Below are positions 1-64,000 of a stretch of DNA of 64,000 bases, one piece after another (within the stretch, counting starts at the first letter, position 1; the number at the start of each line of letters is the position of its first letter). Where the stretch lies: NCBI GenBank assembly GCA_016700095.1, contig CP065002.1:304463-368462 (forward strand), written 5' to 3'. The notes under the pieces were generated by a model, which worked only from the letters and a program-made list of their open reading frames with translations, was not told the DNA's origin and searched no databases. A program made the position numbers and the translations under genes. The stretch is from Candidatus Woesebacteria bacterium. GTDB lineage: Bacteria > Patescibacteriota > Microgenomatia > UBA8517.

Positions 1-581
1 CAAAGCATGGGAGATAGATGGCAAAGTTAAGTGCAAAGTTGTAAAAGACAGTTTAGGCCAGATGGCAATAGTGTTTGACTCTCCAACCGATAAGATGGAA
101 GAAGTTAGATTGGTTTATGGCAAGTAAGGTATACTATAAGAAAAGTATACAGGGAAGCTTAAATGCGGTTATTAACGATACACAACATTGATTTATGTGA
201 GCTGGTAGCTTTGGTTTCAATACTTCTACGATGAGCTTTTATTGCAACTTCGAGTAATCAATATACTCATGAATACATTAGTGTTTTCGTATACTTCTTC
301 TGATATTAGTAAATAACACACATATCATTTTTGCATTTGTTTCTCGTTTGAATTTGTCCATAAACGTTACCAGTAAACCCTCGCAATATTAACCGCACTT
401 AACTTCAACGATGCAACAACTATGCAAACTATAAGATATTAATTCAATCTTTCTCGTATTTTGAAGTCGGTCGAGATATTTCCTTGCCTTGCATCCAACA
501 TAATAATTACTTGACATACGTTACCCACTAAGTGTTAACATTAATTACTCAGCCTAATTTACGCACGAGGTAAATATTAAA

Positions 582-3500
582 TTGTTAACACTGCCCATGA
601 GAACAAAATTAAATAGCTCCCAGAAAATAGATATTATAAATAGGGCTCTTTCGGGTGGATCAGTCACTGAAATCTGCAAAGATATAGGTATATCTAGGGT
701 TTTGTTCTATAGATTGCTTCAGAGATACAAAAAGTATGGAGAAAAAGGATTAGAAGAACGTAAAAAAGGTCGCCCCAGAAAGTATAGAGCACAAAAATTG
801 ACAACTAATATTCAAACAACAAACAATATTATCTCGGCTCATGAGAGATTGCGCATGGTAGAAGAAGTTGTTAATGAAGGAAGGCGTCCATCAGTGATTG
901 CAAAGAAGTATCAAGTTTCAAGACCAACGTTATATAAATGGATCAAAAGATATAAAAAGTCTCAACAAACAAGAATTCATGCTGTCGAAAACAAAACCCC
1001 CAAGTATTCGAGGTACTATAGGCAAGCTCCCGAATTATATGAAGATGCTGTTTTGTCACTGGTTACTAAGTTTCCTGAATATGGTGTAAGAAAAATCGTT
1101 GCCAATCTTCCTCAAATTGGTAAAAAACCAATTCTTGGGCATCATGGAGTACAAAACGTTTTACAGCGCCACAATTTATCAACTCTAGATAGGCGTATGG
1201 CGTATGCCAAATCTCAAGAGACTGTTATCACAAGTTCGATTTCTGGTGCTCTTTCCAAAATCAATAATTTCTTTGCTATTCCTTTGGAAACTCGACAAAA
1301 GGTTGTGCGCTTTTCGGCAGTGTTTTTTTTAACATCTTTTTTCACCGTAGTCCTTTTTGGCATGGGTGGAGCTGTTACGACTACTTTTATTGGAGTTCCG
1401 CTCGTAAAACAAATCGGTTTAACTCTTGCGTTAGTTGCTCTATTTATGGGGTCGGTATTTTTTGTATATTCACTTAAATACTATCTTACACTTGTCATTG
1501 TACTTTCGTTTTCTCAACAAGAAGATACCAATACGCGCCTGCGCGGAAACATTCTCCATAAATTATTAGGCTTAGTTGATGAAAACACCGATAAATCTAA
1601 ATTGGATCAAAAGCAAGCTGTAGGTTTAACTCCAAATTTAGACCATATCAAATTATCTCGTTACCCGTTTATTTCTGTTCAGATTCCTTTCTATAACGAA
1701 AAAAACGTAGCTGAGCGCGCAATTGCGGCAAGTACAAATTTTGATTACAAAGGTGATTATGAAGTTATTGTTTGCGATGATTCCACGGATGAAACTTTTG
1801 AAATAGTTAGAAATTACCAAAAACAGTACTTAGCAAAGAATTGCCAGTTAAAAATAAGTAAGGGTGATGGCTGGGATATGTCCGAAGTTGAAGTCAGACC
1901 CGGAGTAATTCTTAAACACCTTCACAGAACAACGCGGAGTGGATATAAAGGTGCTTCGTTAAAACTTGCATTGACCTTGGTTGATAAAAGAACTGAATTT
2001 GTAAGTATTTTCGATGCAGATTTCGTGCCGTATCCCGACAGTTTGGATTTATTTTTGAAATACTTTAAATCACAAAACGGTGGATCTGAAAATTACACTT
2101 CAAATAACATTGCCGCAGTCCAAGGATATCAATGGCATGTATTAAATAAATCAGAAAACTGGATAACAAGGGGAGTAAGAAGTGAATATGCAGGAAGTTA
2201 TGTAATAGAAAGAAGTGGTCAAGAAATTTATGGAGGATTAAAACACATTTCAGGAAGTGTATATATGATTAGGCGCGATGTGTTGGAAGAAGTAGGATGG
2301 AGATCTTCGATCACCGAAGATTATGAGCTTACGCTTCGGTTATACAATGCAGGATACAAAGTAGTATATACCCCATACATTCAGGCTCCAGCTGAGTGTG
2401 TTTCCACTTTGAAAAGGTTAATCAGACAAAGGATGAGGTGGGCAGAAGGACACAGTTTCAATGTCAAACTTATGTGGAAGAAATTATTAATTGGAAGATG
2501 GGAGTTGGCTAATAGTTCATCCACTGACTCGCATCAAGTTCATTCTTTGCATGGTACTAAAATGATGCGGGATGACAAAAAGGTATTCATTCCTAGTCCT
2601 CTAACCGTGGCTGAGAAAGTTGAATTTGTATTTAACATTCCTTACTACCTTCAAGCATTTCTATTTCTAATCGGGACTTTTGCCTGGTTACTCTCAGAGG
2701 CTGTATTCCAGGTAAGACTGCCTTTCTGGACTACTGTTTGGGGTTGGAGCCTCATCCTTACCAACATGTTTTCCTTGCCTTTGGTTAACGCAGTCGGCCT
2801 TTTCCTGGAAGAAAGTGAGGAAAGAGACTATCTTGGGCTTTTGTCATTTGTGGCACTTAGTTATATATTGGTTCCATTTCAGGCTTATTCGTCAGTTAAG
2901 GGTTTTATTCAAAAAGAAGAAGGGCCCTGGTTTAGAACTCCCAAAACTGGAAGAATTACAGACGTTTTCGCCCGAGGCAGGTTTTATCGTTTTATATCAG
3001 GAATTTTGCCGAAAAATTCAGGTAATAGAAATGAGGCACTAAGCGACAGTCTAAATACTGGTGCCTATTCACAAATGTCCAACTCGTATTTGTCGATGGT
3101 TACGGCAAACAATATTTTTAACACCTTTTCGATAAAACGAAAAACACAACGGTGGGTAGGTAAGCTTGCCTTGACTTCAATGGTTGCAGTTTCAATGTTG
3201 ATTGTGAGTTATGCACCGTATATCCCAAGCGGAAAGGTGAGTGTTGCAGCAGCTAATACGGGGGCAATACTGGCAGATAAAGCAATTGACAGCGACCAAC
3301 CAGTTGTGAATAAAGCAGGTAAAGCGCTCAATACAAATAATTTGGAAACAAATAAGGATGGTTTTACATTAACCTCTGACAATAAAGACTTCAAGATTAC
3401 AGATTCACCAAGTTTTCGTTTACAAGCCAGAACGAATTTCAAAGATAGGTTGGCAATAAATTTCGGCAACATCTTTAAAGGCAAAAATGAAAAGAAGGCG

Positions 3501-6500
3501 AGAATAATTAATGCTAAGGTAGTTAACCATAAAGGCAATGAATATGACGTTGGAATATTAGACGATAAGAATGGATATGAACTAGTTGTTGATTCCAATA
3601 ACTTGTCTCCGGGGTTATATGATTTAGTTGTTGAAGACAATCTGGGTAATAGTATTGCACAAGATTTTAGTTGGGGAGTGCTGGCAATTAACACCAACAA
3701 ATCGATTTACACGAAAGGGGAGAATGCCGAGTTGTCGTTTGCCGTACTCAATGAAGATGGGGAAATGGTATGTGATGCAAAATTAGAATTAGGAATTAGA
3801 AATTCGGAATTAGGAATCGATGAAACACTGTCAACCAATGACGGCTCAATACGTGTGACTCCCGGGTGCAATAGTAAAGAAATGTTATTAACTCCCGATT
3901 ATGAAGCGGAATATAAATTGGGGAGTATGGGTATTTATGAACTTACTTTGACTGCTACTACACATAATGGAAGCTATACAATTACTGACTCAATTGAGGT
4001 TCGAAAATCGGTAGAGTTTGACATAGAGCGTATTAGTGCGACACGTATTTATCCACTTTTAACGTACCCCGTGATATTTAATGTTATCCCGGAAAAGGAC
4101 TTTCAAGGAGTAATCACAGAAACGGTTCCTGCAGACTTTGCGATTGTTCGGATTACAGACGAAGAACTGAAAAATTATAGTACTAAAGAAAACAGCGTTG
4201 GTTCAAGTAAATTCTTAGACATCAAAAAACAGGGTGGTGTAGGGATAATTGAATGGCAGGTAAATTGGAAAAAAGGAGAAACTTATCATTTTGGCTATAA
4301 ATATGATGCTCCGGATAAAAGCCCAGCTCTTTACACTTTGGGTCCTTTGCAAATTGATGATTTTAGTGAAGCAAGAGTTTGGCAGATAGCGGTGGATGCA
4401 ATTTCAGGTATAACCGCCCGCAATTATGCGGTTGAAAATAGTAGTGATACAACCATAGCGGTATCTCCGGATGCTGCTATTACTGTCGGAAAAATTGCGA
4501 TCGTTTCGTGTGTGACTGATAATACAGCAACATCTGATGGGCCATCCACAGACCATTCATTGAGCGATACTGACGGGCATACTTGGAACAAGGTATTTGA
4601 AGAAACTGATTCTGCCGGTGCTGCTGCTGATGGTTCAACCACCTCATTGTGGTGGACGAAGGTTACAAGTGAAATCGGGACAGGTGATTCAATTACTTTG
4701 ACGTTAGGAACTGCCCGATCGGACAAGATTATTGCAATTGTAGAAGCTACTGTCGGAGCGGGTAATACCTTTGTCGCGATCCCTTCATCAGCTATCGATC
4801 ACTCAAATTCAGCTACCTCTTTGTCTGATGTTCAATCCGGGCTTACTAACCGGGAATATCTATTTTTTGGCTTGTTTGGAGCGGAAGGTGAAGACACTGC
4901 TAAAACTCCTATTGCCAACTATACCGAACAACACGACCGAGTGAGTACGACAACAGGTACAGCTGCCGTCAATGTGCAAATGCATGTCGGCACCCGAATC
5001 CTTACAGGGACTGGTGACACTTGGACAAGTTCGGCAGTCACTTTTACTAATGGTATCCAGTCTCTGACAGCATTTTATGAAGTTTCAAGTACCATAACTG
5101 TTTCCGGAAATGTATATAATTTTGGTACTTCGAGTGCTCTTACTGAATGTGATGCAAGTGGAGCAACACATGAATTAAGTTTGAGAGTTGGATCAACAAC
5201 CTATACCACAAGTTGTGATGCTTCAGATTCAGGTGCATATTCCTTCACTTCAGTTACACCTCCCTCGGGTGGATCGGGGATGGTGGTTTGGATTGATGAT
5301 GCCGAAGCTTCCGAGACAGATGGTGCAGCAGTTATTCAATACGATGGATCAGGTGATTCAACCGGAAATTCTTTTTACGATGATGCCGTGACTATTCTCA
5401 CTGATGATGGCAGTGGTGTCACGATTGATATGATGGATGCGTATGACAGTGGCGGTGATGCAGACATTCCCTATACTGCTACAAGTGGATCCCCCGATAC
5501 GCTTACGGTTTCCGATAATTATACATTGCTTATACCTTCTGGTGAGGTGTTTGCTCCGGGAGGGAATTTAAATAACGGTTCGGGAGCCGGAATAGATAAT
5601 ATTAATATATCAGGAACCTATACCGCAGCTACCGGGGAATCGATACTCGTTTCCGGTACCTGGACCCAGTCTGGTACCTTCACCTCAAGTACTTCCACTG
5701 TCACCTTTGATGCTCCTGGTGCTACAACTGAGGATATTGTTACAACAGGAAGTGGAGCATTTAACAATGTTGTCTTTAATGATGGGGAAGGTGGTGCCAC
5801 TTGGGAGATTGAAGATCCTCTGGATGTGGATGGTAACTTTACCATAACAGGTGGGACAGTGGATGTTGTAAGTGGAGAAGATAATCAGATTAACGTAGGA
5901 GGAAACTGGACCAATGATGATACTTTTGTGGAAAGAAGTGGAAAGGTAGTCTTTGATACTTCAACTACTGCTACCCTAGATAGTAACTGTTCCGATGTGG
6001 GTACTTGTACCAATGAGAATTTCTACGACCTGGAACTATCCAAAGCAAGTTCGGGGAATACCGTTACTTTGACTAACTTTGGTATACGGGTAACTAATAC
6101 CTTAACCCTCACTACGGGGACTTTGGTGCAAGGAGCATATAATGTCCGGGTTGAGGGGGCAACTGCAGTATCAGTAGCCTCAAATGGTATCTGGAGTAAT
6201 ACTTCAACAGGAGACGTGATCCTTGGTGGCTCCTTTGCCAATAGTGGCATAGTAACCATGCAGGGAACAACAAGCGCTTGCGGAGAAACTGATGCAATTT
6301 CAATCACCTCAACTTCAGGTGGAAGTCAAAGGAGTTGGACTAGTTTGGGAGGTACTTTCAACATGAATGATGTTTCGGTCCAGGACCAGGGAGGAAGTGC
6401 TGCAATTACAGTTTACTCTGGTACCAACGTCAGTGGTAACAATTCCAACTGGGTGTTTGAAGATTGTGTTACCAGTTCTACATCTTCTTCTGCTACAGGA

Positions 6501-8333
6501 CATTCATTCCAAAGAAAGACATTCTACGATGATGAAAATGAAACCTTCTGGAGGTTTTACCATGATGGTGATGAAGTTGACATAGAATATTCTAAAGATA
6601 GTGGTGATACCTGGAGTTCTACTACTGCCTTGGCATATGACACCAATGACTTTTCTGTCTGGTGGAAAGCAATCACGGTTGGAGAAACCACCACTGAATA
6701 TGTATGGATGGCAGTTACCACGTCAGATGATATCCTGGTCAGACGCGGGACATTAGGATCAACATCAGTCACCTGGGACAGTGAAGCCAATGTGGTTTCA
6801 CTTAATGGCACAGGAGCATCTGACACCTACTCATACCCATATATTTCGTTGGATGATGCAAACTATATGTGGGTGGGAGCAAGACATTACAATGGAACTA
6901 ACTATACGTATAAGACAGTAAGAAGTGATGCTTCTGACACCGGTAATGCCACCTGGAGTGGAGTAGGCTTTGGTTCTACTGTTCCCGTATCCCAAGTATC
7001 AGCTGACCAAACAAATGCAAATGTCTTTGGCAACATTGTTCCACTTAATGGCCAAGACATGTATGCAGCCTTTGTCAGTAACACTCTTCTTCAGGGTTGT
7101 GTCTGGGACCACAGTGACGCTGCCTGGGAAGATAGTGATGGGGCAAGTTGTGTTAGTACCGGTGGAAGTGCACCTGTATTTCGTGGAGAATCTTCTTCAA
7201 CTTTTACAACAGCAGCCAGCGTTGTGGTAAATAAACCGACAGGGACAGTCGATAACGACATTATGCTTGCAATTATTTATAAGGAAAATACCGCAGCAGT
7301 AACAGCACCATCAGGCTGGAATTATATTGATGGAGAAACACCGACGACTGATCATGATGTAATTGTTTACTGGAAAAGGGCGAGTTCGGAAGGTAGTAAC
7401 TACACCTGGAGTTGGACAGGAAGTACTTGGAGCGGGGGAGCGATTATGTCATATAGTGGTGCGATAACAACAGGAGATCCGGTAAATACTTATTCCGCCA
7501 ACAGCGCCTCATCAGGACAAACCTTGACCGCAACGGGTGTGACGACAAGTGTTGACAACACGACAATTGTTGCTTTGGGAGCACATTGGAATACGGGTAC
7601 GTATTCAGGACCAACCGGATATACTGTTCGAGCAACACCTCAATCTATGAGGCTTTCTGACAAAACCCAAGCCTCTGCGGGGGCTACAGGAGATGCTGTC
7701 ATGACAACATCTGCAAACAGTTCATCCTGGACTGCACATTTGGTTGCACTCAAACCTGCAGGTACACCCGGGAGTAGAGATGCAATTGATACTGTACCAA
7801 GTGGATTAAGCAAAAATATATCGGCCGTTGTTGATACTACCAATTACGATGTTCACCTTCTTTTTGTAGACGATGAATCAACAGATCAGGTAAGTTACAA
7901 AAGATGGGACAAGATAAACCAGGAATGGGATGTAACTGCAACCCTAGTTGCAGGTGGAACAAGTGATACCGATGCTTACGTATCCCTCTCGTATGATACG
8001 GATGCAAGTGATCTTTACGCAATCTGGATAGACACATCTACAAATCACATCTTCTACACAGCTTGTGACATATCAACACAGTGCAGTTTGGCCAGTGACT
8101 GGATAGTAGGAGTAGAAGAGGAGATAGACTGGCATACAGAAACACAACCAACCAACTTAACCAGTAACTACTCAAGTGGAACCAATGTCTTTGCTCAGTG
8201 GTCTGATGGATCAGGTTCACCATACTCTGTTGAGTGGGATATCATTGTGGTGCCGGAGTGGATTTGGTTAATTATTGTTGCCGGTCCGATTTTGCCACTT
8301 ATGGGTAAATTTAGAAAGAAAAGACATCAATGA
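582..8333 (+). CDS. Giant fusion protein (2583 aa): N-terminal transposase-like HTH modules, processive GT2 core, TM bundle, huge surface region, C-terminal VPE-hydrophobic-basic tail
   Basis: Uninterrupted 7.75 kb ORF. HTH motifs: 'GGSVTEICKDIGISRVLFYRLLQRYKKYG' and 'RRPSVIAKKYQVSRPTLYKWIKRYKK'. GT2 motifs: 'IVCDDSTDE' (DxD), 'FDADFVPYPD', 'ITEDYELTL' (TED), 'QRMRWAEGH' (QxxRW). TM helices before and after the GT domain. About 1700 aa T/S/G/D-rich C-terminal region. Tail 'VPEWIWLIIVAGPILPLMGKFRKKRHQ'. Confidence 0.85.
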   Translation: MLTLPMRTKLNSSQKIDIINRALSGGSVTEICKDIGISRVLFYRLLQRYKKYGEKGLEERKKGRPRKYRAQKLTTNIQTTNNIISAHERLRMVEEVVNEGRRPSVIAKKYQVSRPTLYKWIKRYKKSQQTRIHAVENKTPKYSRYYRQAPELYEDAVLSLVTKFPEYGVRKIVANLPQIGKKPILGHHGVQNVLQRHNLSTLDRRMAYAKSQETVITSSISGALSKINNFFAIPLETRQKVVRFSAVFFLTSFFTVVLFGMGGAVTTTFIGVPLVKQIGLTLALVALFMGSVFFVYSLKYYLTLVIVLSFSQQEDTNTRLRGNILHKLLGLVDENTDKSKLDQKQAVGLTPNLDHIKLSRYPFISVQIPFYNEKNVAERAIAASTNFDYKGDYEVIVCDDSTDETFEIVRNYQKQYLAKNCQLKISKGDGWDMSEVEVRPGVILKHLHRTTRSGYKGASLKLALTLVDKRTEFVSIFDADFVPYPDSLDLFLKYFKSQNGGSENYTSNNIAAVQGYQWHVLNKSENWITRGVRSEYAGSYVIERSGQEIYGGLKHISGSVYMIRRDVLEEVGWRSSITEDYELTLRLYNAGYKVVYTPYIQAPAECVSTLKRLIRQRMRWAEGHSFNVKLMWKKLLIGRWELANSSSTDSHQVHSLHGTKMMRDDKKVFIPSPLTVAEKVEFVFNIPYYLQAFLFLIGTFAWLLSEAVFQVRLPFWTTVWGWSLILTNMFSLPLVNAVGLFLEESEERDYLGLLSFVALSYILVPFQAYSSVKGFIQKEEGPWFRTPKTGRITDVFARGRFYRFISGILPKNSGNRNEALSDSLNTGAYSQMSNSYLSMVTANNIFNTFSIKRKTQRWVGKLALTSMVAVSMLIVSYAPYIPSGKVSVAAANTGAILADKAIDSDQPVVNKAGKALNTNNLETNKDGFTLTSDNKDFKITDSPSFRLQARTNFKDRLAINFGNIFKGKNEKKARIINAKVVNHKGNEYDVGILDDKNGYELVVDSNNLSPGLYDLVVEDNLGNSIAQDFSWGVLAINTNKSIYTKGENAELSFAVLNEDGEMVCDAKLELGIRNSELGIDETLSTNDGSIRVTPGCNSKEMLLTPDYEAEYKLGSMGIYELTLTATTHNGSYTITDSIEVRKSVEFDIERISATRIYPLLTYPVIFNVIPEKDFQGVITETVPADFAIVRITDEELKNYSTKENSVGSSKFLDIKKQGGVGIIEWQVNWKKGETYHFGYKYDAPDKSPALYTLGPLQIDDFSEARVWQIAVDAISGITARNYAVENSSDTTIAVSPDAAITVGKIAIVSCVTDNTATSDGPSTDHSLSDTDGHTWNKVFEETDSAGAAADGSTTSLWWTKVTSEIGTGDSITLTLGTARSDKIIAIVEATVGAGNTFVAIPSSAIDHSNSATSLSDVQSGLTNREYLFFGLFGAEGEDTAKTPIANYTEQHDRVSTTTGTAAVNVQMHVGTRILTGTGDTWTSSAVTFTNGIQSLTAFYEVSSTITVSGNVYNFGTSSALTECDASGATHELSLRVGSTTYTTSCDASDSGAYSFTSVTPPSGGSGMVVWIDDAEASETDGAAVIQYDGSGDSTGNSFYDDAVTILTDDGSGVTIDMMDAYDSGGDADIPYTATSGSPDTLTVSDNYTLLIPSGEVFAPGGNLNNGSGAGIDNINISGTYTAATGESILVSGTWTQSGTFTSSTSTVTFDAPGATTEDIVTTGSGAFNNVVFNDGEGGATWEIEDPLDVDGNFTITGGTVDVVSGEDNQINVGGNWTNDDTFVERSGKVVFDTSTTATLDSNCSDVGTCTNENFYDLELSKASSGNTVTLTNFGIRVTNTLTLTTGTLVQGAYNVRVEGATAVSVASNGIWSNTSTGDVILGGSFANSGIVTMQGTTSACGETDAISITSTSGGSQRSWTSLGGTFNMNDVSVQDQGGSAAITVYSGTNVSGNNSNWVFEDCVTSSTSSSATGHSFQRKTFYDDENETFWRFYHDGDEVDIEYSKDSGDTWSSTTALAYDTNDFSVWWKAITVGETTTEYVWMAVTTSDDILVRRGTLGSTSVTWDSEANVVSLNGTGASDTYSYPYISLDDANYMWVGARHYNGTNYTYKTVRSDASDTGNATWSGVGFGSTVPVSQVSADQTNANVFGNIVPLNGQDMYAAFVSNTLLQGCVWDHSDAAWEDSDGASCVSTGGSAPVFRGESSSTFTTAASVVVNKPTGTVDNDIMLAIIYKENTAAVTAPSGWNYIDGETPTTDHDVIVYWKRASSEGSNYTWSWTGSTWSGGAIMSYSGAITTGDPVNTYSANSASSGQTLTATGVTTSVDNTTIVALGAHWNTGTYSGPTGYTVRATPQSMRLSDKTQASAGATGDAVMTTSANSSSWTAHLVALKPAGTPGSRDAIDTVPSGLSKNISAVVDTTNYDVHLLFVDDESTDQVSYKRWDKINQEWDVTATLVAGGTSDTDAYVSLSYDTDASDLYAIWIDTSTNHIFYTACDISTQCSLASDWIVGVEEEIDWHTETQPTNLTSNYSSGTNVFAQWSDGSGSPYSVEWDIIVVPEWIWLIIVAGPILPLMGKFRKKRHQ

Positions 8334-8914
8334 ATCAGAAAAAAGTATTTAAAGATATATTGATTGTGACGGCAATTGTATTGTCGCTACTTCCCGTTAT
8401 TGTAACTTTTAGTGCAATACTAACCACGCTTTTCGACAAATTAAGTTGGTATGTGTGGCTGCAACGCGAAGTTGTACCCGTGGAATCCAGAATGGTTGCG
8501 GTATTGGTGAAGGTTGTCGGTATCGATGCTCAAATTACATCACATATTAATTTTTCCATGGTGTTAACCAGGGGTGAGACAATAATTCCAGTTCAATTGG
8601 AATGGAACTGTCTTGGTTGGCAAAGCATGATTTTACTTGTTACTACATTTGTAACAGGTTTGCGTGGGCGCTACAAATTGTCGTCGAAAATTGAAACAGT
8701 GATTATTGGCATACTCGGGACGTTTCTGTCAAACCTTTTTAGAATGGCTTTTATTGTTACCCTCGCTTATTACTGGAATAGCTTCGCAGCGATGATAATT
8801 CATGATTATTTCGCAAGCTTTATTGCCGTAGCTTGGATGCTATTTTTCTGGTGGTTTAGCTATAGCTATGTGCTTGATGAAAAAATAGAGAGTAACTTAA
8901 ACGAAGTGAAATAA
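8330..8914 (+). CDS. Mini exosortase/archaeosortase-domain membrane protein (194 aa), XrtG-like candidate
   Basis: Start overlaps the stop of the upstream giant (ATGA at 8330-8333). 4-5 predicted TM helices. Conserved with the 14085 paralog: 'WNCLGWQS' (Cys), 'GLRG(R/N)Y' (Arg), 'SNLFRMAF'/'INIFRLVF' (N-x-x-R), 'HDY/HNY', and C-terminal 'SYSYVL(D/E)EK'. Confidence 0.55.
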   Translation: MNQKKVFKDILIVTAIVLSLLPVIVTFSAILTTLFDKLSWYVWLQREVVPVESRMVAVLVKVVGIDAQITSHINFSMVLTRGETIIPVQLEWNCLGWQSMILLVTTFVTGLRGRYKLSSKIETVIIGILGTFLSNLFRMAFIVTLAYYWNSFAAMIIHDYFASFIAVAWMLFFWWFSYSYVLDEKIESNLNEVK

Positions 8915-9335
8915 CCCAAGTTAGTTTTCTATTCAACAATCTATATAATTTAAAGATTGATTTGAGGGTATTAGTGTGTACCCAAAAACTTCAAAGGATA
9001 TCTTACTGTGTCTTTTTAGCAGTGTGATATTAATAAACCAAACGAAGAAGTAGTAAATAATTTCTTTTGTTTTGTTTAATAATCACAAAATAACCAATTT
9101 AGTGATTGAAGTTAATATATTTAATGGTCTTATATATTTACTATATATTATTAGTTATATATATATTATACCTATAATATTAGTAAGTTTTTATAGTTTA
9201 ATTTGGGGGCAAATAAAAAAACGGAAATTGTTTATGGAATTTTGTAATTTGAGTAATTGCAAAAATATCTCAAAACAATATCTAGCTTAGTAATATATTT
9301 AACAGTTTTCAAACAACAAATAATACTAATTGTTT

Positions 9336-9941
9336 TCACTCAATACTTATGTAAACAATAATTAGTAATAAAATATCTATAACAATAAATATTACTAAAG
9401 AAATAATAAAGGGGAGTGGAACACCAAAATATTTTTTAGTTGCACTAATACTTTTTCGATTATTTGTGTTTGTATTTTCTAAATGATTATTTTGCGAATT
9501 TTCAGTAAATGTTTCTGCAGCATTTATGGAAATGGTTTTATTTGTAGATATATTATTTTGTGTTAGTGGAATATTTGAAGTTGTGGTGCTGGTAGTATGA
9601 CCCATATCTACTATGGGGCTATTTGTTACACCAGAAGGATTAAAGTTAGTTGTAACATTATCGGATAGTATAGATGTTTTACTAGATTCCTTTTTAATAT
9701 TTTGCTCATTATTAGACGATACAATATTTTCTGAACTGTTTATCGTTTTATCGGAAATAGCATGCACGTATTTATTGCCAAATAATTTATCGAGATCTTG
9801 TTTGGAAAAATACCTGTGTCCACCGGGAGAGCGATGTGTGTCAATTTTTCCTGACATCTCCCACCTTCTTAGAGTATCAACAGAAACCCCCAAGTATTTA
9901 GCGGATTTTCCTATTCCTAGCTTGTCTTCTGTAATTTGCAT
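9336..9941 (-). CDS. MerR/excisionase-type HTH protein with N/S/T-rich linker and C-terminal TM anchor (201 aa)
   Basis: N-terminal 'SAKYLGVSVDTLRRWEMSGKIDTHRSPGGHRYFSKQDLDKL' is a typical MerR-type HTH. It is followed by a low-complexity Asn/Ser/Thr region and a C-terminal hydrophobic helix 'FIISLVIFIVIDILLLIIVYI'. Divergent from the 10008 giant gene. Confidence 0.55.
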   Translation of the reverse strand: MQITEDKLGIGKSAKYLGVSVDTLRRWEMSGKIDTHRSPGGHRYFSKQDLDKLFGNKYVHAISDKTINSSENIVSSNNEQNIKKESSKTSILSDNVTTNFNPSGVTNSPIVDMGHTTSTTTSNIPLTQNNISTNKTISINAAETFTENSQNNHLENTNTNNRKSISATKKYFGVPLPFIISLVIFIVIDILLLIIVYISIE

Positions 9942-10007
9942 AGATATATATAGATTTGCATAGATATTGTCTTACTTAAAGATACTAATTGTCAATAACC
10001 TTGAAAT

Positions 10008-13000
10008 GTGGTGATACATTTGAAAAACAAAAGGCTATTGACCTTGGTCCCACATGGTGCTTACACTTTATATGAACCTAAAAATTGGTATATGCAAAAG
10101 ACTGCCCTAACCGCAAAACAAAGATTGGCATTAATGGAATTGGTTTATAAATATAATGAATCAGTTACGGTTTGTTGTAAGAAATTTGGTGTTTCAAGAT
10201 TTACGTTTTACAAATGGGCTAAGTTTTATAGTGTAGGGTTATCGAGAAATGAAAACTTAACCAATCTTCGAGATAAAAAACCAGCTACAGTATCTACTCT
10301 TAATGCAACTCCATACGAGGTACAAGAGCAAATAAAACGTATTGCTGCAGAGAAACCTGATTCTAGCAAATACGAGATTGCAAAAGAGCTTAGAGATCGT
10401 CTAGGAGAAAAAGCAGTTGGTGTTCATGGAGTATATAATGTATTAAAACGTTCAGACTTGACCACTCCTGAAGCAAGAAAGGAATGGCAGTTATTTGTTC
10501 AAGCGAAAAGTAATATTGTACTTACAGCACCCCAAAGGCTTGAAGTTATAACCAGATCAGAAAAATTAAACATCCCAGTAACTGTTGTTTGTCGTGATTT
10601 TGGAATTTCTAGACAAACATATTATAAATGGAAAAGAAGATGGGAAGAAGGAGGACAAGATATTGATACACTAAGAGATAAAAAACAGCAGTATGATCGT
10701 AGAAAATTTAGAATCGATAGAGAAAAAGAAAAAGCAATCCTTTCGGTAATAATAGAAACACCGGATTTATCAAAATATAAAATCGCAGAAAAATTAAGAG
10801 AACTTGGATATGCTGTTAGTCCTCACGGGATATACAATGTCCTCTTGAGGAACGGATTGAACTTACCTGAAGGCAGAATGAATTATGCAGCAAATCATTC
10901 GCAAACAATTGAAACTCCCTCAATTGAATGGACAAACCGCATTAAGTCATCGTTGGAACAGTTTTTGCCCACACTAGCGCCAGCGCCACCTCCAGTATTT
11001 AATATTATAATTAACTTCACTAAAACTTTTCTTGCTTCATCTGTCTTTGCCTTAGCCGTTTCTTATTCAAGTGTGTGGTGGTTGAATTTTTTACTAACCC
11101 AAACAACACATGTAGCTATTGGATTATTCTTTGCTACACTAGCTTTACTTACTGGATCGATATTTTTCCTTTATTCCTTAAAATACTATATAACCCTTGC
11201 GGTTGTACTTTCTTACTCGAAAGACCAAAATACTATCGGTATAGATAGTACAACTCCGTTAAAACAAAAAGGATTAATATCAAGGATAATCGGGTTTAAC
11301 AATAATACTAGTGTTGATGAAAATATTCCTGTTGGGTTAACATCGGATTTAAGTGGGATTAATATTTCTAAAAAACCATTTGTCTCAATACATATTCCTT
11401 TCTATAACGAAAAATATGTAGTAAGGCGATCAATCGAAACGGCTGTTAATTTTGATTATCAGGAGTATGAAATTATTTTATGCGATGACTCGACTGATGA
11501 TACTTCTACTATTATTAGAAACTATCAAATAGATCATTTACCAATTGGTGAAAAACTTGAAGTCGTTAGTGGTAAGGGATGGGAGATGGCAACAGTCGAA
11601 ATTCGTCCCGGTGTGTTTCTAAAACATCTTCATAGAATATCAAGGGGAGGATTTAAAGGCGGTGCATTAAAAATTGCCTTGGAATTGGTTGATCCAAGAT
11701 GTGAATTTATATCTGTATTTGACGCAGACTTTGTCCCATATCCAGATACTATAAACCTATTTCTTAAATACTTTAAAATACAAAACGGTATGTCGGAAGA
11801 CTATGCCAAAAGCGCAGTCGCCGCAGTCCAAGGCTATCAGTGGCATGTTCTTAACAAATCAGAAAACTGGATAACCAGGGGAGTAAGAAGTGAATATGCA
11901 GGAAGCTATGTAATTGAAAGAAGCGGTCAGGAAATTTACGGAGGCCTAAAGCATATCTCGGGAAGTGTATATATGATTAGAAGGGATGTATTAGAGAAAG
12001 TGGGTTGGAATACGTCTATTACCGAGGATTATGAATTAACACTTAGGCTTTATGATGCCGGTTACAAAGTAGTCTACACCCCATACATTCAAGCCCCAGC
12101 TGAATGTGTATCTACCTTAAAACGCCTAATCAGACAAAGAATGCGATGGGCAGAAGGACACAGTCACAATGTAAAACTGATGTGGAAGAAACTTCTATTT
12201 GGAAGCTGGGAAGAAACTGGTGGTTTATCTAACACTCCACACCAGGTTCTTGCTTCACAGACAACAAAATTGATGCGGGATGGCAATGCCGCTTATAGTA
12301 GTGTAGCGACATTGTCAAATTCTAGAAGTAGAATATTTGTTCCATCTCCACTTACCATTGCAGAAAAGATTGAATTTCTTTTCAATATGCCTTACTACCT
12401 TCAAGCATTTCTATTTCTAATCGGGACTTTTGCCTGGTTACTCTCAGAGGCTGTATTCCAGGTAAGACTGCCTTTCTGGACTACTGTTTGGGGTTGGAGC
12501 CTCATCCTTACCAACATGTTTTCCTTGCCTTTGGTTAACGCAGTCGGCCTTTTCCTGGAAGAAAGTGAGGAAAGAGACTATCTTGGGCTTTTGTCATTTG
12601 TGGCGCTTAGTTATATATTGGTTCCATTTCAGGCTTATGCTTCTATCAAAGGCTTTCTGGAAGACAAAGAAGGTGGGTGGTTTAGAACTCCTAAAACAGG
12701 AAGAATTACTGATGTATTTACAAGAGGCAGATTTTATAGGTTTATACAAGGAGTATTGCCCAGAAGAGGGGGTCAGCCTGCAGTAGCTGAAGCAGGTGTT
12801 TCTCAAGCTTATCTTGCACTTAATTCTGCCAACAATCAATTCAATTCATTTAGTATTAAACCCAAGAAAGTGTTCTGGTTAGGAAAAGCTTCGCTGGCTT
12901 TTGTTTTAATTGTTGTTATGTTATTGAACTCTCTGGCTTTTAGAGTAAAACCAGCTGAAGCTTGGTATGGTACAGAAGGTTGGTCGTATAGGATTAAACT

Positions 13001-14063
13001 GACTGTAAAAAACGGAAAAGTTGATGCAGATTTGTCAAACTTTCCGGTTTATGTAAATTTAGATGATTTGCCTGATGCTACTTTTTGGGCTCATGTTAAA
13101 TCTCTATGTGCTGATGTAAGAGTAACAAATTCTGGAGGATCAACAGAGCTTCCTATTGAAATTGTTTCCTGCGACACGACTGCAAAAACGGGTGAGATGT
13201 ATTTTAAAGCTGACAGTTTGGCAGATTCAACTGATACTGATTTTTATATTTATTATGGTAATTCGGGTGCTTCTTCCTATGAAGTTACCGACACCTATGG
13301 CAGAAATAACGTCTGGACTAATGGCTATGGTGGAGTTTGGCACATGGGCGGCGGAACATTGATCGATTCCAGCGGGAATGTCGGTAATTCAACAACACAA
13401 ACCGGTACGGAATATACGTCGGGAAAAGTAGGTATAGCAACAGATTATTCGGGATCACAGAGGTCAATTATGCCGACTGCCACGACAATAGACGAAGATG
13501 TATTGGATAGCTTAACTTATACCGTTTGGGTTAATAGTGATTCTACTTCGTGGGGCAGGCAAATGGAAAAAAGTAATCAATATTTTCTTTTGGGTAATTA
13601 CGCTGGGACTGGATCGGCCGGTCCTCTACTGAAAATTAGCGGCTCCAATCAGGTTGCGACTGTAGGTACTTTGAGTACCGGAACATGGTATCAGGTTGGT
13701 GGTAGATATTCTTATTCTGGCGGGACTACTGGAGTTCTTAACGCTATCTTGAATGGTAATATAAATGCTACAACAAGCAATCTATCTAATTACATAGATT
13801 CTGCAAATACTGGCCTGTATGTCGGTTCAGACGATTCAGGTGGTTATTTTAATGGTAAGATGGATGAGCTTCGAATTGCGTCTGTTGTTAGAACGACCAA
13901 TTGGCTATCAACCGAATACAACACTCTTAATGACACATCAACTTTTTATTCTCTTGAAGCGGAAGAGGAAGTGCCGGAGTTGGTTATTTTATTGCTGCCG
14001 TTAGCAATCTTGATTCCTTTTGTAGTTAAATATCATGAAAAAAGAAGGAGGCTAGTCGTATAA
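10008..14063 (+). CDS. Fusion protein paralog 2 (1351 aa): two transposase-like HTH, processive GT2, TM bundle, LamG-containing surface domain, VPE-CTERM-like tail
   Basis: HTH: 'VTVCCKKFGVSRFTFYKWAKFY' and 'VTVVCRDFGISRQTYYKWKRRWEEGG'. GT2: 'ILCDDSTDD', 'FDADFVPYPD', 'ITEDYELTL', 'QRMRWAEGH'. LamG signature: 'YFNGKMDELRIASVVRTTNWLSTEYN'. Tail: 'VPELVILLLPLAILIPFVVKYHEKRRRLVV'. The true start may be the downstream Met at ~10092. Confidence 0.85.
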   Translation: MVIHLKNKRLLTLVPHGAYTLYEPKNWYMQKTALTAKQRLALMELVYKYNESVTVCCKKFGVSRFTFYKWAKFYSVGLSRNENLTNLRDKKPATVSTLNATPYEVQEQIKRIAAEKPDSSKYEIAKELRDRLGEKAVGVHGVYNVLKRSDLTTPEARKEWQLFVQAKSNIVLTAPQRLEVITRSEKLNIPVTVVCRDFGISRQTYYKWKRRWEEGGQDIDTLRDKKQQYDRRKFRIDREKEKAILSVIIETPDLSKYKIAEKLRELGYAVSPHGIYNVLLRNGLNLPEGRMNYAANHSQTIETPSIEWTNRIKSSLEQFLPTLAPAPPPVFNIIINFTKTFLASSVFALAVSYSSVWWLNFLLTQTTHVAIGLFFATLALLTGSIFFLYSLKYYITLAVVLSYSKDQNTIGIDSTTPLKQKGLISRIIGFNNNTSVDENIPVGLTSDLSGINISKKPFVSIHIPFYNEKYVVRRSIETAVNFDYQEYEIILCDDSTDDTSTIIRNYQIDHLPIGEKLEVVSGKGWEMATVEIRPGVFLKHLHRISRGGFKGGALKIALELVDPRCEFISVFDADFVPYPDTINLFLKYFKIQNGMSEDYAKSAVAAVQGYQWHVLNKSENWITRGVRSEYAGSYVIERSGQEIYGGLKHISGSVYMIRRDVLEKVGWNTSITEDYELTLRLYDAGYKVVYTPYIQAPAECVSTLKRLIRQRMRWAEGHSHNVKLMWKKLLFGSWEETGGLSNTPHQVLASQTTKLMRDGNAAYSSVATLSNSRSRIFVPSPLTIAEKIEFLFNMPYYLQAFLFLIGTFAWLLSEAVFQVRLPFWTTVWGWSLILTNMFSLPLVNAVGLFLEESEERDYLGLLSFVALSYILVPFQAYASIKGFLEDKEGGWFRTPKTGRITDVFTRGRFYRFIQGVLPRRGGQPAVAEAGVSQAYLALNSANNQFNSFSIKPKKVFWLGKASLAFVLIVVMLLNSLAFRVKPAEAWYGTEGWSYRIKLTVKNGKVDADLSNFPVYVNLDDLPDATFWAHVKSLCADVRVTNSGGSTELPIEIVSCDTTAKTGEMYFKADSLADSTDTDFYIYYGNSGASSYEVTDTYGRNNVWTNGYGGVWHMGGGTLIDSSGNVGNSTTQTGTEYTSGKVGIATDYSGSQRSIMPTATTIDEDVLDSLTYTVWVNSDSTSWGRQMEKSNQYFLLGNYAGTGSAGPLLKISGSNQVATVGTLSTGTWYQVGGRYSYSGGTTGVLNAILNGNINATTSNLSNYIDSANTGLYVGSDDSGGYFNGKMDELRIASVVRTTNWLSTEYNTLNDTSTFYSLEAEEEVPELVILLLPLAILIPFVVKYHEKRRRLVV

Positions 14064-14084
14064 TGTCTAAGGCATAGTTTCTAT

Positions 14085-14657
14085 ATGAATAAAAATAATC
14101 AATTAACTAAAGATACTTTCAAACTATTATTAGTTTTATTGGTGATTGTTCTTTTAATATTACCCTTTGCGACGGCATTTAATGAATTTCTAACTGAGGT
14201 TGTGGAAAATATTGGATTTTATATGGTCATTCAAAGCACCCTTGTGCCGTACATGAGTATGCTAACGGCTGCAATATTGAATATTTTGCCCGGACTCGAA
14301 GTGGGAATATTACCTTATGGAGTGGTAGTTAACGGTATTGACGTGCGTATCACCTGGAATTGTTTGGGTTGGCAAAGCTTTTTGCTTTTTTTTGCATCTT
14401 TATTTGTAGGACTAAGGGGAAATTACTCTGGAAGTTCTAAAATTCAGGCTGTCTTGTTTGGTTTATTGGGTACATTTATCATCAATATTTTTCGTTTGGT
14501 ATTTACAGCCGCACTAGTTGTATGGTGGAGAGGATTGTTTGTTATTCTATTTCACAATTATTTTTCGACCTTTATCGCTATACTTTGGCTTATACTTTAT
14601 TGGTGGATTTCTTATAGCTATGTGTTGGAAGAGAAAGATGGGGAGATTAATAAATAA
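14085..14657 (+). CDS. Mini exosortase/archaeosortase-domain membrane protein paralog (190 aa)
   Basis: 21 bp downstream of the giant gene. Multi-TM. Shares 'ITWNCLGWQSFLL', 'GLRGNY' and 'NIFRLVF' with the 8330 paralog. Confidence 0.55.
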   Translation: MNKNNQLTKDTFKLLLVLLVIVLLILPFATAFNEFLTEVVENIGFYMVIQSTLVPYMSMLTAAILNILPGLEVGILPYGVVVNGIDVRITWNCLGWQSFLLFFASLFVGLRGNYSGSSKIQAVLFGLLGTFIINIFRLVFTAALVVWWRGLFVILFHNYFSTFIAILWLILYWWISYSYVLEEKDGEINK

Positions 14658-14861
14658 TTTAATGCATTTAGTACAATCACCAAAGCGTTAGTTGTGGGTG
14701 GCAATCACGCAATAAAAAGTTCAAGAAAAGCTACAGTCCTTTTAACTAGTAGATTCCTTGGCGCATGAGGCGTTTTGTAAATCCGTCATAATATATCATT
14801 ATATGTCAGTATCACACTAATTACGCACGACGGGGTTTTATAATTAATTTCAAGAGTATTT

Positions 14862-15167
14862 TTACAATAGACTTCGAAGTCGAAAGTCGGGAAAGAGTGT
14901 TTTTTGCAGATTTAGGTCATGACCTTTGGCTACCCTAATTGCTTCAAGAATTGTTTTTATGCCTGCGATGTTAAGTTTGCGTTCAAATGATAAATATTTA
15001 AGAAACTGCAAATCGTTAAGGTCTGCGACACTAAACATTCTTCGTTTGGTTTTGGTGCGGTGGGGAGTTAGAAGTCCCGCTTTTTCATAAGCCATGATAG
15101 TTCGTATATGCAATTCAAGCAGTTTTGCCGCTATGGAAATAGTCAGAATTGGTTGATCGTTATTCAT
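14862..15167 (-). CDS. MerR-family transcriptional regulator (101 aa)
   Basis: 'LTISIAAKLLELHIRTIMAYEKAGLLTPHRTKTKRRMFSVADLNDL' is a MerR-type HTH plus the start of a dimerisation helix. Confidence 0.6.
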   Translation of the reverse strand: MNNDQPILTISIAAKLLELHIRTIMAYEKAGLLTPHRTKTKRRMFSVADLNDLQFLKYLSFERKLNIAGIKTILEAIRVAKGHDLNLQKTLFPDFRLRSLL

Positions 15168-16113
15168 GTCGCAAAATATTATCCGTTACTTTTTTGGTTA
15201 ATATAATCATACTAACTTGATTACATAAAAGCGTCAAGAGAGTATTGATAAAACCGCTCTAATTGTTTACTGATTCCATGATAATACAATACATATTTGT
15301 TGATTACTTTTTATATACATATATTATATAAGTTAAGATTTATATACTTAGTATTCATATAATATTTTAGTCAGATATTATTATAGCTATATCCATTATA
15401 TCTTACATATAAATTATGTTATCTTTGCTATAAATACCTATATTAAGTTGCGTAGACAGCAGATATTTTTGTTTATCACACTTGATAAGTAACGGTAAAT
15501 ATTTAGCAATGGCAATATATGAGGCTGTTATATGAGTAAGGTTTATACCCAATTAGACATTTGAGATATTTCTGTAAGCATTAGGATGACTACAAATACT
15601 GACTTCGTAAAGACCTATATATATTTTTATCGTGAAAAATAGTTATCCACTTTAATGTGGAAAGTTTGTTTAGAAATAATACTAAGTAAATTGGTAATAT
15701 TTATGTGTAGCAGTTAGATATAAGTAGTCATTTGTAGCCACAGATGGCCTTTAGAATACAAATTAAGAAGATTCGAGTTTAAAAAGTATTCAAGAATTGG
15801 CAGTAGAAAGAGTAGTATCCAGCTTCAATAATCGACATAATCATCCAATTTAGAAAAATATCCGACAAATCGTGCCTAAAAATGTGCACACAATTGAAAA
15901 CACCCTATAATAGAATATAAAATATAACCTATAGATAATATAAATTTTTAAAAACTCGCTAAAATAAGGCTAATTGGATGTATTTTTTACTCAATAAAAT
16001 GCACATTAATTACCGCAAGAATTACCTTAGCTTTGACCTATATTCACCATTGACATGCGTTAGTATGGTTGGTAACAATATAGATAGTTAAATTAGCCAC
16101 GAAAGTTACACTT

Positions 16114-19100
16114 ATGTCTGCCCGATGTAAAAGTAAATATTCTCCAAGTGAAAAAGAAACAATAGTTCTGGAGTGCATTGGTAATAATAAATCAATAACA
16201 AAACTAGCCAAGAAGTATAAAGTGTCTAGGAAAACTTTATATTCGTGGCTGAAAAGATATAAAAACAGCGCAAATAGAAATAAAAATAAAGCCCTGGTGA
16301 ATGCTTATGTCAAAGGAAAAGATCATCCTAAAAGCAAAGTTAGTTCTATTAAATCTAAGGTTATTCGTATTGTAAGCGCACATCCAGAGTGGGGAGCGCG
16401 CTCTATAAGTAATGAACTAAAAAAGCAAGGCTGTGATATTGGATTTTTTGCAGTGCATACCTTTCTACAGTCGATGTCGATTGAAAGAAGAGATTTAAGA
16501 GAGAGTTTTGCCACTAATTATACAGGCCCCGGGAGATATATGCCTGATGTGAAGCTCGAGATTATTAACAAGTTTAGGCAGGGAGAAACTGTTTCCAGTC
16601 TTTCTGACAGTTACGCGATATCGCGAAAGACGCTTTATCAATGGATCAGAAAGATACAAAATATATCAGATGTTTCAAAATACGATTTGGCGGATGCTTA
16701 TGTATCGGGAGAGAAACATCCCTTCGCTGTTTATCCAAAAATCGAAGCTCACCTACTTAGTATTGTCAAAAAACACCCCGACTATTCGATTCACAAATTA
16801 GCCGAACTACTGCCTGTGTCGTCATGGACGGTTTGGTCGACGCTTAGCCGAAACGGTTTGTCTACTTATACAGAGCGTCAGCGGTTTGCAAACCAAGGTG
16901 GCGTGATAGGGAAGACGGACTATTCTCCACAGGTTAGAAGTACCCTGGAGCAGTTCATGCCCACTTTGGCACCGGCTCCGCCTCCGGTTTCTTCGTCCAG
17001 AATTAAAACGAATCTTAAACCATCATATAAACAACTTGCACGTCACTTCTTATTTTCCGCAATATCTTCGTTAATTGTTGCCTTAACTACTCGATACTGG
17101 GTGTCAATTTTAATATCTGCGAGCTCGTTTTCGGAAGGAATAGGCCTGGTACTGGCTACTGTTGCACTTTTCTCCGGAGGGATTTTCTTCCTCTACTCAC
17201 TGAAATATTATTTAACCTTAGCCGTTGTTCTTTCCTACTCGCAGGATGAGAAAGAAAATGCTGACGAGAAATCTCCCACTAAATTTATTTCATGGTTATT
17301 GGGGAAAAATGGGTCAAGCCATAATTTCGGCAAGAGTGGTTTAGAGCCGAACCTCGAGCATGTAAATCTAAAAAATCATCCTTACATCTCAGTCCAAATA
17401 CCATTTTTCAACGAGAAATATGTAGCCGAGCGTGCAATTAGTGCGGCAATTAATTTTGACTACAAGGGCGATTACGAGGTTTTGGTTTGTGACGACTCAA
17501 CCGATGAAACAACACAGATAATCAGGAGTCTTCAACAAAAATATTTACCCGACAACAAAAAACTAAAAATATTTATTAACAAAGAAGAAGGCTGGGAATT
17601 GTCAACAGTTGAGGTGAGACCGGGTGTCTTACTTAAACATTTACACAGGACAAGCAGGTCCGGATTTAAAGGAGGTGCTCTAAAAGTAGCGCTTAATTTA
17701 GTCGACCCAAGATGTGAATTTATTACCATTTTTGATGCCGACTTTGTACCATATCCCGATTCGCTTGATCTTTTCTTAAAGTACTTTAAGTTGCAAAACA
17801 ATGGCTCGGAGGATTATACACATAGTGATGTTGCTGCAGTTCAAGGATATCAGTGGCATGTTCTTAACAAATCAGAAAACTGGATAACCAGGGGAGTAAG
17901 AAGTGAATATGCAGGAAGCTATGTAATTGAAAGAAGTGGTCAAGAAATTTACGGAGGTTTAAAGCATATCTCGGGAAGTGTATATATGATTAGACGTGCG
18001 CCCTTAACCGAGGTTGGTTGGGATACTTCAATTACAGAAGATTATGAACTTACGCTTAAGCTTTACGAAAAAGGCTATCGAGTAGTCTACACCCCATATA
18101 TCCAAGCTCCGGCTGAATGCGTTTCCACCTTGAAACGCTTGATTAGACAAAGAATGCGATGGGCAGAAGGACACAGTCACAATGTAAAACTGATGTGGAA
18201 GAAACTTCTATTTGGGAGTTGGGAAGAGAAAGAGTCTGTTGGTAGTTCAAACAGCAAGTGTTTTGTCCCAAGTCCACTTACTGCGGCAGAAAAGATTGAA
18301 TTTCTTTTCAACATGCCTTACTACCTTCAGGCGTTTTTGTTTTTAATTGGAACATTTGCCTGGTTACTTTCGGAAACAGTTTTTCAAGCACGTCTTCCTT
18401 TCTGGACCGTTATTTGGGGTTGGAGCCTCATCCTTACCAACATGTTTTCCTTGCCTTTGGTTAACGCAGTTGGCCTTTTCTTGGAAGAAAGTGAAGATCG
18501 TGATTATGTCGGGTTGGTAAGTTTTACACTTCTTTCGTATATAGTTGTTCCATTCCAAGCATATGCATCATTAAAGGGATTCCTCGAGAAAGAAGAGGGT
18601 GGATGGTTTAGAACTCCTAAAACAGGAAGAATTACGGATGTGATTGCCAGAGGCAGATTTTATCGTTTTATATCCGGAATTTTGCCCGGCAAAGAAAATG
18701 TCAGTTCACTTGATACAAATTATTTGTCAATGGTTACGGCAAACAACATTTTCAACACCTTTTCAATAAAGCGAAAAACACAACGGTGGGTAGGTAAACT
18801 TGCCCTAACTTCGATGGTTGCGGTTTCTTTGTTAATTGTAAGTTTTGCACCATATATCCCTATCGGAAGAAACGGTGTTTTAGCGTTTGATGCAAACTCG
18901 ATTGTTTCACCTGGGGAGGCGAAACATACTTCGGATTTTTCTTTTGAAAATGAAACTAATAATTTTTCGATAACGGGACTTAGCCGTGATTTCAAAGTCG
19001 ACGAGGTACCGGGTTTTCATTTAGATGTAAAAACCGCACTTGTCGAACGCGTGCGTATTAACTTCAATCAAGTTATCGGTAAAGAGTTATCAAAAACAAT

Positions 19101-22100
19101 TCAAGCTAAAGTGTTGGATAAAAACGGAAACGAAGCATTAGACGTGGAAATAACGAAGGACACCGAAAGTAAATTTGATGTGACTATTAATCCTCAAGGT
19201 AGAGTCGTGCCGGGAGTTTACAGCTTGCATGTGAGTGACAATTTTGGCAACGTCATAGTCCAGGATTTTTCCTGGGGTGTACTGGTAATTAATACCAACA
19301 AATCAGTCTTTCACACAAACGAAGAAGCGAAAATCTCCATGGCGGTTCTCGATGAAAAAGGCGTGATGGTGTGTGATGCAAAACTGGAATTAGGAATTAG
19401 AAATTTGGAATTGGGGATAGATGAAACTCTGTCGACACAAAATGACAGGATCAAAGTGACGCCAGGGTGTGGAAAAAAGGACATGGTTCTAACACCTGAT
19501 TATGAAGCCGGTTTTACGGTATCTGGCAAGGGTGTGTATGAAATGATTTTGACTGCGGTAACGAAAAACGGCAGGTATTTAATTGCGGATAGCTTTGAGG
19601 TAAGGGATTATGTCGACTTTGATATAGAGAGGATGACGGCGACTAGAATTTATCCGGCTCTTGAATATCCTGTATTTATCCAAGTTGTCCCAACATCGTC
19701 TTTTTCGGGCATCGTCTCCGAAAGGGTTCCGGCTGATTTTGTTGTTTCCGAATTCACACATGAAGATTTCAGTGAATATCAAATGGGACAAAATGCCAGT
19801 TCTCAATTCTTGGGAACGAAGATGGCCGGCGATTATCAATATATTGAATGGTTAGTCAGCTGGGACAAGGGTGAAAAATATACGATTGGTTATAAATATG
19901 ATGCACCTGATATTAGCCCCGAGTACTATACGCTTGGGCCCGTTAGTATTGGTGGATTTACGGAAGGAAGAGAATGGCAAATTGCAGTTGATGCGATAAG
20001 TCCTGTGGTTGGATTTTTCACCAACACAACAAGAGCTTGGACTGTGGCTGAGGATACTGACTTAGATTTATCGCAACCCAATCCGATGGATGGGGATTTG
20101 ATGCTAGCAAGTATTGCAATAAGGCCTTCAGCTAGTACTGTAAATACACCCACTGGATGGACAGCAGCAGGATCATGGACGGGCACAGACAGTGCGGATC
20201 CTGAGGCAGACAATACAGGATCAGTAGGGCTTTATTGGTTTTATAAAGTAGCAGATGGTAGTGAGGGTGAGGCAACACAGAAATTTACCGAAAACGGTAC
20301 GACTTCTGTTTGGATGGGGGATATTATGCTGCTTCGGTCGGGAACAAAAGCATACAGCATTTCGGCAGGTGGTTATTCAATAAACGGCGATACGGGAACG
20401 TGGGGAGGAACATTGGACACCGATATAGGATTAACTAGTGGTGACATTGTACTTATTGCCGGAGCTCAGAATGGAAATCCTTCGGCGTCATCCGCCCAAA
20501 ACATTACAGCTACAGGTATTAATGTCAAAAGCACTGTTAGGGAACATGGTGAATTTGCAAGTACGACAGGTAATAATATCGAAGTTGACTTAGCCGAAAC
20601 GCAGATTTGGGAAGGTACAAATACAGATACTCCTGTAATTACTTTTACACAGGGGACGCCTGTTTCGGGTGCGGTGAGTGCTATTAGAATCCGCCAAGGA
20701 ACAGGCACAAGAAGGACGGATACATTTGTTCGGTCAAATGGTTTAGCTGCAGCTGGAACTGCTTCAGTATCTGTGCCATATCCGGATCATGATATTGGAG
20801 ACTTGCTTGTCATGATGATTTCAACTAGAGATGATGCTGAGGTTACTCCTACAACCCCAGCTACTTGGACTTCACTTGGAACATATAACGGTGGAGCAGG
20901 TTCATATGCTGCTGATTCGGGGAATGCGAGAATTACTGCTTTTTATAAACGCGCCGAAGCGAGATGGGCTGGGTCGCAGGTAGTTGCCATTTCTGGAGGC
21001 GATATGGCACTTGGAAGAATGGTGAGTATTCATATGGATGATGCTGGGTCATGGAACTTTGATGTGGATGGGGGAGCCGATAGTAGTGCGGGAACAGCAT
21101 GGCAAGTAGATGGTGAAGCAGGAATTGATGTAGACAGTGCAAATGGAGGTGATGTTGTTTTGGTTGCGTCAACCACTAACACGGATGCAAGAACTTACTC
21201 GGGATATGGATTAACAATAACCGGAGCAACAATTACAGGTTTTGGAGAAAACGCTGAAATAATTTCCTCAACTGGTAATGATCAAACGATGACTTTTGGA
21301 CATGGAGAAGTAACAGATGGGTCAGCAACTGGTGTTACACCAGTCTATACAATGACGGCAAATGGTACTTCTGGTAACAACCCCGCTGGAGTGAGCATGA
21401 TAATTAAAGTAATTGGTGTAGCTCAATCATTAGCTACAACACCTGTCATGGGATTCTTTTCACCAACTGCGACTTGGACGGCTGCTGCTGACACTTATTT
21501 GGATTTAAGACAACCCGATCCAAGAGAAGGGGACTTAATGTTGGCGAATATTGTGATTAGACCATCTACCAGCACAGTTGACACACCTACTGGCTGGACC
21601 AGCCTTGGTTCATGGACCGGTACAGATGGAGCAGATCCTGAAGCAGAAGATACGGGTTCTGTTAGAAATTATTGGTTTTATAAAGTTGCCGATGGATCGG
21701 AAGGAACTGCTACTCAGCGGTTTGAGGAACAAGGGACGACTTCCGTCGTAATGGGAACGATAACTCAAGTTAGGTCATCAACAAAAGCTTATAGTTTGTC
21801 GGCAGGGGGTTATTCGATAGATGGGGATGCGACAAATTGGAATGGGACATTGGACACAGATATTGGGCTAACTCAAGGAGATTTAGTATTGGTTTCTGCA
21901 TCGCAAAATGGAAATCTTAGCAATACATCAGCTTGGGATATTAATGCGACAGGCGTTAACTACAAGATGGAAGTGAGAGAGCATGGCGAATATGCCTCAA
22001 CAACAGGCAATGACGTAGAAGTGGGATTGGGTGTGACACTCATTTGGGAAGGAACAAATTCTGCTACACCTACTGTAAACTTAACACAATCAGCTGCAGC

Positions 22101-25100
22101 ATCAGGTGCAGTAGCGGCAGTCCGAATACGCCAAGGTACAGGCACTAATCGAACAGATACTTGGGTAAGATCAGCAGGTGCACAAATAGCGGGAACTACA
22201 ACTGTTGCGGTTCCATATCCCGAAAATGAAATCGGGGATATGTTAATTATGTTTGTTGGTAGCAGAAACACAGATAATACTACACCAGAAACGCCAACAG
22301 GTTGGACAAGTTTGGGAACATATACAGGTGGATCAGGTACATTCGGAGCTGATGCTGGTAATGCCAGGACGACTGCTTTTTATAAAGAGGTAGAAGAAAG
22401 AGCAAGCGGAACTCAGACTGTGGTCATACCATCGGGAACAACCTCTGTTGGACAAATGGTAAGTCTACACAAAGATGATGTTGATTCATGGACAATTGAT
22501 GCAGATGGAGGAAGTGATAATAGTGGTGGAACTGGTTGGTCGGCTCCAGGAACAGGAATTGATTTAAATGATGACGATTTGGTTATTGTTGGATCAACGA
22601 TGAATACTGATGCATATACTTATTCGGGGCACGCGATGGCGGCAACAAATGTCACATGGGGAGATGTAACGCAGTCTACAGCATTTAACTCAGGAACGGG
22701 AAACGACATGTCACTTGAAATTGTGACAGCAAGGGTTGATAGTATTGTTGGTGGATCGGTAACAAGTGCTCCGACTTTATCGTCAACAGCAAGCGGATCG
22801 ACAGCTAATGCCCCAACCGGTTCAAGCTTTTATGTAAAAATTTCAGGAAATGCTGCTTTAGACTTTTCCGGCATTATTTATACCGGCGAAGGCAGTTCTC
22901 CTTTGGATTGTTCGTCTGGCGGAAACAGGAATGTTGCTTTAAGGGTGGATGGAAGTGGGACATATAGCGCGGATTGTAGTTTGGATACAGGGGAGTGGGA
23001 AATTACGGGAGTTACGGCAGCCGCTGGTACAATTGTCACTGTCTTTTTGGATGGAGAAACTGAAAAGGCTGTGGTAATTACAGAATCATCAGGCGTAGGT
23101 TTAGACAATCTTGATCTTTACCAAAATCATGTGATTGTAAGACATGATAATTCGGGAAGTCTGACCATTGATGATATGAATCAATTTGACGGTGGAACAA
23201 CTGACTGCAGCTCGGGAACAGGTGACTCTGATGTGCAGTTTTGTGCAGTAAGTGGTACACCTGATACGTTGACGGTGGATGACGGTCAGGAACTTTACAT
23301 TTGGACAGGGAATTCTTTTGCTCCGGGAGGTACAGTTACAGTTGATGATATAAAAATTGTAGGTACATATACAGCTGCAGCAAGTGAGAGTATTACCGTT
23401 TCCGGTACCTGGACCCAGTCTGGTACCTTCACCTCAAGTACTTCCACTGTCACCTTTGATGCTCCTGGTGCTACAACTGAGGATATTGTTACAACAGGAA
23501 GTGGAGCATTTAACAATGTTGTCTTTAATGATGGGGAAGGTGGTGCCACTTGGGAGATTGAAGATCCTCTGGATGTGGATGGTAACTTTACCATAACAGG
23601 TGGGACAGTGGATGTTGTAAGTGGAGAAGATAATCAGATTAACGTAGGAGGAAACTGGACCAATGATGATACTTTTGTGGAAAGAAGTGGAAAGGTAGTC
23701 TTTGATACTTCAACTACTGCTACCCTAGATAGTAACTGTTCCGATGTGGGTACTTGTACCAATGAGAATTTCTACGACCTGGAACTATCCAAAGCAAGTT
23801 CGGGGAATACCGTTACTTTGACTAACTTTGGTATACGGGTAACTAATACCTTAACCCTCACTACGGGGACTTTGGTGCAAGGAGCATATAATGTCCGGGT
23901 TGAGGGGGCAACTGCAGTATCAGTAGCCTCAAATGGTATCTGGAGTAATACTTCAACAGGAGACGTGATCCTTGGTGGCTCCTTTGCCAATAGTGGCATA
24001 GTAACCATGCAGGGAACAACAAGCGCTTGCGGAGAAACTGATGCAATTTCAATCACCTCAACTTCAGGTGGAAGTCAAAGGAGTTGGACTAGTTTGGGAG
24101 GTACTTTCAACATGAATGATGTTTCGGTCCAGGACCAGGGAGGAAGTGCTGCAATTACAGTTTACTCTGGTACCAACGTCAGTGGTAACAATTCCAACTG
24201 GGTGTTTGAAGATTGTGTTACCAGTTCTACATCTTCTTCTGCTACAGGACATTCATTCCAAAGAAAGACATTCTACGATGATGAAAATGAAACCTTCTGG
24301 AGGTTTTACCATGATGGTGATGAAGTTGACATAGAATATTCTAAAGATAGTGGTGATACCTGGAGTTCTACTACTGCCTTGGCATATGACACCAATGACT
24401 TTTCTGTCTGGTGGAAAGCAATCACGGTTGGAGAAACCACCACTGAATATGTATGGATGGCAGTTACCACGTCAGATGATATCCTGGTCAGACGCGGGAC
24501 ATTAGGATCAACATCAGTCACCTGGGACAGTGAAGCCAATGTGGTTTCACTTAATGGCACAGGAGCATCTGACACCTACTCATACCCATATATTTCGTTG
24601 GATGATGCAAACTATATGTGGGTGGGAGCAAGACATTACAATGGAACTAACTATACGTATAAGACAGTAAGAAGTGATGCTTCTGACACCGGTAATGCCA
24701 CCTGGAGTGGAGTAGGCTTTGGTTCTACTGTTCCCGTATCCCAAGTATCAGCTGACCAAACAAATGCAAATGTCTTTGGCAACATTGTTCCACTTAATGG
24801 CCAAGACATGTATGCAGCCTTTGTCAGTAACACTCTTCTTCAGGGTTGTGTCTGGGACCACAGTGACGCTGCCTGGGAAGATAGTGATGGGGCAAGTTGT
24901 GTGGGTAGAAGTGATTGGCTTTCAGGATGGGATCAAAGACTTGAAATTACAGTTGACAATACTAACATAGACAGCAATCTTACACATTTTCCATTACTTT
25001 TAACTTTAGGATCATCCGTGGGAACGGAAAGCGATGATGTAAGTACTGTTTTTGATGAACTTGCAAGCGATGCCAATAGAAAAAAGATTGCCGTAACCAA

Positions 25101-26643
25101 ATCTGATGGTGTAAGCGAAATATATGTCGAGATCGAGAAATGGAATGATGCTAGTGAACAAGCTTGGCTTTGGGTGTCAAGCAGTACACTTACCCTTTCA
25201 AGTTCCGCAAATACAACGCTTTACCTTTACTATGATTCCTCCCATGCAGACAATACAACATATGTGGGAGATCCCAATTCTACTCCCGCAGAGAGTGTAT
25301 GGGATAGTAATTATGTAATGGTTCAACATTTTAGTGAAACAAGCGGAACACACTATGATAGTACAAGCAACAATAATGATTCCACTTCAATTACTGTTAC
25401 TACGCAAGGAACAACAGGACATATTGATGGATCTGATGATTTCAATCCAAGCGCTGACAAAGTGAATCTGGGTAGTAACAGTAGTATTGATGATATTATG
25501 AACGGTGGTGGAACTGTAACTGCTTGGATAAACCCAAATAATGCTGGTGAATTTGATAATGGACGCATAGTTGACAAAGGCGAAAATAATGATGCCGGCT
25601 GGACATTTTTGCTTGGAAACTCCTCAAGGAGACTTGAGTTTAGATATGGTTCCGCATCTGATTGGGCACAGTGGTATACATCATCTGCCACAGTACCCAC
25701 GGGCTCGTTTAGTTACGTCGGGTCGACATATGACTCGTCATCTGATACCAATAGTCCGTTGTTATTTATTGACGGACAGTCAGTTTCTGTAACTACGGGA
25801 GATGGTGCTTCTTGGGGATCACCGACTAGTGATGCAAGCGAACCTGTTGTAGTTGGAGCCCGTACTGATGGAGTCAGTTATGCTAGACAATTTGATGGAC
25901 TGATAGATGAGGTGCGTTTGTCGGATATTATTCGTTCTGCTGCCTGGCTTAAGGCTGACTACTACTCGTCGGATGACAATCTAATATCTTGGGGAAGTGA
26001 AGAAACTGGATCTAGTGGTAGTAAGGACAGCATTGATACTGTACCAAGTGGATTAAGCAAAAATATATCGGCCGTTGTTGATACTACCAATTACGATGTT
26101 CACCTTCTTTTTGTAGACGATGAATCAACAGATCAGGTAAGTTACAAAAGATGGGACAAGATAAACCAGGAATGGGATGTAACTGCAACCCTAGTTGCAG
26201 GTGGAACAAGTGATACCGATGCTTACGTATCCCTTTCGTATGATACGGATGCAAGTGATCTTTACGCAATCTGGATAGACACATCTACAAATCACATCTT
26301 CTACACAGCTTGTGACATATCAACACAGTGCAGTTTGGCCAGTGACTGGATAGTAGGAGTAGAAGAGGAGATAGACTGGCATACAGAAACACAACCAACC
26401 AACTTAACCAGTAACTACTCAAGTGGAACCAATGTCTTTGCTCAGTGGTCTGATGGATCAGGTTCACCATACTCTGTTGAGTGGGATATCATTGTGGTGC
26501 CGGAAAACATCTGGTTTCTAATGTTATTATCTCCGCTTTTTACCAAACCTAAGCATAGAAAAAAGATAAAAATGTGGATGATAAAGCTATGTAAAAAATT
26601 GTCCAAAAATTTGGTGACTAAGATTATCGGACAAAAACTCTAA
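16114..26643 (+). CDS. Giant fusion protein paralog 3 (3509 aa): three transposase-like HTH, processive GT2, TM bundle, ~2900 aa surface region with tandem modules and LamG, VPE-CTERM-like tail
   Basis: HTH: 'ITKLAKKYKVSRKTLYSWLKRYKN' and 'VSSLSDSYAISRKTLYQWIRKIQ'. GT2: 'LVCDDSTDE', 'FDADFVPYPD', 'ITEDYELTL', 'QRMRWAEGH'. LamG: 'FDGLIDEVRLSDIIRSAAWLKADYY'. Tail: 'VPENIWFLMLLSPLFTKPKHRKKIK...'. Confidence 0.85.
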   Translation: MSARCKSKYSPSEKETIVLECIGNNKSITKLAKKYKVSRKTLYSWLKRYKNSANRNKNKALVNAYVKGKDHPKSKVSSIKSKVIRIVSAHPEWGARSISNELKKQGCDIGFFAVHTFLQSMSIERRDLRESFATNYTGPGRYMPDVKLEIINKFRQGETVSSLSDSYAISRKTLYQWIRKIQNISDVSKYDLADAYVSGEKHPFAVYPKIEAHLLSIVKKHPDYSIHKLAELLPVSSWTVWSTLSRNGLSTYTERQRFANQGGVIGKTDYSPQVRSTLEQFMPTLAPAPPPVSSSRIKTNLKPSYKQLARHFLFSAISSLIVALTTRYWVSILISASSFSEGIGLVLATVALFSGGIFFLYSLKYYLTLAVVLSYSQDEKENADEKSPTKFISWLLGKNGSSHNFGKSGLEPNLEHVNLKNHPYISVQIPFFNEKYVAERAISAAINFDYKGDYEVLVCDDSTDETTQIIRSLQQKYLPDNKKLKIFINKEEGWELSTVEVRPGVLLKHLHRTSRSGFKGGALKVALNLVDPRCEFITIFDADFVPYPDSLDLFLKYFKLQNNGSEDYTHSDVAAVQGYQWHVLNKSENWITRGVRSEYAGSYVIERSGQEIYGGLKHISGSVYMIRRAPLTEVGWDTSITEDYELTLKLYEKGYRVVYTPYIQAPAECVSTLKRLIRQRMRWAEGHSHNVKLMWKKLLFGSWEEKESVGSSNSKCFVPSPLTAAEKIEFLFNMPYYLQAFLFLIGTFAWLLSETVFQARLPFWTVIWGWSLILTNMFSLPLVNAVGLFLEESEDRDYVGLVSFTLLSYIVVPFQAYASLKGFLEKEEGGWFRTPKTGRITDVIARGRFYRFISGILPGKENVSSLDTNYLSMVTANNIFNTFSIKRKTQRWVGKLALTSMVAVSLLIVSFAPYIPIGRNGVLAFDANSIVSPGEAKHTSDFSFENETNNFSITGLSRDFKVDEVPGFHLDVKTALVERVRINFNQVIGKELSKTIQAKVLDKNGNEALDVEITKDTESKFDVTINPQGRVVPGVYSLHVSDNFGNVIVQDFSWGVLVINTNKSVFHTNEEAKISMAVLDEKGVMVCDAKLELGIRNLELGIDETLSTQNDRIKVTPGCGKKDMVLTPDYEAGFTVSGKGVYEMILTAVTKNGRYLIADSFEVRDYVDFDIERMTATRIYPALEYPVFIQVVPTSSFSGIVSERVPADFVVSEFTHEDFSEYQMGQNASSQFLGTKMAGDYQYIEWLVSWDKGEKYTIGYKYDAPDISPEYYTLGPVSIGGFTEGREWQIAVDAISPVVGFFTNTTRAWTVAEDTDLDLSQPNPMDGDLMLASIAIRPSASTVNTPTGWTAAGSWTGTDSADPEADNTGSVGLYWFYKVADGSEGEATQKFTENGTTSVWMGDIMLLRSGTKAYSISAGGYSINGDTGTWGGTLDTDIGLTSGDIVLIAGAQNGNPSASSAQNITATGINVKSTVREHGEFASTTGNNIEVDLAETQIWEGTNTDTPVITFTQGTPVSGAVSAIRIRQGTGTRRTDTFVRSNGLAAAGTASVSVPYPDHDIGDLLVMMISTRDDAEVTPTTPATWTSLGTYNGGAGSYAADSGNARITAFYKRAEARWAGSQVVAISGGDMALGRMVSIHMDDAGSWNFDVDGGADSSAGTAWQVDGEAGIDVDSANGGDVVLVASTTNTDARTYSGYGLTITGATITGFGENAEIISSTGNDQTMTFGHGEVTDGSATGVTPVYTMTANGTSGNNPAGVSMIIKVIGVAQSLATTPVMGFFSPTATWTAAADTYLDLRQPDPREGDLMLANIVIRPSTSTVDTPTGWTSLGSWTGTDGADPEAEDTGSVRNYWFYKVADGSEGTATQRFEEQGTTSVVMGTITQVRSSTKAYSLSAGGYSIDGDATNWNGTLDTDIGLTQGDLVLVSASQNGNLSNTSAWDINATGVNYKMEVREHGEYASTTGNDVEVGLGVTLIWEGTNSATPTVNLTQSAAASGAVAAVRIRQGTGTNRTDTWVRSAGAQIAGTTTVAVPYPENEIGDMLIMFVGSRNTDNTTPETPTGWTSLGTYTGGSGTFGADAGNARTTAFYKEVEERASGTQTVVIPSGTTSVGQMVSLHKDDVDSWTIDADGGSDNSGGTGWSAPGTGIDLNDDDLVIVGSTMNTDAYTYSGHAMAATNVTWGDVTQSTAFNSGTGNDMSLEIVTARVDSIVGGSVTSAPTLSSTASGSTANAPTGSSFYVKISGNAALDFSGIIYTGEGSSPLDCSSGGNRNVALRVDGSGTYSADCSLDTGEWEITGVTAAAGTIVTVFLDGETEKAVVITESSGVGLDNLDLYQNHVIVRHDNSGSLTIDDMNQFDGGTTDCSSGTGDSDVQFCAVSGTPDTLTVDDGQELYIWTGNSFAPGGTVTVDDIKIVGTYTAAASESITVSGTWTQSGTFTSSTSTVTFDAPGATTEDIVTTGSGAFNNVVFNDGEGGATWEIEDPLDVDGNFTITGGTVDVVSGEDNQINVGGNWTNDDTFVERSGKVVFDTSTTATLDSNCSDVGTCTNENFYDLELSKASSGNTVTLTNFGIRVTNTLTLTTGTLVQGAYNVRVEGATAVSVASNGIWSNTSTGDVILGGSFANSGIVTMQGTTSACGETDAISITSTSGGSQRSWTSLGGTFNMNDVSVQDQGGSAAITVYSGTNVSGNNSNWVFEDCVTSSTSSSATGHSFQRKTFYDDENETFWRFYHDGDEVDIEYSKDSGDTWSSTTALAYDTNDFSVWWKAITVGETTTEYVWMAVTTSDDILVRRGTLGSTSVTWDSEANVVSLNGTGASDTYSYPYISLDDANYMWVGARHYNGTNYTYKTVRSDASDTGNATWSGVGFGSTVPVSQVSADQTNANVFGNIVPLNGQDMYAAFVSNTLLQGCVWDHSDAAWEDSDGASCVGRSDWLSGWDQRLEITVDNTNIDSNLTHFPLLLTLGSSVGTESDDVSTVFDELASDANRKKIAVTKSDGVSEIYVEIEKWNDASEQAWLWVSSSTLTLSSSANTTLYLYYDSSHADNTTYVGDPNSTPAESVWDSNYVMVQHFSETSGTHYDSTSNNNDSTSITVTTQGTTGHIDGSDDFNPSADKVNLGSNSSIDDIMNGGGTVTAWINPNNAGEFDNGRIVDKGENNDAGWTFLLGNSSRRLEFRYGSASDWAQWYTSSATVPTGSFSYVGSTYDSSSDTNSPLLFIDGQSVSVTTGDGASWGSPTSDASEPVVVGARTDGVSYARQFDGLIDEVRLSDIIRSAAWLKADYYSSDDNLISWGSEETGSSGSKDSIDTVPSGLSKNISAVVDTTNYDVHLLFVDDESTDQVSYKRWDKINQEWDVTATLVAGGTSDTDAYVSLSYDTDASDLYAIWIDTSTNHIFYTACDISTQCSLASDWIVGVEEEIDWHTETQPTNLTSNYSSGTNVFAQWSDGSGSPYSVEWDIIVVPENIWFLMLLSPLFTKPKHRKKIKMWMIKLCKKLSKNLVTKIIGQKL

Positions 26644-26669
26644 TTAGCGAAATCAACAAATATGAAAGC

Positions 26670-28094
26670 TTGCCAAATATATTTGAAACATATACCAATT
26701 GTGATAATGTAAGTAAACGTTTTGGTGCAGGAAATTATATGGAAAAAAGTGCTATACCCGAAGAAACTGAAACAATTGCCGCCAAAAGATCAAAAAGGCT
26801 GACGCAAAAAATACTTGAAGCACGACAAAAATTAAATCAACGCAAAGCCTGGTGGAGCAATGCTTTGGTTGAAATACTAATTGTAGGAATTGTTTTTGTG
26901 CTTAATGTTTATCTTGTGATTGAATACTTTGATACCTTTGCTTACGAGACTGCCTTTTCCGGACCTGTCATACCATTGACAATAAAACTTGTCCAAGTAT
27001 TTAATGTTTCGTATTTAAAGGCTTTGCAGTTGGTTAACATATTTTTCTTCATGTTTTTCCCAATTTCCATGTACGTATTTATTAGGCATTTCACAGAAAG
27101 AAAACTGGCGGCAGTAACGGGTATATTAATTATTTCACTTCCGTATTATCCATTTGCTGAGACGAGAATAAATGCGGCACTATTGGCACAAGATTCCGCG
27201 CACATGGCGTCACTTGTAATTATTCCTTTTGCTTTGATTACAATGCATAAGTTTATCAAAGAGGGGAAAACATCAAATTTGATATTTGTTTCTCTAACCA
27301 CTGCCTTGATTGCGTTGGCTTCACCATTTGGACTTCTTACTTATTTGATAATTTCTCTTGTGGTAACGTTTTCTGAAGTTTTATTGGGAAAAGGGCGCTT
27401 GAAACTGACGAGATTAATATTTGCGCTTATAATTGGTGCTGGCTTGACATCGTTTTGGTACAATCCCGGTTTTATATATTGGATAATTACCGGTCCGATG
27501 GGTTCGGACTTGAAAGGTACTTTGTCGAGATTGATACCCATGACCTTTTTTACTTTACCAATATTGGCCACCTTTGGCTATCTATTGTTTGATCGAAAAC
27601 CGCAATTGCAATCATTGTTTGTTTCCTTTTTCCTGCTTGTTTCTTTTTTGGTACTTTCAAGCGCCGGAGGTGGAATATTTTCTCTGCACCCAAGTAGATA
27701 TGTGCCGGAATTGGGAATTTCTTTGGCTTTTTTTATTGGTATTGTTTTTGTCCGAATTGGAGATTATATATCGATGCGTGAACTTAAAATCAATAAAGCA
27801 AAACCAGGCATTAATGGTAAAACACTAATCAGATCAGCAACCGTACTTGTGCTTGTTATGCTTATCGTTGGTGTGATTTTGGGAAAAGAGAATGTTTCTC
27901 AGCCCAGAAAAGTACTAGGATACTGGTCCCAAGTAGAAAAGAGTGAAATTTGGATGGCAAGGGATGAAGTGAGAGGATCGTTTGTTATACTTGGTTATAT
28001 AATTACGTTTTCAAGCGTATCGGCACTAGGATTTGTTTCGCTTGAGGCTAGAAAGGAACAGAAAAGCAAAATAGTTAAGAGTTATAAAGTTTGA
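26670..28094 (+). CDS. Polytopic integral membrane protein (474 aa), function unknown
   Basis: About 10 hydrophobic helices. Lies immediately after giant paralog 3. No mini-sortase motif. Confidence 0.5.
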   Translation: MPNIFETYTNCDNVSKRFGAGNYMEKSAIPEETETIAAKRSKRLTQKILEARQKLNQRKAWWSNALVEILIVGIVFVLNVYLVIEYFDTFAYETAFSGPVIPLTIKLVQVFNVSYLKALQLVNIFFFMFFPISMYVFIRHFTERKLAAVTGILIISLPYYPFAETRINAALLAQDSAHMASLVIIPFALITMHKFIKEGKTSNLIFVSLTTALIALASPFGLLTYLIISLVVTFSEVLLGKGRLKLTRLIFALIIGAGLTSFWYNPGFIYWIITGPMGSDLKGTLSRLIPMTFFTLPILATFGYLLFDRKPQLQSLFVSFFLLVSFLVLSSAGGGIFSLHPSRYVPELGISLAFFIGIVFVRIGDYISMRELKINKAKPGINGKTLIRSATVLVLVMLIVGVILGKENVSQPRKVLGYWSQVEKSEIWMARDEVRGSFVILGYIITFSSVSALGFVSLEARKEQKSKIVKSYKV

Positions 28095-28315
28095 CCCAAC
28101 GTGTATGTTATACCTATATAACTTATAAAATAATTGGATCCGAAGTTGAGAATATAGTTTAGTTAACTTCGGAATTTTTTTGGTCACTCAGGTTTTAAAA
28201 ACAATCCGAGGATATAGTTTATTTAAAAGCATTGCTTTAGGTTATTAAAGTATGTAGCGGGGAATATTACGGGTCGAAACGACATAGTAAGCGACATTTT
28301 GCTTAAATATGTCAT

Positions 28316-29605
28316 ATGGAAGTATTCATTCCTAGGGTGTACAGTTGCGATATGACAAATATAGAAAACAAGATTACAAGAAAGGTGGCAATATTTCATT
28401 GCGGCTTTATTTACTCGGGAGGTGGAGAAAGAATTGTATTGGAAGAAGCAATTGGGTTGAAAAAAAAAGAGTATGAAGTAGTTGTCTACGCACCGACATT
28501 GGATAATAAAAAATGTTTTCCACACATGGTGAGAGAGCTTGATGTAAGAACTTTCATATCACATCGAACGAGGTTTTTGCCGGGTGGATATGCACTTAAT
28601 TTGGTGCTCTCCAGTTTACTTGCACCATTTTTTGCCTACAATTTTCGGGATGTGGATATTTTTGTTGGAGCTAATCAACCATCTGCTTGGATAGCATTTT
28701 GCATAGCCAAGATACTTCGTAAACCATATATTGTTTATCTTAATCAACCAAACAGAGTCGTATATCCCAGACCTGTTGACCTGGAATATGGATGGGCGAC
28801 AACGGTCAAGGATTACCATAGGCTTTTTAAATTGTTTCACAAAGCTCTCAGGCCTGTTATATCTTGGCTTGATAAATCAAGCATTCAACACGCCGACAAC
28901 TTACTTGTTAATGGGAAATATATAGGTGATATTATTGAAAATATTTATGCCAAAAAGACGGTTGATGCACCTGCTGGCGCTTATGCGTATCCACTTAGTT
29001 TATTAACGACAAGTCCGCAAGTATATAAGGGAAGTATAAATATCGCCGGTCAAAAAATAAATAAACCATATGCTTTGATTACCAATAGACATGATCCACA
29101 AAAAAGATTTGATTATGTAATAGAAGCGCTTGCAATAGTTCTGAAAACTTACAAAAATGCTAAATTAGTGATTCCCGGACCATTTACAGATCATACTAAA
29201 AATCTAAAGATATTGGCAAAAAAACTTGGTATTGAAGACAAAGTAATATTTTTGGGACAGATAAAAGAGGACGATCTAAAAAAGCTATATCGCCATACAT
29301 CAGTTTATTGTTATCCGTCTCCCGAAGAAGATTTCGGACTTGGACCACTGGAAGCCGGTGGATGGGGAGTACCAACGGTTGCATGGAATCACGGTGGGCC
29401 GACAGTGACAGTGGACAATGGTGTTACCGGTCTTTTGGCTAAACCGTATGATATCAAAAATTATGCTAAACACATGCTGACCTTATTTAACGATCCGAGA
29501 TTGCGAGCAAGGATGGGGAAGGCGGCGTGGAAAAGAACAAAAAATGAGTTTAGTTGGGAGAAACACATCGACACGATTGAAAGTGTTATTAATGAGCTTA
29601 TTTAA
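28316..29605 (+). CDS. Glycosyltransferase family 1 (GT4-like), 429 aa
   Basis: C-terminal 'YPSPEEDFGLGPLEAGGWGVPTVAWNHGGP' is the GT-B/GT1 E-x7-E-type donor-binding motif. N-terminal 'FHCGFIYSGGGER' Gly-rich loop. Confidence 0.75.
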   Translation: MEVFIPRVYSCDMTNIENKITRKVAIFHCGFIYSGGGERIVLEEAIGLKKKEYEVVVYAPTLDNKKCFPHMVRELDVRTFISHRTRFLPGGYALNLVLSSLLAPFFAYNFRDVDIFVGANQPSAWIAFCIAKILRKPYIVYLNQPNRVVYPRPVDLEYGWATTVKDYHRLFKLFHKALRPVISWLDKSSIQHADNLLVNGKYIGDIIENIYAKKTVDAPAGAYAYPLSLLTTSPQVYKGSINIAGQKINKPYALITNRHDPQKRFDYVIEALAIVLKTYKNAKLVIPGPFTDHTKNLKILAKKLGIEDKVIFLGQIKEDDLKKLYRHTSVYCYPSPEEDFGLGPLEAGGWGVPTVAWNHGGPTVTVDNGVTGLLAKPYDIKNYAKHMLTLFNDPRLRARMGKAAWKRTKNEFSWEKHIDTIESVINELI

Positions 29606-29634
29606 TTCGAATTGATACACGAGTTCCATTAATG

Positions 29635-29737
29635 TCATTCCCGCTCCCTGTCTGTTATTCCCGCTCCCTGTCTGTTATTCCCGCTCCCTTTCTGTCATTC
29701 CCGCTCCCTGTCTGTCATTCCCGCGGACGCGGGAATC
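29635..29737. repeat. 20-bp direct tandem repeat, ~4.5 copies (tcattcccgctccctgtctg)
   Basis: Units at 29635, 29655, 29675 and 29695 with 1-2 mismatches. The fifth unit degenerates into the palindrome attcccgcggacgcgggaat. Confidence 0.9.
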
Positions 29738-29775
29738 CAGAAAAATACACTGGATCCCCGATCGTAGTCGGGGAT
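29717..29775. promoter_or_regulatory. Two adjacent perfect hairpins: attcccgcg-ga-cgcgggaat and atccccga-tcgtag-tcggggat
   Basis: Inverted repeats read directly from the sequence. They lie between the GT1 gene and the next gene. No canonical U-tract, so an intrinsic-terminator role is uncertain. Confidence 0.4.
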
Positions 29776-29872
29776 AACAAAAGAATAATACTGGATCTCA
29801 AATCCCACTTTACTTAACGCTCCGTATCACGTAAGTTGAATTTAATTTGCAACGAGGTGGTAGAATACGATT

Positions 29873-30730
29873 ATGAAAGAGAGAAGTGTAACAATTGGCT
29901 TAACAGAAGCAGCACAAATGGCTGCTGACAGAAGAAATTTCAGAAGACGATTAACCGAACGTATACATGATGCTCAAGTTATGGGTTATGAAGCTTATGA
30001 ACCAATACCTGGGTGGACGACTACTTTAGAAACCGTTTTTCTGTTACCGGTTCTAGATGAATACGATCGGTTTTATAGAAAGCATGAAATTCAAAGTCAT
30101 GTCGTTGCAGTGCACAGTCCATGGACACATGATAGATTAACTCATCCTGGTCCAGCTGCAAATGATACAGCGAAAGCATATTTGGGAAGATATCCTTTAA
30201 CACTTTCTACTTCAGTTCCGTTCTTGGGTATAGTTGCTGCCGAAAGGATTTGCCAAATAGCCGATGCTCAATTGGTAACACATTGGCCGCAGATTGAAGG
30301 TGGGATAAAAAATGCTACACCATGGCAAAACGCCGCCCGAAAGCATATTCAAAAGATTAATGACGGAATTACCCAAAAACAAACCGCTGAAATGCATGCG
30401 CTAATTGGAATGAGTGATGACGAAATTGCTCAATGGCTAGGAGAAAATGAACAAAGAAAGTTGGCAATCGTAAGCGGGAATGATGTGCGAAACCGGGTAT
30501 ATGGAAGAAAGTCAAGTGTAGATTGGAGGAAAAAAGCACAATTTGTCAATGGATTTTATGTTAAAGAAGGTTGGGATGAAGATACACTGAAAGGTGACTT
30601 GGAAACTGTGTTAAGTGTGACAAAAGAACCGATTTGGCTAATGGTTAATTACGCAGGTGGTGCAAACAGTAAAACAGCTGAGGAAATAGGAAGAGTAGTA
30701 AATAGTGTGTTAGAAGCAGGTGGTGACTAA
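29873..30730 (+). CDS. Hypothetical protein (285 aa)
   Basis: Long ORF with coding-like composition. No motif recognised. Confidence 0.5.
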   Translation: MKERSVTIGLTEAAQMAADRRNFRRRLTERIHDAQVMGYEAYEPIPGWTTTLETVFLLPVLDEYDRFYRKHEIQSHVVAVHSPWTHDRLTHPGPAANDTAKAYLGRYPLTLSTSVPFLGIVAAERICQIADAQLVTHWPQIEGGIKNATPWQNAARKHIQKINDGITQKQTAEMHALIGMSDDEIAQWLGENEQRKLAIVSGNDVRNRVYGRKSSVDWRKKAQFVNGFYVKEGWDEDTLKGDLETVLSVTKEPIWLMVNYAGGANSKTAEEIGRVVNSVLEAGGD

Positions 30731-30929
30731 AAATAAAATTAACATACACATTTTTTAATTTTCAGAAGTTTTGGACGAGCCCCCTGAAGATATTATTTAA
30801 TGGTTTCTGAAACAATTAACAATTAAAAAACTCAGGTAACAAAATTATCCAAACTAGATTTGTATGCCAATTCCGCAAACTCTAATCCTATCAATTAACT
30901 AAACCCTCCTCATCTGATATTATCTTTAT

Positions 30930-32576
30930 ATGCTCGGGAAAGTATTTGATAAGTTATTACATGAAAACGAAGAAGAGATCGTGGGACAACCGGTGAATGC
31001 ACATCATCCCGATCATAAAAATGAGATTATTAAGCCTAAAAAGTTCAATAGAAAAAACGTCCTCACAGCACTTGTTATTTTTTCTCTGGCTGTAGCAATT
31101 AGATTTTTAAGTTTATATTTCGTGACTGACCCTCAAAATGCAGGTGCCGAAGTTTGGTACTCAGACGTATATCATCATTGGCAAATTGCCTATTTATCCA
31201 AGACAATCGGTTTCGACAGGGGTTTTCTCAGGCTGTGGGATCTGAAGGGGATGGAATATTTCTGGGGTTTGATGCATCCTTTAATTGGAGCACTTCTTAT
31301 TACGTTAACCGGCTCGACAAGTATTTTGGTATTTCGCATCTTGTCGCTTGTTATGGGGTCATTTTCTGTCGTACTAATTTTTTTACTCGGAAGAAGGTAT
31401 TGGAATTATCAAGTCGGGCTCGCCGCCGCGGTTTTTGCACTCTTTAATCCTGTCGGTATATTTAATGACGCCTCGGGGATGGTAGAGCCCTTGGGGATTT
31501 TTCTAATGCTTTTGGGGATATATTTCTTACCTTTAATACCACTTCTTTCCGGATGTTTATTAGCGATGGCGTCGATGACACGAGCGGAATATTGGATATT
31601 AAGTCTGATTGTTCTAGTCGGGGCGATATTTCTAACTCACAAAAAACATCTGGGTGACAAAACATTTTTATTCATCGGTTATCTGATCCCGATAGTTTTT
31701 TATATGAAATATTTGTTAAATTGGACAGGCAACGCGATTTATCCGGTTTGGTGGAACTACTTAGGCAATGCCAAGGGCGATTGGCAGGCAAATATTCCAC
31801 CAACACTTGAGCAACTCATGGTTCAAAAGATCTACTGGGCAATTGCGATAGTTTCTTTATTTGGGCTTTTTGCGATACTTGTGAAACGACCTCGGTTTAC
31901 CCCGCTCGCATTATTTGGTTTGGGTAATTGGTTTATGTGGGGAGTCGTTATCGGCATGACGAAGTATCTCTTGTCGTATTTACCGAGATTCTGGGTGGAC
32001 AGAATTATGATTTGGCCGTATATGTTTCTTGGGCTAACGATTGCAGTTATCCTTTTTTATTTTCTACCGAAAAAAATACTTAAACATACTTCAATTTATA
32101 CTTCTGTTCTGGGATGGGGAATTGTTGTTGTCATTGTGTTTATTGCTCAGTTTGCATGGATGACTATTCATAAATATTATGATCCGACCCACAAATACTG
32201 GGATAATTTTGCGGCTATTGCTGATGAATTTTCACAAGTAGATACGAAAGATGGGAAAGTACTTCTGCCTCCGGATTATCCGCCGTTAGTATATATGCTT
32301 GTAGAAAAACAAGGTCTTACAGGTGACAGGATAGTCGGGCAGATGTTTGACCCGTTTTATTATTTGGAAAAGGACGTCTTTACCAACTGGACATATAACC
32401 GCGACAGCGTGCTTGATTGGTTTAGTGAAGAAGATATCAGGCTTGTATTTTTCTTTGGTAATAACGAAAATTATAAAAGATTAGTCAAAACGGAACCTGA
32501 AATATTTAATCTGGTTAAGTATGATGAAACGCGAAATTTAAGTTTTTATGAAGTCAGATTGGAAAATATCGATTAA
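30930..32576 (+). CDS. Polytopic membrane protein, GT-C-fold (PMT/ArnT-like) glycosyltransferase candidate (548 aa)
   Basis: About 12 TM helices with loops of the architecture seen in lipid-linked-sugar transferases. Assigned by topology only. Confidence 0.4.
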   Translation: MLGKVFDKLLHENEEEIVGQPVNAHHPDHKNEIIKPKKFNRKNVLTALVIFSLAVAIRFLSLYFVTDPQNAGAEVWYSDVYHHWQIAYLSKTIGFDRGFLRLWDLKGMEYFWGLMHPLIGALLITLTGSTSILVFRILSLVMGSFSVVLIFLLGRRYWNYQVGLAAAVFALFNPVGIFNDASGMVEPLGIFLMLLGIYFLPLIPLLSGCLLAMASMTRAEYWILSLIVLVGAIFLTHKKHLGDKTFLFIGYLIPIVFYMKYLLNWTGNAIYPVWWNYLGNAKGDWQANIPPTLEQLMVQKIYWAIAIVSLFGLFAILVKRPRFTPLALFGLGNWFMWGVVIGMTKYLLSYLPRFWVDRIMIWPYMFLGLTIAVILFYFLPKKILKHTSIYTSVLGWGIVVVIVFIAQFAWMTIHKYYDPTHKYWDNFAAIADEFSQVDTKDGKVLLPPDYPPLVYMLVEKQGLTGDRIVGQMFDPFYYLEKDVFTNWTYNRDSVLDWFSEEDIRLVFFFGNNENYKRLVKTEPEIFNLVKYDETRNLSFYEVRLENID

Positions 32577-32582
32577 TGAAAT

Positions 32583-33380
32583 ATGGCAAAGCAAGTGGTT
32601 AGAAATTGGGGAATAGAAAAGATTGAATTGTCACCGTGGTACTTCAATTCCCTTAGATTAAAATATGCACTCGAAGCAATAAAAGGTACAAAAGGAAAGC
32701 TTTTAGAAGTGGGGGCGGGTGCGGGAGCTTTTTCGAAGTCCATCAAAAAGCACTGTCCGGACTTGGAAGTAACTGCATCGGATATTGAGACATCACTTTT
32801 GGATTTAGGTAAGGGAATCTGCAACGAAATAAATTTTGTCAAAGCAGATGTGTGTAATCTTCCTTTCAAAAATAATGCCTTCCAAGCGATTGTATCCTTT
32901 GATGTCTTTGAACACATTGACAACCCACACAAGGCGATCAATGAAGTTTATAGAGTATTGGATCGAAAGGGAGTATTTCATTGCGCAACACCGATTGAGG
33001 GGAATATTCTGACTATTCACGGAATAGCTTCTAAATTGAAACTCAATCCCAAAGAAAAATACGCCGGACATGTTCAGCGATACGATACGACAAGTCTTAT
33101 TAAACATTTTTCTGATGCTGGATTTGAAAACATTAAAGTTAATTACAGTGGTCATTATTTTTATCAACTGATGGATTTTTCGTATTTTCTGACTTTAACT
33201 ATTTTCAAAAAGTTTCCCAACAATACCTTTGAAGGCTATATAGAAAATTTACCCAGTGGTACCGGAAAGTCTGGCATGTCGTTATTAAGATCGCTTCTTG
33301 CAACTGTCTGTTTTGTGGAATCATTAATCCTTAAAAACTTTCCCGGACAAATTGCTCATTACACTGCAAGTAAAAAATGA
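32583..33380 (+). CDS. Class I SAM-dependent methyltransferase (265 aa)
   Basis: Motif I 'LLEVGAGAGAFS'. Downstream 'VSFDVFEHIDNP'. Confidence 0.75.
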   Translation: MAKQVVRNWGIEKIELSPWYFNSLRLKYALEAIKGTKGKLLEVGAGAGAFSKSIKKHCPDLEVTASDIETSLLDLGKGICNEINFVKADVCNLPFKNNAFQAIVSFDVFEHIDNPHKAINEVYRVLDRKGVFHCATPIEGNILTIHGIASKLKLNPKEKYAGHVQRYDTTSLIKHFSDAGFENIKVNYSGHYFYQLMDFSYFLTLTIFKKFPNNTFEGYIENLPSGTGKSGMSLLRSLLATVCFVESLILKNFPGQIAHYTASKK

Positions 33381-36300
33381 AAAAAACTGCACATATAATT
33401 TATAAACTGACAAAGGGTGCTTGGGGTTTGGTGTTTTTTGTCGTTGGGGTTGTGATTGTGGCATTGACGGCATATTTTTTGGGTAATTCTTATTTAACCA
33501 ATGTAATGGGTAGTGATTCTTTTTATCATTTATCCAATATTTATTGGTTTGGTGAATATTTTCCTCATATACCCAAGTGGTATCCACTTCAAAACGGGGG
33601 AGTTGTTCCCGTTTGGGGATATCCCTATTTACCATATGCAATCGTGATACTTATTGAACGAATATCCTCACTTTCCTATGTCGGTGCGTACGAACTGTTG
33701 GGATTTTTGTCTATTCCCATTAGTGCAATTGGTTTGTATCTATTTGTTTGGCTGAGAATCAAAAGCCAACCAGCCGCCCTTATCTCATCCGTTCTTTATG
33801 TTTTAGCTCCCATTTCGTGGGTATTTCTTGTTGATTGGGGCTTTTACACCGAGGCAATTTCATTTATGTTTTTCTTCCCGACGTTACTATTTTTTGATTA
33901 CTATATATCAAGCTATGGTGGTAACAGAAAATGGTTACACAGGTTGGCTTTAGTCGGTACGGTTAAATTTCTTGCGTTAACATTTCTGACTCATCCAACC
34001 AGTTTTTTTGTACTTGTCTCGGTCATGGCTTCTTTGGCGTTTGTCAAACACAAAGCTCCAATCACAAAAATTTACCTTAAACTATTTGTATCAATTAAAA
34101 CTACGTTATTTATCGTTCTGCCAACCCTTATGCTTTTAGGGTTTATACTCATCGATTTTTATTCCTACTCAAGCAACACGCCTTTTGGAGGGCTTTCTAA
34201 TTATCGACAAGAAGAATTTCTGGCAACATATCCGACACCTGTTGATTCACTTTTGGGATTGGGCCAAATTCCTGTGACCGACTTTCGAATAGGGCATAGA
34301 AATATCGTAGTTCCACCTGTTGTTTGGGGACCTGCTCTTGTTGGAATATTTATTGCACTATTTTACTCAAACGCTATAGTTGTACTAGGTATATTGGCTT
34401 TTTTACCGGTAGTATTTTTCCGGTTTCCTTTACTTGCGTGGTATGTAATCAAGTATGTTCCATTTTCCGGTTTCGTTTTTCACCATCGGGCCATTTTAAT
34501 TTATATTCGCATGTTGACACCTGTAGTTGCAGGGTTTGGACTATGGGGAATTTTTTATCTGGTCTTTGATAAATCAACATTTTGGATACAAGGTAAAAAG
34601 AAAAGATTGCTTATTTCGCAAGTTGTTGCAGGAATGTCTGGAGTACTGTCTTTGGTTCTTGCTGTTTACTTAATAATCGCTCTTGCCAACAAACCGGTGA
34701 GTTTGTGGAAAAATTCGCACGTGCGGTACGGTCCTAACATAATTGATGCCCGCGATCCGTTTGCGAAAAATACGACAGTTGATTATTGTGAAATGTTACA
34801 ACCCGGTGATCCGGGTAGGCAAAAAGCATGTGACTTGAAATATGTAACGCAAAACTTGGACGTAAACAAAATGCTTGAGGCGTGTTTACAAAATAGCGAT
34901 ACGGAGTCGAATAATTTTTGTACATTGTTAGAAGAGGGAAAAATAAACGAAGCCGACGTTGAAAATTTCGTTCAAGAATGTAAAGCCGGTAAACATGCAA
35001 AGTTATGTGAACATTCGTATTTCCTTACAAGTAGCGAACAATTTTCAAAGATATATGATTTTCGAACATGGCCGCGAATTGCGATAAATAATAATTTGCC
35101 AAACCCGCTCAGCCGTTTTTCAAACTTTATCAAAGAAAACGATAACACCAATCTGCGAATCGACGTTTCTCCTTACTTGGGCGGAGTTGTGCAGACGATG
35201 AATCTTGAAAGTAAGATTAGCATGATCAATCTATATGCTATAACGCTTTCTAAACTTGGTCCGTATTGGGGTTATGAACAACAAGTGTTTTTCTCGGAAA
35301 ATGTAGGTAATACAGGCAATGTAAACAATCTCGCCGATTGGTTTGGTATTAAATATTTATTCCTTGAAGATAAATTAGACTTCATACCAAAATATGAAAA
35401 TGATTCCGACAGATGGGAAAAAGTTGATGATGCAGGGGTGTGGAAAAATAAACGTCCACTTGAGCTTTATTCATGGACAGTAGAAAAGCCAAGGATTTTG
35501 GTAATCGGATCGGCGGAAAAAAGAGCTTACGAACCGGTTTTCAGAACCGCTGTTGATGGTGGCTTTGATTACGAAGACGGTTGGTTGATACTTGGTAAGG
35601 AAAATATAGACGATTATTCCGAAAAAGAATTGGCGAAATTCGACACCGTTGTTTTGTATGGCTATAAGTACAAAAACAAAAACAAAGCCCACGCACTTTT
35701 AGATACATTTGTAAAAGAAGGCGGAAACGTGTTTATTAGTGGTGGATGGCAGTACGAAGATGCCGATTGGAATAGCGAAAATCTTCCCGATTTTTTTCCT
35801 GTTCACGGACTAATGTGGGAATCACATATTGATAAGACGAGTAAACTTAAAATCGTTGACAAAGAAATTGGCGGCGACTTGTCGGATGAAATTTTTTCAC
35901 CTTTAGTGTGGTCAAATGAATCGTGGGGAGTGTCTGTTCCAAGTGATATTCCCGGATGGGCAAAAGTAGTTTTGGAAGCCGACAACAAACCGTTAGTTGT
36001 GGCAGGGGAATATGGAGAAGGGAAGGTAATTTGGACAGGTATAAACTTACTGGGACACATTAATACTTACAAAAATTATGAGGAAGGACAATTTTTCGGC
36101 AACTTATTAAAATGGTTTGGCGAGGGAGATATCACCGAAGAGATATCGCAAACCAAAAACATCACCTTGGTCCGTACGGACCCGGACGAGGTTAATTTTA
36201 AGTTTACCGCTTCCACGGACAAAGAATCGACTTTATATTGGCGAGAAACAGAATACGAAAAATGGCAAGCAAATCTTATTAGAGCAAACGGAAAGAGGGA

Positions 36301-36586
36301 AAAAATTAATATCTACAGAGCAGGACCGGGATTTATGTTGATGGTTTTACCGGAAATTAAAGAAGGGGACGAGATCATTCTGAAGTTTTCAACCGGTTTA
36401 ACAACCATCGTGGGTATGTTACTGAGCAGTTGTGCAGTTTTGATACTCCTAATTTATTTATGTGTGGGAGAAAAGTTAAAACCCATAATCGATACGAAAC
36501 TAACACAAGTTAAACCCGGCATAGGACATAAAATTACAAATAGAAAGGTATTTACCAATAAGGTTAATGAGGATTTTGATTATTAA
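33377..36586 (+). CDS. Large YfhO-like ('6-pyruvoyl-tetrahydropterin-synthase-related') polytopic membrane protein, 1069 aa
   Basis: Start overlaps the methyltransferase stop (ATGA). About 430 aa N-terminal multi-TM region, ~580 aa soluble region, single C-terminal TM 'TIVGMLLSSCAVLILLIYLCV'. Paralogous to 36623..39616, e.g. 'VVLYGYKYKNKNKAHALLDTFVKEGGNVFISGGWQYEDADW'. Confidence 0.55.
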   Translation: MKKTAHIIYKLTKGAWGLVFFVVGVVIVALTAYFLGNSYLTNVMGSDSFYHLSNIYWFGEYFPHIPKWYPLQNGGVVPVWGYPYLPYAIVILIERISSLSYVGAYELLGFLSIPISAIGLYLFVWLRIKSQPAALISSVLYVLAPISWVFLVDWGFYTEAISFMFFFPTLLFFDYYISSYGGNRKWLHRLALVGTVKFLALTFLTHPTSFFVLVSVMASLAFVKHKAPITKIYLKLFVSIKTTLFIVLPTLMLLGFILIDFYSYSSNTPFGGLSNYRQEEFLATYPTPVDSLLGLGQIPVTDFRIGHRNIVVPPVVWGPALVGIFIALFYSNAIVVLGILAFLPVVFFRFPLLAWYVIKYVPFSGFVFHHRAILIYIRMLTPVVAGFGLWGIFYLVFDKSTFWIQGKKKRLLISQVVAGMSGVLSLVLAVYLIIALANKPVSLWKNSHVRYGPNIIDARDPFAKNTTVDYCEMLQPGDPGRQKACDLKYVTQNLDVNKMLEACLQNSDTESNNFCTLLEEGKINEADVENFVQECKAGKHAKLCEHSYFLTSSEQFSKIYDFRTWPRIAINNNLPNPLSRFSNFIKENDNTNLRIDVSPYLGGVVQTMNLESKISMINLYAITLSKLGPYWGYEQQVFFSENVGNTGNVNNLADWFGIKYLFLEDKLDFIPKYENDSDRWEKVDDAGVWKNKRPLELYSWTVEKPRILVIGSAEKRAYEPVFRTAVDGGFDYEDGWLILGKENIDDYSEKELAKFDTVVLYGYKYKNKNKAHALLDTFVKEGGNVFISGGWQYEDADWNSENLPDFFPVHGLMWESHIDKTSKLKIVDKEIGGDLSDEIFSPLVWSNESWGVSVPSDIPGWAKVVLEADNKPLVVAGEYGEGKVIWTGINLLGHINTYKNYEEGQFFGNLLKWFGEGDITEEISQTKNITLVRTDPDEVNFKFTASTDKESTLYWRETEYEKWQANLIRANGKREKINIYRAGPGFMLMVLPEIKEGDEIILKFSTGLTTIVGMLLSSCAVLILLIYLCVGEKLKPIIDTKLTQVKPGIGHKITNRKVFTNKVNEDFDY

Positions 36587-36622
36587 ATAAATGAGAAAGT
36601 GCGACCTGACAAAACGCCTTAA

Positions 36623-39616
36623 ATGGTATACGGGAATAATATGCGAATACTTAAAAAAATAATACTAAATATTTCGTCGGTTGGTGTATTTTGTATTGCC
36701 GTTTGTGCAATCTTTATCGTCGCCGATGCTTTTGCGAGGCCAATTCTGACCGGCAAAGCGGGCGAAAACGTTAATCAATTAATTGGTAACGATAGTGGTT
36801 TTGCGTTGTCTTTGGTTTATTGGTTTAACCGCTTTTATCCCGAAATTCCAATTTGGTATCCGCTTCAAGGAATGGGCGTGAGTCTTTTCTACAGCTATCC
36901 GATGTTGACAACATTTTCGATAATTATTATCGATAGATTTAGTGATCTATCGGCTGTGCAAGTCTTTAGATTGCTAAGTTTTCTTGCATTTCCACTTACC
37001 GCGATTGGTGTATATTTTTTTACTTGGACTAGATTTAAAAATTCGGTGATATCCTTTGCTGCTGCAATATTTTATTTAATTTCTCAGGCTGTGTGGTTAT
37101 TCCAAACACTGCATGGAATTTTTGCTCAGAGTTTTTCGATGGTTTTTGTTCCCGTTACCCTGGCGTTCTTTGGGCTATATCTGGATAAAACCTTACAGTA
37201 TAAGTCAACAAGCTATCAAAAAAGACTGTTTTTTGCAATAACCTGTCTTTTATTGGCGGTAACTTTTCTGACCCATGTCGTTACGGGAACACTTGTATCT
37301 TTGACGATTCTTGTTTGGGGAACGGTAAGATATATGTTACGTAGCCAACAAGTACGACTCCGAGAAGCAATTGTGAACGCTGTTGGTGGACTAAGTCGTT
37401 CACTGCCCGTTGTTGTTTTGGGGGTTGGTGTTTCAGCTTTCTGGTTTATTCCCTTTAGTTCATATACCGCCCTTGCGAACAAAGAAGGTTTAAATACGAT
37501 GGGCGTATCCCAGTTGCAAGAAGTATCACTTAAAATTTCAACCTTACTTGGTATGGGTGCAATGGGGCAGGGAGATTTGCGGTATGACTTTTTCTTTTTT
37601 GCTTCTCCAGTCTTAATATTTTTTGTCGTAGGCAGTATTTCTGCGGTACTGCTAAAAAAGAAAACACTTATTGTATTAAGTCTTATTGCAATATTTTTTG
37701 TTAGTCTTACAACTATCCCGCTTTACTTACCCGGGCTTGTCGGTTTGTTTAAGTACTTTTTTACCGGTGTTTATTTCAGGGGTTTGATTCCCGTTTTTAT
37801 ACTTTTACCCATCGTAGCCGCCTGGGGAGTTTGGTCGGTGTTTGAAATTCTAATTGCACTACCAATAGATAGGTTCAATCGAATGTTGCCCCAAAATGCG
37901 GGAACGAAAATATTAGCGAAATTTATTGCAGTTTTTGGAAAAGTATCTCAGTACTTTTTGACGATACTCGTTGTTACTTTGTCAATATTGCATTTAGGGC
38001 ATACACCACCACCCGGCAAATATCAATTTCAACCATACGGACCGGCTTTGACTAATGATTTTGATAATTTGTTGGATAACCCGGTTAATTATCTGTCAAG
38101 TATAAGTAAATCAGAAATAAATCCGGCAGGTTTAGAAAAGAAAGCGAATTTGAACGACGAAATTGATAAAATACTGGAAATTGACGACCGCACTGTTTTA
38201 GATGTTTCTCCCTTTGCGGCGGGTGGAGCCATAGTTCAAGGAGCAGGCTTAACAAGTGACACTAGGTGGGCGAACCTTTACCATTATTATGCGTCACTAA
38301 TTCATGGCATGTGGGGTTATCAAGCAGGAGTCTTTTTTGGTCAAGAACCTTTATATAAAGCTAAGAATTTACTGGAGGACTTGTCCCACTGGTATGGGTT
38401 CAAGTATGTTGTCGTCGTCGACGGGTTTGATCCGATTCAAGAAAAGTACGAACCTTTGGGCTGGAAGCGTGTTAGTATTTTTAGTGACAGAAACGGTGAA
38501 ATTTGGGAAAATCCCGCAGCAGAAGGACTTTACACTTTAACTTCACGTCCAAGTGTATTGGTTATTACTAATGAGAAAAAGGGTGGTTATGATCAAGTTT
38601 TTAGATCTGCAAATTTGGGTGCTCTGAGTTACGAGAATGCTATAATAATTAAAGGTGATAGTAATAGGATTGATGATTACACCTTGGAGGATCTGGCAAA
38701 ATTTTCAGGTATAATCGCGCACGGATATTCATATAAAAATAAATCACGAGCATGGTCACTTCTAAATGACTACGTAGAAAGCGGTGGATTTTTATTCATC
38801 GATACAGGCTGGCAATATGTGGCTCGGGATTGGGAATCGGTATCCGACATTAGTAAGTTCCAACCCAATTTGCTACCTGTGACCGACACGGCGTTAGGTG
38901 AGGTGGGAACTGATTGGAACACTATACATGTTGCACGCAACATAACTTATAATTCGACCGATTTTGATCCTCTGGTTTGGGATAAAAATCCTTGGGGGAT
39001 ATCCTTAGCGGATAAAATAGATTTGGCTCAGGATTCCGAGGCTTTGATTTGGACAGACGACAAAGTACTTATGGCCAAAAGAAAGGTTGGTAAAGGAACC
39101 GTTGTCTGGTCTGGTATGAATATATTTTCTCACATAACGCAAAAAATGAACGAAGATGAAGCCGATATGCTGAAAAGTATTTTGGCGGAAATATATGCGG
39201 GCAAAGAAAACATTACTTACGAGAATGTTGGGTATACAAGGAATAATCCCGACACGATAGAATTTGATTTGCCGAAAACGGATAAGCCGGCGTGGTTAAT
39301 TTTTCGAGAGAGTGTCAGTCCGTACTGGAAAATTGAAAATAACGATGAAAAGGTGGATTACTTTACTGGAGGTCCGGGTTTTGTTGTCGTTTATGTTCCA
39401 CAGTCGTCATTAAATCAAAAAATTGATCTGATGGTAAAACTTAATTTCAAAGACGGAATCTTTGCAAAAAGCGTAACCTTATCATCGCTAATAATATTAT
39501 GTCTATATTTATTTATTGGCGATAAATTTAAGCTGCCCGGTGGAGAGAAAGTAAAAAAACATGCCACGAGTATTCGAAAACATATCGGCAATAATAGCGA
39601 GGAGGACGAATATTGA
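36623..39616 (+). CDS. YfhO-like polytopic membrane protein paralog, 997 aa
   Basis: Same topology as the 33377 paralog. 'IIAHGYSYKNKSRAWSLLNDYVESGGFLFIDTGWQYVARDW'. C-terminal TM 'LSSLIILCLYLFIG'. Confidence 0.55.
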   Translation: MVYGNNMRILKKIILNISSVGVFCIAVCAIFIVADAFARPILTGKAGENVNQLIGNDSGFALSLVYWFNRFYPEIPIWYPLQGMGVSLFYSYPMLTTFSIIIIDRFSDLSAVQVFRLLSFLAFPLTAIGVYFFTWTRFKNSVISFAAAIFYLISQAVWLFQTLHGIFAQSFSMVFVPVTLAFFGLYLDKTLQYKSTSYQKRLFFAITCLLLAVTFLTHVVTGTLVSLTILVWGTVRYMLRSQQVRLREAIVNAVGGLSRSLPVVVLGVGVSAFWFIPFSSYTALANKEGLNTMGVSQLQEVSLKISTLLGMGAMGQGDLRYDFFFFASPVLIFFVVGSISAVLLKKKTLIVLSLIAIFFVSLTTIPLYLPGLVGLFKYFFTGVYFRGLIPVFILLPIVAAWGVWSVFEILIALPIDRFNRMLPQNAGTKILAKFIAVFGKVSQYFLTILVVTLSILHLGHTPPPGKYQFQPYGPALTNDFDNLLDNPVNYLSSISKSEINPAGLEKKANLNDEIDKILEIDDRTVLDVSPFAAGGAIVQGAGLTSDTRWANLYHYYASLIHGMWGYQAGVFFGQEPLYKAKNLLEDLSHWYGFKYVVVVDGFDPIQEKYEPLGWKRVSIFSDRNGEIWENPAAEGLYTLTSRPSVLVITNEKKGGYDQVFRSANLGALSYENAIIIKGDSNRIDDYTLEDLAKFSGIIAHGYSYKNKSRAWSLLNDYVESGGFLFIDTGWQYVARDWESVSDISKFQPNLLPVTDTALGEVGTDWNTIHVARNITYNSTDFDPLVWDKNPWGISLADKIDLAQDSEALIWTDDKVLMAKRKVGKGTVVWSGMNIFSHITQKMNEDEADMLKSILAEIYAGKENITYENVGYTRNNPDTIEFDLPKTDKPAWLIFRESVSPYWKIENNDEKVDYFTGGPGFVVVYVPQSSLNQKIDLMVKLNFKDGIFAKSVTLSSLIILCLYLFIGDKFKLPGGEKVKKHATSIRKHIGNNSEEDEY

Positions 39617-40776
39617 TGAAAAAACCAACTCTGGTCGTTCTTAGGGGTGTGTGTCCTCGGATGTCGGAAATTTTTTATTATTCAAAGTTTTCTAATTTCA
39701 ACATCATTTTTGCAGGGGACAGCTCAACCGGTTGGATAGTAAAAAGTAAAATTCCAAGCAATATTAGTTTTGTTGATTTGAAACTTAAACCACGGTGGGG
39801 ATGGGATCCGGTTACGAGTATTTTGGGAAAATCTCACGTTCACAGGTCGTGGCAAATATCTGATCAGCTGGATAAATATATTAAAACTGCCGATATTGTA
39901 AATATTTCCGACACTTTTTATTTTTATTGCGGTCAGAGTGCAAATTACTGCAGGAAGTATGGAAAAAAACTTGTTCCAATTGTTTGGGAAACTGTACCCA
40001 AGCATTTATCGACATACTTACCACCGTATTCGTGGAATGTAAGAAGTGTTCTGGCTAATAGCAATCATTTTGTCGCCCGAAGCATTAAAGCCAAAAAGTA
40101 CTTGGAAAGTATCGGAGTTGGTGCGCAAAAGATTACCGTAGTTTACAAGGGAATAGATACTCATCATTTTAAACCTGTAAAACGCCCTAAGGGTAGAATT
40201 AGGTTTTTGTACGTTGGGCAATTAATCAAAGAAAAGGGGTTGGTTGAATTGATCGAAGCTTTTGAGATGTTGGCGAGAGAAAGAAATGATATCGAATTAT
40301 TTTTGGCTGGAAAGGCAAACGGGGGACCGCTAACACAATTAATTAATGACAAGAAAAAAACACTTCCTTTAATTGTTAAATCGGAAATCGAATATCACAA
40401 AATGAATAAAGTCTATCAGGATGCCGATATCTACTGCCATTTAAGCCAAGATTGGAGATATGCCGGATTGTTTGCGGGAGGAAACGACTGGTTTCCGTAT
40501 GCCGTAATTGAGGCGATGGCGACGGGGCTTCCTGTTGTTTCAACTGGGGTTGGCGGTATTCCTGAGCAGTTGGGAAATATGGGAAATATTATTGTTAAAC
40601 AAAAAAATATCCTTGATACATATAACGGTATGAAAAAAATTCTTGACGACGAAAAACTTAGGCGAAAATTGGCTCTGCTAAATAGAGATAGAGCAGTTAA
40701 AATGTTTAATATAAAAAAGCAGGCGGCGATCCAGGAGAAGATATTTTTGCAAGTAATTAGTAAACACACGTCTTGA
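39613..40776 (+). CDS. Glycosyltransferase family 1 (387 aa)
   Basis: ATGA overlap with the upstream gene. 'VIEAMATGLPVVSTGVGGIPEQLG' is a GT1 C-terminal motif. Confidence 0.75.
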   Translation: MMKKPTLVVLRGVCPRMSEIFYYSKFSNFNIIFAGDSSTGWIVKSKIPSNISFVDLKLKPRWGWDPVTSILGKSHVHRSWQISDQLDKYIKTADIVNISDTFYFYCGQSANYCRKYGKKLVPIVWETVPKHLSTYLPPYSWNVRSVLANSNHFVARSIKAKKYLESIGVGAQKITVVYKGIDTHHFKPVKRPKGRIRFLYVGQLIKEKGLVELIEAFEMLARERNDIELFLAGKANGGPLTQLINDKKKTLPLIVKSEIEYHKMNKVYQDADIYCHLSQDWRYAGLFAGGNDWFPYAVIEAMATGLPVVSTGVGGIPEQLGNMGNIIVKQKNILDTYNGMKKILDDEKLRRKLALLNRDRAVKMFNIKKQAAIQEKIFLQVISKHTS

Positions 40777-40837
40777 GGGTCGTGGTGAATTGCATTTACA
40801 CTTTGGCAAATGATAAAGGTTGGGTATAAGTTAAATA

Positions 40838-41467
40838 ATGAAAAGCAACAACGCGGTAAAAAAATATTACGCAGGGTGTCATGATAAATGGGACAAAAAA
40901 ACCGAGATTGTATGGAAACTACGAGCGCTCCCATCGAGTATTTACCAGAAAAAAAGATTAATTGATACGGTACGAATACTATATACACTTGATCTTGGAA
41001 CTCCCATTCTTGATGCTCCGTGCGGTGATGGTTATGTTCTCATGCATTTGCCGATGGGGAGTATCGGGATTGATATTGATAAACATCAAGCGGGAATTGC
41101 ACAAAAAAGAGCGCCAAAATCAAAGGTTGTTGTAGGGGACATGGAGAAAATGAAGTTTACGAGAAATTACTTTACGGCAGTAATTACGGCTGAGTTTTTC
41201 GAACATGTTCCCGATGCATCCGGTTATATACGGGAATTATGGCGGGTTTTGAAAAAAGATGGCCTATTTGTCGTTACTGTGCCCAAGTGCCACTTTCTGT
41301 GGAAATTACGAGGTCTGGCAAGCCCGATAGCAAAAACCGAACCGCAGTGTTTAACTTTTACCGAGGAAAAAGTGTATAACCTTTTTTCAGGCTTAAAATA
41401 CAAAAAAATAATGATGCAAGAAATCGCTTGGGGATTAAATTACTTAGTGGTAATAAAAAAGTTATGA
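40838..41467 (+). CDS. Class I SAM-dependent methyltransferase (209 aa)
   Basis: 'ILDAPCGDGYVLMHL' (motif I). 'VITAEFFEHVPD'. Confidence 0.7.
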   Translation: MKSNNAVKKYYAGCHDKWDKKTEIVWKLRALPSSIYQKKRLIDTVRILYTLDLGTPILDAPCGDGYVLMHLPMGSIGIDIDKHQAGIAQKRAPKSKVVVGDMEKMKFTRNYFTAVITAEFFEHVPDASGYIRELWRVLKKDGLFVVTVPKCHFLWKLRGLASPIAKTEPQCLTFTEEKVYNLFSGLKYKKIMMQEIAWGLNYLVVIKKL

Positions 41468-42270
41468 TGAATATTTATGAACATAAATTATGGGGAACAA
41501 ACGAAAGGAAGATTAACCTAACAAGCGGTAGCTATTTGTCGCTAAAATATCTATTTCCTAATTTAACAAACAAAAAATCTAAACTTCTTGATATCGGGTG
41601 TGCCGCAGGAGCCTACACCGCAAGTATTAAAAAATATTTTCCCAAAGTAGATACAACAGGAATTGACATAAGTACGAATTGCATTAAATACGCAAAGAAT
41701 AATTTTCCTAATAACCATTTCGTTATAGGAAACATTGAAAAAATGCCTTTTGCTAAAAATAGCTTTAAATATGTAACGGCAAACCATATTTTAGAACACA
41801 CAAAAAACCCTAAGGATGTAATTTGTGAAGTAAAAAGAGTACTAACGACAAGCGGAATATTTTATTCGGTGACGCCAACGGAGGGAAGTATTTTGACAAT
41901 TATCGGATGGTTAAGAAAGTTTCCCTTCTTTGACAATAATAGAATTAATTACCTTGGACATGTACAAAAATTTACTAAAGAATCATTAATTCAACTGCTT
42001 GAAAATAACGGTTTTGAAATAATTGAAACGAAATGGAGTTGTCACTTTAGTTATCAAATAATTGACGCCTTTTACTATCCGTTTCTGTATTTAATAAATA
42101 AAAACACTCACTTTATGGGAGAAACGCATTTTGGAAAATCAGAAAGTAGGTTAACTAGGAAATTGTTTTGGGCAACTAAAGCATGTTTAAATATACTTTC
42201 AAATTTTGAAAGTATACTTTTGTCACGCGTTCCGGGATTTGCAATTCACATAACGGCAGTAAAGCAATAA
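41464..42270 (+). CDS. Class I SAM-dependent methyltransferase (~268 aa)
   Basis: 'LLDIGCAAGAYTASI' (motif I). 'VTANHILEHTKNP'. Start ATG at 41464 overlaps the upstream stop. The ORF track begins at 41428. Confidence 0.7.
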   Translation: MMNIYEHKLWGTNERKINLTSGSYLSLKYLFPNLTNKKSKLLDIGCAAGAYTASIKKYFPKVDTTGIDISTNCIKYAKNNFPNNHFVIGNIEKMPFAKNSFKYVTANHILEHTKNPKDVICEVKRVLTTSGIFYSVTPTEGSILTIIGWLRKFPFFDNNRINYLGHVQKFTKESLIQLLENNGFEIIETKWSCHFSYQIIDAFYYPFLYLINKNTHFMGETHFGKSESRLTRKLFWATKACLNILSNFESILLSRVPGFAIHITAVKQ

Positions 42271-42272
42271 TT

Positions 42273-43097
42273 ATGAAAAGTTCACTTATAGAAAGACAAA
42301 ACCCCAAAGAATACATGCGAAGATACCTGAAGGTTGCTCCATTGGCACTTGCGATATTTAGGTCAATTGAGGCCAAAAATATATCAAGTGTAAAAATAGA
42401 AAAGCCAATTCTCGATGTCGGATGTGGCTTTGGTGAGTTTGCGGGAGTATTTTTTGACAGAAAAGTCGAAATGGGTCTGGATATTTCATGGAAGGAGCTC
42501 GTGACAGCTCAAAAATCACATAAGTATAAGAAGCTAACTTGGGTAGATGCAAGAGAAATGCCTTTTGCCGATAATCACTTTGGGACGGTTTTGTCGGTTT
42601 CTGTTTTGGAGCATATCAAAAACGTCGAACCGGTAATAAAAGAAATTTATAGAGTACTTAAAAAGGGAAACTTGTTTGTGTTTACGACCAACACCAATAA
42701 AATTAATAACTACTTATTTTGGCCTGAAAAATTTACAACTTGGGGTTATCCAAAACTGGCAAAGAAATATATTAAAATTTATCACAAGGTTTTTAAGCAC
42801 GAAACCTTGTGGACGAAGGATAAATGGCAGAAAGTATTGGAAAGAAACGGATTTGAAATTGTTGAAATAAGAGAAATAATATCTCCCGAGGCGACAAAGA
42901 TGTTTGATTTTTTTATCATGACTTCATGGCCATTTCAAATAATTAAAATAATTACCGGTAAACGTATGTCATGGCGCCCCAAGTGGTTTAGGGAAATGCT
43001 TGTTAAGCGTTTTGCTTACCTTGTGGAACAGGAGGAAACGGAGGGGAGTAATCTCTTTGTTGTGGCAAGAAAGAAGGGATTGGGCACTAGACAATAG
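42273..43097 (+). CDS. Class I SAM-dependent methyltransferase (274 aa)
   Basis: 'ILDVGCGFGEFAGVF' (motif I). 'VLSVSVLEHIKN'. 2 bp after the upstream stop. Confidence 0.7.
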   Translation: MKSSLIERQNPKEYMRRYLKVAPLALAIFRSIEAKNISSVKIEKPILDVGCGFGEFAGVFFDRKVEMGLDISWKELVTAQKSHKYKKLTWVDAREMPFADNHFGTVLSVSVLEHIKNVEPVIKEIYRVLKKGNLFVFTTNTNKINNYLFWPEKFTTWGYPKLAKKYIKIYHKVFKHETLWTKDKWQKVLERNGFEIVEIREIISPEATKMFDFFIMTSWPFQIIKIITGKRMSWRPKWFREMLVKRFAYLVEQEETEGSNLFVVARKKGLGTRQ

Positions 43098-43504
43098 GGA
43101 TTAGGAACCAGAATTGTGAATTATGTATCATGTATTACGAATAATGAATTGAGGGTTTCGTCGATAAATAAACTCGTTAATTTTCCTTTTACTAATTAAA
43201 ACCCATTAGAAAATACATTTCCCATTATGCGAGACGCTTTTGAAATATCAATACAAATACCTTCAAGTGTAAAAGCTATTCTTTTACATAATATGAGTAT
43301 TGGTATTAAAAATTTAGAGAGCATCCACGGGAATCCTACTTTTTTCTTGGACGAGCAAGAAATGAAGAATAATAATAAATAAAATTTAAACTTAAAGCTC
43401 CATCTGCCATCTGATGCCTTACATATTTCATTTGTTGGTAAGTAAGAGGTGATTTGTTATAATACAAATCCAGTTTAGATTAAAGTGCAATTTTAAGAAT
43501 AAAA

Positions 43505-43513
43505 AGGAGGTGA
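43505..43513 (+). promoter_or_regulatory. Shine-Dalgarno sequence AGGAGGTGA
   Basis: 7 nt upstream of the ATG at 43520. Confidence 0.6.
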
Positions 43514-43519
43514 TTATTT

Positions 43520-43765
43520 ATGAGTAAAGAAGACAAAAGACAGACATCGAAATTGGCTGCTACCGTGGGTTATTTGATAATACAAAATACTGGTGTACAA
43601 GTGATAGATCCAGGTCCTTATGCGGATAATAATCCTCCAATAATCGGACCAAGTAATACAAGAAGATGGAGTTCTGATGGAACAGAATTACCAAAATTAG
43701 TCGACCCATGGGATGCCTATAGTGAGGAAACAAAAAGGCTTGAAGAGGAAAGGAAAGCAGGATAA
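43520..43765 (+). CDS. Small hypothetical protein (81 aa)
   Basis: Strong RBS. Hydrophilic. Ends in the K/E-rich 'EETKRLEEERKAG'. Confidence 0.5.
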   Translation: MSKEDKRQTSKLAATVGYLIIQNTGVQVIDPGPYADNNPPIIGPSNTRRWSSDGTELPKLVDPWDAYSEETKRLEEERKAG

Positions 43766-43808
43766 AAACAATAAGAAATATAACATTAAGCAAATATTTA
43801 ATGATTAT

Positions 43809-43885
43809 GTCCTATCTTCCATATTGACCGCGTGGGCTTGTAGTGAGACAGTTATTATATGAGTGAGAAGAGTATTTTAGTGCTC
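43809..43885 (+). repeat. Duplicated ~75-bp leader and 5' end segment (copy 1) of the response-regulator gene
   Basis: 'gtcctatcttccatattgaccgcgtgggcttgtagtgagacagtta..atgagtgagaag.gtatttt' recurs at 44580..44656. There it forms the start of the REC gene. Confidence 0.8.
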
Positions 43886-44579
43886 AAAAGATACTTAAGT
43901 ACTCGTTCATGGTTTTACTTGGCACTAGATGTTTAATACTAAACATCTAGTGTTGGAGATCAGAGATTATCGGAAACTAGAGCACATAAATTGAATCCCA
44001 ATTTCCAAAATTAGATGATGTGGTTATCTATGTTTTGTTTGTTGTCAAAAAGCGACTTCGAGATTATAATCTAAAATCTCTAGGTTGAGGGTGCTAACAA
44101 TCAGATGTTTTTATTTTTTTGTTTAGTATAAAAAGCTATGAGTGAAATTACTAAGTTTGTTATTGGTACACGTTTTGTTCAGGATAGATTTGCAGAAATC
44201 CGAAGGGCGCGCGAGACTGAAGATACTTGGATTAGGGCAGTAGATGGTGAATATGGGATCCACAAAAACAGGATAAATGCAGGAAAAATGATGCAAGAAG
44301 AGTTGCGCAGCGTTGAAAAATGGACTCGCAGTTAAACGATGCTTTTTCATTATTAAAACTCTAACGCCTTTTTTCAAACACATCTTAAATACTCCGATAT
44401 AGAATTATATTTCTTTCCCAAGTTTTAGTTTTGTCATTCCTGACAGGATTAATAAATCTGGTGGAGTCAGTCTGAAGTAACAGCTTTGCAGACTGGAAAG
44501 ATGTAACCCGGCTAGTGAGGCAAGCACGGAAATGATAATTGTGCAATTATGGTTATTGAAACTCGTGTTCTTTAATTTA

Positions 44580-44656
44580 GTCCTATCTTACATATTGACC
44601 GCGTGGGCTTGTAGTGAGACAGTTAGTGTATGAGTGAGAAGTGTATTTTGGTGGCG
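44580..44656 (+). repeat. Duplicated leader and 5' end segment (copy 2, functional start of the REC gene)
   Basis: Near-identical to 43809..43885, with about 5 mismatches. Confidence 0.8.
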
Positions 44657-45004
44657 GAAGATGAAGACGCGCTGGCATATGCTTTAAAACTCAAACTCAA
44701 CCAGGCGGGTTTTAAGGTAAGGCTGGTTACCACAGGGGATGATGTATTGAAAGCTCTTGAAGAGCGGGAATATGATTTGTTACTTCTTGATATTCTGATG
44801 CCCGGCAAAAACGGTTTCGAGGTTATGGAAATCATGCGGGAAAAAGCTTACAAGACACCTGTTGTTATTTCGACGAATTTAAGTGATGACCGCGATATGG
44901 CACTTGCAAAGAAACTGGGCGCGAAAGCTTACTTGATCAAAACCGATTATAGTTTGGATGAAATCGTTGAAAAAATTGAAAAATGCCTAATAAAATGCGA
45001 TTAG
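44630..45004 (+). CDS. Stand-alone response-regulator receiver (REC/CheY-like) domain protein, 124 aa
   Basis: 'ILVAEDEDALAYAL...YDLLLLDILMPGKNGFEVMEIMREK...KAYLIK' shows the acidic pocket, the phospho-Asp in 'LLLLDI', and the T/K positions. Confidence 0.8.
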   Translation: MSEKCILVAEDEDALAYALKLKLNQAGFKVRLVTTGDDVLKALEEREYDLLLLDILMPGKNGFEVMEIMREKAYKTPVVISTNLSDDRDMALAKKLGAKAYLIKTDYSLDEIVEKIEKCLIKCD

Positions 45005-45017
45005 AAGGACTTGTAAA

Positions 45018-46139
45018 ATGAAGGTCAAGAAGTTAAAAAAATTACTCGTATCCATATCGGAATTTAGCGCCAAAAGATTAAATCTTGCCTTGGCGATTAC
45101 CTCCGGAATATTTTTAGTTGTCGCCTCGGGTCTTTATGTGTGGTCGCATTATAGTGCCGATAAAGCTTTAACGAACCAAATGCTTCACCGCCAACAAGTA
45201 ATTGCGCGGTCGGGAGCGGAGTCGATTGAGCATTTGTTTAGAGCAACGATCGACTCGATTACACTTTTGTCCGAAAGAGAAGAGCTACTTACTCCAACGG
45301 AAAGACAAAGTGCTTTGGACAGATATCTTGCGAACTGGAAGCATTTTTCTATCGTCGGGGTGTTTTTGACCGATGAGGACGGAACGATCGTCGTTAATTC
45401 AAGCAACGTCGGATCAAAGCTGGTCGGACAATCCATATCGGAAAGAGATTATTTCAAGCAAGCAATTAGAGAACCAAAAGGTGAGGTGTTTGTGAGTAAA
45501 CCATTTATTTCAGAAATAGGAAATGTTGCCGGAGATACTATTTTGACGTTTAGCATCCAGGTATATGATGAAAATGGTGACTTCACAGGCATTCTTACAT
45601 CGGTGTTTTTACTTAACGACGTTGTTAACGCATATCTTGATCCACTTCGAATATCGGATGCAACTCGGATTTCTTTGCTTGCCCCCAATGGCGATTTTTG
45701 GTACTCGCAAAATATCGATTTGATCGACAAGAATATCTATGCTGTCTTGGATAATTTTAACTTTCCAGGGAAAAGCGTATTTATATCAAAATTGACGAGC
45801 GGTTTGAACCAACTCACCGAAGGTAAATTAGACATCGTACGTCCTCTGGAGGAAAGTGAAGGCGTAGTGATTGAAAGGTCGCTAATTGCATACAGCCCGA
45901 TTAACTATCAACACGACAATTACCTTTATCTAATCGTGTCTAATCCGGCAGATGAGGCTTTTCAGTTTGATTCGACGTATAAAGCGATGAATTTCTGGAT
46001 GGTTATTGTAGTTGTTGCAGTCGTCCTTGCCTTTTCATTTTTTGTCGTCCTTGTAGTTCGCGTTGCGCAACGCGATTCCTACATAGAAGGGTATATTTAC
46101 GGACGAGACCAAATGGTTCATAAACCCAAAGAAAAATAA
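45018..46139 (+). CDS. Membrane-anchored Cache-like extracytoplasmic sensor protein without output domain (373 aa)
   Basis: N-terminal TM 'LALAITSGIFLVVASGLYVW', ~290 aa extracytoplasmic region, C-terminal TM 'FWMVIVVVAVVLAFSFFVVLVV'. No kinase or GGDEF domain. Confidence 0.5.
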   Translation: MKVKKLKKLLVSISEFSAKRLNLALAITSGIFLVVASGLYVWSHYSADKALTNQMLHRQQVIARSGAESIEHLFRATIDSITLLSEREELLTPTERQSALDRYLANWKHFSIVGVFLTDEDGTIVVNSSNVGSKLVGQSISERDYFKQAIREPKGEVFVSKPFISEIGNVAGDTILTFSIQVYDENGDFTGILTSVFLLNDVVNAYLDPLRISDATRISLLAPNGDFWYSQNIDLIDKNIYAVLDNFNFPGKSVFISKLTSGLNQLTEGKLDIVRPLEESEGVVIERSLIAYSPINYQHDNYLYLIVSNPADEAFQFDSTYKAMNFWMVIVVVAVVLAFSFFVVLVVRVAQRDSYIEGYIYGRDQMVHKPKEK

Positions 46140-46145
46140 ACTAAT

Positions 46146-46502
46146 ATGCCAATAATTACTTCTTTCGAATCACAGGAAAATTCTCCACAAAATATAATTT
46201 CTTCAATCTACCGAGGTCTTATACCAATAATTATTCTGATAGGTGGCATAACACTACTTTCCCTGAATTTACCCGGATGGAGTACGATAATCGGCTTGCC
46301 GACTACCATAATTGGTGCGGTTTTACTTATTTATGAATATGACAATTTCGTTACCAAAAAAGTAGTTTTGCCAAACGAAGAGAAAGTGCGATGTGACAGG
46401 TGTGGAAGATTAACTAGGCCATCGATAAACAGAACCTTGCATGATGGCGTGCTTTGTCCGTACTGTGTGTGGGAGGAAAAAAATTCCAAGAAAGTGAAAT
46501 AA
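46146..46502 (+). CDS. Small membrane protein with C-terminal CxxC...CxxC zinc-ribbon (118 aa)
   Basis: Two TM helices, then 'CDRCGRL...CPYC'. Confidence 0.5.
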   Translation: MPIITSFESQENSPQNIISSIYRGLIPIIILIGGITLLSLNLPGWSTIIGLPTTIIGAVLLIYEYDNFVTKKVVLPNEEKVRCDRCGRLTRPSINRTLHDGVLCPYCVWEEKNSKKVK

Positions 46503-46652
46503 ACCCGCTTCAAGCCTAGATTAATGTAATTATAATACCCTTACAATACAATGCCCGGGTGTATGGCTTATCAGTAGTTAATGGCAACATGCCTTGTGGG
46601 TGAGCTGGTGAGCTATAGATTGCAAGTTAACCCGAGTAAATTTTATAACCCA

Positions 46653-48788
46653 TTAGGGATTAATGGTGGGTGAGAGGACGGGCGTAATGCTTGGACTGGC
46701 ATCGCCTTGATTTTCCTCGACTACGGGTTCAGGTGGCGCATCGGTTTCGTTAAGATCAACCGGTGGAACAAGTATTTGTTCTTGACTTTCCGCAGGAGGT
46801 ACAAGGTTTTGAGACTCTTCTGGCGGTGTTTCAGCTACGGGTTTTGATGCAATCTGTGCTTCAATTTCTTCAAGAGCTTTTCTCGCCACTTCGTAGTCAT
46901 TTGAATTTTTGTCAACCAAAGACATGACTTGTGTAAGTTGAGTTCTTGCCTCTGTTAACTTGTTTTGTTGTTTATATGCAAACGCAAGGTTGTATCGGGC
47001 ATTGGCAAAATCTGGTTTCGTGCGAACTGCTAATTCAAAAAGTTGCTGTGCATTTGCATAATCACCCGCGGCGTAATGGATACCTCCTCTAGCCAGTCGC
47101 AGGTTGGGATTATACGGATCAAGAGCAATTGCCTGGGCAAAAGACTGAGATGCAAAGGTATCGGCACCTTTGGCAAGCGGGATAATGGTTTGATAAGTCC
47201 GAGCTAAAAGTTCCCAATTGCCTGCTCTTGTAGGATTAATAATTACGGTATTTCTTGCTTCACGGATTGCCTGCTGAATAAGTTGTGTAATTCTTTGTCG
47301 ATCTTCTTCGGATAGTTGACCGTTGTTTTGTGATGCCGTAGCCGCCATGGAATTGGCAATTGCCAAATTTACTTGCGAGTATCTGGCGTGATATCTATCA
47401 TCGTAAGGATTTTGGCCAATCGTTTTTTGCAACTGAGAATATGCCTCAACTCCTTGATTGTTGGCGATGAAATCAAGAGATTTTTTAAATGAATACTCGG
47501 CGGATATCAAACCAAACGAACGGAAAAATATCAACCCGACACCGATAAAAACAGGAAGTGAAAGTACTATAGCCGGAGCTCGGGAACTAATACTTTTACC
47601 GGCAGCACCCATCAAATGTACTTCACTGTGCGTTGTGAGTGAGAAACCGGTACTACTTGTTGTCGTAACCAAAGCAAGATAGAAAAATAAAAGCACGGCT
47701 AACAGTTCGGTCGATGGCAGAACGAGCATTAAGATGAGAAGTATCAGCGCCGAAATTAAGCGTCCAAACATTTCCTTGTCGGCTAAGTGTTCATGCTTTT
47801 TACTAATGCTCTCGCGGACAAATTTAATAGCGACGAAAAGTAAAAGAATCGTTGCCGCAACACCCAACATGCCTGTTTCCGCTATAGTTGTCAAGAAATA
47901 AGACGATGCAGTATTGAACTTAATAGTCCAATTATCAGTGTTGTTAAAGGATATTGGTCGATATCGGTTGAAAGCAGTCAGATAATTTCCTGGTCCAACG
48001 CCCATGAGAGGTGATTCCTTAAGTGAATCAACGGCAATTGTCCAACTGGTTTTTGTACTCGGTAATCTAAGTTGAGTTTGTTGTCCGGGCATTAATCTAT
48101 AAATTGATGCCATAAACGCAAATGCGACTACAACACTGCTTGTCCCAAGTAATATTTTCTTTGCTATATTTTTTTCGGTAATGAAAAGCATTACACCAAT
48201 AGGCAAAACAGAGAATAAAAAGATCGCACTCGGTAGATACCCACCAGCAGGGGTAAAGTATTTACTTTGCAAATAAGTAGGTAATCCCTTTGCGCTTGCG
48301 AAAACTCCTGTAAGTGCAATTAGAAGTATCAAAGAAAATACGATTCCAGATACGAAAAGTGATAAGGTTGTTATTTTCTTCCCTTTTTTATCCAACTGGT
48401 TAATCAAGAAATAAAGAAGTGACCCGCCAATTGCCGCCGTTGCCGTACCCGGAATTAGAAAAGCTTCCATTTTACTGGGACTTTTGAAATAAGCTCCAAT
48501 AAGATATACAAAGCCAAAAAGAAGGACGGGAAAATCAAATTTTCCGATAGACCAGGTGAGTTTTCCGTCTGTTATGGTTACTAAAGCTTTTAGAATGATC
48601 ATTAATCCGACACCTATAACCAAAATTAATAGTTTTGTCGGAATCCACGGGTTAGGGGAAAGCGGCGAAAATGCTATAGGCAATAAAAACACTAATCCGA
48701 CAGCTGTATATAAATATGATTTTTCTAGAATATTTTTCATTGTTAGCGATCTAGATACTATGTAATCCTTTTTACCCCAAAAAGTCAA
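46653..48788 (-). CDS. O-antigen ligase/polymerase-like (Wzy_C) membrane protein fused to TPR repeats and a Pro-rich C-terminal tail (711 aa)
   Basis: About 12 TM helices in the N-terminal 430 aa. TPR-like 'AQAIALDPYNPNLRLARGGIHYAAGDYANAQQLFELAVRTKPDFANARYNLAFAYKQQNKLTEA'. C-terminal 'PVAETPPEESQNLVPPAESQEQILVPP'. Confidence 0.65.
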   Translation of the reverse strand: MTFWGKKDYIVSRSLTMKNILEKSYLYTAVGLVFLLPIAFSPLSPNPWIPTKLLILVIGVGLMIILKALVTITDGKLTWSIGKFDFPVLLFGFVYLIGAYFKSPSKMEAFLIPGTATAAIGGSLLYFLINQLDKKGKKITTLSLFVSGIVFSLILLIALTGVFASAKGLPTYLQSKYFTPAGGYLPSAIFLFSVLPIGVMLFITEKNIAKKILLGTSSVVVAFAFMASIYRLMPGQQTQLRLPSTKTSWTIAVDSLKESPLMGVGPGNYLTAFNRYRPISFNNTDNWTIKFNTASSYFLTTIAETGMLGVAATILLLFVAIKFVRESISKKHEHLADKEMFGRLISALILLILMLVLPSTELLAVLLFFYLALVTTTSSTGFSLTTHSEVHLMGAAGKSISSRAPAIVLSLPVFIGVGLIFFRSFGLISAEYSFKKSLDFIANNQGVEAYSQLQKTIGQNPYDDRYHARYSQVNLAIANSMAATASQNNGQLSEEDRQRITQLIQQAIREARNTVIINPTRAGNWELLARTYQTIIPLAKGADTFASQSFAQAIALDPYNPNLRLARGGIHYAAGDYANAQQLFELAVRTKPDFANARYNLAFAYKQQNKLTEARTQLTQVMSLVDKNSNDYEVARKALEEIEAQIASKPVAETPPEESQNLVPPAESQEQILVPPVDLNETDAPPEPVVEENQGDASPSITPVLSPTINP

Positions 48789-48928
48789 GGGTGTTTTAGA
48801 ACAAAGTAAATCTCAATCAAACTCAACATATACTAATATGTATTAATGTATATTATGATATAGAAAGATATCTTACTATAGATAGTATAGACACTTCTAA
48901 TTTTCAATTTTTATTAAGTGTTTGATGA

Positions 48929-49480
48929 TCAAACTTGATTAACTCTATTTGATAGTTTCCGGCTTTGGTACATCCTTTCTGTAAATCCACCTTTTTCAAG
49001 AAAATCGTTCTCAAGTTTGTTAACTAGTTGATCGAGAAGATAATTGGTTTGGTGGATGAGGCAGATGATAGTATTAGCTGTATTCTCTGCGTTATCAAAA
49101 AAACTTGCATATGTCTCATAGGTCTTATCGGACTTATAGGCCAGTTTGCGGATGAATTGAGCTTTAGAAGTATTTTTGTTCCACAATTCGTGTTTATTTT
49201 GGCGCAGATAGTCTTGATAATCCAACAGCAATTCCTCAAGACTACCTCTGGCATTTTGAATTAGTTTAAGTTCCAGTTTTTTGCTTGTAGAATTAATGCT
49301 GTCTTCAGCGATACATTGTTTACATGAACGGGCAGCTCCATTTAATTGACTTGCAAGTTTGTAGTCTTTAATCCACTTATTATAAAAGTAGTAAGTTGCA
49401 TCGGCGATAATTTCTGAGTTTTGGTAACTTTTGAGATTTTTATAGCCTCCGTGAGGAGGAATTAGGTTTGTGTTATTCAT
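48929..49480 (-). CDS. Four-helix-bundle family protein (TIGR02436-like) with N-terminal extension, 183 aa
   Basis: 'SQLNGAARSCKQCIAEDS' and 'NARGSLEELLLDYQDYL' resemble the conserved Q..RAA.S...NIAEG / ..A.GS..E family signature. Confidence 0.45.
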   Translation of the reverse strand: MNNTNLIPPHGGYKNLKSYQNSEIIADATYYFYNKWIKDYKLASQLNGAARSCKQCIAEDSINSTSKKLELKLIQNARGSLEELLLDYQDYLRQNKHELWNKNTSKAQFIRKLAYKSDKTYETYASFFDNAENTANTIICLIHQTNYLLDQLVNKLENDFLEKGGFTERMYQSRKLSNRVNQV

Positions 49481-49508
49481 ATTTATTTAAAATTAAAAAT
49501 TAAAACAC

Positions 49509-52500
49509 TTACGGCGCTCCTTCAGCCGGACCAAAGTATGCACTTCCAAAGTTCATTATTTGTCTTATTTGATCTTCTGACAGGACGTAGTTATAAATAC
49601 GCACATCATCTATTTGCCCATCGAAATAATTTGTCCCGTCGTAGCCGATGAGAAAATTTGTTGCATTATTTGCACCTATTCCTGCGGTATCGGTACCTGT
49701 TAATATCCCATCTACGTAATATTTAGTTGTCGTATCGTTATTTGTCACTGCAATATGGTGCCATGAACCTGTTAGTACCTTGGCGGAAGCATCGTCTTCG
49801 GTTGTACTTCCGTTATACCAGTAAACGTCGCCGTCTGCATTTATGCCAAGTTCATATTGAGTGCCTTTGGATACAACTACATTGTCCGCTTCGTTGCCGC
49901 CGGTTTTTACCCACGCTGAAATACTAATGTTATTGGGAAGATCCAATACTTCGTCGTCGGTTATCGACACCAAGTCATCCGTATCGTCAAAATCCAAACT
50001 CGCATGATATTTTCCGGTCGTACCGTTATCCCACATCTCATCACCATTTCCGCTGCTACATGTTCCAACTCCGCCACTGTTTGTTCCGCTTCCTCCTTCG
50101 GTTATGGTTCCATTGTTGCCATTTCCACTTGCATCGTTGGCGGTTGATCCTTGGCATTCGTCCAGTCTCCACCAACCGACTGGCTTGCCTCGGTTGTAGT
50201 CGTAGGCTATTTGGGCTGGAGTACGAATGTAATTATAAAACTTTACTTCATCGATAAGCCCGTCGAAGTATTGCGACAATCCAAAACGACTTCTAAATCC
50301 AACTTCAAAGTCACCGCCATTGCTACCAAAGGTGTTGGTTATTGCGTGAGTCGAATCAAGTCGACCGTCAATGTAGATGTTTAGTGTAGTGTAGTTGTAA
50401 GTTGCAGCAACATGATACCATCTACCCGGTGCTAATACTGTTGTGGAGGATTTACTGCTGACAAAGTCTTCGAATTCTAGTGTTCCATCGGTTGCTACTG
50501 AGAATGTCCATTCGTCTCCTACACCGTTGACATATCCGACAATTGTCATTTCATCACTTCCGTTTATTGCGTCGATATTTATCCACGCTTGAGCTGTAAA
50601 TGCGGCGACGTTGGTCGGATCTGTAGTTAAAGATATATATTGAGAACTGTCTCTTTCGAAATCAAGAGCGCTTCCATATTTGCCGGGCACCCAACTTCCT
50701 TCCGTAAAATTAGTGAGTGTTCCATGATATTGATTTGATCCCTTGTTGTAAGTTGTGGTAGTGCCGGTGTTTTCATCAAATGTGTAGTATACGACAGGAG
50801 TGGCATCCGCACCGTCTTCCAATTGGTCTTGTTCGTCATATCCGGTACCGAAATTGACCGCTGCATTTGCATTAACAATTAAGTTCATCTGGTCTTGGGT
50901 GAGTACGGAAGAAAATATCTGCACATCATCGAGAAGTCCGTCAAACGGTCCTGATGAAATATCGTTTGCATCGCCAATTACAAAAGTATCTGCTGTTGCT
51001 GAAGTCATGCTACTTTCTGCGGCGGTTGCTTCGAGACGGCCATTTAGGTATAGATTTATCGTGGTACCGTTATAAGTTAAAAACGCATGATACCAAGTAT
51101 TGGGTGAAAGAACGGTTGTTCCTTCGACTGCATTGTTTGCGCCATCGTGCCAAAGCATGCCAAGTCTGTTGTTGTCTAAGCCTACTGTTAGCCGTGGATT
51201 ATTTGCCGACCTTCTTTGTGTGACCATGTACTGTGTCAGATTTGCCGAATTACCCATACTTCCGGCATCGTGCGAATAAAACCACAAAGAGATACTTACA
51301 TTTGAAGTCACGTTACTGGGGATAGTTGAATCGATCCAGTCGTTACTTCCATCAAATTCCATGGATGAATTTATTTTTCCTTCTGTATTCCATGTTGGGC
51401 AGTCGGACACACCAGCTTGAGGGCAGGCGACACCTGAACCTGCCAGATTACCATTGTAACTTCCAACAGCATCGTAGGAATAATCGCCGGACATTTCGTC
51501 GAAACGGTAACGGGCAATTTGGCTTCCTATTGGGGAACCGCCGATCGGATGTCCACCATTTAAATCTTCCACTATTTGTGAAGCAGTTCTTGCGTAATTA
51601 TAAATTCTGATATCGTCAATTGTGCCTTCCAGGTAATTTGTATCAGCGGTTCTGCCTATTTCAAAATTACTGGCGTTTTCGGCAGTTGCCGTTGTTACCG
51701 CAACGTGTTGCCAGACACCTGCAGTAAGTGTCGTCCCTTGAACACCGTTTATGTAAATGGTTGGACCCGAAAGTCCAGTTGCACTTATTGTTCCACCGGA
51801 TGCGGATATTAAATCGGTGGTGGATGTTAAATTGACGAAATATTCGGTAGTGGTTACCGGTTTTACCCAAAAAGCGACAGTGTTTACTTTGGTTGGGCCA
51901 GTTCCGATATCGATAAAATCAGCGCTGCCGTCTAGGTAAAGACCGGAGCCATAATTTCCCGGCACCCAAGAGTTTTCTGTGATACTTGTCAGCGTTCCGG
52001 TAAAACCATTTGCGGATTTATCACCAACTGAGGTTGTGCCCGTGTTTTCATCCAGAGGATAATAGGCAACAGGACCCGGTGCCCAGTTGTAGAGATTTTG
52101 AATGTCGGCAGGGGAAAGTGTGCGGTTATATATTCTAACATCGTCAATATGTCCGTCGAAATAATTTGCCGCAGAATCATCTGCTCCAATTACGGTTTCA
52201 CCGGCATTATCGTTAATTGATGATGGTATTGTACCTGACTGTGTACTTGGTATTTCAACGCCGTTTGCATATATTTTTAGAGTTTGACTCTCTGCGTTGT
52301 AAGTACCGACGACGTGTGTGAAAATATTTGCCGTTATATCCAGCGCTGTAGTTGCCTGATAATTGCTGGCAGAATCAATGTACATTCGCACCTCGTTTCC
52401 TTCGAGAGCTAATAAATAACTGGTGTTTGTACCATCCCATTTTCCGACAATGTTTTGTGATCCGGTTGTGTCATCGGGATTAATCCAAGCGCTCAAAGTG

Positions 52501-55286
52501 AGACTACCTGTTACCGACAAATGTGCGCTGTCCGCAGCTTCAAAATACTGACTTGTTCCATTAAGTTCACCCGAATTACCAAATTTAGCCGCAGTAAAAG
52601 CTGTAGAGTTGTTATTAGTTAGAGTTGTCGAATTGCCACTTTTATCACTAGGATTTCCCGTCGTCTCATCCATCGGCCAGTAACCGACAAGTCCCTGGAT
52701 TAGAAAGTCTTTGCTTTGTTGACCAAGTATTGCAATAGAACCACTTGCAGCCGTATTTTTGATTGCATCAGATTTAACTTGCTCCGATGTCCTCTCGTAG
52801 TTGTAGGCTTTGAAAGTATCAATAAAACCATGGTAATTGGCAGTGGTAGTACCACCAAGCAACAAATCACTACCGCCTTCGACAGCCGGAGTGGGGTTGA
52901 TGGCAACCAGTGCTGAGTGTTGAGCGCTCAGTGTCCCCGTTGATCCAAAAGCACCTGGATTTTCACTTGATGCTTCGTATTCCCTCTGCGCAGACGACAA
53001 ACGGACATGATTGGTGCTTGTGTTACTTGCCGCCGATTCGGCAGTTATAATACTTAAATAATCAGTTGGTGCTGTCAAAGTATTATCTGTTCGTCTTGTA
53101 TTTGCCATTGCGAGCCACAATATTTTTGACGAACCCCAACCGGGATCGAGACTGGCAGGATCCAGGGTATTGGTTGATGCAAAGACACCGTCGATGGGAT
53201 CAGAAGTATCGTGACCTGTAATCCGGTAGCTATTATGGGCTGAAGCTCTACCCGCTGCGGTTGTTATGTCGACGGTAGCTCCTTCCGAGCCGGCTGCTGT
53301 TTTCCAAAAGATTGTCGTTCTACCTGTTGAGTCACGGGTAGACAATGTGTTCCAGCCGCTTAGTGTGTGAGTGGTTGAGGTTGCCCCCGTCCGAAAGAAA
53401 ATAACAAGTAAATCGCCAGAAGAGATGCCAGAAGGAAGTGATACGGTATGCGTTGTGGCTGAAGTTGATGTTGTTGCACTTATGTTGGTTGCTTGAACTA
53501 TTGGATATGTTTCGGGAGATGCACCTTCTTCGGTTGGTGATCCCGATCCATTAATGCTTGTACCTCGAAGAATACCGTCGATGTAAATAGATATTTCATC
53601 ATCGCCGTCATCGGTGTAACTCATAGAAATATGGTGCCAAGTATTTAATGCAATTGCGTCATCGATTGTCAAAGTCGCGCTATTACCGCTTAGGGAAAGT
53701 GATGCTTGGATATCGGTGACTCCCGAACTTGAGCCCGCAGCAAGTCTTAAATATGTTGCACTACCTTTGTAAAATAATTGACCGTTACTACTTTCTCCTA
53801 GTGAATTTGGTTTGTACCAACCTTGAACTGTGAACCCGTTTGTCAATTGATTGCCGAGATTTAGTGATTCGGAAGTGGTGATGGTTGCAACGTCATCCGT
53901 TCCATCAAACCAGATGCATTTGCCACTTACACACATGTCTTCATTTTGCCAAGTCGGCGCGGCGGTTGTGCTACCAAAAGCCGCGCTGTTTCTATTGACC
54001 GTTGAATCACAAGCGTCGCTTGTGCCGTCAAAACATGTGTTTGATACACCTTCGTCGAATTTCAAAAAGGCTACGGGTGTAGCTCCTTTCTCTTGAGTTC
54101 CCGCAGAAAGATATGTGGCTGGTGCGTTTTGATTACGATATTCGGTTGTGATCCAATCGGTTGAGCGATTGGTGTTGGAAAACCGAAGTTCATCTAAACG
54201 ACCGGCAAAGTATGTATCTTCGTATGGATTATCACTTCTTCCAAGTAAAAAGCTCCCCGCTGAATTAGTAACATTTTGTCCGTTGTCGTCTGTCAGGTCT
54301 AATGCTCCATTATCGTAAATACTTATTGCGGTACCGTTTTTTACGATTGTAAAATAAACCCAAGCATTGCCGTCGAAGGTAAAATAATTACTCGGATGAT
54401 CGGAGTCGTTCATAGAATAATTAATACGTCCATCGTCTAATACATCAATCCACCAACCGTCAGATGCATCCGATGTATTGGAATGTTGCATTACTCCGAT
54501 ATTTGTGTCTGTGGAATAAATCCATCCCGATAGTGTCATATTTCCTGTTCCAATATCAAAACTAGGGGAGTCGGCAATAGTAAAATAATCATTACTGCCA
54601 TCCATATCCATTGCATTACCCACTTTCCCCGCGATTAAATCGGCAGTTGTCATGGTGCCGTTGGCATCGGCGTCGTTACTGTTTTCAGTTGAATCGCATA
54701 GTTCTTTAGTGCCACCTCCGCAGTCGCCGTCGGTTGTAATAGAAGGATCTTCTGACATATGCCAAACACCTTGGTAACTATTCGACCATACACCTTTAGG
54801 ATTTTCTTGATTGGAGGCTCCGGGATTTCCGTAATAGATATATATTTCGGTATCGGCAGCATAAGCAAGAGTTGGAATTTTTACCCAGCTAACCAAAGTT
54901 CCACTCGAAAAGTATTCTATTTCATGATCTAATTTAGTGCCATCTGACGATGTAAAAAATATATCATCACCATCTGTTTGGGCTGCCGTTATATCTGCAT
55001 CGGTTGTCAAACTGATAAGAACGGGAAAATTTGTTAAATCCGATGAACCACTCACCATCGCGTTATCAATCGTTATCGTTTTCCGATAAGCCCAATTTTC
55101 ATCAAACCAAGCAGCCTGAGTATCTTTGGGTTTAATAAATTCCCAGATACGTATGGAAAACAAAATTAAAACTATACTAAGAAAAACAGCAAGTGCTTTG
55201 CGTCGATTCTTTCGAGTGTTAGACATCAGACGACCTATTGTTGTAACTACTTTTTTGATTAACGTATTGTTTCTCATACTACTCAT
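49509..55286 (-). CDS. Giant type-II-anchored surface protein with six LamG (concanavalin-A-like) domains, 1925 aa
   Basis: N-terminal signal anchor 'ALAVFLSIVLILFSIRIW'. Six copies of the LamG C-terminal signature: 'FAGRLDELRFSNTNRS', 'FDGHIDDVRIYNRTLS', 'LEGTIDDIRIYNYART', 'FDGLLDDVQIFSSVLT', 'FDGLIDEVKFYNYIRT', 'FDGQIDDVRIYNYVLS'. Confidence 0.8.
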   Translation of the reverse strand: MSSMRNNTLIKKVVTTIGRLMSNTRKNRRKALAVFLSIVLILFSIRIWEFIKPKDTQAAWFDENWAYRKTITIDNAMVSGSSDLTNFPVLISLTTDADITAAQTDGDDIFFTSSDGTKLDHEIEYFSSGTLVSWVKIPTLAYAADTEIYIYYGNPGASNQENPKGVWSNSYQGVWHMSEDPSITTDGDCGGGTKELCDSTENSNDADANGTMTTADLIAGKVGNAMDMDGSNDYFTIADSPSFDIGTGNMTLSGWIYSTDTNIGVMQHSNTSDASDGWWIDVLDDGRINYSMNDSDHPSNYFTFDGNAWVYFTIVKNGTAISIYDNGALDLTDDNGQNVTNSAGSFLLGRSDNPYEDTYFAGRLDELRFSNTNRSTDWITTEYRNQNAPATYLSAGTQEKGATPVAFLKFDEGVSNTCFDGTSDACDSTVNRNSAAFGSTTAAPTWQNEDMCVSGKCIWFDGTDDVATITTSESLNLGNQLTNGFTVQGWYKPNSLGESSNGQLFYKGSATYLRLAAGSSSGVTDIQASLSLSGNSATLTIDDAIALNTWHHISMSYTDDGDDEISIYIDGILRGTSINGSGSPTEEGASPETYPIVQATNISATTSTSATTHTVSLPSGISSGDLLVIFFRTGATSTTHTLSGWNTLSTRDSTGRTTIFWKTAAGSEGATVDITTAAGRASAHNSYRITGHDTSDPIDGVFASTNTLDPASLDPGWGSSKILWLAMANTRRTDNTLTAPTDYLSIITAESAASNTSTNHVRLSSAQREYEASSENPGAFGSTGTLSAQHSALVAINPTPAVEGGSDLLLGGTTTANYHGFIDTFKAYNYERTSEQVKSDAIKNTAASGSIAILGQQSKDFLIQGLVGYWPMDETTGNPSDKSGNSTTLTNNNSTAFTAAKFGNSGELNGTSQYFEAADSAHLSVTGSLTLSAWINPDDTTGSQNIVGKWDGTNTSYLLALEGNEVRMYIDSASNYQATTALDITANIFTHVVGTYNAESQTLKIYANGVEIPSTQSGTIPSSINDNAGETVIGADDSAANYFDGHIDDVRIYNRTLSPADIQNLYNWAPGPVAYYPLDENTGTTSVGDKSANGFTGTLTSITENSWVPGNYGSGLYLDGSADFIDIGTGPTKVNTVAFWVKPVTTTEYFVNLTSTTDLISASGGTISATGLSGPTIYINGVQGTTLTAGVWQHVAVTTATAENASNFEIGRTADTNYLEGTIDDIRIYNYARTASQIVEDLNGGHPIGGSPIGSQIARYRFDEMSGDYSYDAVGSYNGNLAGSGVACPQAGVSDCPTWNTEGKINSSMEFDGSNDWIDSTIPSNVTSNVSISLWFYSHDAGSMGNSANLTQYMVTQRRSANNPRLTVGLDNNRLGMLWHDGANNAVEGTTVLSPNTWYHAFLTYNGTTINLYLNGRLEATAAESSMTSATADTFVIGDANDISSGPFDGLLDDVQIFSSVLTQDQMNLIVNANAAVNFGTGYDEQDQLEDGADATPVVYYTFDENTGTTTTYNKGSNQYHGTLTNFTEGSWVPGKYGSALDFERDSSQYISLTTDPTNVAAFTAQAWINIDAINGSDEMTIVGYVNGVGDEWTFSVATDGTLEFEDFVSSKSSTTVLAPGRWYHVAATYNYTTLNIYIDGRLDSTHAITNTFGSNGGDFEVGFRSRFGLSQYFDGLIDEVKFYNYIRTPAQIAYDYNRGKPVGWWRLDECQGSTANDASGNGNNGTITEGGSGTNSGGVGTCSSGNGDEMWDNGTTGKYHASLDFDDTDDLVSITDDEVLDLPNNISISAWVKTGGNEADNVVVSKGTQYELGINADGDVYWYNGSTTEDDASAKVLTGSWHHIAVTNNDTTTKYYVDGILTGTDTAGIGANNATNFLIGYDGTNYFDGQIDDVRIYNYVLSEDQIRQIMNFGSAYFGPAEGAP

Positions 55287-58200
55287 TTAAAGCGTCAACT
55301 ATCCACCAGTTGAATTCGATATCTTGGGTGAGAACTCCATCAATTCCAACTACAAATGTGTTGGTGCATTCATTTTCTCCACTTTCGTCTAGGTTGGAAA
55401 TCTCCTTTTGCAAAAGATCGGAACCTTCACATATGAGTTTTCCTTTGACATACAGAACTTTGTTGAGAGTAGAGGATGTCGGGGTGATATAGATTAAACT
55501 ATTTTGTGTTAGTTGTTTTGTTTTTATTTCGACAGAGTTTGTTCCTGCTAACACTATTGCAGATCCGATTGATGCACTTGACTCAGCTGATGCAACTTCA
55601 GGTACAGAAACTGTATCATTGTTTTCAACTGGTTGAGCGATGTCAGCATTTGATATAGTTAGTTTGTCTGTGGTAACTTCCTGTGCAGTTACTTGTCCTT
55701 CGACTTCTAAATTGCCTGCAATTGTGACGTTGCCTTCGGTATCAATATTAACCTTTCCTGCCATCAGATAAAGCGGTTGTGTTCCGGTTGCTTGAATCGA
55801 AAGGGGAGCATCAAGTGTGCTTATCGCGTTAACAGCATTTCCGGTTGATTCACTTATTGTTGCACTTATTACGATATCGTTTCCCAGCACCAACGATTTA
55901 TTAATGGATAGACTTTCAACTGTCGCAAGCCCTGTTACATAAATATTTTCGACACCGAGATTGGAAATGGATACATCACCATCGGTATTTTCCATTTCCC
56001 AACCAAGTGAAGACTTCATCGTATTTTGGTCTTCCACGATATCCAAAAGTAGATTTTCGATTGATTCGATCGAAACCGAAGTATCGCTTGGGTCAACAAC
56101 ATCGTTGTCGATAGTTATACTTTCTTGATTGCTTGGTGAATTATTAGCAAGGTCGCTAGAGAGATTGACCGAATTATCGATAAATACAAGTATTGTTTCT
56201 GATGGATTAGCAGGATCCCACTTTTCAAGGGCACTTCCGATGGAATAACCAGTTTGATTTGCTTTCATTGCCATTCCAGGAACATCGGATGAGGCAAGTC
56301 TGTCTCCTTCGTGTATTTCATCCGAAGCAGGATCAATCTTGACGGGTACTCTGCCTGCCAGCGCAACCGGTAAAGCATAGTCAGCCCACTCAAGTACATC
56401 TTCGCCCATAATTTGATGTGCTTGCGAGGAAACGATACCGATAACTTTATCACCATATTTTTGATTGGATTTAGTTACCCCGAAGGTATTTTCATTTATG
56501 GGATTACCTATTTGCACAATATCTCCTGCCTGCGGGATATCTTCATTTCCGATTACAGGGTACCATTCTGCAAGATCGGCGGGATTAGGATTACATTCGA
56601 CTAATTGATAAACGGGATCGCCGTTAACACTTGTCGACTGGAAACATAGGTTGCCTGAAGTTTCGGGAGTGTTGTCGGTTTGTTCGGCGATACTGCCAAC
56701 ATACGTATTGCCTTCATTATCCACCACAAATTTATTTTCACCGGAGGACAGAGCGGCAATTAGATTATCGGCATGTGTGTCAACAATTAGTTCACCATCA
56801 ACATTGACGTTGCCATTTAATGATATATTCTGACTGGTTAAATCTAAGTTTGTATTATTTCCGGAAAGGAGAGTGTTGCCCGACCCGTCTTTAATTGTAA
56901 TGTCACCTGATCCATCGAGCGCAATTAGGGTTTGCGGATCGTAATAGCCGGGATTAATAAATACTAATATTTGGCCGATTGAATCCGGATCGGCATTTTC
57001 ATATCTGGCAAGAGCGGTCCCCAAAATCATTCCCGCTTGATTGGCTTTCGCGGCTACACCGGCGATAGAGCTTGTTGTAACCATATCTCCCGGTTCAATT
57101 GTTCCGTTTTGGCTGGACACATTTACCAGAATACGTCCGGAAAGTGCTACCGCCACTTCTTTGACACTCCGTGGATCATTTGCTTGCTTCCATCCGCCAA
57201 GAAGTACTCCTGGTTTAGTTGAAATTGCTCCGATTAATTTACTTCTATCTGTATTGGTAGCTTTCTTGACAAATTCTTCTTCAAATCTATCTGAATCCAT
57301 ACCTTGGGGTACAGGGTTAAAATCAAGAGATACGACGTCTCCTGCAACTATATTTATATCTGAGGTTGGGAAATTTTCTGCAATATCGTCAACAGTAAAA
57401 CTAGACGAAATTCCATATACAGTTCCTGCACTTCTTGCCGCATCTATACAGTCGTCAGCCGTATTAAGAGTATCATCTGCGCAAATTGCTCCGTATGCCA
57501 GAAGTCCCGACCCGCCAATATTTGTAGCATCGGTAGCTCCAAGTACCACGTCAGCCGTGTCGGTTATTATTCCGACACTTGCTCCGTCATTGTTAAATAC
57601 GAAATCTCCTGTGCCATATGTTTTCAGAGTTAAATTATTATTTTCAAAACTCTCTCCGGATTCTATTGTTAGTGGACCATAACTTTCTATCTTGCTTGTT
57701 GTTTGGTTGGTTAACACGATATCGTAAGCTATGGATACATCACCCGAAGCTGTAAAGGCATGTGGCAAGGCGGATGTGATCAAGGATTGGCTAACTGTAA
57801 ATACATCACTTCCGTTATCTGACAGGGCCATTATATTTCCGATATTTCCATACTGTCCGACATTTAAGCTGAAAAGATCACCGGTTGCATATATTTCTGT
57901 AGAACCTGAAGGTGCCCATTCCAAGTCAATCAAGCTACCCGTTGTAAGTGTTGTTGATGTGGATTGTAAATAGATAGCATCACCTGAAGTCAGAGCGTCT
58001 GCAGATAAATCGATACCCTTTCCTTCCGTAATCGTGTCGGCATTTAAGCCTAATAGTTTTCCGGTTGTAATTCCACTACTTGCAGTTGTCAAATCAAATA
58101 AGGTGTCTGCCGCATCGGTTGAACCGTCAAAAGTCAGATAGGTATTTGTACCGTCACCGAGCGTGAATGCAGTTGTTGAGGTAGAGTCAAGATCGAGATA

Positions 58201-61200
58201 GTTATCAAGGTTTATTCCGCCACCCGTAAAGTTAAATTCGTCTGTGTCAAGATAACTTATGCTTCCCGAATTGGTTGCATCCGAGGCATAGAAGGTGAGT
58301 GTCGGATCATTTGTATCATTTGCTCCATCACCAATTCTTACAGTATTTGTACTTACATCTACCGAGAACGGAGCAACTAATGAGTCTGCACCGGTTATAC
58401 CGATAGACAAATCTGTAGCTGCTGAACTTGGACTTAAAGTATTGGTTGTCAAAACCCATTCGGTACTGCCACCTGTGGCTACATCACCCCAATTAGTCCC
58501 ATCAAAAACTTGCAATTTGTTATCGTCAGTATCCCAGGCCAGATATCCCTCACCGCCACCTGTTATGGCTGTTAGGGCTGTCGTTTGTGGAAGCTTTAGT
58601 CCTTGTGCGGTTGCGTCATTATGTATTATTGCCGACAAGTCAAGCAATGCTCCGTCTGCAAATGTAGCTGTGCTTGCAAAAGTTGCAACACCATCAATAT
58701 CGAGCGTTCCGTCGACTTCTAAAATATCTTCAATATATAAATCATCATCACTTGATGCAGTTGTGGCAGTTCCACTATCACTTATCGCGTTATAAGCAGT
58801 TCCTGTGATTCCGCCTATATTAAATACGTTTGTGTTAGCAAACACGATTTGTCCACCGGCTGCCGTAAGGTTAACATCTGCTGCTGATGTTATGTTCACA
58901 TCACCTGTTGTAGTTGTTGAGAGAGTGAGATTTCCGCTTGCCGCAGTAACGTTACTTGCACCTGTTCCATCAATCGAGAAGGTTCCTGTTGATAGCATAT
59001 CGAATGTACCTGTGACATCAATATCTAGATTTGCGGCGGCGTTTATATCAATTAGTCCTGCAGAGGTGAGATCGAGTTCGCCTGAGGTAATTGTTGAAAT
59101 TTGTAATTGTCCACCAGTTACACTCACGTTGCTTGCTAATGCTCCATCTATCGAGAAGGCTCCACCTGCATCTAAGGTTAGTGCATCATTTGCATCTATA
59201 TCTATATCTCCGCCTGTACCTGTTGCATTTATGTCAATCGCGGCAGTACCTGTGCCATTACTATTTAGGCTTAGAGTTGCACTAGTTCCGCCACTAACAG
59301 TAAGTGCCAAAGCGTCAGCTGCAACTTCACTTGATATAATGTTAACTCCACCTGTACCTGTTACATCAATATCTTCAGTGCTTGCCGTTGTTATGTCTAT
59401 TCCGCCGGTATCAGATGATATGACTATTGAATCGGCTACGTTTTCACCGCTTGAAAGAATTAAAGATCCAGCTGCGGAATCAAGAGTTAGGTCGCCAGCC
59501 GTTGTGCTCCAAACACTAGTTGCGTTTCCGGTAAGAGTTATTGCTTGTGAAGTACCGGCAATTACGGAAAGTGCTCCACCTGCAGGTCCCGTTATGGAAG
59601 CAGCTCCATCAGCATCCACAAAAGTAAGGTCTCCTGTTGTACCTATGTTTAAGTAATCAGTTTGGCCAAGTCTTGTAGTTCCATCATTAAGGAAAGTTGC
59701 AAAGGCAGTTCCATTATCTTCAATTGTGAAATCACCTGTCGTGGTTAGATCAAAGGCGAGTCCACTTGCATCATCAATCTCCATATTTACATCCACTGCA
59801 GTGAGGGAGAAAGCATATACATTGTCAAATGTAGGTTGTGCACCAGCTACTGTTGTCCATCCGCAGTTGGTTTCAGAAACATCGCAGACCAAATCATCTC
59901 CCCAGTACAGATCTCCCGATGCACTTCCTGCTGAAGCTGCATTGAAGCCAAAGACATTGTCAGTATCTGCATCATCATTAAGGCCTAAGGTGGTGCCATC
60001 AACAGACAAATTGCCTGTGATATTAACATCACCTACATTGGCATTATCTGTAATGGTCATTAGATCATTACCCGAGGTATCTTCAAAGGTTAGAGTACCT
60101 GTTGTACTTTCAAACATCCTTACTCCATCAAAGAGTAAAAAGTTTGCATCAAGGTCAAGTGCTGTAACAATATCAGTATCACTTAAATCAATACCTGTTG
60201 TTATCCCTCCTGCTTCACTTACAAAGGAGAGACCAGTTGCTACTGCCGTATCCGTATCTGAATTATCAAGGACAAGTAGAGCTTCGGTTGCCCCACTACT
60301 TGCTGCATTATCAATTACCAATCCGTTTTGAGTACCACTTGAGCTGGCATTGGTTAAAGTAAGGGTAGTGGAGTTGGCATTTGCTGTTCCACTAAGAGCC
60401 TGGTTTACTGCGAGTAAACTATCCGAATCAAGAGTAATTGTCAGGTCGTCGGTTCCAGCCGGTGTAAACCCTACATTACCTGTAAAGGTAAAATCATAGT
60501 CCTGGTTAACAGCAACATCATCTGCATTAACGGTAATGCCATTACCTGCTCCAACGGTAAAGGTGGTATCACCATCTGCACCGACAAGGACATTATCTGC
60601 TCCACCTGTAAGGCCACTTCCTGCAACTGCGTCACCTAGTAGCCTTACTGTAAAGTCAAGGTTTTCATCACCATCATCACCGTTAGTTAGATTGGTTAGT
60701 ATATTGCCATCACTACTGGTGAACCTTAAGATGTTGGCATCCACAACAGAGTAGGTATCAGTATCATCATCGGCTATCGTCCAGGAAGAGAAAGCACTTA
60801 CACTGGTTGTCCATCCGCAGTTGGTTTCAGAAACATCGCAGACCAAATCATCTCCCCAGTACAGATCTCCCGATGCACTTCCTGCTGAAGCTGCATTGAA
60901 GCTAAAGACATTGTCAGTATCTGCATCATCATTAAGGCCTAAGGTGGTGCCATCAACAGACAAATTGCCTGTGATATTAACATCACCCACATTGGCATTA
61001 TCTGTAATGGTCATTAGATCATTACCCGAGGTATCTTCAAAGGTTAGAGTACCTGTTGTACTTTCAAACATCCTTACTCCATCAAAGAGTAAAAAGTTTG
61101 CATCAAGGTCAAGTGCTGTAACAATATCAGTATCACTTAAATCAATACCTGTTGTTATCCCTCCTGCTTCACTTACAAAGGAGAGACCAGTTGCTACTGC

Positions 61201-61347
61201 CGTATCCGTATCTGAATTATCAAGGACAAGTAGAGCTTCGGTTGCCCCACTACTTGCTGCATTATCAATTACCAATCCGTTTTGAGTACCACTTGAGCTG
61301 GCATTGGTTAAAGTAAAGGGTAGTGGAGTTGGCATTTGCTGTTCCAC
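55279..61347 (-). CDS. C-terminal part of a giant repeat adhesin-like surface protein (2022 aa in this frame). The N-terminal region consists of 318-aa tandem repeats. The C-terminal ~1400 aa is non-repetitive and T/S/G/D/N-rich.
   Basis: Overlaps the downstream LamG gene by 8 nt. Repeat unit 'TLTLTNASSSGTQNGLVIDNAASSG...DLYWGDDLVCDVSETNCGWTT...'. The apparent start at 61347 is an artefact of the frameshift at ~61317. Confidence 0.75.
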   Translation of the reverse strand: MEQQMPTPLPFTLTNASSSGTQNGLVIDNAASSGATEALLVLDNSDTDTAVATGLSFVSEAGGITTGIDLSDTDIVTALDLDANFLLFDGVRMFESTTGTLTFEDTSGNDLMTITDNANVGDVNITGNLSVDGTTLGLNDDADTDNVFSFNAASAGSASGDLYWGDDLVCDVSETNCGWTTSVSAFSSWTIADDDTDTYSVVDANILRFTSSDGNILTNLTNGDDGDENLDFTVRLLGDAVAGSGLTGGADNVLVGADGDTTFTVGAGNGITVNADDVAVNQDYDFTFTGNVGFTPAGTDDLTITLDSDSLLAVNQALSGTANANSTTLTLTNASSSGTQNGLVIDNAASSGATEALLVLDNSDTDTAVATGLSFVSEAGGITTGIDLSDTDIVTALDLDANFLLFDGVRMFESTTGTLTFEDTSGNDLMTITDNANVGDVNITGNLSVDGTTLGLNDDADTDNVFGFNAASAGSASGDLYWGDDLVCDVSETNCGWTTVAGAQPTFDNVYAFSLTAVDVNMEIDDASGLAFDLTTTGDFTIEDNGTAFATFLNDGTTRLGQTDYLNIGTTGDLTFVDADGAASITGPAGGALSVIAGTSQAITLTGNATSVWSTTAGDLTLDSAAGSLILSSGENVADSIVISSDTGGIDITTASTEDIDVTGTGGVNIISSEVAADALALTVSGGTSATLSLNSNGTGTAAIDINATGTGGDIDIDANDALTLDAGGAFSIDGALASNVSVTGGQLQISTITSGELDLTSAGLIDINAAANLDIDVTGTFDMLSTGTFSIDGTGASNVTAASGNLTLSTTTTGDVNITSAADVNLTAAGGQIVFANTNVFNIGGITGTAYNAISDSGTATTASSDDDLYIEDILEVDGTLDIDGVATFASTATFADGALLDLSAIIHNDATAQGLKLPQTTALTAITGGGEGYLAWDTDDNKLQVFDGTNWGDVATGGSTEWVLTTNTLSPSSAATDLSIGITGADSLVAPFSVDVSTNTVRIGDGANDTNDPTLTFYASDATNSGSISYLDTDEFNFTGGGINLDNYLDLDSTSTTAFTLGDGTNTYLTFDGSTDAADTLFDLTTASSGITTGKLLGLNADTITEGKGIDLSADALTSGDAIYLQSTSTTLTTGSLIDLEWAPSGSTEIYATGDLFSLNVGQYGNIGNIMALSDNGSDVFTVSQSLITSALPHAFTASGDVSIAYDIVLTNQTTSKIESYGPLTIESGESFENNNLTLKTYGTGDFVFNNDGASVGIITDTADVVLGATDATNIGGSGLLAYGAICADDTLNTADDCIDAARSAGTVYGISSSFTVDDIAENFPTSDINIVAGDVVSLDFNPVPQGMDSDRFEEEFVKKATNTDRSKLIGAISTKPGVLLGGWKQANDPRSVKEVAVALSGRILVNVSSQNGTIEPGDMVTTSSIAGVAAKANQAGMILGTALARYENADPDSIGQILVFINPGYYDPQTLIALDGSGDITIKDGSGNTLLSGNNTNLDLTSQNISLNGNVNVDGELIVDTHADNLIAALSSGENKFVVDNEGNTYVGSIAEQTDNTPETSGNLCFQSTSVNGDPVYQLVECNPNPADLAEWYPVIGNEDIPQAGDIVQIGNPINENTFGVTKSNQKYGDKVIGIVSSQAHQIMGEDVLEWADYALPVALAGRVPVKIDPASDEIHEGDRLASSDVPGMAMKANQTGYSIGSALEKWDPANPSETILVFIDNSVNLSSDLANNSPSNQESITIDNDVVDPSDTSVSIESIENLLLDIVEDQNTMKSSLGWEMENTDGDVSISNLGVENIYVTGLATVESLSINKSLVLGNDIVISATISESTGNAVNAISTLDAPLSIQATGTQPLYLMAGKVNIDTEGNVTIAGNLEVEGQVTAQEVTTDKLTISNADIAQPVENNDTVSVPEVASAESSASIGSAIVLAGTNSVEIKTKQLTQNSLIYITPTSSTLNKVLYVKGKLICEGSDLLQKEISNLDESGENECTNTFVVGIDGVLTQDIEFNWWIVDALNE

Positions 61348-64000
61348 TAAGAGCCTGGTTTACTGCGAGTAAACTATCCGAATCAAGAGTAATTGTCAGG
61401 TCGTCGGTTCCAGCCGGTGTAAACCCTACATTACCTGTAAAGGTAAAATCATAGTCCTGGTTAACAGCAACATCATCTGCATTAACGGTAATGCCATTAC
61501 CTGCTCCAACGGTAAAGGTGGTATCACCATCTGCACCGACAAGGACATTATCTGCTCCACCTGTAAGGCCACTTCCTGCAACTGCGTCACCTAGTAGCCT
61601 TACTGTAAAGTCAAGGTTTTCATCACCATCATCACCGTTAGTTAGATTGGTTAGTATATTGCCATCACTACTGGTGAACCTTAAGATGTTGGCATCCACA
61701 ACAGAGTAGGTATCAGTATCATCATCGGCTATCGTCCAGGAAGAGAAAGCACTTACACTGGTTGTCCATCCGCAGTTGGTTTCAGAAACATCGCAGACCA
61801 AATCATCTCCCCAGTACAGATCTCCCGATGCACTTCCTGCTGAAGCTGCATTGAAGCTAAAGACATTGTCAGTATCTGCATCATCATTAAGGCCTAAGGT
61901 GGTGCCATCAACAGACAAATTGCCTGTGATATTAACATCACCCACATTGGCATTATCTGTAATGGTCATTAGATCATTACCCGAGGTATCTTCAAAGGTT
62001 AGAGTACCTGTTGTACTTTCAAACATCCTTACTCCATCAAAGAGTAAAAAGTTTGCATCAAGGTCAAGTGCTGTAACAATATCAGTATCACTTAAATCAA
62101 TACCTGTTGTTATCCCTCCTGCTTCACTTACAAAGGAGAGACCAGTTGCTACTGCCGTATCCGTATCTGAATTATCAAGGACAAGTAGAGCTTCGGTTGC
62201 CCCACTACTTGCTGCATTATCAATTACCAATCCGTTTTGAGTACCACTTGAGCTGGCATTGGTTAAAGTAAGGGTAGTGGAGTTGGCATTTGCTGTTCCA
62301 CTAAGAGCCTGGTTTACTGCGAGTAAACTATCCGAATCAAGAGTAATTGTCAGGTCGTCGGTTCCAGCCGGTGTAAACCCTACATTACCTGTAAAGGTAA
62401 AATCATAGTCCTGGTTAACAGCAACATCATCTGCATTAACGGTAATGCCATTACCTGCTCCAACGGTAAAGGTGGTATCACCATCTGCACCGACAAGGAC
62501 ATTATCTGCTCCACCTGTAAGGCCACTTCCTGCAACTGCGTCACCTAGTAGCCTTACTGTAAAGTCAAGGTTTTCATCACCATCATCACCGTTAGTTAGA
62601 TTGGTTAGTATATTGCCATCACTACTGGTGAACCTTAAGATGTTGGCATCCACAACAGAGTAGGTATCAGTATCATCATCGGCTATCGTCCAGGAAGAGA
62701 AAGCACTTACACTGGTTGTCCATCCGCAGTTGGTTTCAGAAACATCGCAGACCAAATCATCTCCCCAGTACAGATCTCCCGATGCACTTCCTGCTGAAGC
62801 TGCATTGAAGCCAAAGACATTGTCAGTATCTGCATCATCATTAAGGCCTAAGGTGGTGCCATCAACAGACAAATTGCCTGTGATATTAACATCACCCACA
62901 TTGGCATTATCTGTAATGGTCATTAGATCATTACCCGAGGTATCTTCAAAGGTTAGAGTACCTGTTGTACTTTCAAACATCCTTACTCCATCAAAGAGTA
63001 AAAAGTTTGCATCAAGGTCAAGTGCTGTAACAATATCAGTATCACTTAAATCAATACCTGTTGTTATCCCTCCTGCTTCACTTACAAAGGAGAGACCAGT
63101 TGCTACTGCCGTATCCGTATCTGAATTATCAAGGACAAGTAGAGCTTCGGTTGCCCCACTACTTGCTGCATTATCAATTACCAATCCGTTTTGAGTACCA
63201 CTTGAGCTGGCATTGGTTAAAGTAAGGGTAGTGGAGTTGGCATTTGCTGTTCCACTAAGAGCCTGGTTTACTGCGAGTAAACTATCCGAATCAAGAGTAA
63301 TTGTCAGGTCATCGGTTCCAGCCGGTGTAAACCCTACATTACCTGTAAAGGTAAAATCATAGTCCTGGTTAACAGCAACATCATCTGCATTAACGGTAAT
63401 GCCATTACCTGCTCCAACGGTAAAGGTGGTATCACCATCTGCACCGACAAGGACATTATCTGCTCCACCTGTAAGGCCACTTCCTGCAACTGCGTCACCT
63501 AGTAGCCTTACTGTAAAGTCAAGGTTTTCATCACCATCATCACCGTTAGTTAGATTGGTTAGTATATTGCCATCACTACTGGTGAACCTTAAGATGTTGG
63601 CATCCACAACAGAGTAGGTATCAGTATCATCATCGGCTATCGTCCAGGAAGAGAAAGCACTTACACTGGTTGTCCATCCGCAGTTGGTTTCAGAAACATC
63701 GCAGACCAAATCATCTCCCCAGTACAGATCTCCCGATGCACTTCCTGCTGAAGCTGCATTGAAGCCAAAGACATTGTCAGTATCTGCATCATCATTAAGG
63801 CCTAAGGTGGTGCCATCAACAGACAAATTGCCTGTGATATTAACATCACCTACATTGGCATTATCTGTAATGGTCATTAGATCATTACCCGAGGTATCTT
63901 CAAAGGTTAGAGTACCTGTTGTACTTTCAAACATCCTTACTCCATCAAAGAGTAAAAAGTTTGCATCAAGGTCAAGTGCTGTAACAATATCAGTATCACT
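59850..64000. repeat. Tandem array of 954-bp (318-codon) repeats, at least 4.3 copies, nearly identical. It runs off the window.
   Basis: Identical antisense ORFs start at 60536, 61491, 62445 and 63399 (spacing 955/954/954). Another set starts at 59867, 60821, 61776 and 62730. Confidence 0.9.
61265..64000 (-). pseudogene. Upstream part of the same giant repeat adhesin gene, disconnected by a +1 frameshift. It continues beyond the window end.
   Basis: Same 318-aa repeats, with 889 aa visible. Its C-terminal 'TLYFNQCQLKWYSKRIGN' diverges from the repeat consensus 'TLTLTNASSSGTQ' exactly where one repeat copy has 'gtaaaggg' instead of 'gtaaggg'. Confidence 0.6.

Follow-up and report, generated by a model that had tools for sequence, protein, structure and literature searches.

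The window, i.e. the whole 64,000-nt stretch of DNA analysed here, comes from an uncultivated member of the Woesebacteria (CPR) and contains three giant ORFs and the following neighbouring genes:

582..8333, + strand: giant ORF1, 2583 aa, with two HTH modules, GT2 synthase, ectodomain and VPE tail
8330..8914, + strand: exosortase/archaeosortase-family gene A, 194 aa (QQS39287.1)
9336..9941, - strand: divergent MerR-family HTH gene upstream of ORF2
10008..14063, + strand: giant ORF2, 1351 aa, with HTH, GT2, last TM, ectodomain and tail
14085..14657, + strand: exosortase/archaeosortase-family gene B, 190 aa (QQS39290.1)
14862..15167, - strand: divergent MerR/HspR-like gene upstream of ORF3
16114..26643, + strand: giant ORF3, 3509 aa (QQS39292.1)
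26670..28094, + strand: PTPS_related (PF10131) polytopic membrane protein directly after ORF3

The ORF coordinates and sizes given in a first-pass annotation of this DNA were exact; internal stops were absent and all three reading frames are intact. In NCBI, ORF1 corresponds to a 'glycosyltransferase' of 2578 aa (QQS39286.1) and ORF2 to a 'DUF2341 domain-containing protein' of 1323 aa, both with slightly different starts. The overall order of the three paralogs (HTH, GT2 between TM helices, giant T/S/G/D-rich ectodomain, sorting-type tail) had also been read correctly. Their membrane topology is predicted from hydropathy and an AF2 model whose confidence is low to medium in the TM and linker regions (TM pLDDT 50-85). 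No Rfam or tRNA matches were detected in the window.

The N-terminal regions comprise:

600..1199, + strand: cytoplasmic HTH modules of ORF1, aa 7-206, resembling the N-terminal DNA-binding part of IS481/IS630/IS3 transposases
aa 30-298 of ORF2: HTH region
aa 6-260 of ORF3: HTH region

Pfam searches recovered the DNA-binding-type HTH domains proposed earlier for these regions (HTH_28, HTH_23, HTH_Tnp_1 and HTH_32; E 1e-9 to 1e-17), with two transposase-type modules in each giant protein. The same domains are shared with the N-termini of IS481, IS630 and IS3 transposases, but the Pfam search detected no DDE catalytic domain in the giant ORFs, and transposase models were covered over their N-terminal ~110 positions only. 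Scores for membership of these transposase families were far below the cutoffs; e.g. the IS481 model was covered at positions 2-114 of 284 with 83 bits (cutoff 224). In the giant proteins, the HTH region is instead a stable family feature joined to a membrane enzyme. Solved structural relatives of this region were not found by sequence search. A regulatory role is possible, be it of the HTH modules or of the divergent MerR genes. No operator shared by the HTH and MerR proteins was detected when the three upstream regions were aligned and common k-mers of at least 10 nt were sought, and a promoter/terminator scan remained at chance level.

The HTH regions are followed by the synthase cores:

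1671..2741, + strand: GT2 catalytic domain of ORF1, aa 364-720, with CDDSTD, FDADF, ISGSVY, ITED and QRMRW
2928..2951, + strand: WFRTPKTG motif of ORF1, aa 783-790
aa 459-811 of ORF2: GT2 domain; WFRTPKTG at aa 891-898
aa 423-751 of ORF3: GT2 domain; WFRTPKTG at aa 831-838

The full processive GT2 motif set reported before (CDDSTD, FDADF, (I)TED, QRMRW) was confirmed in all three ORFs, and a YNEK/FNEK motif is present in each as well. Pfam models matched the GT2 domain at E 1e-17 to 1e-20, and hydropathy placed hydrophobic segments on both sides of it, as had been claimed. In structure comparisons, processive membrane GT2 synthases were the top matches; 325-401 residues, including membrane and interface helices, aligned with BcsA, HAS and CesA, and the GT2 motifs aligned with those of BcsA. 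The core fits a predicted BcsA/HAS-type processive synthase. It has in common with BcsA, hyaluronan synthase, PcManGT, CesA/Csl, chitin synthase and PgaC/NodC the GT-A fold and the D, DxD, TED and QxxRW motifs, and with processive GT2 synthases also the interface and TM helices and a gating-loop-like FRTPK motif. The latter (WFRTPKTG), kept in 174 of 182 family members, appears to resemble the FxVTxK gating loop of BcsA in both position and sequence. The giant proteins differ from these synthases in their low identity (~15-23%), the lack of a PilZ domain, and the presence of an HTH region at the N-terminus and an exported megadomain at the C-terminus. The best NCBIfam similarities were to PgaC/IcaA, CelA and NodC, at 33-77 bits, far below the cutoffs of these named equivalogs (422-992).

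A last TM segment separates the synthase from the predicted ectodomain:

3129..3251, + strand: last TM of ORF1, aa 850-890, signal-peptide-like (K/R n-region, hydrophobic core, ...KVSVAAA|NTG)
aa 948-984 of ORF2: last TM, ...KPAEA|WYG
aa 884-924 of ORF3: last TM, ...NGVLA|FDA
3252..8249, + strand: predicted extracellular region of ORF1, ~1660 aa, 42% T/S/G/D, acidic
aa 985-1321 of ORF2: ectodomain, DUF2341 and LamG-like
aa 925-3461 of ORF3: ectodomain with an internal ~305-aa duplication, DUF2341 and Laminin_G_3 near its end
5648..7153, + strand: shared cassette of 1506 nt, 100% identical to 23397-24902 in ORF3
7785-8257 (ORF1): second shared block of 473 nt, 99.8% match to 26032-26504, stopping exactly at the VVPE codons

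The predicted ectodomains of the three ORFs span 0.33-2.5 kaa. Their described richness in T, S, G and D was borne out, with 42-43% T+S+G+D and an acidic character compared to 23-25% in the N-terminal parts. A LamG domain had been attributed to every ORF; this holds for ORF3 (Laminin_G_3, E 1e-16) but not for ORF1, and for ORF2 by homology to ORF3 only. ORF2 contains DUF2341 and aligns with the DUF2341 and LamG segment of ORF3. For the ORF1 ectodomain, neither a recognisable Pfam family nor, by sequence search, a solved structural relative was found. An AF2 model of the ORF2 ectodomain was set aside (pLDDT 38.7). Ectodomain length (0.3-4 kaa) and content are both hypervariable across the family.

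Each giant protein ends in a tail:

8250..8330, + strand: three-part C-terminal signal of ORF1, VPEWIWLIIVAGPILPLMGKFRKKRHQ
end of ORF2, + strand: C-terminal tail, VPELVILLLPLAILIPFVVKYHEKRRRLVV
end of ORF3, + strand: atypical C-terminal tail, VPENIWFLMLLSPLFTKPKHRKKIK...

These tails had been described as sortase-signal-like. They are indeed of a sorting type in all three ORFs, but consist of VPE, a hydrophobic stretch and K/R residues; the LPXTG motif is absent from all three, and no sortase gene was found among the window ORFs scanned. The tail is conserved, with a sharp consensus ([LIV]-T-[VI]-P-E-N…P-F-[LI]-P…KKxKKRR; Pro at +11/+14); of the 165 long-extension family members, 133 finish in PE, a TM and a basic end. 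ORF3 departs from this pattern, its hydrophobic run being shortened to ~12 aa and trailed by ~25 additional residues. Within the 64,000-nt window, only the giant ORFs carry the signal.

As judged by sequence, genes A and B are members of the exosortase/archaeosortase family. A search with TIGR04178, suggested by the first-pass annotation, matched these two partner ORFs, which it had missed (41.0 bits for gene A and 37.0 bits for gene B; cutoff 23). Gene B is 39% identical to gene A, whose start overlaps the ORF1 stop (ATGA). All of ten exosortase orthologs pass TIGR04178, and C94, N135, R138 and H158 are invariant in ten sequences; the enzyme has ~5 hydrophobic segments, with Cys94 at a TM edge. 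No named subfamily (ArtC, XrtG, CrtC, ArtF, XrtY and others) was reached at cutoff, the best being ArtC with 28.6 bits (cutoff 100), and sequence search with the exosortase profile found no solved structural relatives. No model of a known signal class (PEP-, PGF-, PEF-, Firmicu-CTERM and others) fits the tails, and an NCBIfam scan with known sorting-signal models (E up to 10) returned no match for any of the three. The specificity of enzyme for tail is therefore read from gene linkage only.

This linkage is close. Dedicated exosortase-family genes abut ORF1 and ORF2, which suggests that the tail of the giant proteins is an exosortase-type signal and is probably cleaved. ORF3 has no adjacent exosortase gene; tblastn found genes A and B only, and no third copy or remnant near ORF3. 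In homologous loci, the giant gene is followed, immediately or within two genes, by an exosortase homolog (E 1e-33 to 1e-53) in L001, L003, L005, L006, L007 (twice), L008 and L009, and also in L010; seen from the giant gene, adjacency was found in 9 of 9 loci. In the reverse search, 44 of 74 GTDB loci have an ORF with the tail terminating immediately before the exosortase gene. Such an ORF lies within 3 kb in 49 of 65 loci, or 51 of 65 with two variant tails read by eye. About a quarter of the exosortase loci lack such an ORF over this distance; in some, TPR proteins precede the exosortase instead.

The family comprises at least 388 clusters at 50% identity; where member names are informative, they point to Patescibacteria of the Microgenomates group. 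Some TPA bins are labelled 'uncultured Gammaproteobacteria', which we did not accept as evidence of a wider taxonomic spread. In a survey of 182 sequences from many independent assemblies and sources, at least 500 aa precede QxxRW in 165 of 181 sequences with a QxxRW match, and a long C-terminal extension is present in 165 of the 174 with the gating motif. We found no published description of the family in searches for exosortases or archaeosortases in Patescibacteria, CPR or Microgenomates and for fused GT2/HTH giants. The giant genes of L003, L005, L006 and L008 are likewise preceded by a MerR gene. The array layout is conserved in L008, where the same-position genes are 47% identical to the MerR/HspR-like gene and 44% identical to the PTPS_related gene of the window; the PTPS_related protein possibly is part of the system. 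Nearby glycan genes encode GT4 enzymes, GT-C-like PTPS_related proteins, methyltransferases and a Wzy_C protein. These glycan-island genes fit the earlier idea of 'envelope-building machines', an idea that had left out the dedicated exosortase partner.

We consider it likely that the locus represents three tandem copies of a self-contained synthase-cargo-exosortase surface cassette of the Microgenomates group, producing a variable glycoprotein coat. Each giant gene would give rise to a single membrane precursor, with its two bipartite HTH modules and the BcsA/HAS-type processive GT2 facing the cytoplasm. The final signal-peptide-like TM would start export of the long, acidic, T/S/G/D-rich and highly variable surface domain, and the C-terminal signal of VPE, TM and K/R residues would halt it. 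The Cys/Arg/His exosortase-family enzyme encoded downstream, translationally coupled to ORF1, may recognise this signal and cut off the TM together with the basic tail. Archaeosortase A offers an analogy for the next step, in which the new C-terminus might be moved to an acceptor, e.g. a membrane lipid or the glycan of the attached synthase. The outcome would be an exchangeable protein coat embedded in glycan, whose ectodomains may diversify via cassette swapping between paralogs. Tail cleavage and transfer to an acceptor are proposed from the precedent of ArtA, which cleaves three-part C-terminal signals, with a lipid-anchored substrate and active-site residues tested by mutagenesis (reviewed in PMC6098224); a link to EPS loci is known for the PEP-CTERM/EpsH system (PMC1569441).

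How long synthase and cargo stay joined depends on the last TM. Its pattern (3-6 K/R ahead, a hydrophobic core of ~18 aa, Pro at -5/-6, V/A at -3 and Ala at -1) persists in 42 of 49 homologs despite poor sequence conservation there. The earlier claim that synthase and surface domain are covalently joined is right in so far as a single ORF encodes both, but, given this conserved signal-peptide-like TM with an A-x-A-type site between GT2 and ectodomain, it may describe the precursor only. A second cleavage by signal peptidase at this site is possible. As a refinement of our explanation, to which we give somewhat less than an even chance, signal peptidase I would cut after the last TM and free the surface protein from HTH-GT2; the fusion might then, with the same reserve, serve 1:1 co-expression and co-localisation only. 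AcsAB of Komagataeibacter/Gluconacetobacter, a BcsA-BcsB fusion in which synthase and extracytoplasmic partner form one polypeptide that is then proteolytically processed, provides a precedent (PMC4877109). Moreover, in L010/L011 one in-frame TGA splits the giant gene, and the downstream ORF (598 aa) starts exactly at the last TM (MKPVGVRWVGK...), ends in VIPEN...KFKRQ and is followed by the exosortase gene. If the ectodomain were kept on the synthase at its N-terminal end, C-terminal re-anchoring would have no obvious purpose, a difficulty that A-x-A cleavage would solve. On the other hand, the A-x-A-type site was observed in 42 of 49 homologs against 26 expected in a shuffle test that is suggestive at most, because the control region, holding a conserved QAYAA motif, was enriched too. 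For a signal peptide, the 21-34 aa between core and site are a long stretch. The L010 split is due to one nonsense codon, both assemblies possibly stem from the same data, and the N-terminus of the 598-aa protein lacks an A-x-A site. It is also the only clean split form; L017, L022, L043 and L069 were rejected as evidence of modularity, being frameshift overlaps or N-gaps.

BcsB is a periplasmic carbohydrate-binding partner with one C-terminal TM anchor beside BcsA. This arrangement, the DUF2341 and LamG (concanavalin-like lectin fold) domains of ORF2 and ORF3, and the fused form as the norm across the family would agree with a permanent fusion, in which a BcsB-like ectodomain guides or scaffolds the nascent polymer and the C-terminal TM is a second stable anchor against the synthase. 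We regard it as unlikely, since the tail has the sharply conserved VPE...PF[LI]P...KKxKKRR rather than a generic TM and is closely linked to a Cys/Arg/His exosortase gene, the ectodomains vary in size (0.3-4 kaa) and content in a way that is not typical of a catalytic partner, and Pfam scans (E up to 0.5) found no BcsB-family domain in them. There is a similarly slim chance that the GT2 makes a glycolipid or lipid-linked sugar instead of a polysaccharide, in the manner of a monoglucosyl-diacylglycerol synthase or polyprenol-phosphate glycosyltransferase; its product could be the exosortase acceptor or anchor, or, no more probably, be used as donor by GT-C-type enzymes encoded nearby. The complete D, DxD, TED and QxxRW set with the gating-loop-like motif, the alignment including membrane and interface helices, and PgaC/IcaA, CelA and NodC as nearest similarities argue against it, and source names of uncharacterised proteins carry no evidential weight. 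Finally, DNA of 1.5 kb that is 100% identical in ORF1 and ORF3 can mislead assemblers, the HTH modules resemble transposase N-termini, and each of the window's proteins forms a singleton cluster. An artefact (assembly chimeras, a possibility raised by the first-pass annotation; IS insertions, i.e. the HTH, joined to separate GT2 and surface genes; or pseudogenes) is nevertheless highly improbable. The HTH-GT2-ectodomain order occurs in hundreds of independent assemblies, so that the giant ORFs are not chimeras, and the order including the tail holds among the 182 surveyed sequences. Furthermore, the giant reading frames run uninterrupted for as much as 10.5 kb on a contig of 1.27 Mb, a DDE domain is absent, and the repeats sit within ectodomains and do not make the domain junctions.

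Exosortase sorting, BcsA-type synthases and AcsAB-type fusions are already known, and the cassette itself is common but undescribed. The synthase-cargo-exosortase cassette resembles EpsH/PEP-CTERM and archaeosortase A/PGF-CTERM in its polytopic Cys/Arg/His enzyme (TIGR04178), in a substrate signal of short motif, TM and basic cluster, and in the link to glycan/EPS loci and S-layer-type cargo. It differs in the tail motif ([VI]-P-E-N...P-F-[LI]-P), the small enzyme (~190 aa), the CPR hosts, the pairing of one enzyme with one adjacent cargo gene rather than many cargos with one enzyme, and the fusion of the cargo to a GT2 synthase and HTH modules. The XrtG system of Firmicutes (Firmicu-CTERM protein, exosortase G and XrtG-associated GT2s) likewise combines a small exosortase, a GT2 and a C-terminal-signal protein in one cassette (PMC12854382). 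There, however, the genes are separate, whereas here GT2 and cargo form one ORF; a Firmicu-CTERM match is absent, and full-length matches were weak (TIGR03110 for XrtG, 16.6 bits, cutoff 103; TIGR03111 for its GT2, 18.6-22.9 bits, cutoff 364). With AcsAB, whose partner has a TM at its C-terminal end, the giant proteins share the translation of synthase and extracytoplasmic partner as a single chain, but their partner is not BcsB-like, varies hugely in size and content, and bears an exosortase-type signal with a dedicated exosortase. The architecture had been called unknown from characterised systems; the AcsAB partner indeed differs, but the fused chain has a precedent in AcsAB (PMC4877109) and the gene set in XrtG (PMC12854382).

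Exosortases are widespread and most are uncharacterised, with the attachment target and the association with polysaccharide loci as open questions (PMC6098224, PMC1569441). Here, cargo, BcsA-type synthase and dedicated exosortase occur in one compact cassette, partly as one polypeptide, with cargo and enzyme paired 1:1; this offers a minimal, reconstitutable test system. The arrangement is also strong genomic evidence for a mechanistic coupling of glycan synthesis to the sorting of cargo. More speculatively, and with a small chance only, the exosortase might move the VPE-cleaved cargo onto the nascent glycan or glycolipid primer of its own synthase, with the HTH modules tethering or regulating the locus DNA from the membrane. 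If true, the coat would be a covalent protein-polysaccharide one, the fusion a 'Rosetta stone' for exosortase function, and the HTH modules could switch paralogous coats by autoregulation or mutual exclusion. For the CPR/Patescibacteria, the finding defines a family of giant, fast-diversifying surface proteins that is large, with at least 388 clusters, and whose members likely form the cell coat for host attachment and phage exposure.

Three giant genes, each encoding HTH modules, a GT2 domain and an ectodomain in one ORF, were found on the plus strand of the 1,274,238-bp Candidatus Woesebacteria bacterium contig. The ORFs proved to be just as the first-pass annotation gave them and contain no internal stop, but it overlooked two small genes directly after ORF1 and ORF2, both scoring above the cutoff of the exosortase/archaeosortase signature (TIGR04178, 23 bits).

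Giant genes and adjoining exosortase genes in the window
582-8333, plus strand: ORF1, 2583 aa (QQS39286.1, annotated 'glycosyltransferase')
8330-8914: exosortase gene A, its ATG overlapping the ORF1 stop codon as ATGA (TIGR04178, 41 bits)
10008-14063, plus strand: ORF2, 1351 aa (annotated 'DUF2341 domain-containing protein')
14085-14657: exosortase gene B, starting 21 nt past ORF2 (TIGR04178, 37 bits)
16114-26643, plus strand: ORF3, 3509 aa (QQS39292.1, annotated 'glycosyltransferase')

The domain order proposed for the giant proteins was largely borne out. Their N-termini carry two HTH regions per protein (Pfam HTH_28, HTH_23, HTH_Tnp_1 and HTH_32; E 1e-9 to 1e-17) with four HTH motifs each. 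In NCBIfam, only the N-terminal ~110 positions of IS481, IS630 and IS3 transposase models matched there, and no DDE domain was found in the giant proteins. Each ORF contains the GT2 domain (Pfam Glyco_trans_2_3 and Glyco_tranf_2_3; E 1e-17 to 1e-20) and the expected motifs CDDSTD, FDADF, ITED and QRMRW, alongside a common ISGSVY. Hydropathy placed about two TM segments N-terminal and a TM cluster C-terminal to GT2, agreeing with the membrane embedding claimed earlier, followed by one more TM with K/R residues before it and a C-terminal hydrophobic stretch. Between these last two segments lies the predicted ectodomain, which is acidic and, as described, rich in T/S/G/D (42-43% vs 23-25% upstream). 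The LamG content ascribed to all three proteins held for ORF3 (Laminin_G_3, E 1e-16, with DUF2341, near the end) but not for ORF1, in which no surface domain was recognisable; ORF2 contains DUF2341, and a segment of it aligns to the DUF2341 and Laminin_G_3 segment of ORF3. One paper notes no more than that DUF2341 is frequent in giant Patescibacteria proteins (PMC11809585).

The best glycosyltransferase similarities in NCBIfam were PgaC/IcaA, CelA and NodC, every score being far under cutoff. By sequence, the nearest solved proteins were BcsA cellulose synthases, whose catalytic motifs align one for one. All three giant ORFs also contain WFRTPKTG, which in position and sequence resembles the BcsA gating loop FxVTxK and may be its counterpart. 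When aa 300-1000 of ORF2 were modelled with AlphaFold2 (mean pLDDT 74.5, GT domain 85-96), the model matched in Foldseek BcsA of E. coli and Rhodobacter, hyaluronan synthases of Chlorella virus and Xenopus, PcManGT, chitin synthases and plant CesA, with E values from 1e-16 to 1e-9.

When the GT core was used in a search that was exhaustive and profile-free, at least 388 cluster representatives (50% identity) reached E 1e-30 or better; the best 150 of these all had E < 1e-150, with lengths up to 3654 aa. Among the 181 surveyed sequences that match QxxRW, 165 have 500 or more residues ahead of this motif. Since the order HTH, GT2, ectodomain and tail recurs in many independent assemblies, it is a family trait, and an assembly chimera is ruled out. 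Tandem paralogs are common among related loci from other assemblies (denoted by L numbers). The largest member seen, of 4877 aa (L005, 14344-20923+), has an ectodomain with Kelch-type repeats and a tandem 1640-aa paralog. A distant GT2 protein of a Methanosarcinales archaeon (P0058, 1402 aa; 30% identity over the core, no HTH) continues into a large multi-TM region and FG-GAP repeats that are extracellular, which makes this another lineage with a membrane GT2-extracytoplasmic fusion.

Within the window, ORF1 and ORF3 share two ectodomain blocks, the copies lying ~17.7 kb apart: 5648-7153 equals 23397-24902 (1506 nt, 100% identity), and 7785-8257 equals 26032-26504 (473 nt, 99.8%), the latter ending exactly at the VVPE codons. 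Together with an internal duplication of ~305 aa in ORF3, these near-identical blocks point to recent exchange of ectodomain cassettes or recent gene conversion. Such identical blocks are also a possible assembly hazard.

Exosortase genes A and B, which share 39% identity, are already annotated by NCBI as 'exosortase/archaeosortase family protein'. In all nine related loci reached via homologs of the giant genes, an exosortase homolog of 170-210 aa lies directly or one to two genes 3' of the giant gene (E 1e-33 to 1e-53 where tested). An alignment of ten exosortases showed invariant Cys94 (in WNCxGWQS), Asn135, Arg138 and His158, which map to the boundaries of some five hydrophobic segments. 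All ten passed TIGR04178, and none reached the cutoff of a named exosortase subfamily, ArtC, XrtG and CrtC being nearest. GTDB species genomes held 239 relatives, the informatively named hosts being Woese-, Chisholm-, Gottesman-, Curtiss-, Davies- and Levybacteria and other Patescibacteria. Bins from TPA 'binchicken' records with this Patescibacteria-type cassette (L012, L017-L019 and others) are often titled 'uncultured Gammaproteobacteria bacterium', probably a placeholder or wrong taxonomy. In the reverse search from the exosortase, a tail-bearing ORF ended just upstream in 44 of 74 loci and lay within 3 kb in 49 of 65 (51 counting two variant tails read by eye). Some paralogs (L034, L058, L074, L014) sit directly after TPR-repeat proteins of ~650-990 aa, not tail-bearing cargo genes.

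The tail is a three-part C-terminal signal (VPE, TM, K/R) common to the giant proteins and their homologs and, in the window, confined to the giant ORFs. In 129 tails the consensus reads [LIV]-T-[VI]-P-E-N-x-LLLL-(P)-L-A-P-F-[LI]-P-x-x-x-KK-x-KKRR, and the median number of residues that follow PE is 32. Of the 165 family members that extend 150 residues or more past the gating motif WFRTPKTG, 133 end in this signal; most of the remainder are assumed to be truncated at contig ends. None of the NCBIfam sorting-signal models recognises the giant-protein tails. ORF3 has a shortened hydrophobic run in its tail (VPENIWFLMLLSPLFTKPKHRKKIK...) and no exosortase gene of its own. The layout of L008 matches, its last giant gene being followed, without an exosortase, by a PTPS_related membrane protein; flanking orthologs of the two loci share 44% (PTPS_related) and 47% (MerR-family) identity. 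Processing in trans is therefore plausible.

By analogy with archaeosortase A, the mechanism we infer for the cassette is that the adjacent exosortase would most likely remove the TM and basic tail from the giant protein and then transfer the new C-terminus onto an acceptor. In the case of ArtA, C-terminal signals of the three-part type are cleaved, the substrate is then lipid-anchored, and conserved active-site residues of the enzyme are required (PMC6098224). The PEP-CTERM/EpsH system is associated with EPS loci (PMC1569441). The closest gene-set analogue is the Firmicutes XrtG system, comprising a Firmicu-CTERM protein, XrtG and associated GT2s (PMC12854382): it has the same parts as the Woesebacteria cassette, but as separate genes, and the window proteins score far under the XrtG cutoffs.

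Whether the synthase and its cargo stay joined bears on this scheme. The TM ahead of the ectodomain resembles a Sec signal peptide (3-6 K/R, hydrophobic core of ~18 aa) and is followed by a candidate cleavage site with Pro at -5/-6, V/A at -3 and Ala at -1:

Candidate signal-peptidase sites (cleavage at the slash)
ORF1: ...VSVAAA / NTG
ORF2: ...KPAEA / WYG
ORF3: ...NGVLA / FDA

We rate release of the surface protein from the synthase by signal peptidase at somewhat under even chances. Sites of this kind were present in 42 of 49 homologs, where shuffling predicts ~26; a control region was enriched likewise, however, so these statistics are only suggestive of cleavage. Release would also fit L010/L011, where one in-frame TGA (FYR*; L010 6520-6625) splits an otherwise typical member in two: an HTH-GT2 gene of 937 aa and a 598-aa gene for a signal-anchored, VPE-tailed protein. 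The ATG of the second gene coincides exactly with the beginning of the last TM. The first ectodomain of this shorter product is as in ORF1 and ORF3, its end reads VIPEN...KFKRQ, and an exosortase gene comes next. A nonsense mutation, an error and read-through are all conceivable explanations of the TGA. Other apparent gene splits in the family were rejected as frameshift or gap artefacts.

Downstream of ORF3, an envelope glycan island (26670-48788) encodes three PTPS_related (PF10131) polytopic proteins of 474, 1069 and 997 aa, two GT4 enzymes, four class-I methyltransferases, a Wzy_C and TPR protein, a response regulator and a dCache protein. These neighbours are consistent with a heavily glycosylated coat. 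Divergent MerR-family (HspR-like) genes lie upstream of giant genes (9336-9941 and 14862-15167, both minus strand), as in L003, L005, L006 and L008; no operator shared by the upstream regions of the three giant genes was found. Also on the minus strand are a 1925-aa protein with seven Laminin_G_3 domains and DUF2341 but no VPE tail (49509-55286) and, after it, a 183-aa protein of the 23S_rRNA_IVP/Avd-like four-helix family (48929-49480); in L001, the giant GT2 gene likewise has Avd/bAvd-like genes on its flanks. A 954-nt (318-codon) tandem repeat of at least five copies (99-100% identity; 59852-63968, to the window end) lies in the minus-strand ORFs 55279-61347 and 61265-63934. One repeat spacing is 955 nt, at the point where these ORFs overlap. 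Both probably belong to a single repeat protein of >2900 aa, interrupted by a 1-nt indel that reflects either a true frameshift or an error in sequencing.

A description of a fused HTH-GT2-exosortase-cargo system was not found in the literature. The components of the cassette belong to known kinds, and the exosortase is already named in public annotation. What is new is the combination seen in these CPR bacteria: a single ORF that unites HTH modules with a BcsA-type synthase and exosortase cargo, a new class of signal, and a small exosortase subfamily, so far without a name, that is paired one-to-one with its cargo.

Follow-up and report, generated by a model that had tools for sequence, protein, structure and literature searches.

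Organization of the locus

The window analysed here, i.e. the whole 64-kb stretch of DNA, comes from a Woesebacteria genome (candidate phyla radiation, CPR) and carries three paralogous genes for giant surface proteins, G1, G2 and G3. The G1 ORF (582–8333, forward strand) is unbroken, with the ATG at 597 as its likely start and an in-frame TTG at 582 as the alternative; G2 starts with the ATG at 10092 and G3 with the ATG at 16114. G1 consists, in this order, of three helix-turn-helix (HTH) bundles, two transmembrane (TM) helices, a processive GT2 glycosyltransferase, further TM helices, an acidic extracellular region and a C-terminal VPE motif with a TM helix and a basic tail. The first ~200 residues are encoded by nucleotides 582–1200, an interval that encloses exactly the HTH region of G1. 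The features are as follows.

597–8333, forward strand: G1, giant protein of 2,578 aa (ORF call, Pfam, motif inspection)
621–779, forward strand: G1 HTH module A, lone first-type (PAI-like) three-helix bundle (HTH_28, aa 9–61, 43 bits, cut-off 25)
834–1196, forward strand: G1 HTH module B, complete bipartite (PAI-like + RED-like) module of IS481 type, ~aa 80–200 (Pfam, NCBIfam IS481)
1299–1481, forward strand: two TM helices of G1 between the HTH region and the GT domain (hydropathy, aa 235–262 and 264–295)
1671–2951, forward strand: processive GT2 core of G1 (motifs CDDSTD, FDADF, ITEDY, RQRMRWAEG and WFRTPKTG; Pfam)
8330–8914, forward strand: small exosortase/archaeosortase-family gene downstream of G1 (TIGR04178, 41 bits, cut-off 23; weak Exosortase_EpsH match)
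9336–9941, reverse strand: MerR/excisionase-type HTH protein with a C-terminal TM helix, divergent from G2 (profile matches)
10092–10901, forward strand: N-terminal region of G2, two bipartite HTH modules with four bundles (Pfam; AF2; IS481 model, 114.7 bits)
10998–11219, forward strand: two long TM helices of G2, aa 303–336 and 339–376 (AF2 model)
14085–14657, forward strand: small exosortase/archaeosortase-family gene downstream of G2 (TIGR04178, 37 bits, cut-off 23)
14862–15167, reverse strand: HspR-like MerR-family regulator of 101 aa, divergent upstream of G3 (HspR model, 67 bits, below the cut-off of 105)
16114–16989, forward strand: N-terminal region of G3, two bipartite HTH modules with four bundles (Pfam)

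HTH modules of the three paralogs

The three bundles of G1 make up one lone first-type bundle (module A), which is followed by a GRPRK linker, and one complete bipartite module (module B). The recognition helices are SRVLFYRL (nt 693–716) and SRPTLYKW (nt 918–941), and the second-type helix of module B is HGVQNVLQRHNL (nt 1143–1178). The transposase-type motifs IAKKYxVSRxTLYKWxKRY and YxVLxRxGL, which the sequence-only reading had reported at the N-termini of the giants, are indeed present. The Pfam search that it proposed as a check places G1 above the cut-offs of HTH_28 (62.5 bits, cut-off 25), HTH_23 (55.4 bits, cut-off 24.6), HTH_29 (50.5 bits, cut-off 28.1) and HTH_Tnp_1 (42.7 bits, cut-off 24.1). 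Within module B, HTH_23, HTH_28 and HTH_Tnp_1 exceed their cut-offs and HTH_32 matches aa 111–188 below its own.

The conservation of the modules across the three paralogs, also claimed from the sequence alone, is borne out, as all six modules of G1, G2 and G3, each scanned alone, exceed Pfam HTH cut-offs. Since the region is in addition conserved in hundreds of homologs, the modules are not a chance match. The HTH regions are strongly basic (net charge +18 to +30, pI 9.7–10.4). Among family members the number of modules ranges from 1 to 2.5, and the SRxTxYxW signature of the recognition helix is retained together with basic linkers in hundreds of them.

The N-termini of G1, G2 and G3 share 27–31% identity with each other and 44–56% with proteins from other genomes; the GT cores share 74–77% identity among the three paralogs. 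Hence, the N-terminal type is kept across genera yet is distinct within the genome, which points to specific recognition rather than to generic tethering. Gene conversion whose tracts end before the 5' end could also account for the distinct N-termini.

Predicted fold of the modules

The AF2 model of the G2 N-terminal region (pLDDT 88.4) contains four three-helix bundles and displays the bipartite layout of two bundles joined by a linker. Its top Foldseek matches are the paired domains of Pax6 and Pax5 and the DNA-binding domains of Tc3, SETMAR and Mos1, all of them solved on DNA, and a profile search of the PDB matches the PAI and RED subdomains of Sleeping Beauty. The Foldseek E-values to paired-type domains are weak (0.1–3), because the orientation of the subdomains is flexible. 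The predicted fold of the modules is thus that of a paired-type DNA-binding domain. A match to a fold that does not bind DNA had been named beforehand as a possible refutation; the predicted fold belongs instead to the paired/Tc3 DNA-binding type.

In predicted fold and in the arrangement of two subdomains, the modules agree with the Pax paired domain, Tc3, Mos1 and the PAI and RED subdomains of Sleeping Beauty. Unlike these, the modules of the giants are bacterial, membrane-tethered and placed up to two in series, and they putatively bind DNA. Pax and CENP-B, for their part, are held to contain transposase DNA-binding domains that have been domesticated.

Membrane topology, synthase core and neighbouring genes

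The G1 layout of TM helices matches that of the G2 AF2 model, where an amphipathic helix and a LAPAPPP motif precede the TM helices (pTM 0.57 for the 963-aa model that spans the HTH region to the GT domain). As exactly two TM helices separate the HTH region from the GT-A domain, the HTH modules are cytoplasmic. The topology and the net charge of the modules thus agree with the earlier proposal that a membrane glycosyltransferase carries them at its N-terminus, on the cytoplasmic side.

The GT region of the giants matches Pfam Glyco_trans_2_3 and Glyco_tranf_2_3. The GT-A domain, with TM helices on either side, contains the D, DxD, TED and QxxRW motifs, and CDDSTD, FDADF, ITEDY and RQRMRWAEG are common to G1, G2 and G3. 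The folds closest to the GT core of the G2 model are BcsA, hyaluronan synthase and chitin synthase (Foldseek E = 1.6e-14 to E. coli BcsA and 1e-10 to hyaluronan synthase). The equivalog models of PgaC, CelA and NodC all score far below their cut-offs for the GT region of the giants.

A GT-A core, a TM channel and an accessory cytoplasmic domain are shared with BcsA, which has a PilZ domain, and with plant CesA, which has an N-terminal RING domain; in both, the accessory domain controls or organizes the enzyme. In the giants, unlike in BcsA and CesA, the accessory domain is an N-terminal HTH array, and the same chain continues into a giant extracellular domain and a putative exosortase signal.

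The C-termini of all three giants carry VPE(W/L/N), a hydrophobic stretch and a K/R-rich tail, for which no NCBIfam CTERM model gives a match. The placement of an exosortase-family gene beside the synthase is repeated in two further loci (L001 and L002). A small exosortase-family gene directly downstream is shared with the XrtG- and XrtP-associated GT2 systems, and the C-terminal VPE, TM helix and basic tail would be a further likeness. The matches to the models of these systems are weak, both for XrtG itself (TIGR03110) and for the GT2 region of the giants (TIGR03111, XrtG-associated; NF053846, XrtP-associated). The giants differ from the XrtG/XrtP systems in that the synthase, the putative exosortase substrate and the predicted DNA-binding domain form one polypeptide.

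Relation to transposases

A single module finds its closest relatives in IS481-type transposases, namely in their N-terminal DNA-binding regions. In a tblastn search against plasmids, one module is 32–37% identical over 84–94% of its length to the N-termini of annotated IS481/ISNCY transposases. The best NCBIfam match of the giants' N-termini is IS481 (NF033577, 87–115 bits), ahead of IS630 and IS3; it is restricted to profile positions 1–114 of 284 and stays below the family cut-off of 224 bits (G1: positions 2–114, 86.9 bits). Hence, the transposase-type character that the sequence-only reading gave to the modules stands in both Pfam and NCBIfam, whereas its assignment to the IS630/IS3 family gives way to IS481. 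With the transposases of IS481, and also of IS630 and IS3, the module shares an HTH_28/HTH_23-type bundle, a basic linker and an HTH_32-type bundle. It differs from IS481 transposases in that it is tandemly duplicated, forms a constant N-terminal part of a membrane enzyme across a whole bacterial class, and has neither a DDE/rve catalytic domain nor inverted repeats.

According to Pfam, none of the ORFs of 150 aa or more in the window contains a DDE/rve domain. Credible terminal inverted repeats are likewise absent, with only weak short arms (73–88% complementary) in window positions 130–1700. On both counts the first description of the modules was accurate.

We considered that the locus might be a remnant of a mobile element or an artefact of assembly or frameshift, in which an IS481-like transposase gene became joined to a glycosyltransferase. 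The sole support for this is the similarity to transposase N-termini. The window, by contrast, holds three continuous paralogous ORFs with both the DDE domain and the terminal repeats missing, and independent assemblies yield the same architecture in no fewer than 323 protein clusters and in 254 genomic loci. The probability of such an origin is accordingly negligible, and an IS insertion or a frameshift artefact is ruled out by the conservation and by the missing DDE domain and terminal repeats.

Distribution of the fusion and the N-terminal slot

The HTH–GT2 fusion is found in at least 323 protein clusters at 50% identity, mostly of Microgenomates (representatives with E ≤ 1e-30), and in these representatives the match always lies at the extreme N-terminus. 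Every family protein of ~450 aa or more, i.e. every member in which this can be judged, carries the GT2 core. Thus, the modules are a domesticated transposase-derived domain fixed in a GT2 protein family. This is what had been proposed from the letters alone; an intact IS with its transposase gene fused by a frameshift error, named then as the finding that would overturn it, does not fit a fusion of this recurrence. A locus search with a combined alignment of the N-terminus and the GT domain yielded 254 family loci in representative genomes, where tandem paralogs are frequent. A full-text literature search found no published description of the HTH–GT2 fusion.

The labels that annotation pipelines give these proteins, namely 'transposase', 'helix-turn-helix domain-containing' and 'DUF2341', are all misleading.

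The same synthase subfamily carries other domains at its N-terminus. An unrelated MerR/HTH_17-type HTH is present there in other Patescibacteria (L075, L077) and in Dormibacterales (P0263), and the Chloroflexota homologs have REC with or without MshEN. With REC, MshEN or a MerR-type HTH at the same position of related synthases, the N-terminal position looks like a regulatory slot. The recruitment of an unrelated HTH class to it would reflect selection for a DNA-binding domain.

The same slot is also compatible with a different explanation, namely that the modules do not bind DNA and serve in the cytoplasm for protein interaction, oligomerization or allosteric gating of the synthase, like the RING domain of plant CesA or the PilZ domain of BcsA, with REC and MshEN as the equivalents in the homologs. 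REC and MshEN are signal inputs to the enzyme and not DNA outputs, so that the HTH modules could also act on the synthase, and the conserved amphipathic helix and LAPAPPP motif tie them closely to TM1. We nevertheless hold this explanation to be unlikely: two unrelated DNA-binding HTH classes were independently recruited to the slot, the recognition-helix signature and the basic linkers are retained in hundreds of members, the modules are strongly positively charged, and their closest structural matches are all complexes with DNA.

Family-specific promoter element

The upstream regions of the three genes contain variants of one element:

511–541, forward strand: G1 promoter with the family element (TTGACA 511–516, GTTACCCAC 520–528, TGTTAACAT 533–541)
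583–590, forward strand: second TGTTAACA palindrome, 7 nt ahead of ATG 597 (sequence inspection)
10038–10066, forward strand: G2 promoter variant, TTGACC and CCCAC-ATGG-TGCTTACAC
16050–16079, forward strand: G3 promoter variant, TTGACATGCGTTAGTATGGTTGGTAACAAT

The element has the form TTGACA-N3-GTTACCCAC-N4-TGTTAACAT and overlaps the spacer and the −10 box. Within the 64-kb window its exact composite form occurs solely before G1 and G2, and the intergenic TGTTAACA motif solely before G1 and G3. G1-type genes of other genomes likewise have a second TGTTAACA box at their start codon. The upstream regions are long and AT-rich, and an Rfam scan of the window matched no RNA family.

The element is present within 120 nt upstream of 38 of the 74 family ORFs and of 3 of the 162 other ORFs (Fisher p = 8e-20). 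These counts rule out that the TGTTAACA motif is a general promoter consensus of Microgenomates. A metagenome scan with a 17-base pattern gave 46 matches, ~21 with TTGACA and ~25 without a −35 box. Only the former were counted, as the latter have unrelated, GC-richer surroundings and seem to be chance matches. Wherever the flanking sequence suffices, all of the ~21 exact copies with a −35 box stand before a family gene.

The element is ~21 bp long and not palindromic overall, and therefore suits a bipartite module. The spacer of the G2 and G3 promoters is 17 nt; that of G1-type promoters is 19 nt with a partial dyad (GTTACC...GTTAAC). A 19-nt spacer with a partial dyad is typical of MerR-controlled promoters, whose over-long spacers (19–20 nt) hold a dyad operator, and the element may therefore belong to the MerR-like regulator. 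A HspR/MerR-like regulator gene is found divergently upstream in ~25 of ~60 family loci, and it is missing from the 3-kb upstream flank of about half of the motif-bearing loci. The element could be bound by the HTH modules or by the neighbouring MerR-like regulator.

If the MerR/HspR-like neighbour runs the promoter, the modules might tether DNA without controlling genes: they would fasten the synthase to the nucleoid, or hold the chromosome at the membrane, in the manner of the DNA–membrane linkers Noc and RacA. Their binding could then be specific or loose. The predicted DNA-binding fold and the strong positive charge are compatible with such a role, as are the divergent MerR-like genes in many loci and the spacer and dyad of the G1-type promoters, and a variable number of modules suggests avidity. 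We find this improbable, however, since the N-terminal type of each paralog is conserved across genera and distinct within the genome, and since about half of the motif-bearing loci lack the MerR-like gene in their 3-kb upstream flank, although one copy could serve a whole array.

Proposed mechanism

As the most likely function, we suggest that the synthase is a membrane-tethered regulator and enzyme whose modules bind DNA sequence-specifically, with the promoter element of its own family as the candidate site, and we consider the chances of this to be evenly balanced. The sequence-only reading had offered autoregulation, DNA tethering and protein interaction side by side; the circumstantial evidence gathered here favours specific DNA binding. 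The analysis establishes what the domains are, their predicted fold and topology, the conservation of the fusion, the lack of IS features, and that the promoter element exists and is specific to the family; we infer that the modules bind DNA, where they do so and in which direction they would regulate. The proposal can be summarized in three steps.

Step 1: The bipartite modules descend from the DNA-binding region of IS481-type transposases, the catalytic domain and the element ends having been lost long ago. They became a fixed part of the GT2 synthase family in Microgenomates.

Step 2: The modules most likely act as sequence-specific DNA-binding domains. The synthase would then be a 'trigger enzyme', or one-component regulator held at the membrane, in which the binding of specific chromosomal sites is coupled to the state of the enzyme or of its surface part.

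Step 3: The best candidate site is the promoter element of the gene itself, GTTACCCAC-N4-TGTTAACAT, to which the G1-type genes add the second TGTTAACA box. Binding at this site would provide feedback control of expression.

That the synthase is its own transcription factor, with modules that bind the ~21-bp GTTACCCAC-N4-TGTTAACAT overlapping its own −10 box and also TGTTAACA in the G1-type genes, is a narrower claim that we put forward only tentatively. Promoter type and N-terminal type co-segregate, and this could be linkage, since the two adjoin on the DNA, which weighs against the DNA-binding proposal.

Comparison with known regulators and significance

ToxR, CadC, TcpP and the archaeal ArnR (PMC7496328, PMC6396743) are membrane-bound one-component transcription regulators. 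They share with the giants a cytoplasmic N-terminal DNA-binding domain (predicted in the giants), a linker, a membrane span and an extracytoplasmic part. The HTH class of the giants differs from the OmpR-type winged helices that the ToxR-type regulators use: the N-termini of the giants match HTH_28, HTH_23, HTH_29, HTH_32 and HTH_Tnp_1 in Pfam and do not match the OmpR-type winged helix (Trans_reg_C). Further, their membrane portion is no simple sensor but a processive glycosyltransferase that crosses the membrane several times and bears a giant surface domain.

The trigger enzymes PutA, BirA and NadR combine an enzyme and a DNA-binding domain in one chain, and PutA alternates between membrane and DNA. 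The giants share this combination (their DNA-binding domain being predicted), so the catalytic state could set expression. PutA, BirA and NadR are soluble or peripheral enzymes, and to our knowledge none of them is a polysaccharide synthase or has a transposase-type HTH.

Microgenomates are uncultured bacteria with tiny genomes, little is known of their regulation or of how they build their surface, and CPR bacteria have few conventional regulators. In the family presented here a predicted DNA-binding array, a processive glycan synthase, a huge surface domain and a putative exosortase signal are joined in one chain, and the family is widespread, often with several copies in tandem. It would be a clear bacterial counterpart to Pax and CENP-B, the domesticated transposase domains of eukaryotes. 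The highly conserved promoter element of the family makes the idea of DNA binding directly testable.

Last but not least, were the synthase to act as its own transcription factor, the gene would receive direct notice of the assembly or activity state of the synthase/adhesin that it encodes, the separate HTH types would insulate the paralogs from one another, and a site resembling an 'element end' would still be recognized and reused as an operator. This would constitute a new membrane-tethered one-component class in CPR bacteria. If the modules bind DNA, the giants would wire the synthesis of surface polymers, or contact with a host, directly to transcription.

The three giant genes and their HTH modules

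Three paralogous giant surface proteins, G1, G2 and G3, are encoded in the window.

Giant HTH-GT2 genes
582..8333, forward strand: G1 ORF, likely start ATG 597, giving 2,578 aa
10008..14063, forward strand: G2 ORF, likely start ATG 10092, giving 1,323 aa
16114..26643, forward strand: G3 ORF, 3,509 aa

A sequence-only reading had placed transposase-type HTH motifs at the start of all three. The motifs it quoted are present, and the Pfam search it proposed finds HTH_Tnp_1, HTH_23, HTH_28 and HTH_32, as well as HTH_29, above the curated cut-offs. GT2 domains follow C-terminally. Scanned one by one, all six HTH modules pass the Pfam cut-offs. Of the three helical bundles in G1, one is a lone first-type HTH (aa 9-61) and the other two form a complete bipartite module (aa ~80-200); together they occupy nt 621-1196, within the 582-1200 interval of that reading. 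G2 and G3 carry two complete bipartite modules each. In NCBI, G2 is a 'DUF2341 domain-containing protein [Candidatus Woesebacteria bacterium]'.

Three further giant ORFs (1,925, 2,022 and 889 aa) lie on the reverse strand at 49509-63934. The first of them has seven LamG-type (Laminin_G_3) repeats and DUF2341. Shadow ORFs of 154 aa are evenly spaced on the forward strand at 60821, 61776 and 62730, and this spacing suggests tandem repeats of ~955 bp.

Fold and ancestry of the modules

The IS630/IS3 assignment made from sequence holds for the transposase type and not for the nearest family: NCBIfam ranks the IS481 transposase first (87-115 bits), with IS630 and IS3 next. Of the 284 IS481 profile positions the match covers 1-114 only, and its score is far under the 224-bit family cut-off. 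A single 129-aa module is 32-37% identical to the N-termini of annotated IS481/ISNCY transposases on plasmids over 84-94% of its length. A profile built from 28 N-terminal regions (A1) matches, among solved structures, the RED and PAI subdomains of Sleeping Beauty and the Drosophila paired domain. AlphaFold2 gives a confident model of the G2 N-terminus (mean pLDDT 88.4), built of four three-helix bundles. Foldseek ranks highest for this model the paired domains of Pax6 and Pax5 and, from Tc3, SETMAR/Hsmar1 and Mos1, the bipartite DNA-binding domains; each of these structures was solved on DNA. The bundles are free to vary in relative orientation, so E-values are weak (0.1-3), but the ranking is consistent. 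Together, the IS481-type sequence matches and the paired-type fold matches indicate that each module is a paired-like DNA-binding domain with two subdomains, descended from transposases. The predicted fold is of the paired/Tc3 type, and not a non-DNA-binding fold, which would have counted against the sequence-only reading.

Topology, synthase core and C-terminus

A conserved amphipathic helix lies C-terminal of the HTH array and is followed in most members by a LAPAPPP motif. Exactly two long TM helices separate the HTH/linker region from the GT-A domain in the AF2 model of G2 aa 1-963, and hydropathy gives the same layout in all three giants. The GT domain has to face the cytoplasm for access to nucleotide sugars; with two TM helices before it, the HTH array is cytoplasmic as well, in line with the earlier placement. 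The arrays are strongly basic (net charge +18 to +30, pI 9.7-10.4), and the C-terminal giant regions have a pI of ~4.1.

The GT core carries the motifs CDDSTD, FDADF, ITEDY, RQRMRWAEG and a WFRTPKTG loop. It is nearest in structure to BcsA, hyaluronan synthases, chitin synthases and CesA, a likeness that points to a processive, polymer-translocating synthase. The giants end in VPE, a hydrophobic (TM) helix and a basic tail. This resembles a CTERM sorting signal of an undescribed kind; the curated CTERM models do not match these tails. The order giant, then exosortase-family gene, recurs in other loci.

C-terminal features and adjacent genes
8250-8330 (G1), 13971-14060 (G2), 26497-26640 (G3): VPE, TM helix and basic tail
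8330-8914: exosortase/archaeosortase-family gene, ~190 aa, directly downstream of G1 (TIGR04178, 41 bits, cut-off 23)
14085-14657: exosortase/archaeosortase-family gene, ~190 aa, directly downstream of G2 (TIGR04178, 37 bits, cut-off 23)

A fixed fusion

As the sequence-only reading had stated, no DDE catalytic domain follows the modules and no terminal inverted repeats flank them: a DDE/rve domain is absent from every window ORF of at least 150 aa, and only short, imperfect inverted repeats are found around the region. We ran HMMER exhaustively with A1 over 1.84 billion representatives and obtained 323 proteins at E<=1e-30; at E<=1e-10 there were 1,835. In all of the best 150 the match is at the extreme N-terminus; among these, every newly found protein of at least ~450 aa has the GT2 core, bar two frameshifted-looking ones, and the shorter ones are fragments ending within the HTH or TM region. 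When one genome per species was scanned, 254 family loci were found, most with the HTH region and commonly in tandem arrays, in Woese-, Gottesman-, Chisholm-, Davies- and Curtissbacteria, other Microgenomates, CPR3 and one Nealsonbacteria bin.

The HTH-GT2 fusion is real and no artefact. Its recurrence in these 323 proteins and 254 loci bears out the idea of a domesticated domain, and its conservation without a DDE domain speaks against an intact IS fused by a frameshift. We are highly confident that IS481-type DNA-binding modules were domesticated and have become a permanent N-terminal, cytoplasmic part of a processive GT2 synthase; that the fusion is an IS remnant or artefact is extremely improbable.

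The N-terminal slot

Within one GT2 subfamily (cores 50-70% identical) the N-terminal domains differ by lineage. An unrelated MerR/HTH_17-type HTH occupies the synthase N-terminus in other Patescibacteria (loci L075 and L077) and in the Dormibacterales protein P0263. Chloroflexota synthases carry a receiver (REC) domain with or without a c-di-GMP-type MshEN domain, and many forms of ~790 aa have no N-terminal domain.

Synthases with alternative N-terminal domains
L075:2473-4896 and L077:2344-5088
Proteins P0224, P0225, P0229 and P0263

From these comparisons the synthase N-terminus appears to be a swappable regulatory slot. That two unrelated DNA-binding folds were recruited independently to the same place speaks for selection of DNA binding there, and we consider it probable that the modules still bind DNA. 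The REC and MshEN forms indicate that the slot can also serve as an input to the enzyme. A non-DNA role of the modules, allosteric or in assembly, by analogy with the CesA RING or BcsA PilZ domains, seems rather unlikely.

The N-termini of G1, G2 and G3 share 27-31% identity with each other and 44-56% each with proteins from other genomes. For the GT cores it is the other way round: identity is 74-77% between paralogs and 58-74% with these proteins of other genomes. The extracellular regions of G1 and G3 share tracts of 1,510 bp (5644-7153 vs 23394-24902) and 473 bp (7785-8257 vs 26032-26504) at 99.8-99.9% identity, which indicates recent gene conversion; their 5' ends have no DNA similarity. 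Hence the giants exchange sequence, yet each retains its own old HTH type. Specific recognition would predict such retention, and conversion tracts halting before the 5' end would account for the distinct N-termini equally well.

A family-specific promoter element

Upstream of the giants lies a promoter element of the general form TTGACA-N3-GTTACCCAC-N4-TGTTAACAT.

Promoter elements, forward strand
511-541: G1 element, TTGACA-TAC-GTTACCCAC-TAAG-TGTTAACAT
583-590: second TGTTAACA box of G1, at the start codon, 7 nt before the ATG
10038-10066: G2 element, TTGACC...CCCAC-ATGG-TGCTTACAC
16050-16079: G3 element, TTGACATGCGTTAGTATGGTTGGTAACAAT

The second box is a feature of G1-type genes. The element recurs in front of family genes in many genera (loci L003-L123). 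Of 74 family ORFs, 38 have it in the 120 nt upstream; of the other ORFs in these loci, 3 of 162 do (p = 8e-20). In the reverse test, a metagenome scan for GTTACCCAC-N4-TGTTAACA gave 46 matches. About 21 have TTGACA three bases upstream, and all of these precede a family gene where enough DNA is present, in two cases with a small ORF in between; the remaining matches, without the -35 box, look like chance. Across genera and metagenomes this non-coding element is much better conserved than the neighbouring coding sequence. There must be a DNA-binding protein that reads it.

Many G1-type genes have CTGCC(C) in place of a Shine-Dalgarno sequence before the start codon (window 591-596; L015, L027, L041, L101). 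In some genomes gene callers start at an ATG within the element (ATGGTTGGTAACA), giving spurious 'MVGN...' N-termini (P0003, P0027, P0029, P0037). For a small genome, the AT-rich non-coding stretches upstream of the giants (15168-16113, also 130-596 and 8915-9335) are unusually long; they have no Rfam match and no convincing ORF.

Candidate readers of the element

We infer the following mechanism for the modules. The bipartite PAI+RED module of a giant would bind its own promoter element, and its occupancy would result in autorepression. The composite site of ~21 bp, non-palindromic overall and overlapping the spacer and the -10 box, suits such a bipartite module. That the family promoter is the target, i.e. 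autoregulation by a membrane-tethered regulator-enzyme, is a tentative proposal.

A MerR-family regulator is the other of the two candidate readers.

MerR-type genes near the giants
14862-15167, reverse strand: HspR-like MerR-family gene, 101 aa, position conserved in many genomes
9336-9941, reverse strand: MerR/excisionase-type HTH gene with C-terminal TM helix, divergent from G2

The HspR-like gene is divergent and 0.7-1.4 kb upstream of the family gene in about 25 of ~60 loci, and divergent upstream of G3 as well; the 9336-9941 product is predicted to be a membrane-anchored MerR-type protein. MerR-controlled promoters are marked by a 19-nt spacer and a dyad. G1-type promoters have the 19-nt spacer and a partial dyad GTTACC...GTTAAC; the spacers of G2 and G3 are 17 nt. 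With regulation left to a MerR-like protein, the modules might act as a nucleoid-membrane tether, which we regard as rather unlikely. A perfect 14-nt direct repeat, ATTTGCATAGATAT, is present at 9934 and 9954, at the start of the 9336-9941 gene. The 0.7-1.4-kb gaps between the HspR-like gene and the giant in other loci resemble the AT-rich stretches of the window.

Comparison with known systems

By analogy, the giant proteins would work like the membrane-bound one-component regulators ToxR, CadC and ArnR and like PutA-type trigger enzymes. They are not members of these groups: their HTH is of another class, and their membrane portion is a synthase with many spans. Nor are they IS481 transposases, because catalytic domain and element ends are missing. 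They do belong to the processive GT2 synthase superfamily and to an exosortase-linked system. The Pax and CENP-B domains of eukaryotes, which are regarded as domesticated transposase domains, are a parallel case of domestication.

A full-text literature search found no published description of the HTH-GT2 fusion, and database labels are 'glycosyltransferase/transposase', 'helix-turn-helix domain-containing' and 'DUF2341'; as far as checked, it is undescribed. We rate it as an accessory-domain variant of processive synthases, or as a membrane-tethered regulator whose DNA-binding domain derives from a transposase. Its inferred mechanism can be tested directly through the conserved promoter element.

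Follow-up and report, generated by a model that had tools for sequence, protein, structure and literature searches.

Two DNA-identical scaffold segments around unrelated nested domains in giant surface-protein paralogs of a Patescibacteria genome: a probable case of gene conversion

Two of three tandem paralogs encoding giant surface proteins in an ultrasmall wastewater bacterium share two sharp-edged blocks of practically identical DNA. These blocks probably arose by intragenomic homologous recombination, as non-reciprocal gene conversion (concerted evolution) between the two genes. Recent recombination between gene copies is the most likely origin; the process itself is known, and the gene family that it affects here is undescribed. 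The window analysed is a 64-kb stretch (64,000 nucleotides) of CP065002, a circular 1.27-Mb Patescibacteria metagenome-assembled genome (MAG) assembled with CANU from Nanopore reads, with ~21x coverage and Illumina polishing by Racon. It derives from the Kalundborg WWTP (BioProject PRJNA629478, MAG Kalu_18-Q3-R12-55_MAXAC.182_cln). The three paralogs (G1, G2 and G3) are each a complete ORF with its own start and N-terminal HTH-GT2 part, and two of them are followed by a small exosortase gene:

582..8333, + strand: G1, giant paralog 1, 2583 aa from TTG 582
8330..8914, + strand: mini-exosortase 1, 194 aa, with a 4-bp overlap with the G1 stop codon
10008..14063, + strand: G2, paralog 2, 1351 aa (QQS39289.1)
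14085..14657, + strand: mini-exosortase 2, 190 aa, after G2
16114..26643, + strand: G3, giant paralog 3, 3509 aa (QQS39292.1)
8258..8333, + strand: sorting-signal tail of G1, post-VPE, 18 hydrophobic residues and KFRKKRHQ
26505..26643, + strand: tail of G3, post-VPE, an unusually short hydrophobic stretch (~12 aa) and then a long basic extension

The NCBI model of G1 (QQS39286.1) starts at ATG 597 and contains 2578 residues. G1 consists of two transposase-like HTH domains, a TM segment, GT2, further TM segments, a large extracellular region, and a terminal VPE motif with a TM segment and a basic tail. G2 shares this N-terminal architecture and has a DUF2341/LamG-like C-terminal region followed by a VPE tail. 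The post-VPE tails of G1 and G3 have diverged from each other, and G3 has no exosortase gene downstream.

Comparison of the window with itself, by self-BLASTN and exact-match scans, recovered both blocks:

5648..7153, + strand: block 1, G1 copy
23397..24902, + strand: block 1, G3 copy
7785..8257, + strand: block 2, G1 copy
26032..26504, + strand: block 2, G3 copy

Block 1 is 1506 bp long and 100% identical, with 0 differences and no gaps. Block 2 is 473 bp long and 99.8% identical, with 7785..7987 and 7989..8257 matching 26032..26504 around a single mismatch (7988 C, 26235 T) that is synonymous and lies at a third codon position. The initial annotation had placed these blocks at 5651..7152 and 23399..24901, and, with one mismatch, at 7774..8258 and 26032..26509; both are real, the first range being offset by one base and slightly short, and the second slightly too long on both sides. 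The two copies are direct repeats 17.7 kb apart with equal order and orientation, and G1 and G3 translate both blocks in the same frame. All four edges are razor sharp, with identity rising from ~55% to 100% over a few bases. Block 2 had been described as ending at the VVPE codons, and its identity indeed stops within the Glu codon of this motif, where the third base differs synonymously. The sequence between and around the blocks had been said to differ completely. This holds for the intervening stretch, which is non-homologous between the two genes (631 bp in G1, 1129 bp in G3), but not for the flank upstream of block 1 or the tail after VPE, which are homologous and strongly diverged (~55% nucleotide identity). 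No partial copies of the blocks were found elsewhere in the window.

Three other origins of the blocks were rejected. An embedded antisense gene was discarded, as no opposite-strand ORF of at least 150 aa occurs within them; a mobile element, as they encode in-frame homologues of domains in other proteins; and a diversity-generating retroelement, as the copies differ at one C/T site, which is not A-specific, and no reverse transcriptase was detected among the window ORFs scanned.

The proportion of synonymous differences (pS, Nei-Gojobori) is 0/348 synonymous sites in block 1 and 0.02 in block 2, in contrast to saturated values of 0.54–0.78 in all other aligned parts of the paralogs (the GT2 core, the proximal extracellular region and the flank just upstream of block 1). 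Since the paralogs are synonymously saturated outside the blocks, protein-level selection is not the cause of the block identity; a chance origin is excluded. Additional conversion-like tracts connect all three paralogs in the region encoding GT2:

G1 2640..2888 = G2 12390..12638, + strand: G1–G2 tract in the GT2/TM region, 249 bp with 1 mismatch
G2 11835..11981 ~ G3 17848..17994, + strand: G2–G3 tract, 147 bp, with exact runs of 89 bp and 35 bp
G2 12132..12202 = G3 18145..18215, + strand: second G2–G3 tract, 71 bp

A Sawyer/GENECONV-type permutation test of concordance at the 711 variable sites of this region gave p<=1e-4 to 2e-4 for all three pairs, with longest concordant runs of 45, 12 and 11 sites; for the kb-scale blocks, clustering is trivially significant. 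Gene conversion has probably also acted here, on a smaller scale, among all three paralogs. The suggestion of recombination in the initial annotation is supported by these tracts and by a synonymous divergence that is near zero inside the blocks and saturated outside. It is from this divergence, together with the identity and edges described above, that we infer the mechanism.

The identical blocks are the constant scaffold of the two proteins, consisting of two halves of one β-propeller and an upstream module. In the G1 copy, block 1 contains module A (~5649..6467), which has no Pfam match, and the N-terminal propeller half (6468..7151); block 2 covers the C-terminal half as far as the VVPE sorting motif. 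Each gene carries a different domain (payload) in the same propeller loop:

7154..7784, + strand: G1 payload (ins1), a ~210-aa domain nested in the propeller loop
24903..26031, + strand: G3 payload (ins3), DUF2341 and Laminin_G_3 (ConA-like lectin), ~377 aa

The idea of sharp-edged cassettes was therefore right in form but inverted, with the variable cassette being the nested domain between the identical blocks. The two payloads are unrelated to each other. Ins1 has no Pfam match and no match elsewhere in the window, and it has homologues that are stand-alone proteins of ~215–245 aa. Ins3 shares only 25% amino acid identity with G2 and with the gene at 49509..55286, and close copies of either payload are absent from the rest of the window.

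The loop is a recurrent insertion site. The two propeller halves are contiguous in homologue P0001 and, overall, in 16 of 50 homologous units; the remaining units carry payloads of differing kinds, 169–1876 aa long, at the same point. The AF2 model of a contiguous homologue, P0140, is a single closed propeller with 6–7 blades (pLDDT 81.4, pTM 0.81). Foldseek matched it to sialidase-like/GH145 and PLL/PHL lectin propellers (5mum, 5mxg and 4irt; E ~1e-9, TM 0.56–0.62), and the payload junction of G1 and G3 falls in a loop of this model. The predicted propeller fold of G1 and G3 rests on this homologue, which is 30–40% identical; a direct AF2 model of G1 residues 1961–2583 (three-sequence alignment) reached a pLDDT of 34 and was discarded. 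Visual inspection of block 1 revealed only one Asp-box-like motif, SKDSGDTW.

A single recent segmental copy could also account for the scaffold, if module A, the propeller and the sorting motif were copied from one paralog to another and the payload was replaced in frame simultaneously or later. The equal, near-zero divergence of both blocks is as expected from one event, the four edges all lie at or near domain boundaries, and the many kinds and sizes of payload at this insertion site, a hot spot throughout the family, show that replacement happens. However, a precise in-frame payload swap would be required while 1979 bp gained one substitution, a payload donor is absent from the window (no match for ins1, 25% amino acid identity at best for ins3), and the tracts in the GT2 region indicate that patchwise homogenisation is already at work among these paralogs. 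This explanation is unlikely.

Under gene conversion, the homogenised part would be the anchor-proximal scaffold, that is, module A and the propeller that directly precedes the C-terminal sorting signal of VPE type. A payload nested in one loop divides the propeller and, because the payloads of G1 and G3 are unrelated, conversion tracts would stop there, giving two blocks instead of one. The outer limits would be set where the paralogs had already diverged too far, before module A on one side and after the VPE codons on the other. Flanks at ~55% nucleotide identity are too diverged for RecA-type exchange to start today; therefore, either continuous homogenisation since the duplication or an unusual initiating event is needed, and the former would imply that the payloads were swapped at some earlier time. 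A possible benefit is that the propeller halves stay matched, and that the mature C-terminus stays identical for a shared sortase.

Relatives of G1 or G3 with more than 63% amino acid identity were not found in an exhaustive representative search or in scans of DNA collections (best matches of 51% and 58% in two such scans). With the closest relatives at or below ~63%, no outgroup near enough to show the direction, non-reciprocity and age of the exchange was found. The nearest scaffold homologues carry different payloads again and gave no indication of the donor direction. In another Patescibacteria contig, L012, a related tandem pair lacks identical blocks, so the family as a whole does not share this feature. 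A contig index contained no exact match to G1, G3, P0020 or the gene at 33377..36586. A word-indexed protein search with the C-terminal part of G1 missed both G1 and G3, which are in the collection, so its own negative is weak.

Assembly collapse had been raised as another source of the blocks and is unlikely because, in an independent short-read assembly, the path splits precisely where block 2 ends. In the Logan assembly of SRR11674018, which is independent of CP065002, contigs L001 and L002 start exactly 30 nt (k-1) upstream of the end of block 2 identity, with L001 running on into the G1 exit and L002 into the G3 exit; the former terminates 30 nt inside the 89-bp exact repeat of G2 and G3. 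This confirmation covers two of the eight junctions, both at the 3' end of block 2. When the junctions of the G3 payload were searched at the protein level, no Logan fragment matched at 100%, and near-identical contigs occur in one Logan sample only.

More generally, an assembly or polishing artefact, with the blocks truly at one locus and payloads or tails misattached, or with the copies homogenised by short-read polishing, is very unlikely. The source is a MAG at ~21x coverage that was polished with Illumina reads, reads shorter than the repeat have no unique placement, and a 1-bp homopolymer indel in a repeat outside the G1/G3 blocks points to residual errors or unresolved variation. However, the Nanopore assembly closed into a circle, and 1.5-kb repeats are far below typical read lengths. 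The four junctions per gene are in frame, with ORFs intact at 2583 and 3509 aa, and G1 and G3 have homologous flanks before block 1, so each gene needs a module there. Polishing is unable to make ~45% diverged sequence identical, and variation was retained in near-identical repeats, with one SNP in block 2 and two to three SNPs between 954-bp tandem copies. The latter were characterized with a script; TRF with a period limit of 500, which is below this period, reported no repeats. Rfam and tRNA scans gave no matches.

Programmed variation would use the propeller halves as homology arms for frequent payload exchange, or the direct repeats, 17.7 kb from each other, as sites of deletion or fusion, and would thereby switch the binding domain that is exposed. 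The variable domain lies between a perfect arm of 1.5 kb and one of 0.47 kb, in equal order, orientation and frame, and the insertion site is hypervariable in the family. Patescibacteria are believed to be attached to host cells (PMC8012365), so they would profit from surface variation. Nevertheless, the antigenic or phase variation envisaged in the initial annotation is not supported, and a programmed system is quite unlikely: the window contains three complete paralogs with their own starts and just two payloads, without silent or truncated cassettes, and no recombinase or reverse-transcriptase Pfam match was obtained among the window ORFs scanned. Alternative combinations of scaffold and payload were not found in the public data searched, and the tandem paralogs of L012 have no identical arms. 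It is likewise unlikely, if to a lesser degree, that the halves are kept as arms by which payloads and, via the 17.7-kb direct repeats, whole C-terminal parts are exchanged among the giant GT2-fused, exosortase-sorted proteins. If true, this would be a swapping device with constant scaffold and variable payload that retunes host-attachment specificity in episymbiotic Patescibacteria.

The mini-exosortases score 41.0 and 37.0 bits against TIGR04178 (cutoff 23). Residues C94, R138 and H158, which we take to be the catalytic triad, are invariant in four sequences. The best scores of the mini-exosortases against named exosortase subfamilies are far below the cutoffs (ArtC 28.6/100, XrtG 16.6/102.75, XrtY 13.6/160), and no curated CTERM model matched at E<=0.1. 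A terminus of [VIL]PE, 17–19 hydrophobic residues and a K/R cluster is found in ~35 of 58 family members as well as in G1 and G2; the sorting competence of G3 appears doubtful, given its ~12-aa hydrophobic stretch. Literature searches found no published accounts of exosortases or of this gene family in Patescibacteria, and the two-gene unit of an HTH-GT2-giant protein with a VPE tail and a mini-exosortase is widespread and apparently undescribed.

Although their genomes are tiny, Patescibacteria devote many kilobases to giant surface proteins that probably mediate host-cell attachment. The G1/G3 locus suggests that such genes evolve by modular recombination, with a constant anchor-proximal propeller and a differing domain nested in its loop. 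It leads to the prediction of hybrid, deleted or payload-swapped variants among long reads. It is also of value for annotation and assembly, as an example of kb-scale perfect repeats within genes, which break short-read assemblies.

In silent-cassette antigenic variation, as in Neisseria pilE/pilS, Borrelia vlsE and Mycoplasma genitalium mgpB/MgPar, conserved segments of surface proteins also flank a variable one, and homologous recombination is the presumed driver. In contrast, G1 and G3 show no asymmetry between expression site and silent copies, just two variants and no sign of switching; their conserved arms are identical, and what varies between them is not the sequence of one domain but the domain itself, the two being unrelated. 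The sorting signals resemble those of the PEP-CTERM/exosortase and archaeosortase systems (TIGR04178 family) reportedly described by Haft et al., since the giant genes end in a motif, a hydrophobic helix and a basic cluster, and a small exosortase-family membrane protein with invariant Cys/Arg/His follows two of the three. Unlike in PEP-CTERM systems, the motif reads [VIL]PE, the sortases measure just ~190 aa and fall outside the named subfamilies, and the substrate carries its own GT2 glycosyltransferase and HTH domains as fusion partners.

The integrin alpha-I/vWA domain is likewise an insertion between propeller blades: a complete autonomous domain sits in a propeller loop, and the propeller closes from two sequence halves. 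In the G1/G3 family, however, the loop holds from 0 to ~1900 aa of different domains, and two paralogs in one genome have a DNA-identical propeller with different inserts. Gene conversion and concerted evolution of surface-protein paralogs are known from Helicobacter pylori babA/babB, Neisseria opa and Chlamydia pmp, and Santoyo & Romero are said to have reviewed in 2005 such events in bacterial paralogs. Like the expressed paralogs of those systems, G1 to G3, known from their sequence, are full-length genes in one genome, with sharp-edged tracts of identity in diverged genes, identical synonymous sites and several tracts with different partners. They differ in that the G1/G3 tracts are very long (1.5 kb) relative to synonymously saturated flanks and bracket a non-homologous nested domain, and in that the genes are 2.6–3.5k-aa HTH-GT2 fusions in a 1.27-Mb Patescibacteria genome.

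Comparison of the window with itself revealed two stretches of DNA, blocks 1 and 2, that are common to G1 and G3, two of its three paralogous giant surface-protein genes. The genes and blocks are located as follows.

582..8333, G1, open reading frame of 2583 aa
10008..14063, G2
16114..26643, G3, open reading frame of 3509 aa
5648..7153 (G1) and 23397..24902 (G3), block 1, 1506 bp, no differences
7785..8257 (G1) and 26032..26504 (G3), block 2, 473 bp, one difference (C/T at 7988/26235, third codon position)

The blocks are co-linear, in-frame direct repeats, and the transition is abrupt at all four edges. Immediately 5' of block 1, G1 and G3 are homologous but only ~55% identical; 3' of block 1 and 5' of block 2 they are not alignable. 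The identity of block 2 ends at the third base of the Glu codon in ...VVPE, and the tails beyond have diverged. By the Nei-Gojobori method, pS is 0 in block 1 (348 sites) and 0.02 in block 2. Outside the blocks it is saturated at 0.54-0.78, in the GT2 core for each of the three paralog pairs as well as in the proximal extracellular region and in the flank immediately 5' of block 1. Neither chance nor selection at the protein level can give this pattern. The identical blocks described in the initial annotation are confirmed, with positions corrected by one to eleven bases. Its interpretation is supported in part, as regards recombination; programmed variation is unproven.

The initial annotation had alternatively suggested an assembly collapse. 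The source genome, 'Candidatus Woesebacteria bacterium', is a single contig of 1,274,238 bp, and the sequences of G1, G2 and G3 are the same as those of NCBI proteins QQS39286.1, QQS39289.1 and QQS39292.1, respectively. CP065002 corresponds to the circular MAG Kalu_18-Q3-R12-55_MAXAC.182_cln from a wastewater plant in Denmark, with the classification Patescibacteria; Microgenomatia; GWA2-44-7; UBA8517, for which Nanopore reads were assembled with CANU and polished by Racon and medaka, then by Racon with Illumina reads (Singleton et al. 2021, Supplementary file 5, PMC8012365). The window contains a 954-bp repeat in more than four tandem copies, which implies long-read assembly, and each copy retains 2-3 SNPs, so that variation among repeats has survived. 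An independent short-read assembly (Logan, run SRR11674018) covers both exits at the 3' end of block 2. Its contigs L001 (window 8228..11864) and L002 (window 26475..29666) both begin within block 2, exactly 30 nt (k-1) short of its last identical base, beyond which L001 enters the sequence downstream of G1 and L002 that downstream of G3; the 3' end of L001 lies 30 nt inside an 89-bp exact G2/G3 repeat. These start and stop points are what a de Bruijn graph produces where a true repeat has two exits. Given both exits in the short-read contigs and the SNPs preserved among the 954-bp copies of the Nanopore assembly, an artefact is very improbable as the source of the identical blocks.

The three paralogs have a common layout, with two transposase-like HTH domains followed by transmembrane segments and a GT2 glycosyltransferase (cellulose/PNAG-synthase type). 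After one more transmembrane segment come a large extracellular region rich in Thr, Ser and Gly, and a tripartite C-terminal signal consisting of VPE, ~18 hydrophobic residues and a basic cluster. A protein of ~190 residues encoded 3' of G1 and of G2 passes the TIGR04178 exosortase/archaeosortase signature model (41 and 37 bits, cutoff 23). In these mini-exosortases, Cys, Arg and His are invariant, and neither matched any named subfamily. G3, alone among the paralogs, has no mini-exosortase gene after it, and the hydrophobic stretch after its VPE (26505..26700) has only ~12 residues, versus 17-19 in the family, plus a long basic extension. G3 may rely on the G1 or G2 sortase, or may carry a degenerate signal. 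Divergently oriented genes for MerR-type HTH proteins lie between successive giant-gene units; none was found in the 580 bp upstream of G1.

582..8914, giant gene unit (G1) with mini-exosortase
9336..9941, minus strand, MerR-type HTH gene, 201 aa, C-terminal TM segment
10008..14657, giant gene unit (G2) with mini-exosortase
14862..15167, minus strand, MerR-type HTH gene, 101 aa
16114..26643, giant gene unit (G3) without mini-exosortase

Members of the HTH-GT2 fusion family occur widely in Microgenomates; 57 strong relatives (38-56% identity) are named in databases only as 'glycosyltransferase' or 'transposase-like'. Most members end in [VIL]PE, a helix and K/R, and a locus elsewhere, L012, contains two tandem giant genes (10001..17205 and 17794..25367), each followed by a mini-exosortase. 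The two-gene unit, an HTH-GT2 giant with a [VIL]PE-TM-basic tail followed by a ~190-aa exosortase-family protein, is conserved, and is likewise widespread in Microgenomates under generic database names. A literature search on this system found no paper.

Many homologues align to G1 only from residues ~1669-1690 to residue 1962, which defines the first 273 residues of block 1 as a separate module (module A); it has no Pfam match. The remainder of block 1 (residues 1963-2190) and block 2 (residues 2402-2559) are contiguous in the homologue P0001, with only a short linker, at the site of which G1 contains an insert of 211 residues and G3 one of 377. The AlphaFold model of a contiguous homologue, P0140, is confident (pLDDT 81.4, pTM 0.81) and displays one all-beta propeller with six to seven blades and, after it, a transmembrane helix. 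Its Foldseek matches are GH145/sialidase-like propellers and the Photorhabdus PLL/PHL lectins (E ~1e-9, TM ~0.6), and the G1/G3 payload junction maps to an inter-strand loop. From the alignments and the model together, the blocks consist of module A and both halves of a single propeller.

When 1.84 billion representatives were searched exhaustively with phmmer, 3980 relatives were retrieved, the best 150 of which contain 50 units with both propeller halves. The halves are contiguous (≤11 residues apart) in 16 of these units, and the others carry 169 to 1876 residues at the same insertion point, with lengths clustering at ~230, 320-385, 716-750, 930-975 and 1100-1300 residues. The inserts include the G1 type, LamG alone, DUF2341 with LamG (the G3 type), unnamed inserts of 380 and 455 residues, and multi-domain arrays; the G1-type domain and the DUF2341-LamG cassette also exist as stand-alone proteins. 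The divergent sequence between the blocks is thus a payload domain, nested at a site that is a hot spot for insertions throughout the family. Elsewhere in the window, a 1925-aa protein (49509..55286, minus strand) with DUF2341 and seven Laminin_G_3 domains shares domain types with the payload of G3 and with the C-terminal region of G2, at only ~25% identity.

A three-way codon alignment of the HTH-GT2 part showed patches of near-identity at third positions for one pair at a time, and exact-match mapping located the following tracts.

G1 2640..2888 and G2 12390..12638, 249 bp, one mismatch
G2 11835..11981 and G3 17848..17994, nearly equal
G2 12132..12202 and G3 18145..18215, identical

The longest concordant run of each pair is significant (p≤1e-4 to 2e-4, permutation of 711 variable sites). 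Thus, patchwise homogenization with changing partners acts among G1, G2 and G3, which independently supports gene conversion behind the large blocks.

The blocks most likely stem from gene conversion, or concerted evolution, in which recombination between the paralogs maintains an identical scaffold. The non-homologous payloads set the inner limits of the tracts, and sequence diverged beyond homologous exchange the outer limits. No close copy of either payload was found elsewhere in the window. Both the propeller with a G1-type payload and the propeller with DUF2341-LamG are present in distant lineages, so that the retention of old payloads in an overwritten scaffold is more parsimonious than a precise exchange of payloads in the very recent past. 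Initiation is the weak point, since flanks at 55% identity are now unable to support RecA-type exchange. Either the scaffold would have been homogenized continuously since a duplication, which implies that a payload was replaced at an earlier point that is undated, or the identity would go back to an atypical event. The propeller halves presumably must fit each other, and recombinants with matched halves would be favored. As identity ends at the presumed cleavage motif (VPE), the mature C-termini of G1 and G3 would be identical and the removed signals different, which may be relevant for G3, without a sortase of its own. In-frame direct repeats 17.7 kb apart are also predicted to yield in-frame hybrid or deletion products and payload exchange.

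The window as a whole resembles a cell-envelope island. A long same-strand run of surface-glycan genes lies 3' of G3, and the 954-bp repeat (>4.3 copies, 99.7-100% identity) is inside a giant minus-strand gene. In the second copy, one additional A in a short run of A near 61315 splits the reading frame into two overlapping ORFs; it represents either a real frameshift or a homopolymer error left over from Nanopore sequencing. An 86-bp repeat (~90% identity) lies within a 1.9-kb stretch without ORFs of at least 150 aa and without an Rfam match.

26670..43097, three PTPS_related/large membrane proteins, two GT4 glycosyltransferases, four SAM methyltransferases
43797..43882 and 44571..44653, 86-bp repeat, within 43097..45018
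55279..61347 and 61265..63934, minus strand, ORFs over the 954-bp repeat
59852..64000, 954-bp tandem repeat, reaching the window end

The searched collections contained no close relatives of these genes. Among these searches, a negative from the word-indexed protein search is to be read with caution for giant proteins, as its three outputs contained no match longer than 2225 aa and missed G1 and G3 although both are in the collection. The related tandem pair of L012 has no identical blocks, so that their presence characterizes this genome and not the family as a whole. In another Patescibacteria MAG (JBAZKE010000001.1, locus L004), 12344..12768 and 13537..13961 share 88.7% nucleotide identity without gaps, and encode the last 140 residues of a 4232-aa giant ORF and of the adjoining 345-aa gene. 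C-terminal segments common to neighboring surface genes may be a recurring theme.

Silent-cassette antigenic variation differs from this arrangement, in which G1, G2 and G3 are all complete and the window has no silent copies; a DGR target differs as well, as the differences are not A-specific and no RT was found among the window ORFs scanned against Pfam. The process itself, gene conversion between paralogs that encode surface proteins, is well known. New are the lineage (a Patescibacteria genome of 1.27 Mb), the gene family (giant HTH-GT2 proteins that carry a VPE signal, and mini-exosortases) and the anatomy (a DNA-identical split propeller with different nested payloads).

Follow-up and report, generated by a model that had tools for sequence, protein, structure and literature searches.

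Exosortases are recognised by the motif set C-x-G, N-x-x-R and H-x-x-x-G, as defined by Haft 2006 (PMC1569441). In the PEP-CTERM and PGF-CTERM systems, the signal motif abuts a transmembrane (TM) helix without a spacer (Haft 2023 preprint). The only experimentally studied relative is ArtA of Haloferax volcanii, in which the conserved Cys and Arg are essential by mutagenesis; the residues tested, C173, R214 and R253, make up a Cys/Arg/Arg set (PMC9263693). Substrates of the ArtA/PGF-CTERM system lose their C-terminal TM helix after a short motif in a Cys-dependent manner and are then lipid-anchored. A small exosortase, XrtG, belongs to a Firmicutes system in which a Firmicu-CTERM sorting-domain protein is now annotated (PMC12854382); the statement in a preliminary description of our locus that no XrtG substrate is known is therefore outdated.

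We analysed a 64-kb stretch of DNA (the window) from a Candidatus Woesebacteria bacterium, in which two small exosortase-like genes stand beside giant glycosyltransferase proteins. Sortase and tailed giant look like a dedicated enzyme-target pair.

Gene layout

582..8333, + strand: giant 1, 2583 aa; predicted substrate of sortase 1 (Pfam/NCBIfam matches, motifs, composition, hydropathy)
8330..8914, + strand: mini-exosortase 1 (sortase 1), 194 aa, ATG start; C94 at 8609-8611, N135-x-x-R138 at 8732-8743, H158 at 8801-8803
10008..14063, + strand: giant 2, 1351 aa from GTG (NCBI: 1323 aa); HTH, processive GT2, DUF2341-containing ectodomain, tail; predicted substrate of sortase 2
14085..14657, + strand: mini-exosortase 2 (sortase 2), 190 aa, ATG start; WNCLGWQS at 14355-14378, NIFR at 14484-14495, HNY at 14553-14561
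16114..26643, + strand: giant 3, 3509 aa; tail type of giant 1, without a sortase gene of its own

As first described, both small ORFs lie directly 3' of a giant on the same strand, and the ATG of sortase 1 (8330-8332) overlaps the TGA of giant 1 (8331-8333) as ATGA. Translational coupling had been proposed for both pairs. It is plausible for this one, but sortase 2 is merely close to its giant, with 21 nt between them and no overlap. The two sortases are 38.8% identical, and the window holds no third copy or remnant. An NCBI protein 100% identical to sortase 1 already carries the name “exosortase/archaeosortase family protein.”

Giant 1 opens at its N-terminus with a transposase-type HTH, which is followed by two TM helices, a processive GT2 module, more TM helices (their number after the GT2 module is ambiguous by hydropathy), a Ser/Thr-rich ectodomain of ~1670 aa and the tail. 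The GT2 module of the giants matches Pfam Glyco_trans_2_3 and Glyco_tranf_2_3, carries the motifs FDADF and QRMRW (D-x-D and Q-x-x-R-W) and is flanked by TM helices. A Foldseek search with the modelled GT2 core of giant 2 gave BcsA as best match (E 2e-15); outside this core the AF2 model has pLDDT below 50, and its placement of ectodomain and tail helix is unreliable. All GT2 equivalog models score below cutoff on the giants (PgaC, 73-77 bits versus 422; CelA, 60-69 versus 699), in which no BcsB homology was detected. Giant 3 is 82% identical to giant 1 across 700 aa and 78% identical across the final 228 aa; judged by these sequences it is a recent paralog, probably served in trans by sortase 1.

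Family membership and catalytic motifs

Both small proteins pass the exosortase/archaeosortase model TIGR04178 of NCBIfam (41.0 bits for sortase 1 and 37.0 for sortase 2; cutoff, 23), as do all distant relatives tested. Pfam PF09721, recorded for many close homologs, is sub-threshold in sortase 1 (19.5 versus 25.7 bits) and has no match in sortase 2. Among the NCBIfam models of named Xrt/Art subfamilies, none reaches its cutoff for either protein or for their distant relatives. The best partial matches are to ArtC and CrtC, and the top score is that of Archaeosortase C (ArtC, TIGR03762), with 28.6 bits against a cutoff of 100 for sortase 1 and no match for sortase 2. On this sequence evidence the small proteins are exosortase/archaeosortase-family members, and they represent an unnamed subfamily with ~4 TM helices that is widespread in Microgenomates-group CPR bacteria.

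The motifs of sortase 1 follow in the order C94-L-G96, N135-L-F-R138 and H158-D-Y-F-A162. The motifs reported earlier as shared, namely WNCLGWQS (aa 92-99 and 91-98), GLRG, N-[LI]-F-R and H-[DN]-Y, occur in both proteins, but the Arg of “GLRGxY” (R112) is variable: just 21 of 67 representatives of 50%-identity clusters have it, and the others show Q, S, K or G. In the same representatives, C94 is kept in 66, G96 in all 67, R138 in 65 and H158 in 61, the remaining six having a replacement; at position 162, the last of H-x-x-x-G, 29 of the 67 have G, 15 have S and 13 have A. The motifs do not arise by chance: among 37 homologs, W-N-C-L-G-W-Q-S, N135, R138, H158 and Y160 are invariant, while at 18-41% identity the sole invariant columns are C94, G96, G127, N135, R138, H158 and W174.

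In an alignment with canonical-length relatives showing CSG/CTG, N-x-x-R and H-x-x-x-G, the Cys of “WNCLGW” falls in C-x-G and not at a non-catalytic position. The suggested likeness to Cys/Arg/Arg enzymes was right as to the exosortase/archaeosortase family, but the residues conserved here are Cys/Arg/His, the triad of bacterial exosortases. In the AF2 model of sortase 1 (pLDDT 84), C94 immediately precedes helix 97-110, R138 lies towards the end of helix 117-148 and H158 towards the start of helix 151-181, a layout that would fit an N-in/C-in topology in which the cytoplasmic loop is basic. The exosortase fold has no solved structure with which active-site geometry could be compared.

The C-terminal tail

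8250..8330, + strand: tail of giant 1; VPE, hydrophobic helix WIWLIIVAGPILPLMG, basic cluster KFRKKRHQ; tripartite as in 48 aligned tails
13971..14060, + strand: tail of giant 2; VPE, then LVILLLPLAILIPFVV, then KYHEKRRRLVV
26497 onward, + strand: tail of giant 3; VPENIWFLMLLSPLF followed by TKPKHRKKIK

The sorting tail proposed earlier is borne out by the C-terminal ends of giant 1 (VPEWIWLIIVAGPILPLMGKFRKKRHQ), giant 2 (VPELVILLLPLAILIPFVVKYHEKRRRLVV) and giant 3 (VPENIWFLMLLSPLFTKPKHRKK...). Each tail begins with [V/I]-P-E, continues as a helix that contains Pro and finishes, at the extreme C-terminus, in a cluster of Lys/Arg; the motif abuts the TM helix directly, with no spacer. The consensus is [VI]-P-E-[NK]-h-[WL]-L-[LF]-L-[GP]-L-A-P-[FL]-L-P-x-h-h-[KR]n. 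In 48 aligned tails the P and E are present in every one, and a Pro occupies position +11 in 32 of them and position +14 in 31. The nearest relatives of the giant 2 tail come from loci L028 and L029, whose sortases are also closest to sortase 2.

When ten tails were compared with NCBIfam at E <= 10, no CTERM-domain model matched, Firmicu-CTERM included; just one of the ten gave matches, sub-threshold (E 0.07-0.4), to the C-terminal ends of PEP-CTERM protein models. Neither curated models nor public annotation hold a name for this tail, which very probably serves the giants as their sorting signal.

Pairing of tail and sortase across loci

We took a census of ORFs of >= 100 aa in 51 related loci plus the window (source genome, 1.27 Mb), using a regular expression for a C-terminal PE, an uncharged helix and a basic cluster that was built after examples had been seen. 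The tail occurs in 49/889 ORFs, compared with ~2 expected from the rate of internal matches. All 49 lie on the strand of the sortase, mostly immediately upstream of it, with gaps of -11 to +8 nt, and 20 of the 21 complete tail-bearing ORFs of >= 1000 aa combine HTH, GT2, ectodomain and tail. In the reciprocal test, giants retrieved by their bodies have a sortase at most one gene downstream (three in L054, one each in L055, L056, L058 and L059). Three tail-less HTH-GT2 paralogs, taken as a negative control, have no sortase beside them. Tail and sortase remain neighbours in at least 40 loci, which come from several candidate phyla.

Tail and enzyme are also fused, in two orders. P0192 and P0234 run from GT2 and ectodomain through “EVPEN,” TM helix and basic cluster into the sortase, and P0159, P0184, P0185, P0189, P0213 and P0217 begin with the sortase and end with an ectodomain and a “VV[P/S/D]E” tail. 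The tail is further found on substrates without any GT2 module (the P0159 group and L046). The closest ortholog of each window pair retains its tail type. Distances between sortases are correlated with those between tails (Mantel r = 0.20, p <= 2e-4), as co-inheritance of tandem genes would also produce.

Neighbouring genes

9336..9941, - strand: MerR-type HTH protein with a C-terminal TM helix (Pfam MerR), divergent from giant 2
14862..15167, - strand: small MerR-type HTH protein, 101 aa (ORF and sequence), upstream of and divergent from giant 3
26670..28094, + strand: PTPS-related-like polytopic membrane protein, 474 aa; weak PF10131 match (25.4 versus 26.4 bits)

The PTPS-related-like gene is a recurrent accessory of the cassette, with homologs in 16/51 loci and a position immediately 3' of the sortase in L017, L019, L027, L032, L036 and L048. 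Two proteins at 33377..39616 that had been called YfhO-like match Pfam PTPS_related (PF10131) instead. MerR genes occupy the position of 9336..9941, upstream of giants, in L054, L055 and L056 as well, and the protein encoded there is a possible regulator of the cassette; that at 14862..15167 has homologs in seven related loci. GT-C-like and GT4 enzymes also neighbour the cassette.

Proposed mechanism and alternatives

From motifs, tails and linkage we consider it likely that the small genes encode active mini-exosortases, each the dedicated processing enzyme of the giant just upstream, with giant 3 served by sortase 1. We infer the topology, the cleavage and its site, and the acceptor as follows. 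The giant would insert in the membrane with HTH and BcsA-like processive GT2 in the cytoplasm and the Ser/Thr-rich ectodomain outside. Its last helix would cross the membrane; with the Lys/Arg cluster on the inner side, the invariant Pro-Glu would come to lie at the outer face. In the mini-exosortase, Cys94, Arg138 and His158 would lie near the outer ends of the last three helices. The enzyme may recognise the [V/I]-P-E motif together with the Pro-x-x-Pro helix, and Cys94 would cut at or just past the motif via a thioester intermediate, so that the C-terminal helix would be lost. The freshly exposed end of the ectodomain would then go to an envelope acceptor (lipid head group or glycan), not to water.

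The TM helices of the GT2 module itself would keep the giant membrane-bound after cleavage of the tail; therefore, the benefit of sorting is not obvious. Two alternatives draw on this point. The small proteins could be non-proteolytic synthase subunits, with the C-terminal helix of the giant as a permanent docking anchor, like that of BcsB on BcsA, and no cleavage. The substrate is membrane-bound whether cleaved or not, stable enzyme-tail fusions exist, the GT2 core resembles BcsA, and the order of GT2, large outside domain and C-terminal TM anchor is reminiscent of BcsA-BcsB fusions. Yet a structural partner has no need of a near-perfect exosortase Cys/Arg/His set at 18-41% identity, all three parts of a cleaved signal are present in the tail, whose invariant motif sits at the membrane face, and the same tail occurs on GT2-less substrates, so we regard this arrangement as improbable. 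The sortase might instead be purely hydrolytic, clipping the C-terminal helix to unlatch or activate ectodomain or synthase, with no transfer to an acceptor. One-step transpeptidation by exosortases and archaeosortases is still an open question (Haft 2023 preprint), and a giant still anchored by its GT2 helices has no obvious need of a new anchor. Against this stand the ArtA substrates, which become lipid-linked (PMC6098224, PMC9263693), and the Cys/Arg/His triad, which parallels that of transpeptidating sortases (PMC1569441). Plain hydrolysis thus seems to us somewhat unlikely, though it deserves serious consideration.

The two remaining alternatives concern the partners of the enzyme. Many exosortases have numerous targets whose genes are scattered (Haft 2006, PMC1569441), and the sortases could act on unlinked substrates elsewhere in the genome, their place beside the giants reflecting incidental operon packing. 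The adjacency kept in so many loci and phyla, the independent fusions in two orientations and the tail-less paralogs with no adjoining sortase make this scarcely credible. The locus could also be a CPR version of the Firmicutes XrtG system (XrtG, XrtG-associated GT2 and PTPS-related membrane protein), to which the preliminary description had compared it. That gene set is matched in outline, by a small exosortase, a GT2 and PF10131-type membrane proteins, and the PTPS-like gene is often directly 3' of the sortase, but the models of the XrtG system fail. The XrtG model itself (TIGR03110, cutoff 102.75) gives 16.6 bits for sortase 1, no match for sortase 2 and 19-36 bits for distant relatives; the XrtG-associated GT2 model TIGR03111 gives 22.9 and 18.6 bits against 363.95 and no match for giant 3; and no XrtG-system NCBIfam model matches the PTPS-related proteins. 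With ten tails that match no CTERM model even at E <= 10 and sortases that come closest to ArtC and CrtC instead, a CPR version of XrtG is very hard to maintain.

The cassette might even be a self-contained protein-glycan coupling machine, which would join the new C-terminus of the ectodomain to the polysaccharide of its own GT2 or to a glycan of the neighbouring GT-C-like/GT4 enzymes. We offer this as a speculation with little probability of being right. Were it true, it would give a mechanistic reason for the constant occurrence of exosortases in exopolysaccharide loci and a two-gene system for identifying the long-sought exosortase acceptor, and the N-terminal HTH would couple surface assembly to transcription.

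Comparison with known systems

With the exosortase/PEP-CTERM system (EpsH/XrtA; Haft 2006), the mini-exosortases share the superfamily TIGR04178, the motif set C-x-G / N-x-x-R / His, an association with polysaccharide-synthesis genes and a tripartite signal in which a Pro-Glu-containing motif abuts a TM helix followed by a basic cluster. They differ in size (~190 aa and ~4 TM helices, versus ~8), in their host, a CPR bacterium without an outer membrane, and in a pairing that is one-to-one and in tandem rather than one-to-many. The tail reaches no PEP-CTERM model, and the substrate is a polytopic HTH-GT2 synthase, whereas that of PEP-CTERM systems is a secreted protein with a signal peptide. 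ArtA is larger, acts at a PGF motif rather than VPE and has Arg253 as the third tested residue where His is found here; its several substrates, the S-layer glycoprotein among them, are dispersed.

XrtG with Firmicu-CTERM (PMC12854382) resembles our cassette in its small exosortase (187-aa model), monoderm host and combination of a GT2 with a C-terminal-sorting-domain protein, but substrate and GT2 are separate there and a single polypeptide in the giants of the window. Other named families are of comparably small size (XrtM, XrtH, XrtS, XrtR, XrtX, XrtY, XrtF, ArtB, ArtF and pacearchaeosortase; model lengths, 150-174), and the definition of each rests on its pairing with a particular kind of C-terminal signal; with the window proteins and their distant relatives, all of these models stay below cutoff.

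BcsA-BcsB synthases share with the giants a GT2 core with D-x-D and Q-x-x-R-W, BcsA being the best structural match. BcsB and BcsA-BcsB fusions have a large outside domain that ends in a single C-terminal TM helix, an arrangement resembling the giants. The giants differ in adding an N-terminal HTH and in a C-terminal helix that carries a sorting-signal motif and has a dedicated sortase. The cassette pairs an unnamed exosortase subfamily with a sorting signal that is likewise unnamed and dedicated to it, and the predicted substrate is an unusual one: a glycan synthase embedded in the membrane, which would be cleaved and whose ectodomain would be passed to an acceptor.

Two small exosortase family proteins follow two of the giants

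The window (39.8% G+C) contains two small genes, each paired with an upstream giant open reading frame (ORF):

8330..8914, + strand: mini-exosortase 1 (194 aa), directly after giant 1 (582..8333, 2583 aa)
14085..14657, + strand: mini-exosortase 2 (190 aa), directly after giant 2 (10008..14063, 1351 aa)

The two products, sortases 1 and 2, are 38.8% identical and have WNCLGWQS, GLRG, N-[LI]-F-R, and H-[DN]-Y in common. The preliminary description had the genes and motifs right, with gene overlap holding for pair 1 only: giant 1 and sortase 1 overlap by ATGA, and 21 nt separate giant 2 from sortase 2. No third sortase copy, remnant, or pseudogene was found within the window, including near giant 3 (16114..26643, +, 3509 aa).

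With scores of 41 and 37 bits, both exceed the cutoff of 23 set for TIGR04178, the signature model in NCBIfam. This family assignment is already known from public annotation: a 100% identical protein from Candidatus Woesebacteria is named “exosortase/archaeosortase family protein” in NCBI. Homologs form about 130 clusters at 90% identity, all of 185-205 aa, from Woesebacteria, Chisholmbacteria, Saccharimonadales, and other Patescibacteria; when 1.84 billion cluster representatives were searched with a profile in full HMMER, 465 relatives were found at E <= 1e-3, including 64 at E <= 1e-30.

The exosortase family is defined by C-x-G, N-x-x-R, and H-x-x-x-G motifs, which lie at the outer ends of three successive transmembrane helices (Haft et al. 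2006, PMC1569441). Using sortase 1 numbering, W92-N-C94-L-G96-W-Q-S, N135, R138, H158, and Y160 are invariant in 37 close homologs. When the window proteins were aligned with fused and canonical-length relatives that are only 18-41% identical, the sole invariant columns were C94, G96, G127, N135, R138, H158, and W174, and the canonical-length members carried CSG/CTG, N-x-x-R, and H-x-x-x-G at the aligned positions. Among 67 near-full-length cluster representatives, the Cys is present in 66, Arg138 in 65, and His158 in 61. The GLRGxY Arg, previously listed as a conserved motif residue, occurs in just 21 of the 67. The AlphaFold2 (AF2) model (pLDDT 84.3, pTM 0.75) starts with a transmembrane helix at the N-terminus and continues with another helix, a small beta unit, and then three helices, toward whose same, outer ends C94, R138, and H158 are predicted to lie. 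The triad is thus Cys/Arg/His; the Cys/Arg/Arg set suggested earlier mirrors the residues mutated in Haloferax volcanii ArtA (C173/R214/R253; PMC9263693).

The giants join a glycan synthase to a candidate sorting tail

All three giants have a transposase-type helix-turn-helix (HTH) region at the N-terminus and a processive GT2 module (Pfam Glyco_trans_2_3 and Glyco_tranf_2_3) with partial likeness to PgaC/CelA/NodC, the motifs FDADF and QRMRW, and hydrophobic helices on either side. A region resembling an ectodomain (343-2540 aa; Ser+Thr about 24%; scarce Lys/Arg; DUF2341 in giants 2 and 3) leads to a C-terminal end in which VPE is followed by a hydrophobic helix and then by a basic cluster (hereafter, the tail). 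When residues 300-1351 of giant 2 were modeled with AF2, the GT2 core alone was confident, and the ectodomain and tail have pLDDT <50. The best match of this core is the bacterial cellulose synthase BcsA (E 2e-15); others are a processive mannosyltransferase and hyaluronan synthases. The 58 giant homologs retrieved at E <= 1e-10 are publicly named “DUF2341 domain-containing protein,” “glycosyltransferase,” “helix-turn-helix domain-containing protein,” or “hypothetical,” and none of these names mentions a sorting domain.

The HTH regions (582..~1300, 10008..~10900, and 16114..~16900) hold one or two domains each, of HTH_28, HTH_23, and IS481/IS630-like N-terminal types. This joining of a DNA-binding module to a glycan synthase occurs in 20/21 complete homologs, and the module could be a membrane-tethered regulator. 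Giant 3, whose last 228 aa are 78% identical to those of giant 1, is its recent paralog. It has no sortase gene of its own, being followed by a gene for a PTPS-like membrane protein, and its tail (26497..26640) has a shorter helix and then an extra ~30-aa Lys-rich extension.

The tail and the sortase are linked

We scanned one genome per species and obtained 51 related loci, mostly from Microgenomates-group CPR bacteria. The ORF just upstream of the sortase usually has [V/I/T]-P-E, a helix, and a Lys/Arg cluster at its end and lies at a distance of -11 to +8 nt, often with an ATGA overlap. A census of the 64-kb window and the 10-kb flanks of the related loci used a formal pattern that requires PE, 11 or more uncharged residues, and 3 or more K/R, all in the final 60 aa. 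Of 889 ORFs with a length of 100 aa or more, 49 matched, against about 2 expected from the internal-match rate (7 in 207,039 residues), and all 49 lie on the sortase strand. With the tails aligned on PE, P and E are present in 48/48, V or I precedes them in 42/48, Pro recurs at +11 (32/48) and +14 (31/48), and a basic run starts at about +18. Judged from this alignment, the tail is a real domain. Among complete ORFs that bear the tail and span 1000 aa or more (21 in all), 20 combine HTH, GT2, ectodomain, and tail. Ten tails had no match at E <= 10 among the CTERM sorting-domain models in NCBIfam; one of the ten gave sub-threshold echoes of PEP-CTERM protein ends.

The linkage also holds from the side of the giants. 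The tail terminates 32 of the 58 homologs retrieved via the HTH/GT2 body; two further tails were missed (truncation or pattern), and many of the remaining sequences are partial. In loci fetched from giants, a mini-sortase lies downstream of each giant that bears the tail, either next to it or one gene further on, with three such pairs in L054 and others in L055, L056, L058, and L059. None of the three HTH-GT2 paralogs of ~1000 aa that lack the tail is followed by a sortase. Sortase distances correlate with tail distances (Mantel r = 0.20, p <= 2e-4, n = 35), and the nearest ortholog of each window sortase has the nearest tail (L004 for pair 1, L028 for pair 2); co-inheritance would give the same correlation, which therefore lends weak support.

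Two of the tail-less paralogs are followed by genes for a TPR protein and a YfhO-like membrane protein, in what looks like a sister cassette (L057 10001..16993 and L058 4383..11578); the tail-less paralogs have the conserved end “...GRF[RK]KK.GN[IV]FQE.GD.W[RK][DE]LL.KL.G...LD.LPV.” At 1..1254 of the Dormiibacterota-labelled locus L050, a distant sortase homolog (33% identity) is preceded by a protein that overlaps it by 4 nt and ends in “...SIVLAESPLPAAGLALLAPLAAAALLGRRRRRQM”, an Ala-Glu tail variant in a high-G+C lineage.

Some natural polypeptides combine tail and sortase, with either one coming first:

P0192 (946 aa) and P0234 (1227 aa): GT2, ectodomain, “EVPEN,” helix, basic cluster, and sortase module
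P0196: fragment of the same GT2-ectodomain-tail-sortase type as P0192
P0159, P0184, P0185, P0189, P0213, and P0217: sortase module, ectodomain, and “PG[IM]VV[P/S/D]E” tail

The fusion sequences also show Glu to be the most conserved tail residue and the GT2 module not to be obligatory.

Proposed mechanism and alternatives

The best-supported mechanism is a dedicated exosortase that processes its neighboring giant. The exosortase would recognize the VPE motif at the outer membrane face and cleave via Cys94, removing the C-terminal helix of the giant; giant 3, the paralog of giant 1, would be served in trans. We favor, by analogy with ArtA, transfer of the new C-terminus to an envelope acceptor, with simple hydrolysis as a serious alternative. 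Such a substrate would be unusual in being still membrane-embedded by its GT2 helices. The main rival to processing takes the small protein to be a subunit without catalytic function onto which a BcsB-like anchor helix docks. We disfavor it, as the catalytic motifs are strictly conserved and the same tail occurs on substrates that lack GT2.

Neighboring genes

Giant homologs are present in 39 of the 51 loci, many of the rest being cut by contig ends. The 474-aa PTPS-like membrane protein (26670..28094) has a homolog in 16 loci, often directly after the sortase. Methyltransferases recur in as many as 11 loci; GT4 is found in 9, an STT3-like membrane protein in 8, and regulators of the MerR type in 7-9. 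The Wzy_C and TPR protein (46653..48788) was rejected as a conserved component, having no homolog in the 51 loci.

Divergent MerR-type HTH genes lie just upstream of giants 2 and 3 (9336..9941 and 14862..15167, both -). The arrangement recurs in unrelated loci (L054 9335..9877, L055 8892..9200, and L056 8608..8928), which suggests that this gene is a conserved regulator of the cassette. The window locus has four class-I methyltransferase genes (32583..33380, 40838..43097), and one relative, P0131 (384 aa), fuses a sortase module to a SAM-methyltransferase; this fusion and the recurrent methyltransferases hint at methylation of the glycan or substrate.

Several other features were observed in the window. 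A 79-nt direct repeat (43804..43882 and 44575..44653; 91% identical, spacing 771 nt) probably represents a duplicated promoter/5' region, since its second copy overlaps the start of a response-regulator ORF (44630..45004). The gene for a 23S-rRNA-IVP/bAvd-like four-helix protein (48929..49480, -) comes directly downstream of the gene for a 1925-aa protein that contains DUF2341 and seven LamG repeats (49509..55286, -), and comparable small genes occur close to giants in L045 and L059. A diversity-generating retroelement was rejected here, with no reverse transcriptase and no template/variable repeat pair. Opposite the minus-strand ORFs 55279..61347 and 61265..63934, three antisense ORFs of 154 aa each (60821..61285, 61776..62240, and 62730..63194, +) are exactly 955 nt apart, a spacing that implies ~955-nt (about 318-aa) tandem repeats inside these giant genes. 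Tandem Repeats Finder (score >= 200, period limit 500 nt) reported no tandem arrays in the window, and there were no Rfam matches at gathering thresholds.

Many of the related loci, with their Microgenomates-type cassette, come from records titled “uncultured Gammaproteobacteria” or “Pseudomonadales” (L001, L006-L008, L012, L014, L020, L023, L025, L028-L031, L033-L036, and L051) or “Bathyarchaeia” (L046). These are probably mislabelled bins, and the taxonomic range is uncertain at its edges.

Significance and comparison with known systems

Exosortases are widespread in bacteria; to our knowledge, neither a reaction nor an acceptor has been defined for any of them, nor a reason for their link to polysaccharide loci. 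The putative enzyme and substrate described here form a strict one-to-one tandem pair, at times one polypeptide, in which the substrate is fused to a processive glycan synthase. The system is therefore reduced to two genes, which could lend themselves to heterologous expression and mass spectrometry of the product. The envelopes and giant surface proteins of CPR bacteria are believed to underlie an episymbiotic lifestyle; these bacteria would gain a surface-assembly pathway, and the unannotated sorting domain would allow re-annotation of proteins now called “glycosyltransferase,” “DUF2341 domain-containing,” “helix-turn-helix domain-containing,” or “hypothetical.” Our literature search gave no relevant paper on exosortases in CPR/Patescibacteria, and we found no annotation or paper covering the subfamily, sorting signal, one-to-one pairing, fusions, or HTH-bearing glycan-synthase substrate.

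Small size is not new in itself, since NCBIfam already has many exosortase and archaeosortase models of 150-190 aa (XrtM, H, S, R, X, Y, F, and G; ArtB and ArtF; pacearchaeosortase). No named Xrt/Art subfamily was reached at cutoff, the best partial match being ArtC (28.6 bits versus 100), and TIGR04178 is the sole model passed by more distant members, fusions included. An XrtG-like system had been proposed from the gene set; XrtG membership was rejected on HMM scores (TIGR03110, 16.6 bits versus a cutoff of 102.75 for protein 1, no match for protein 2). The target class of the XrtG system is now annotated as Firmicu-CTERM (PMC12854382). As the large PF10131 proteins (33377..39616) recur in just 3-4 loci, the XrtG cassette and the window cassette are alike in cast, not by orthology.
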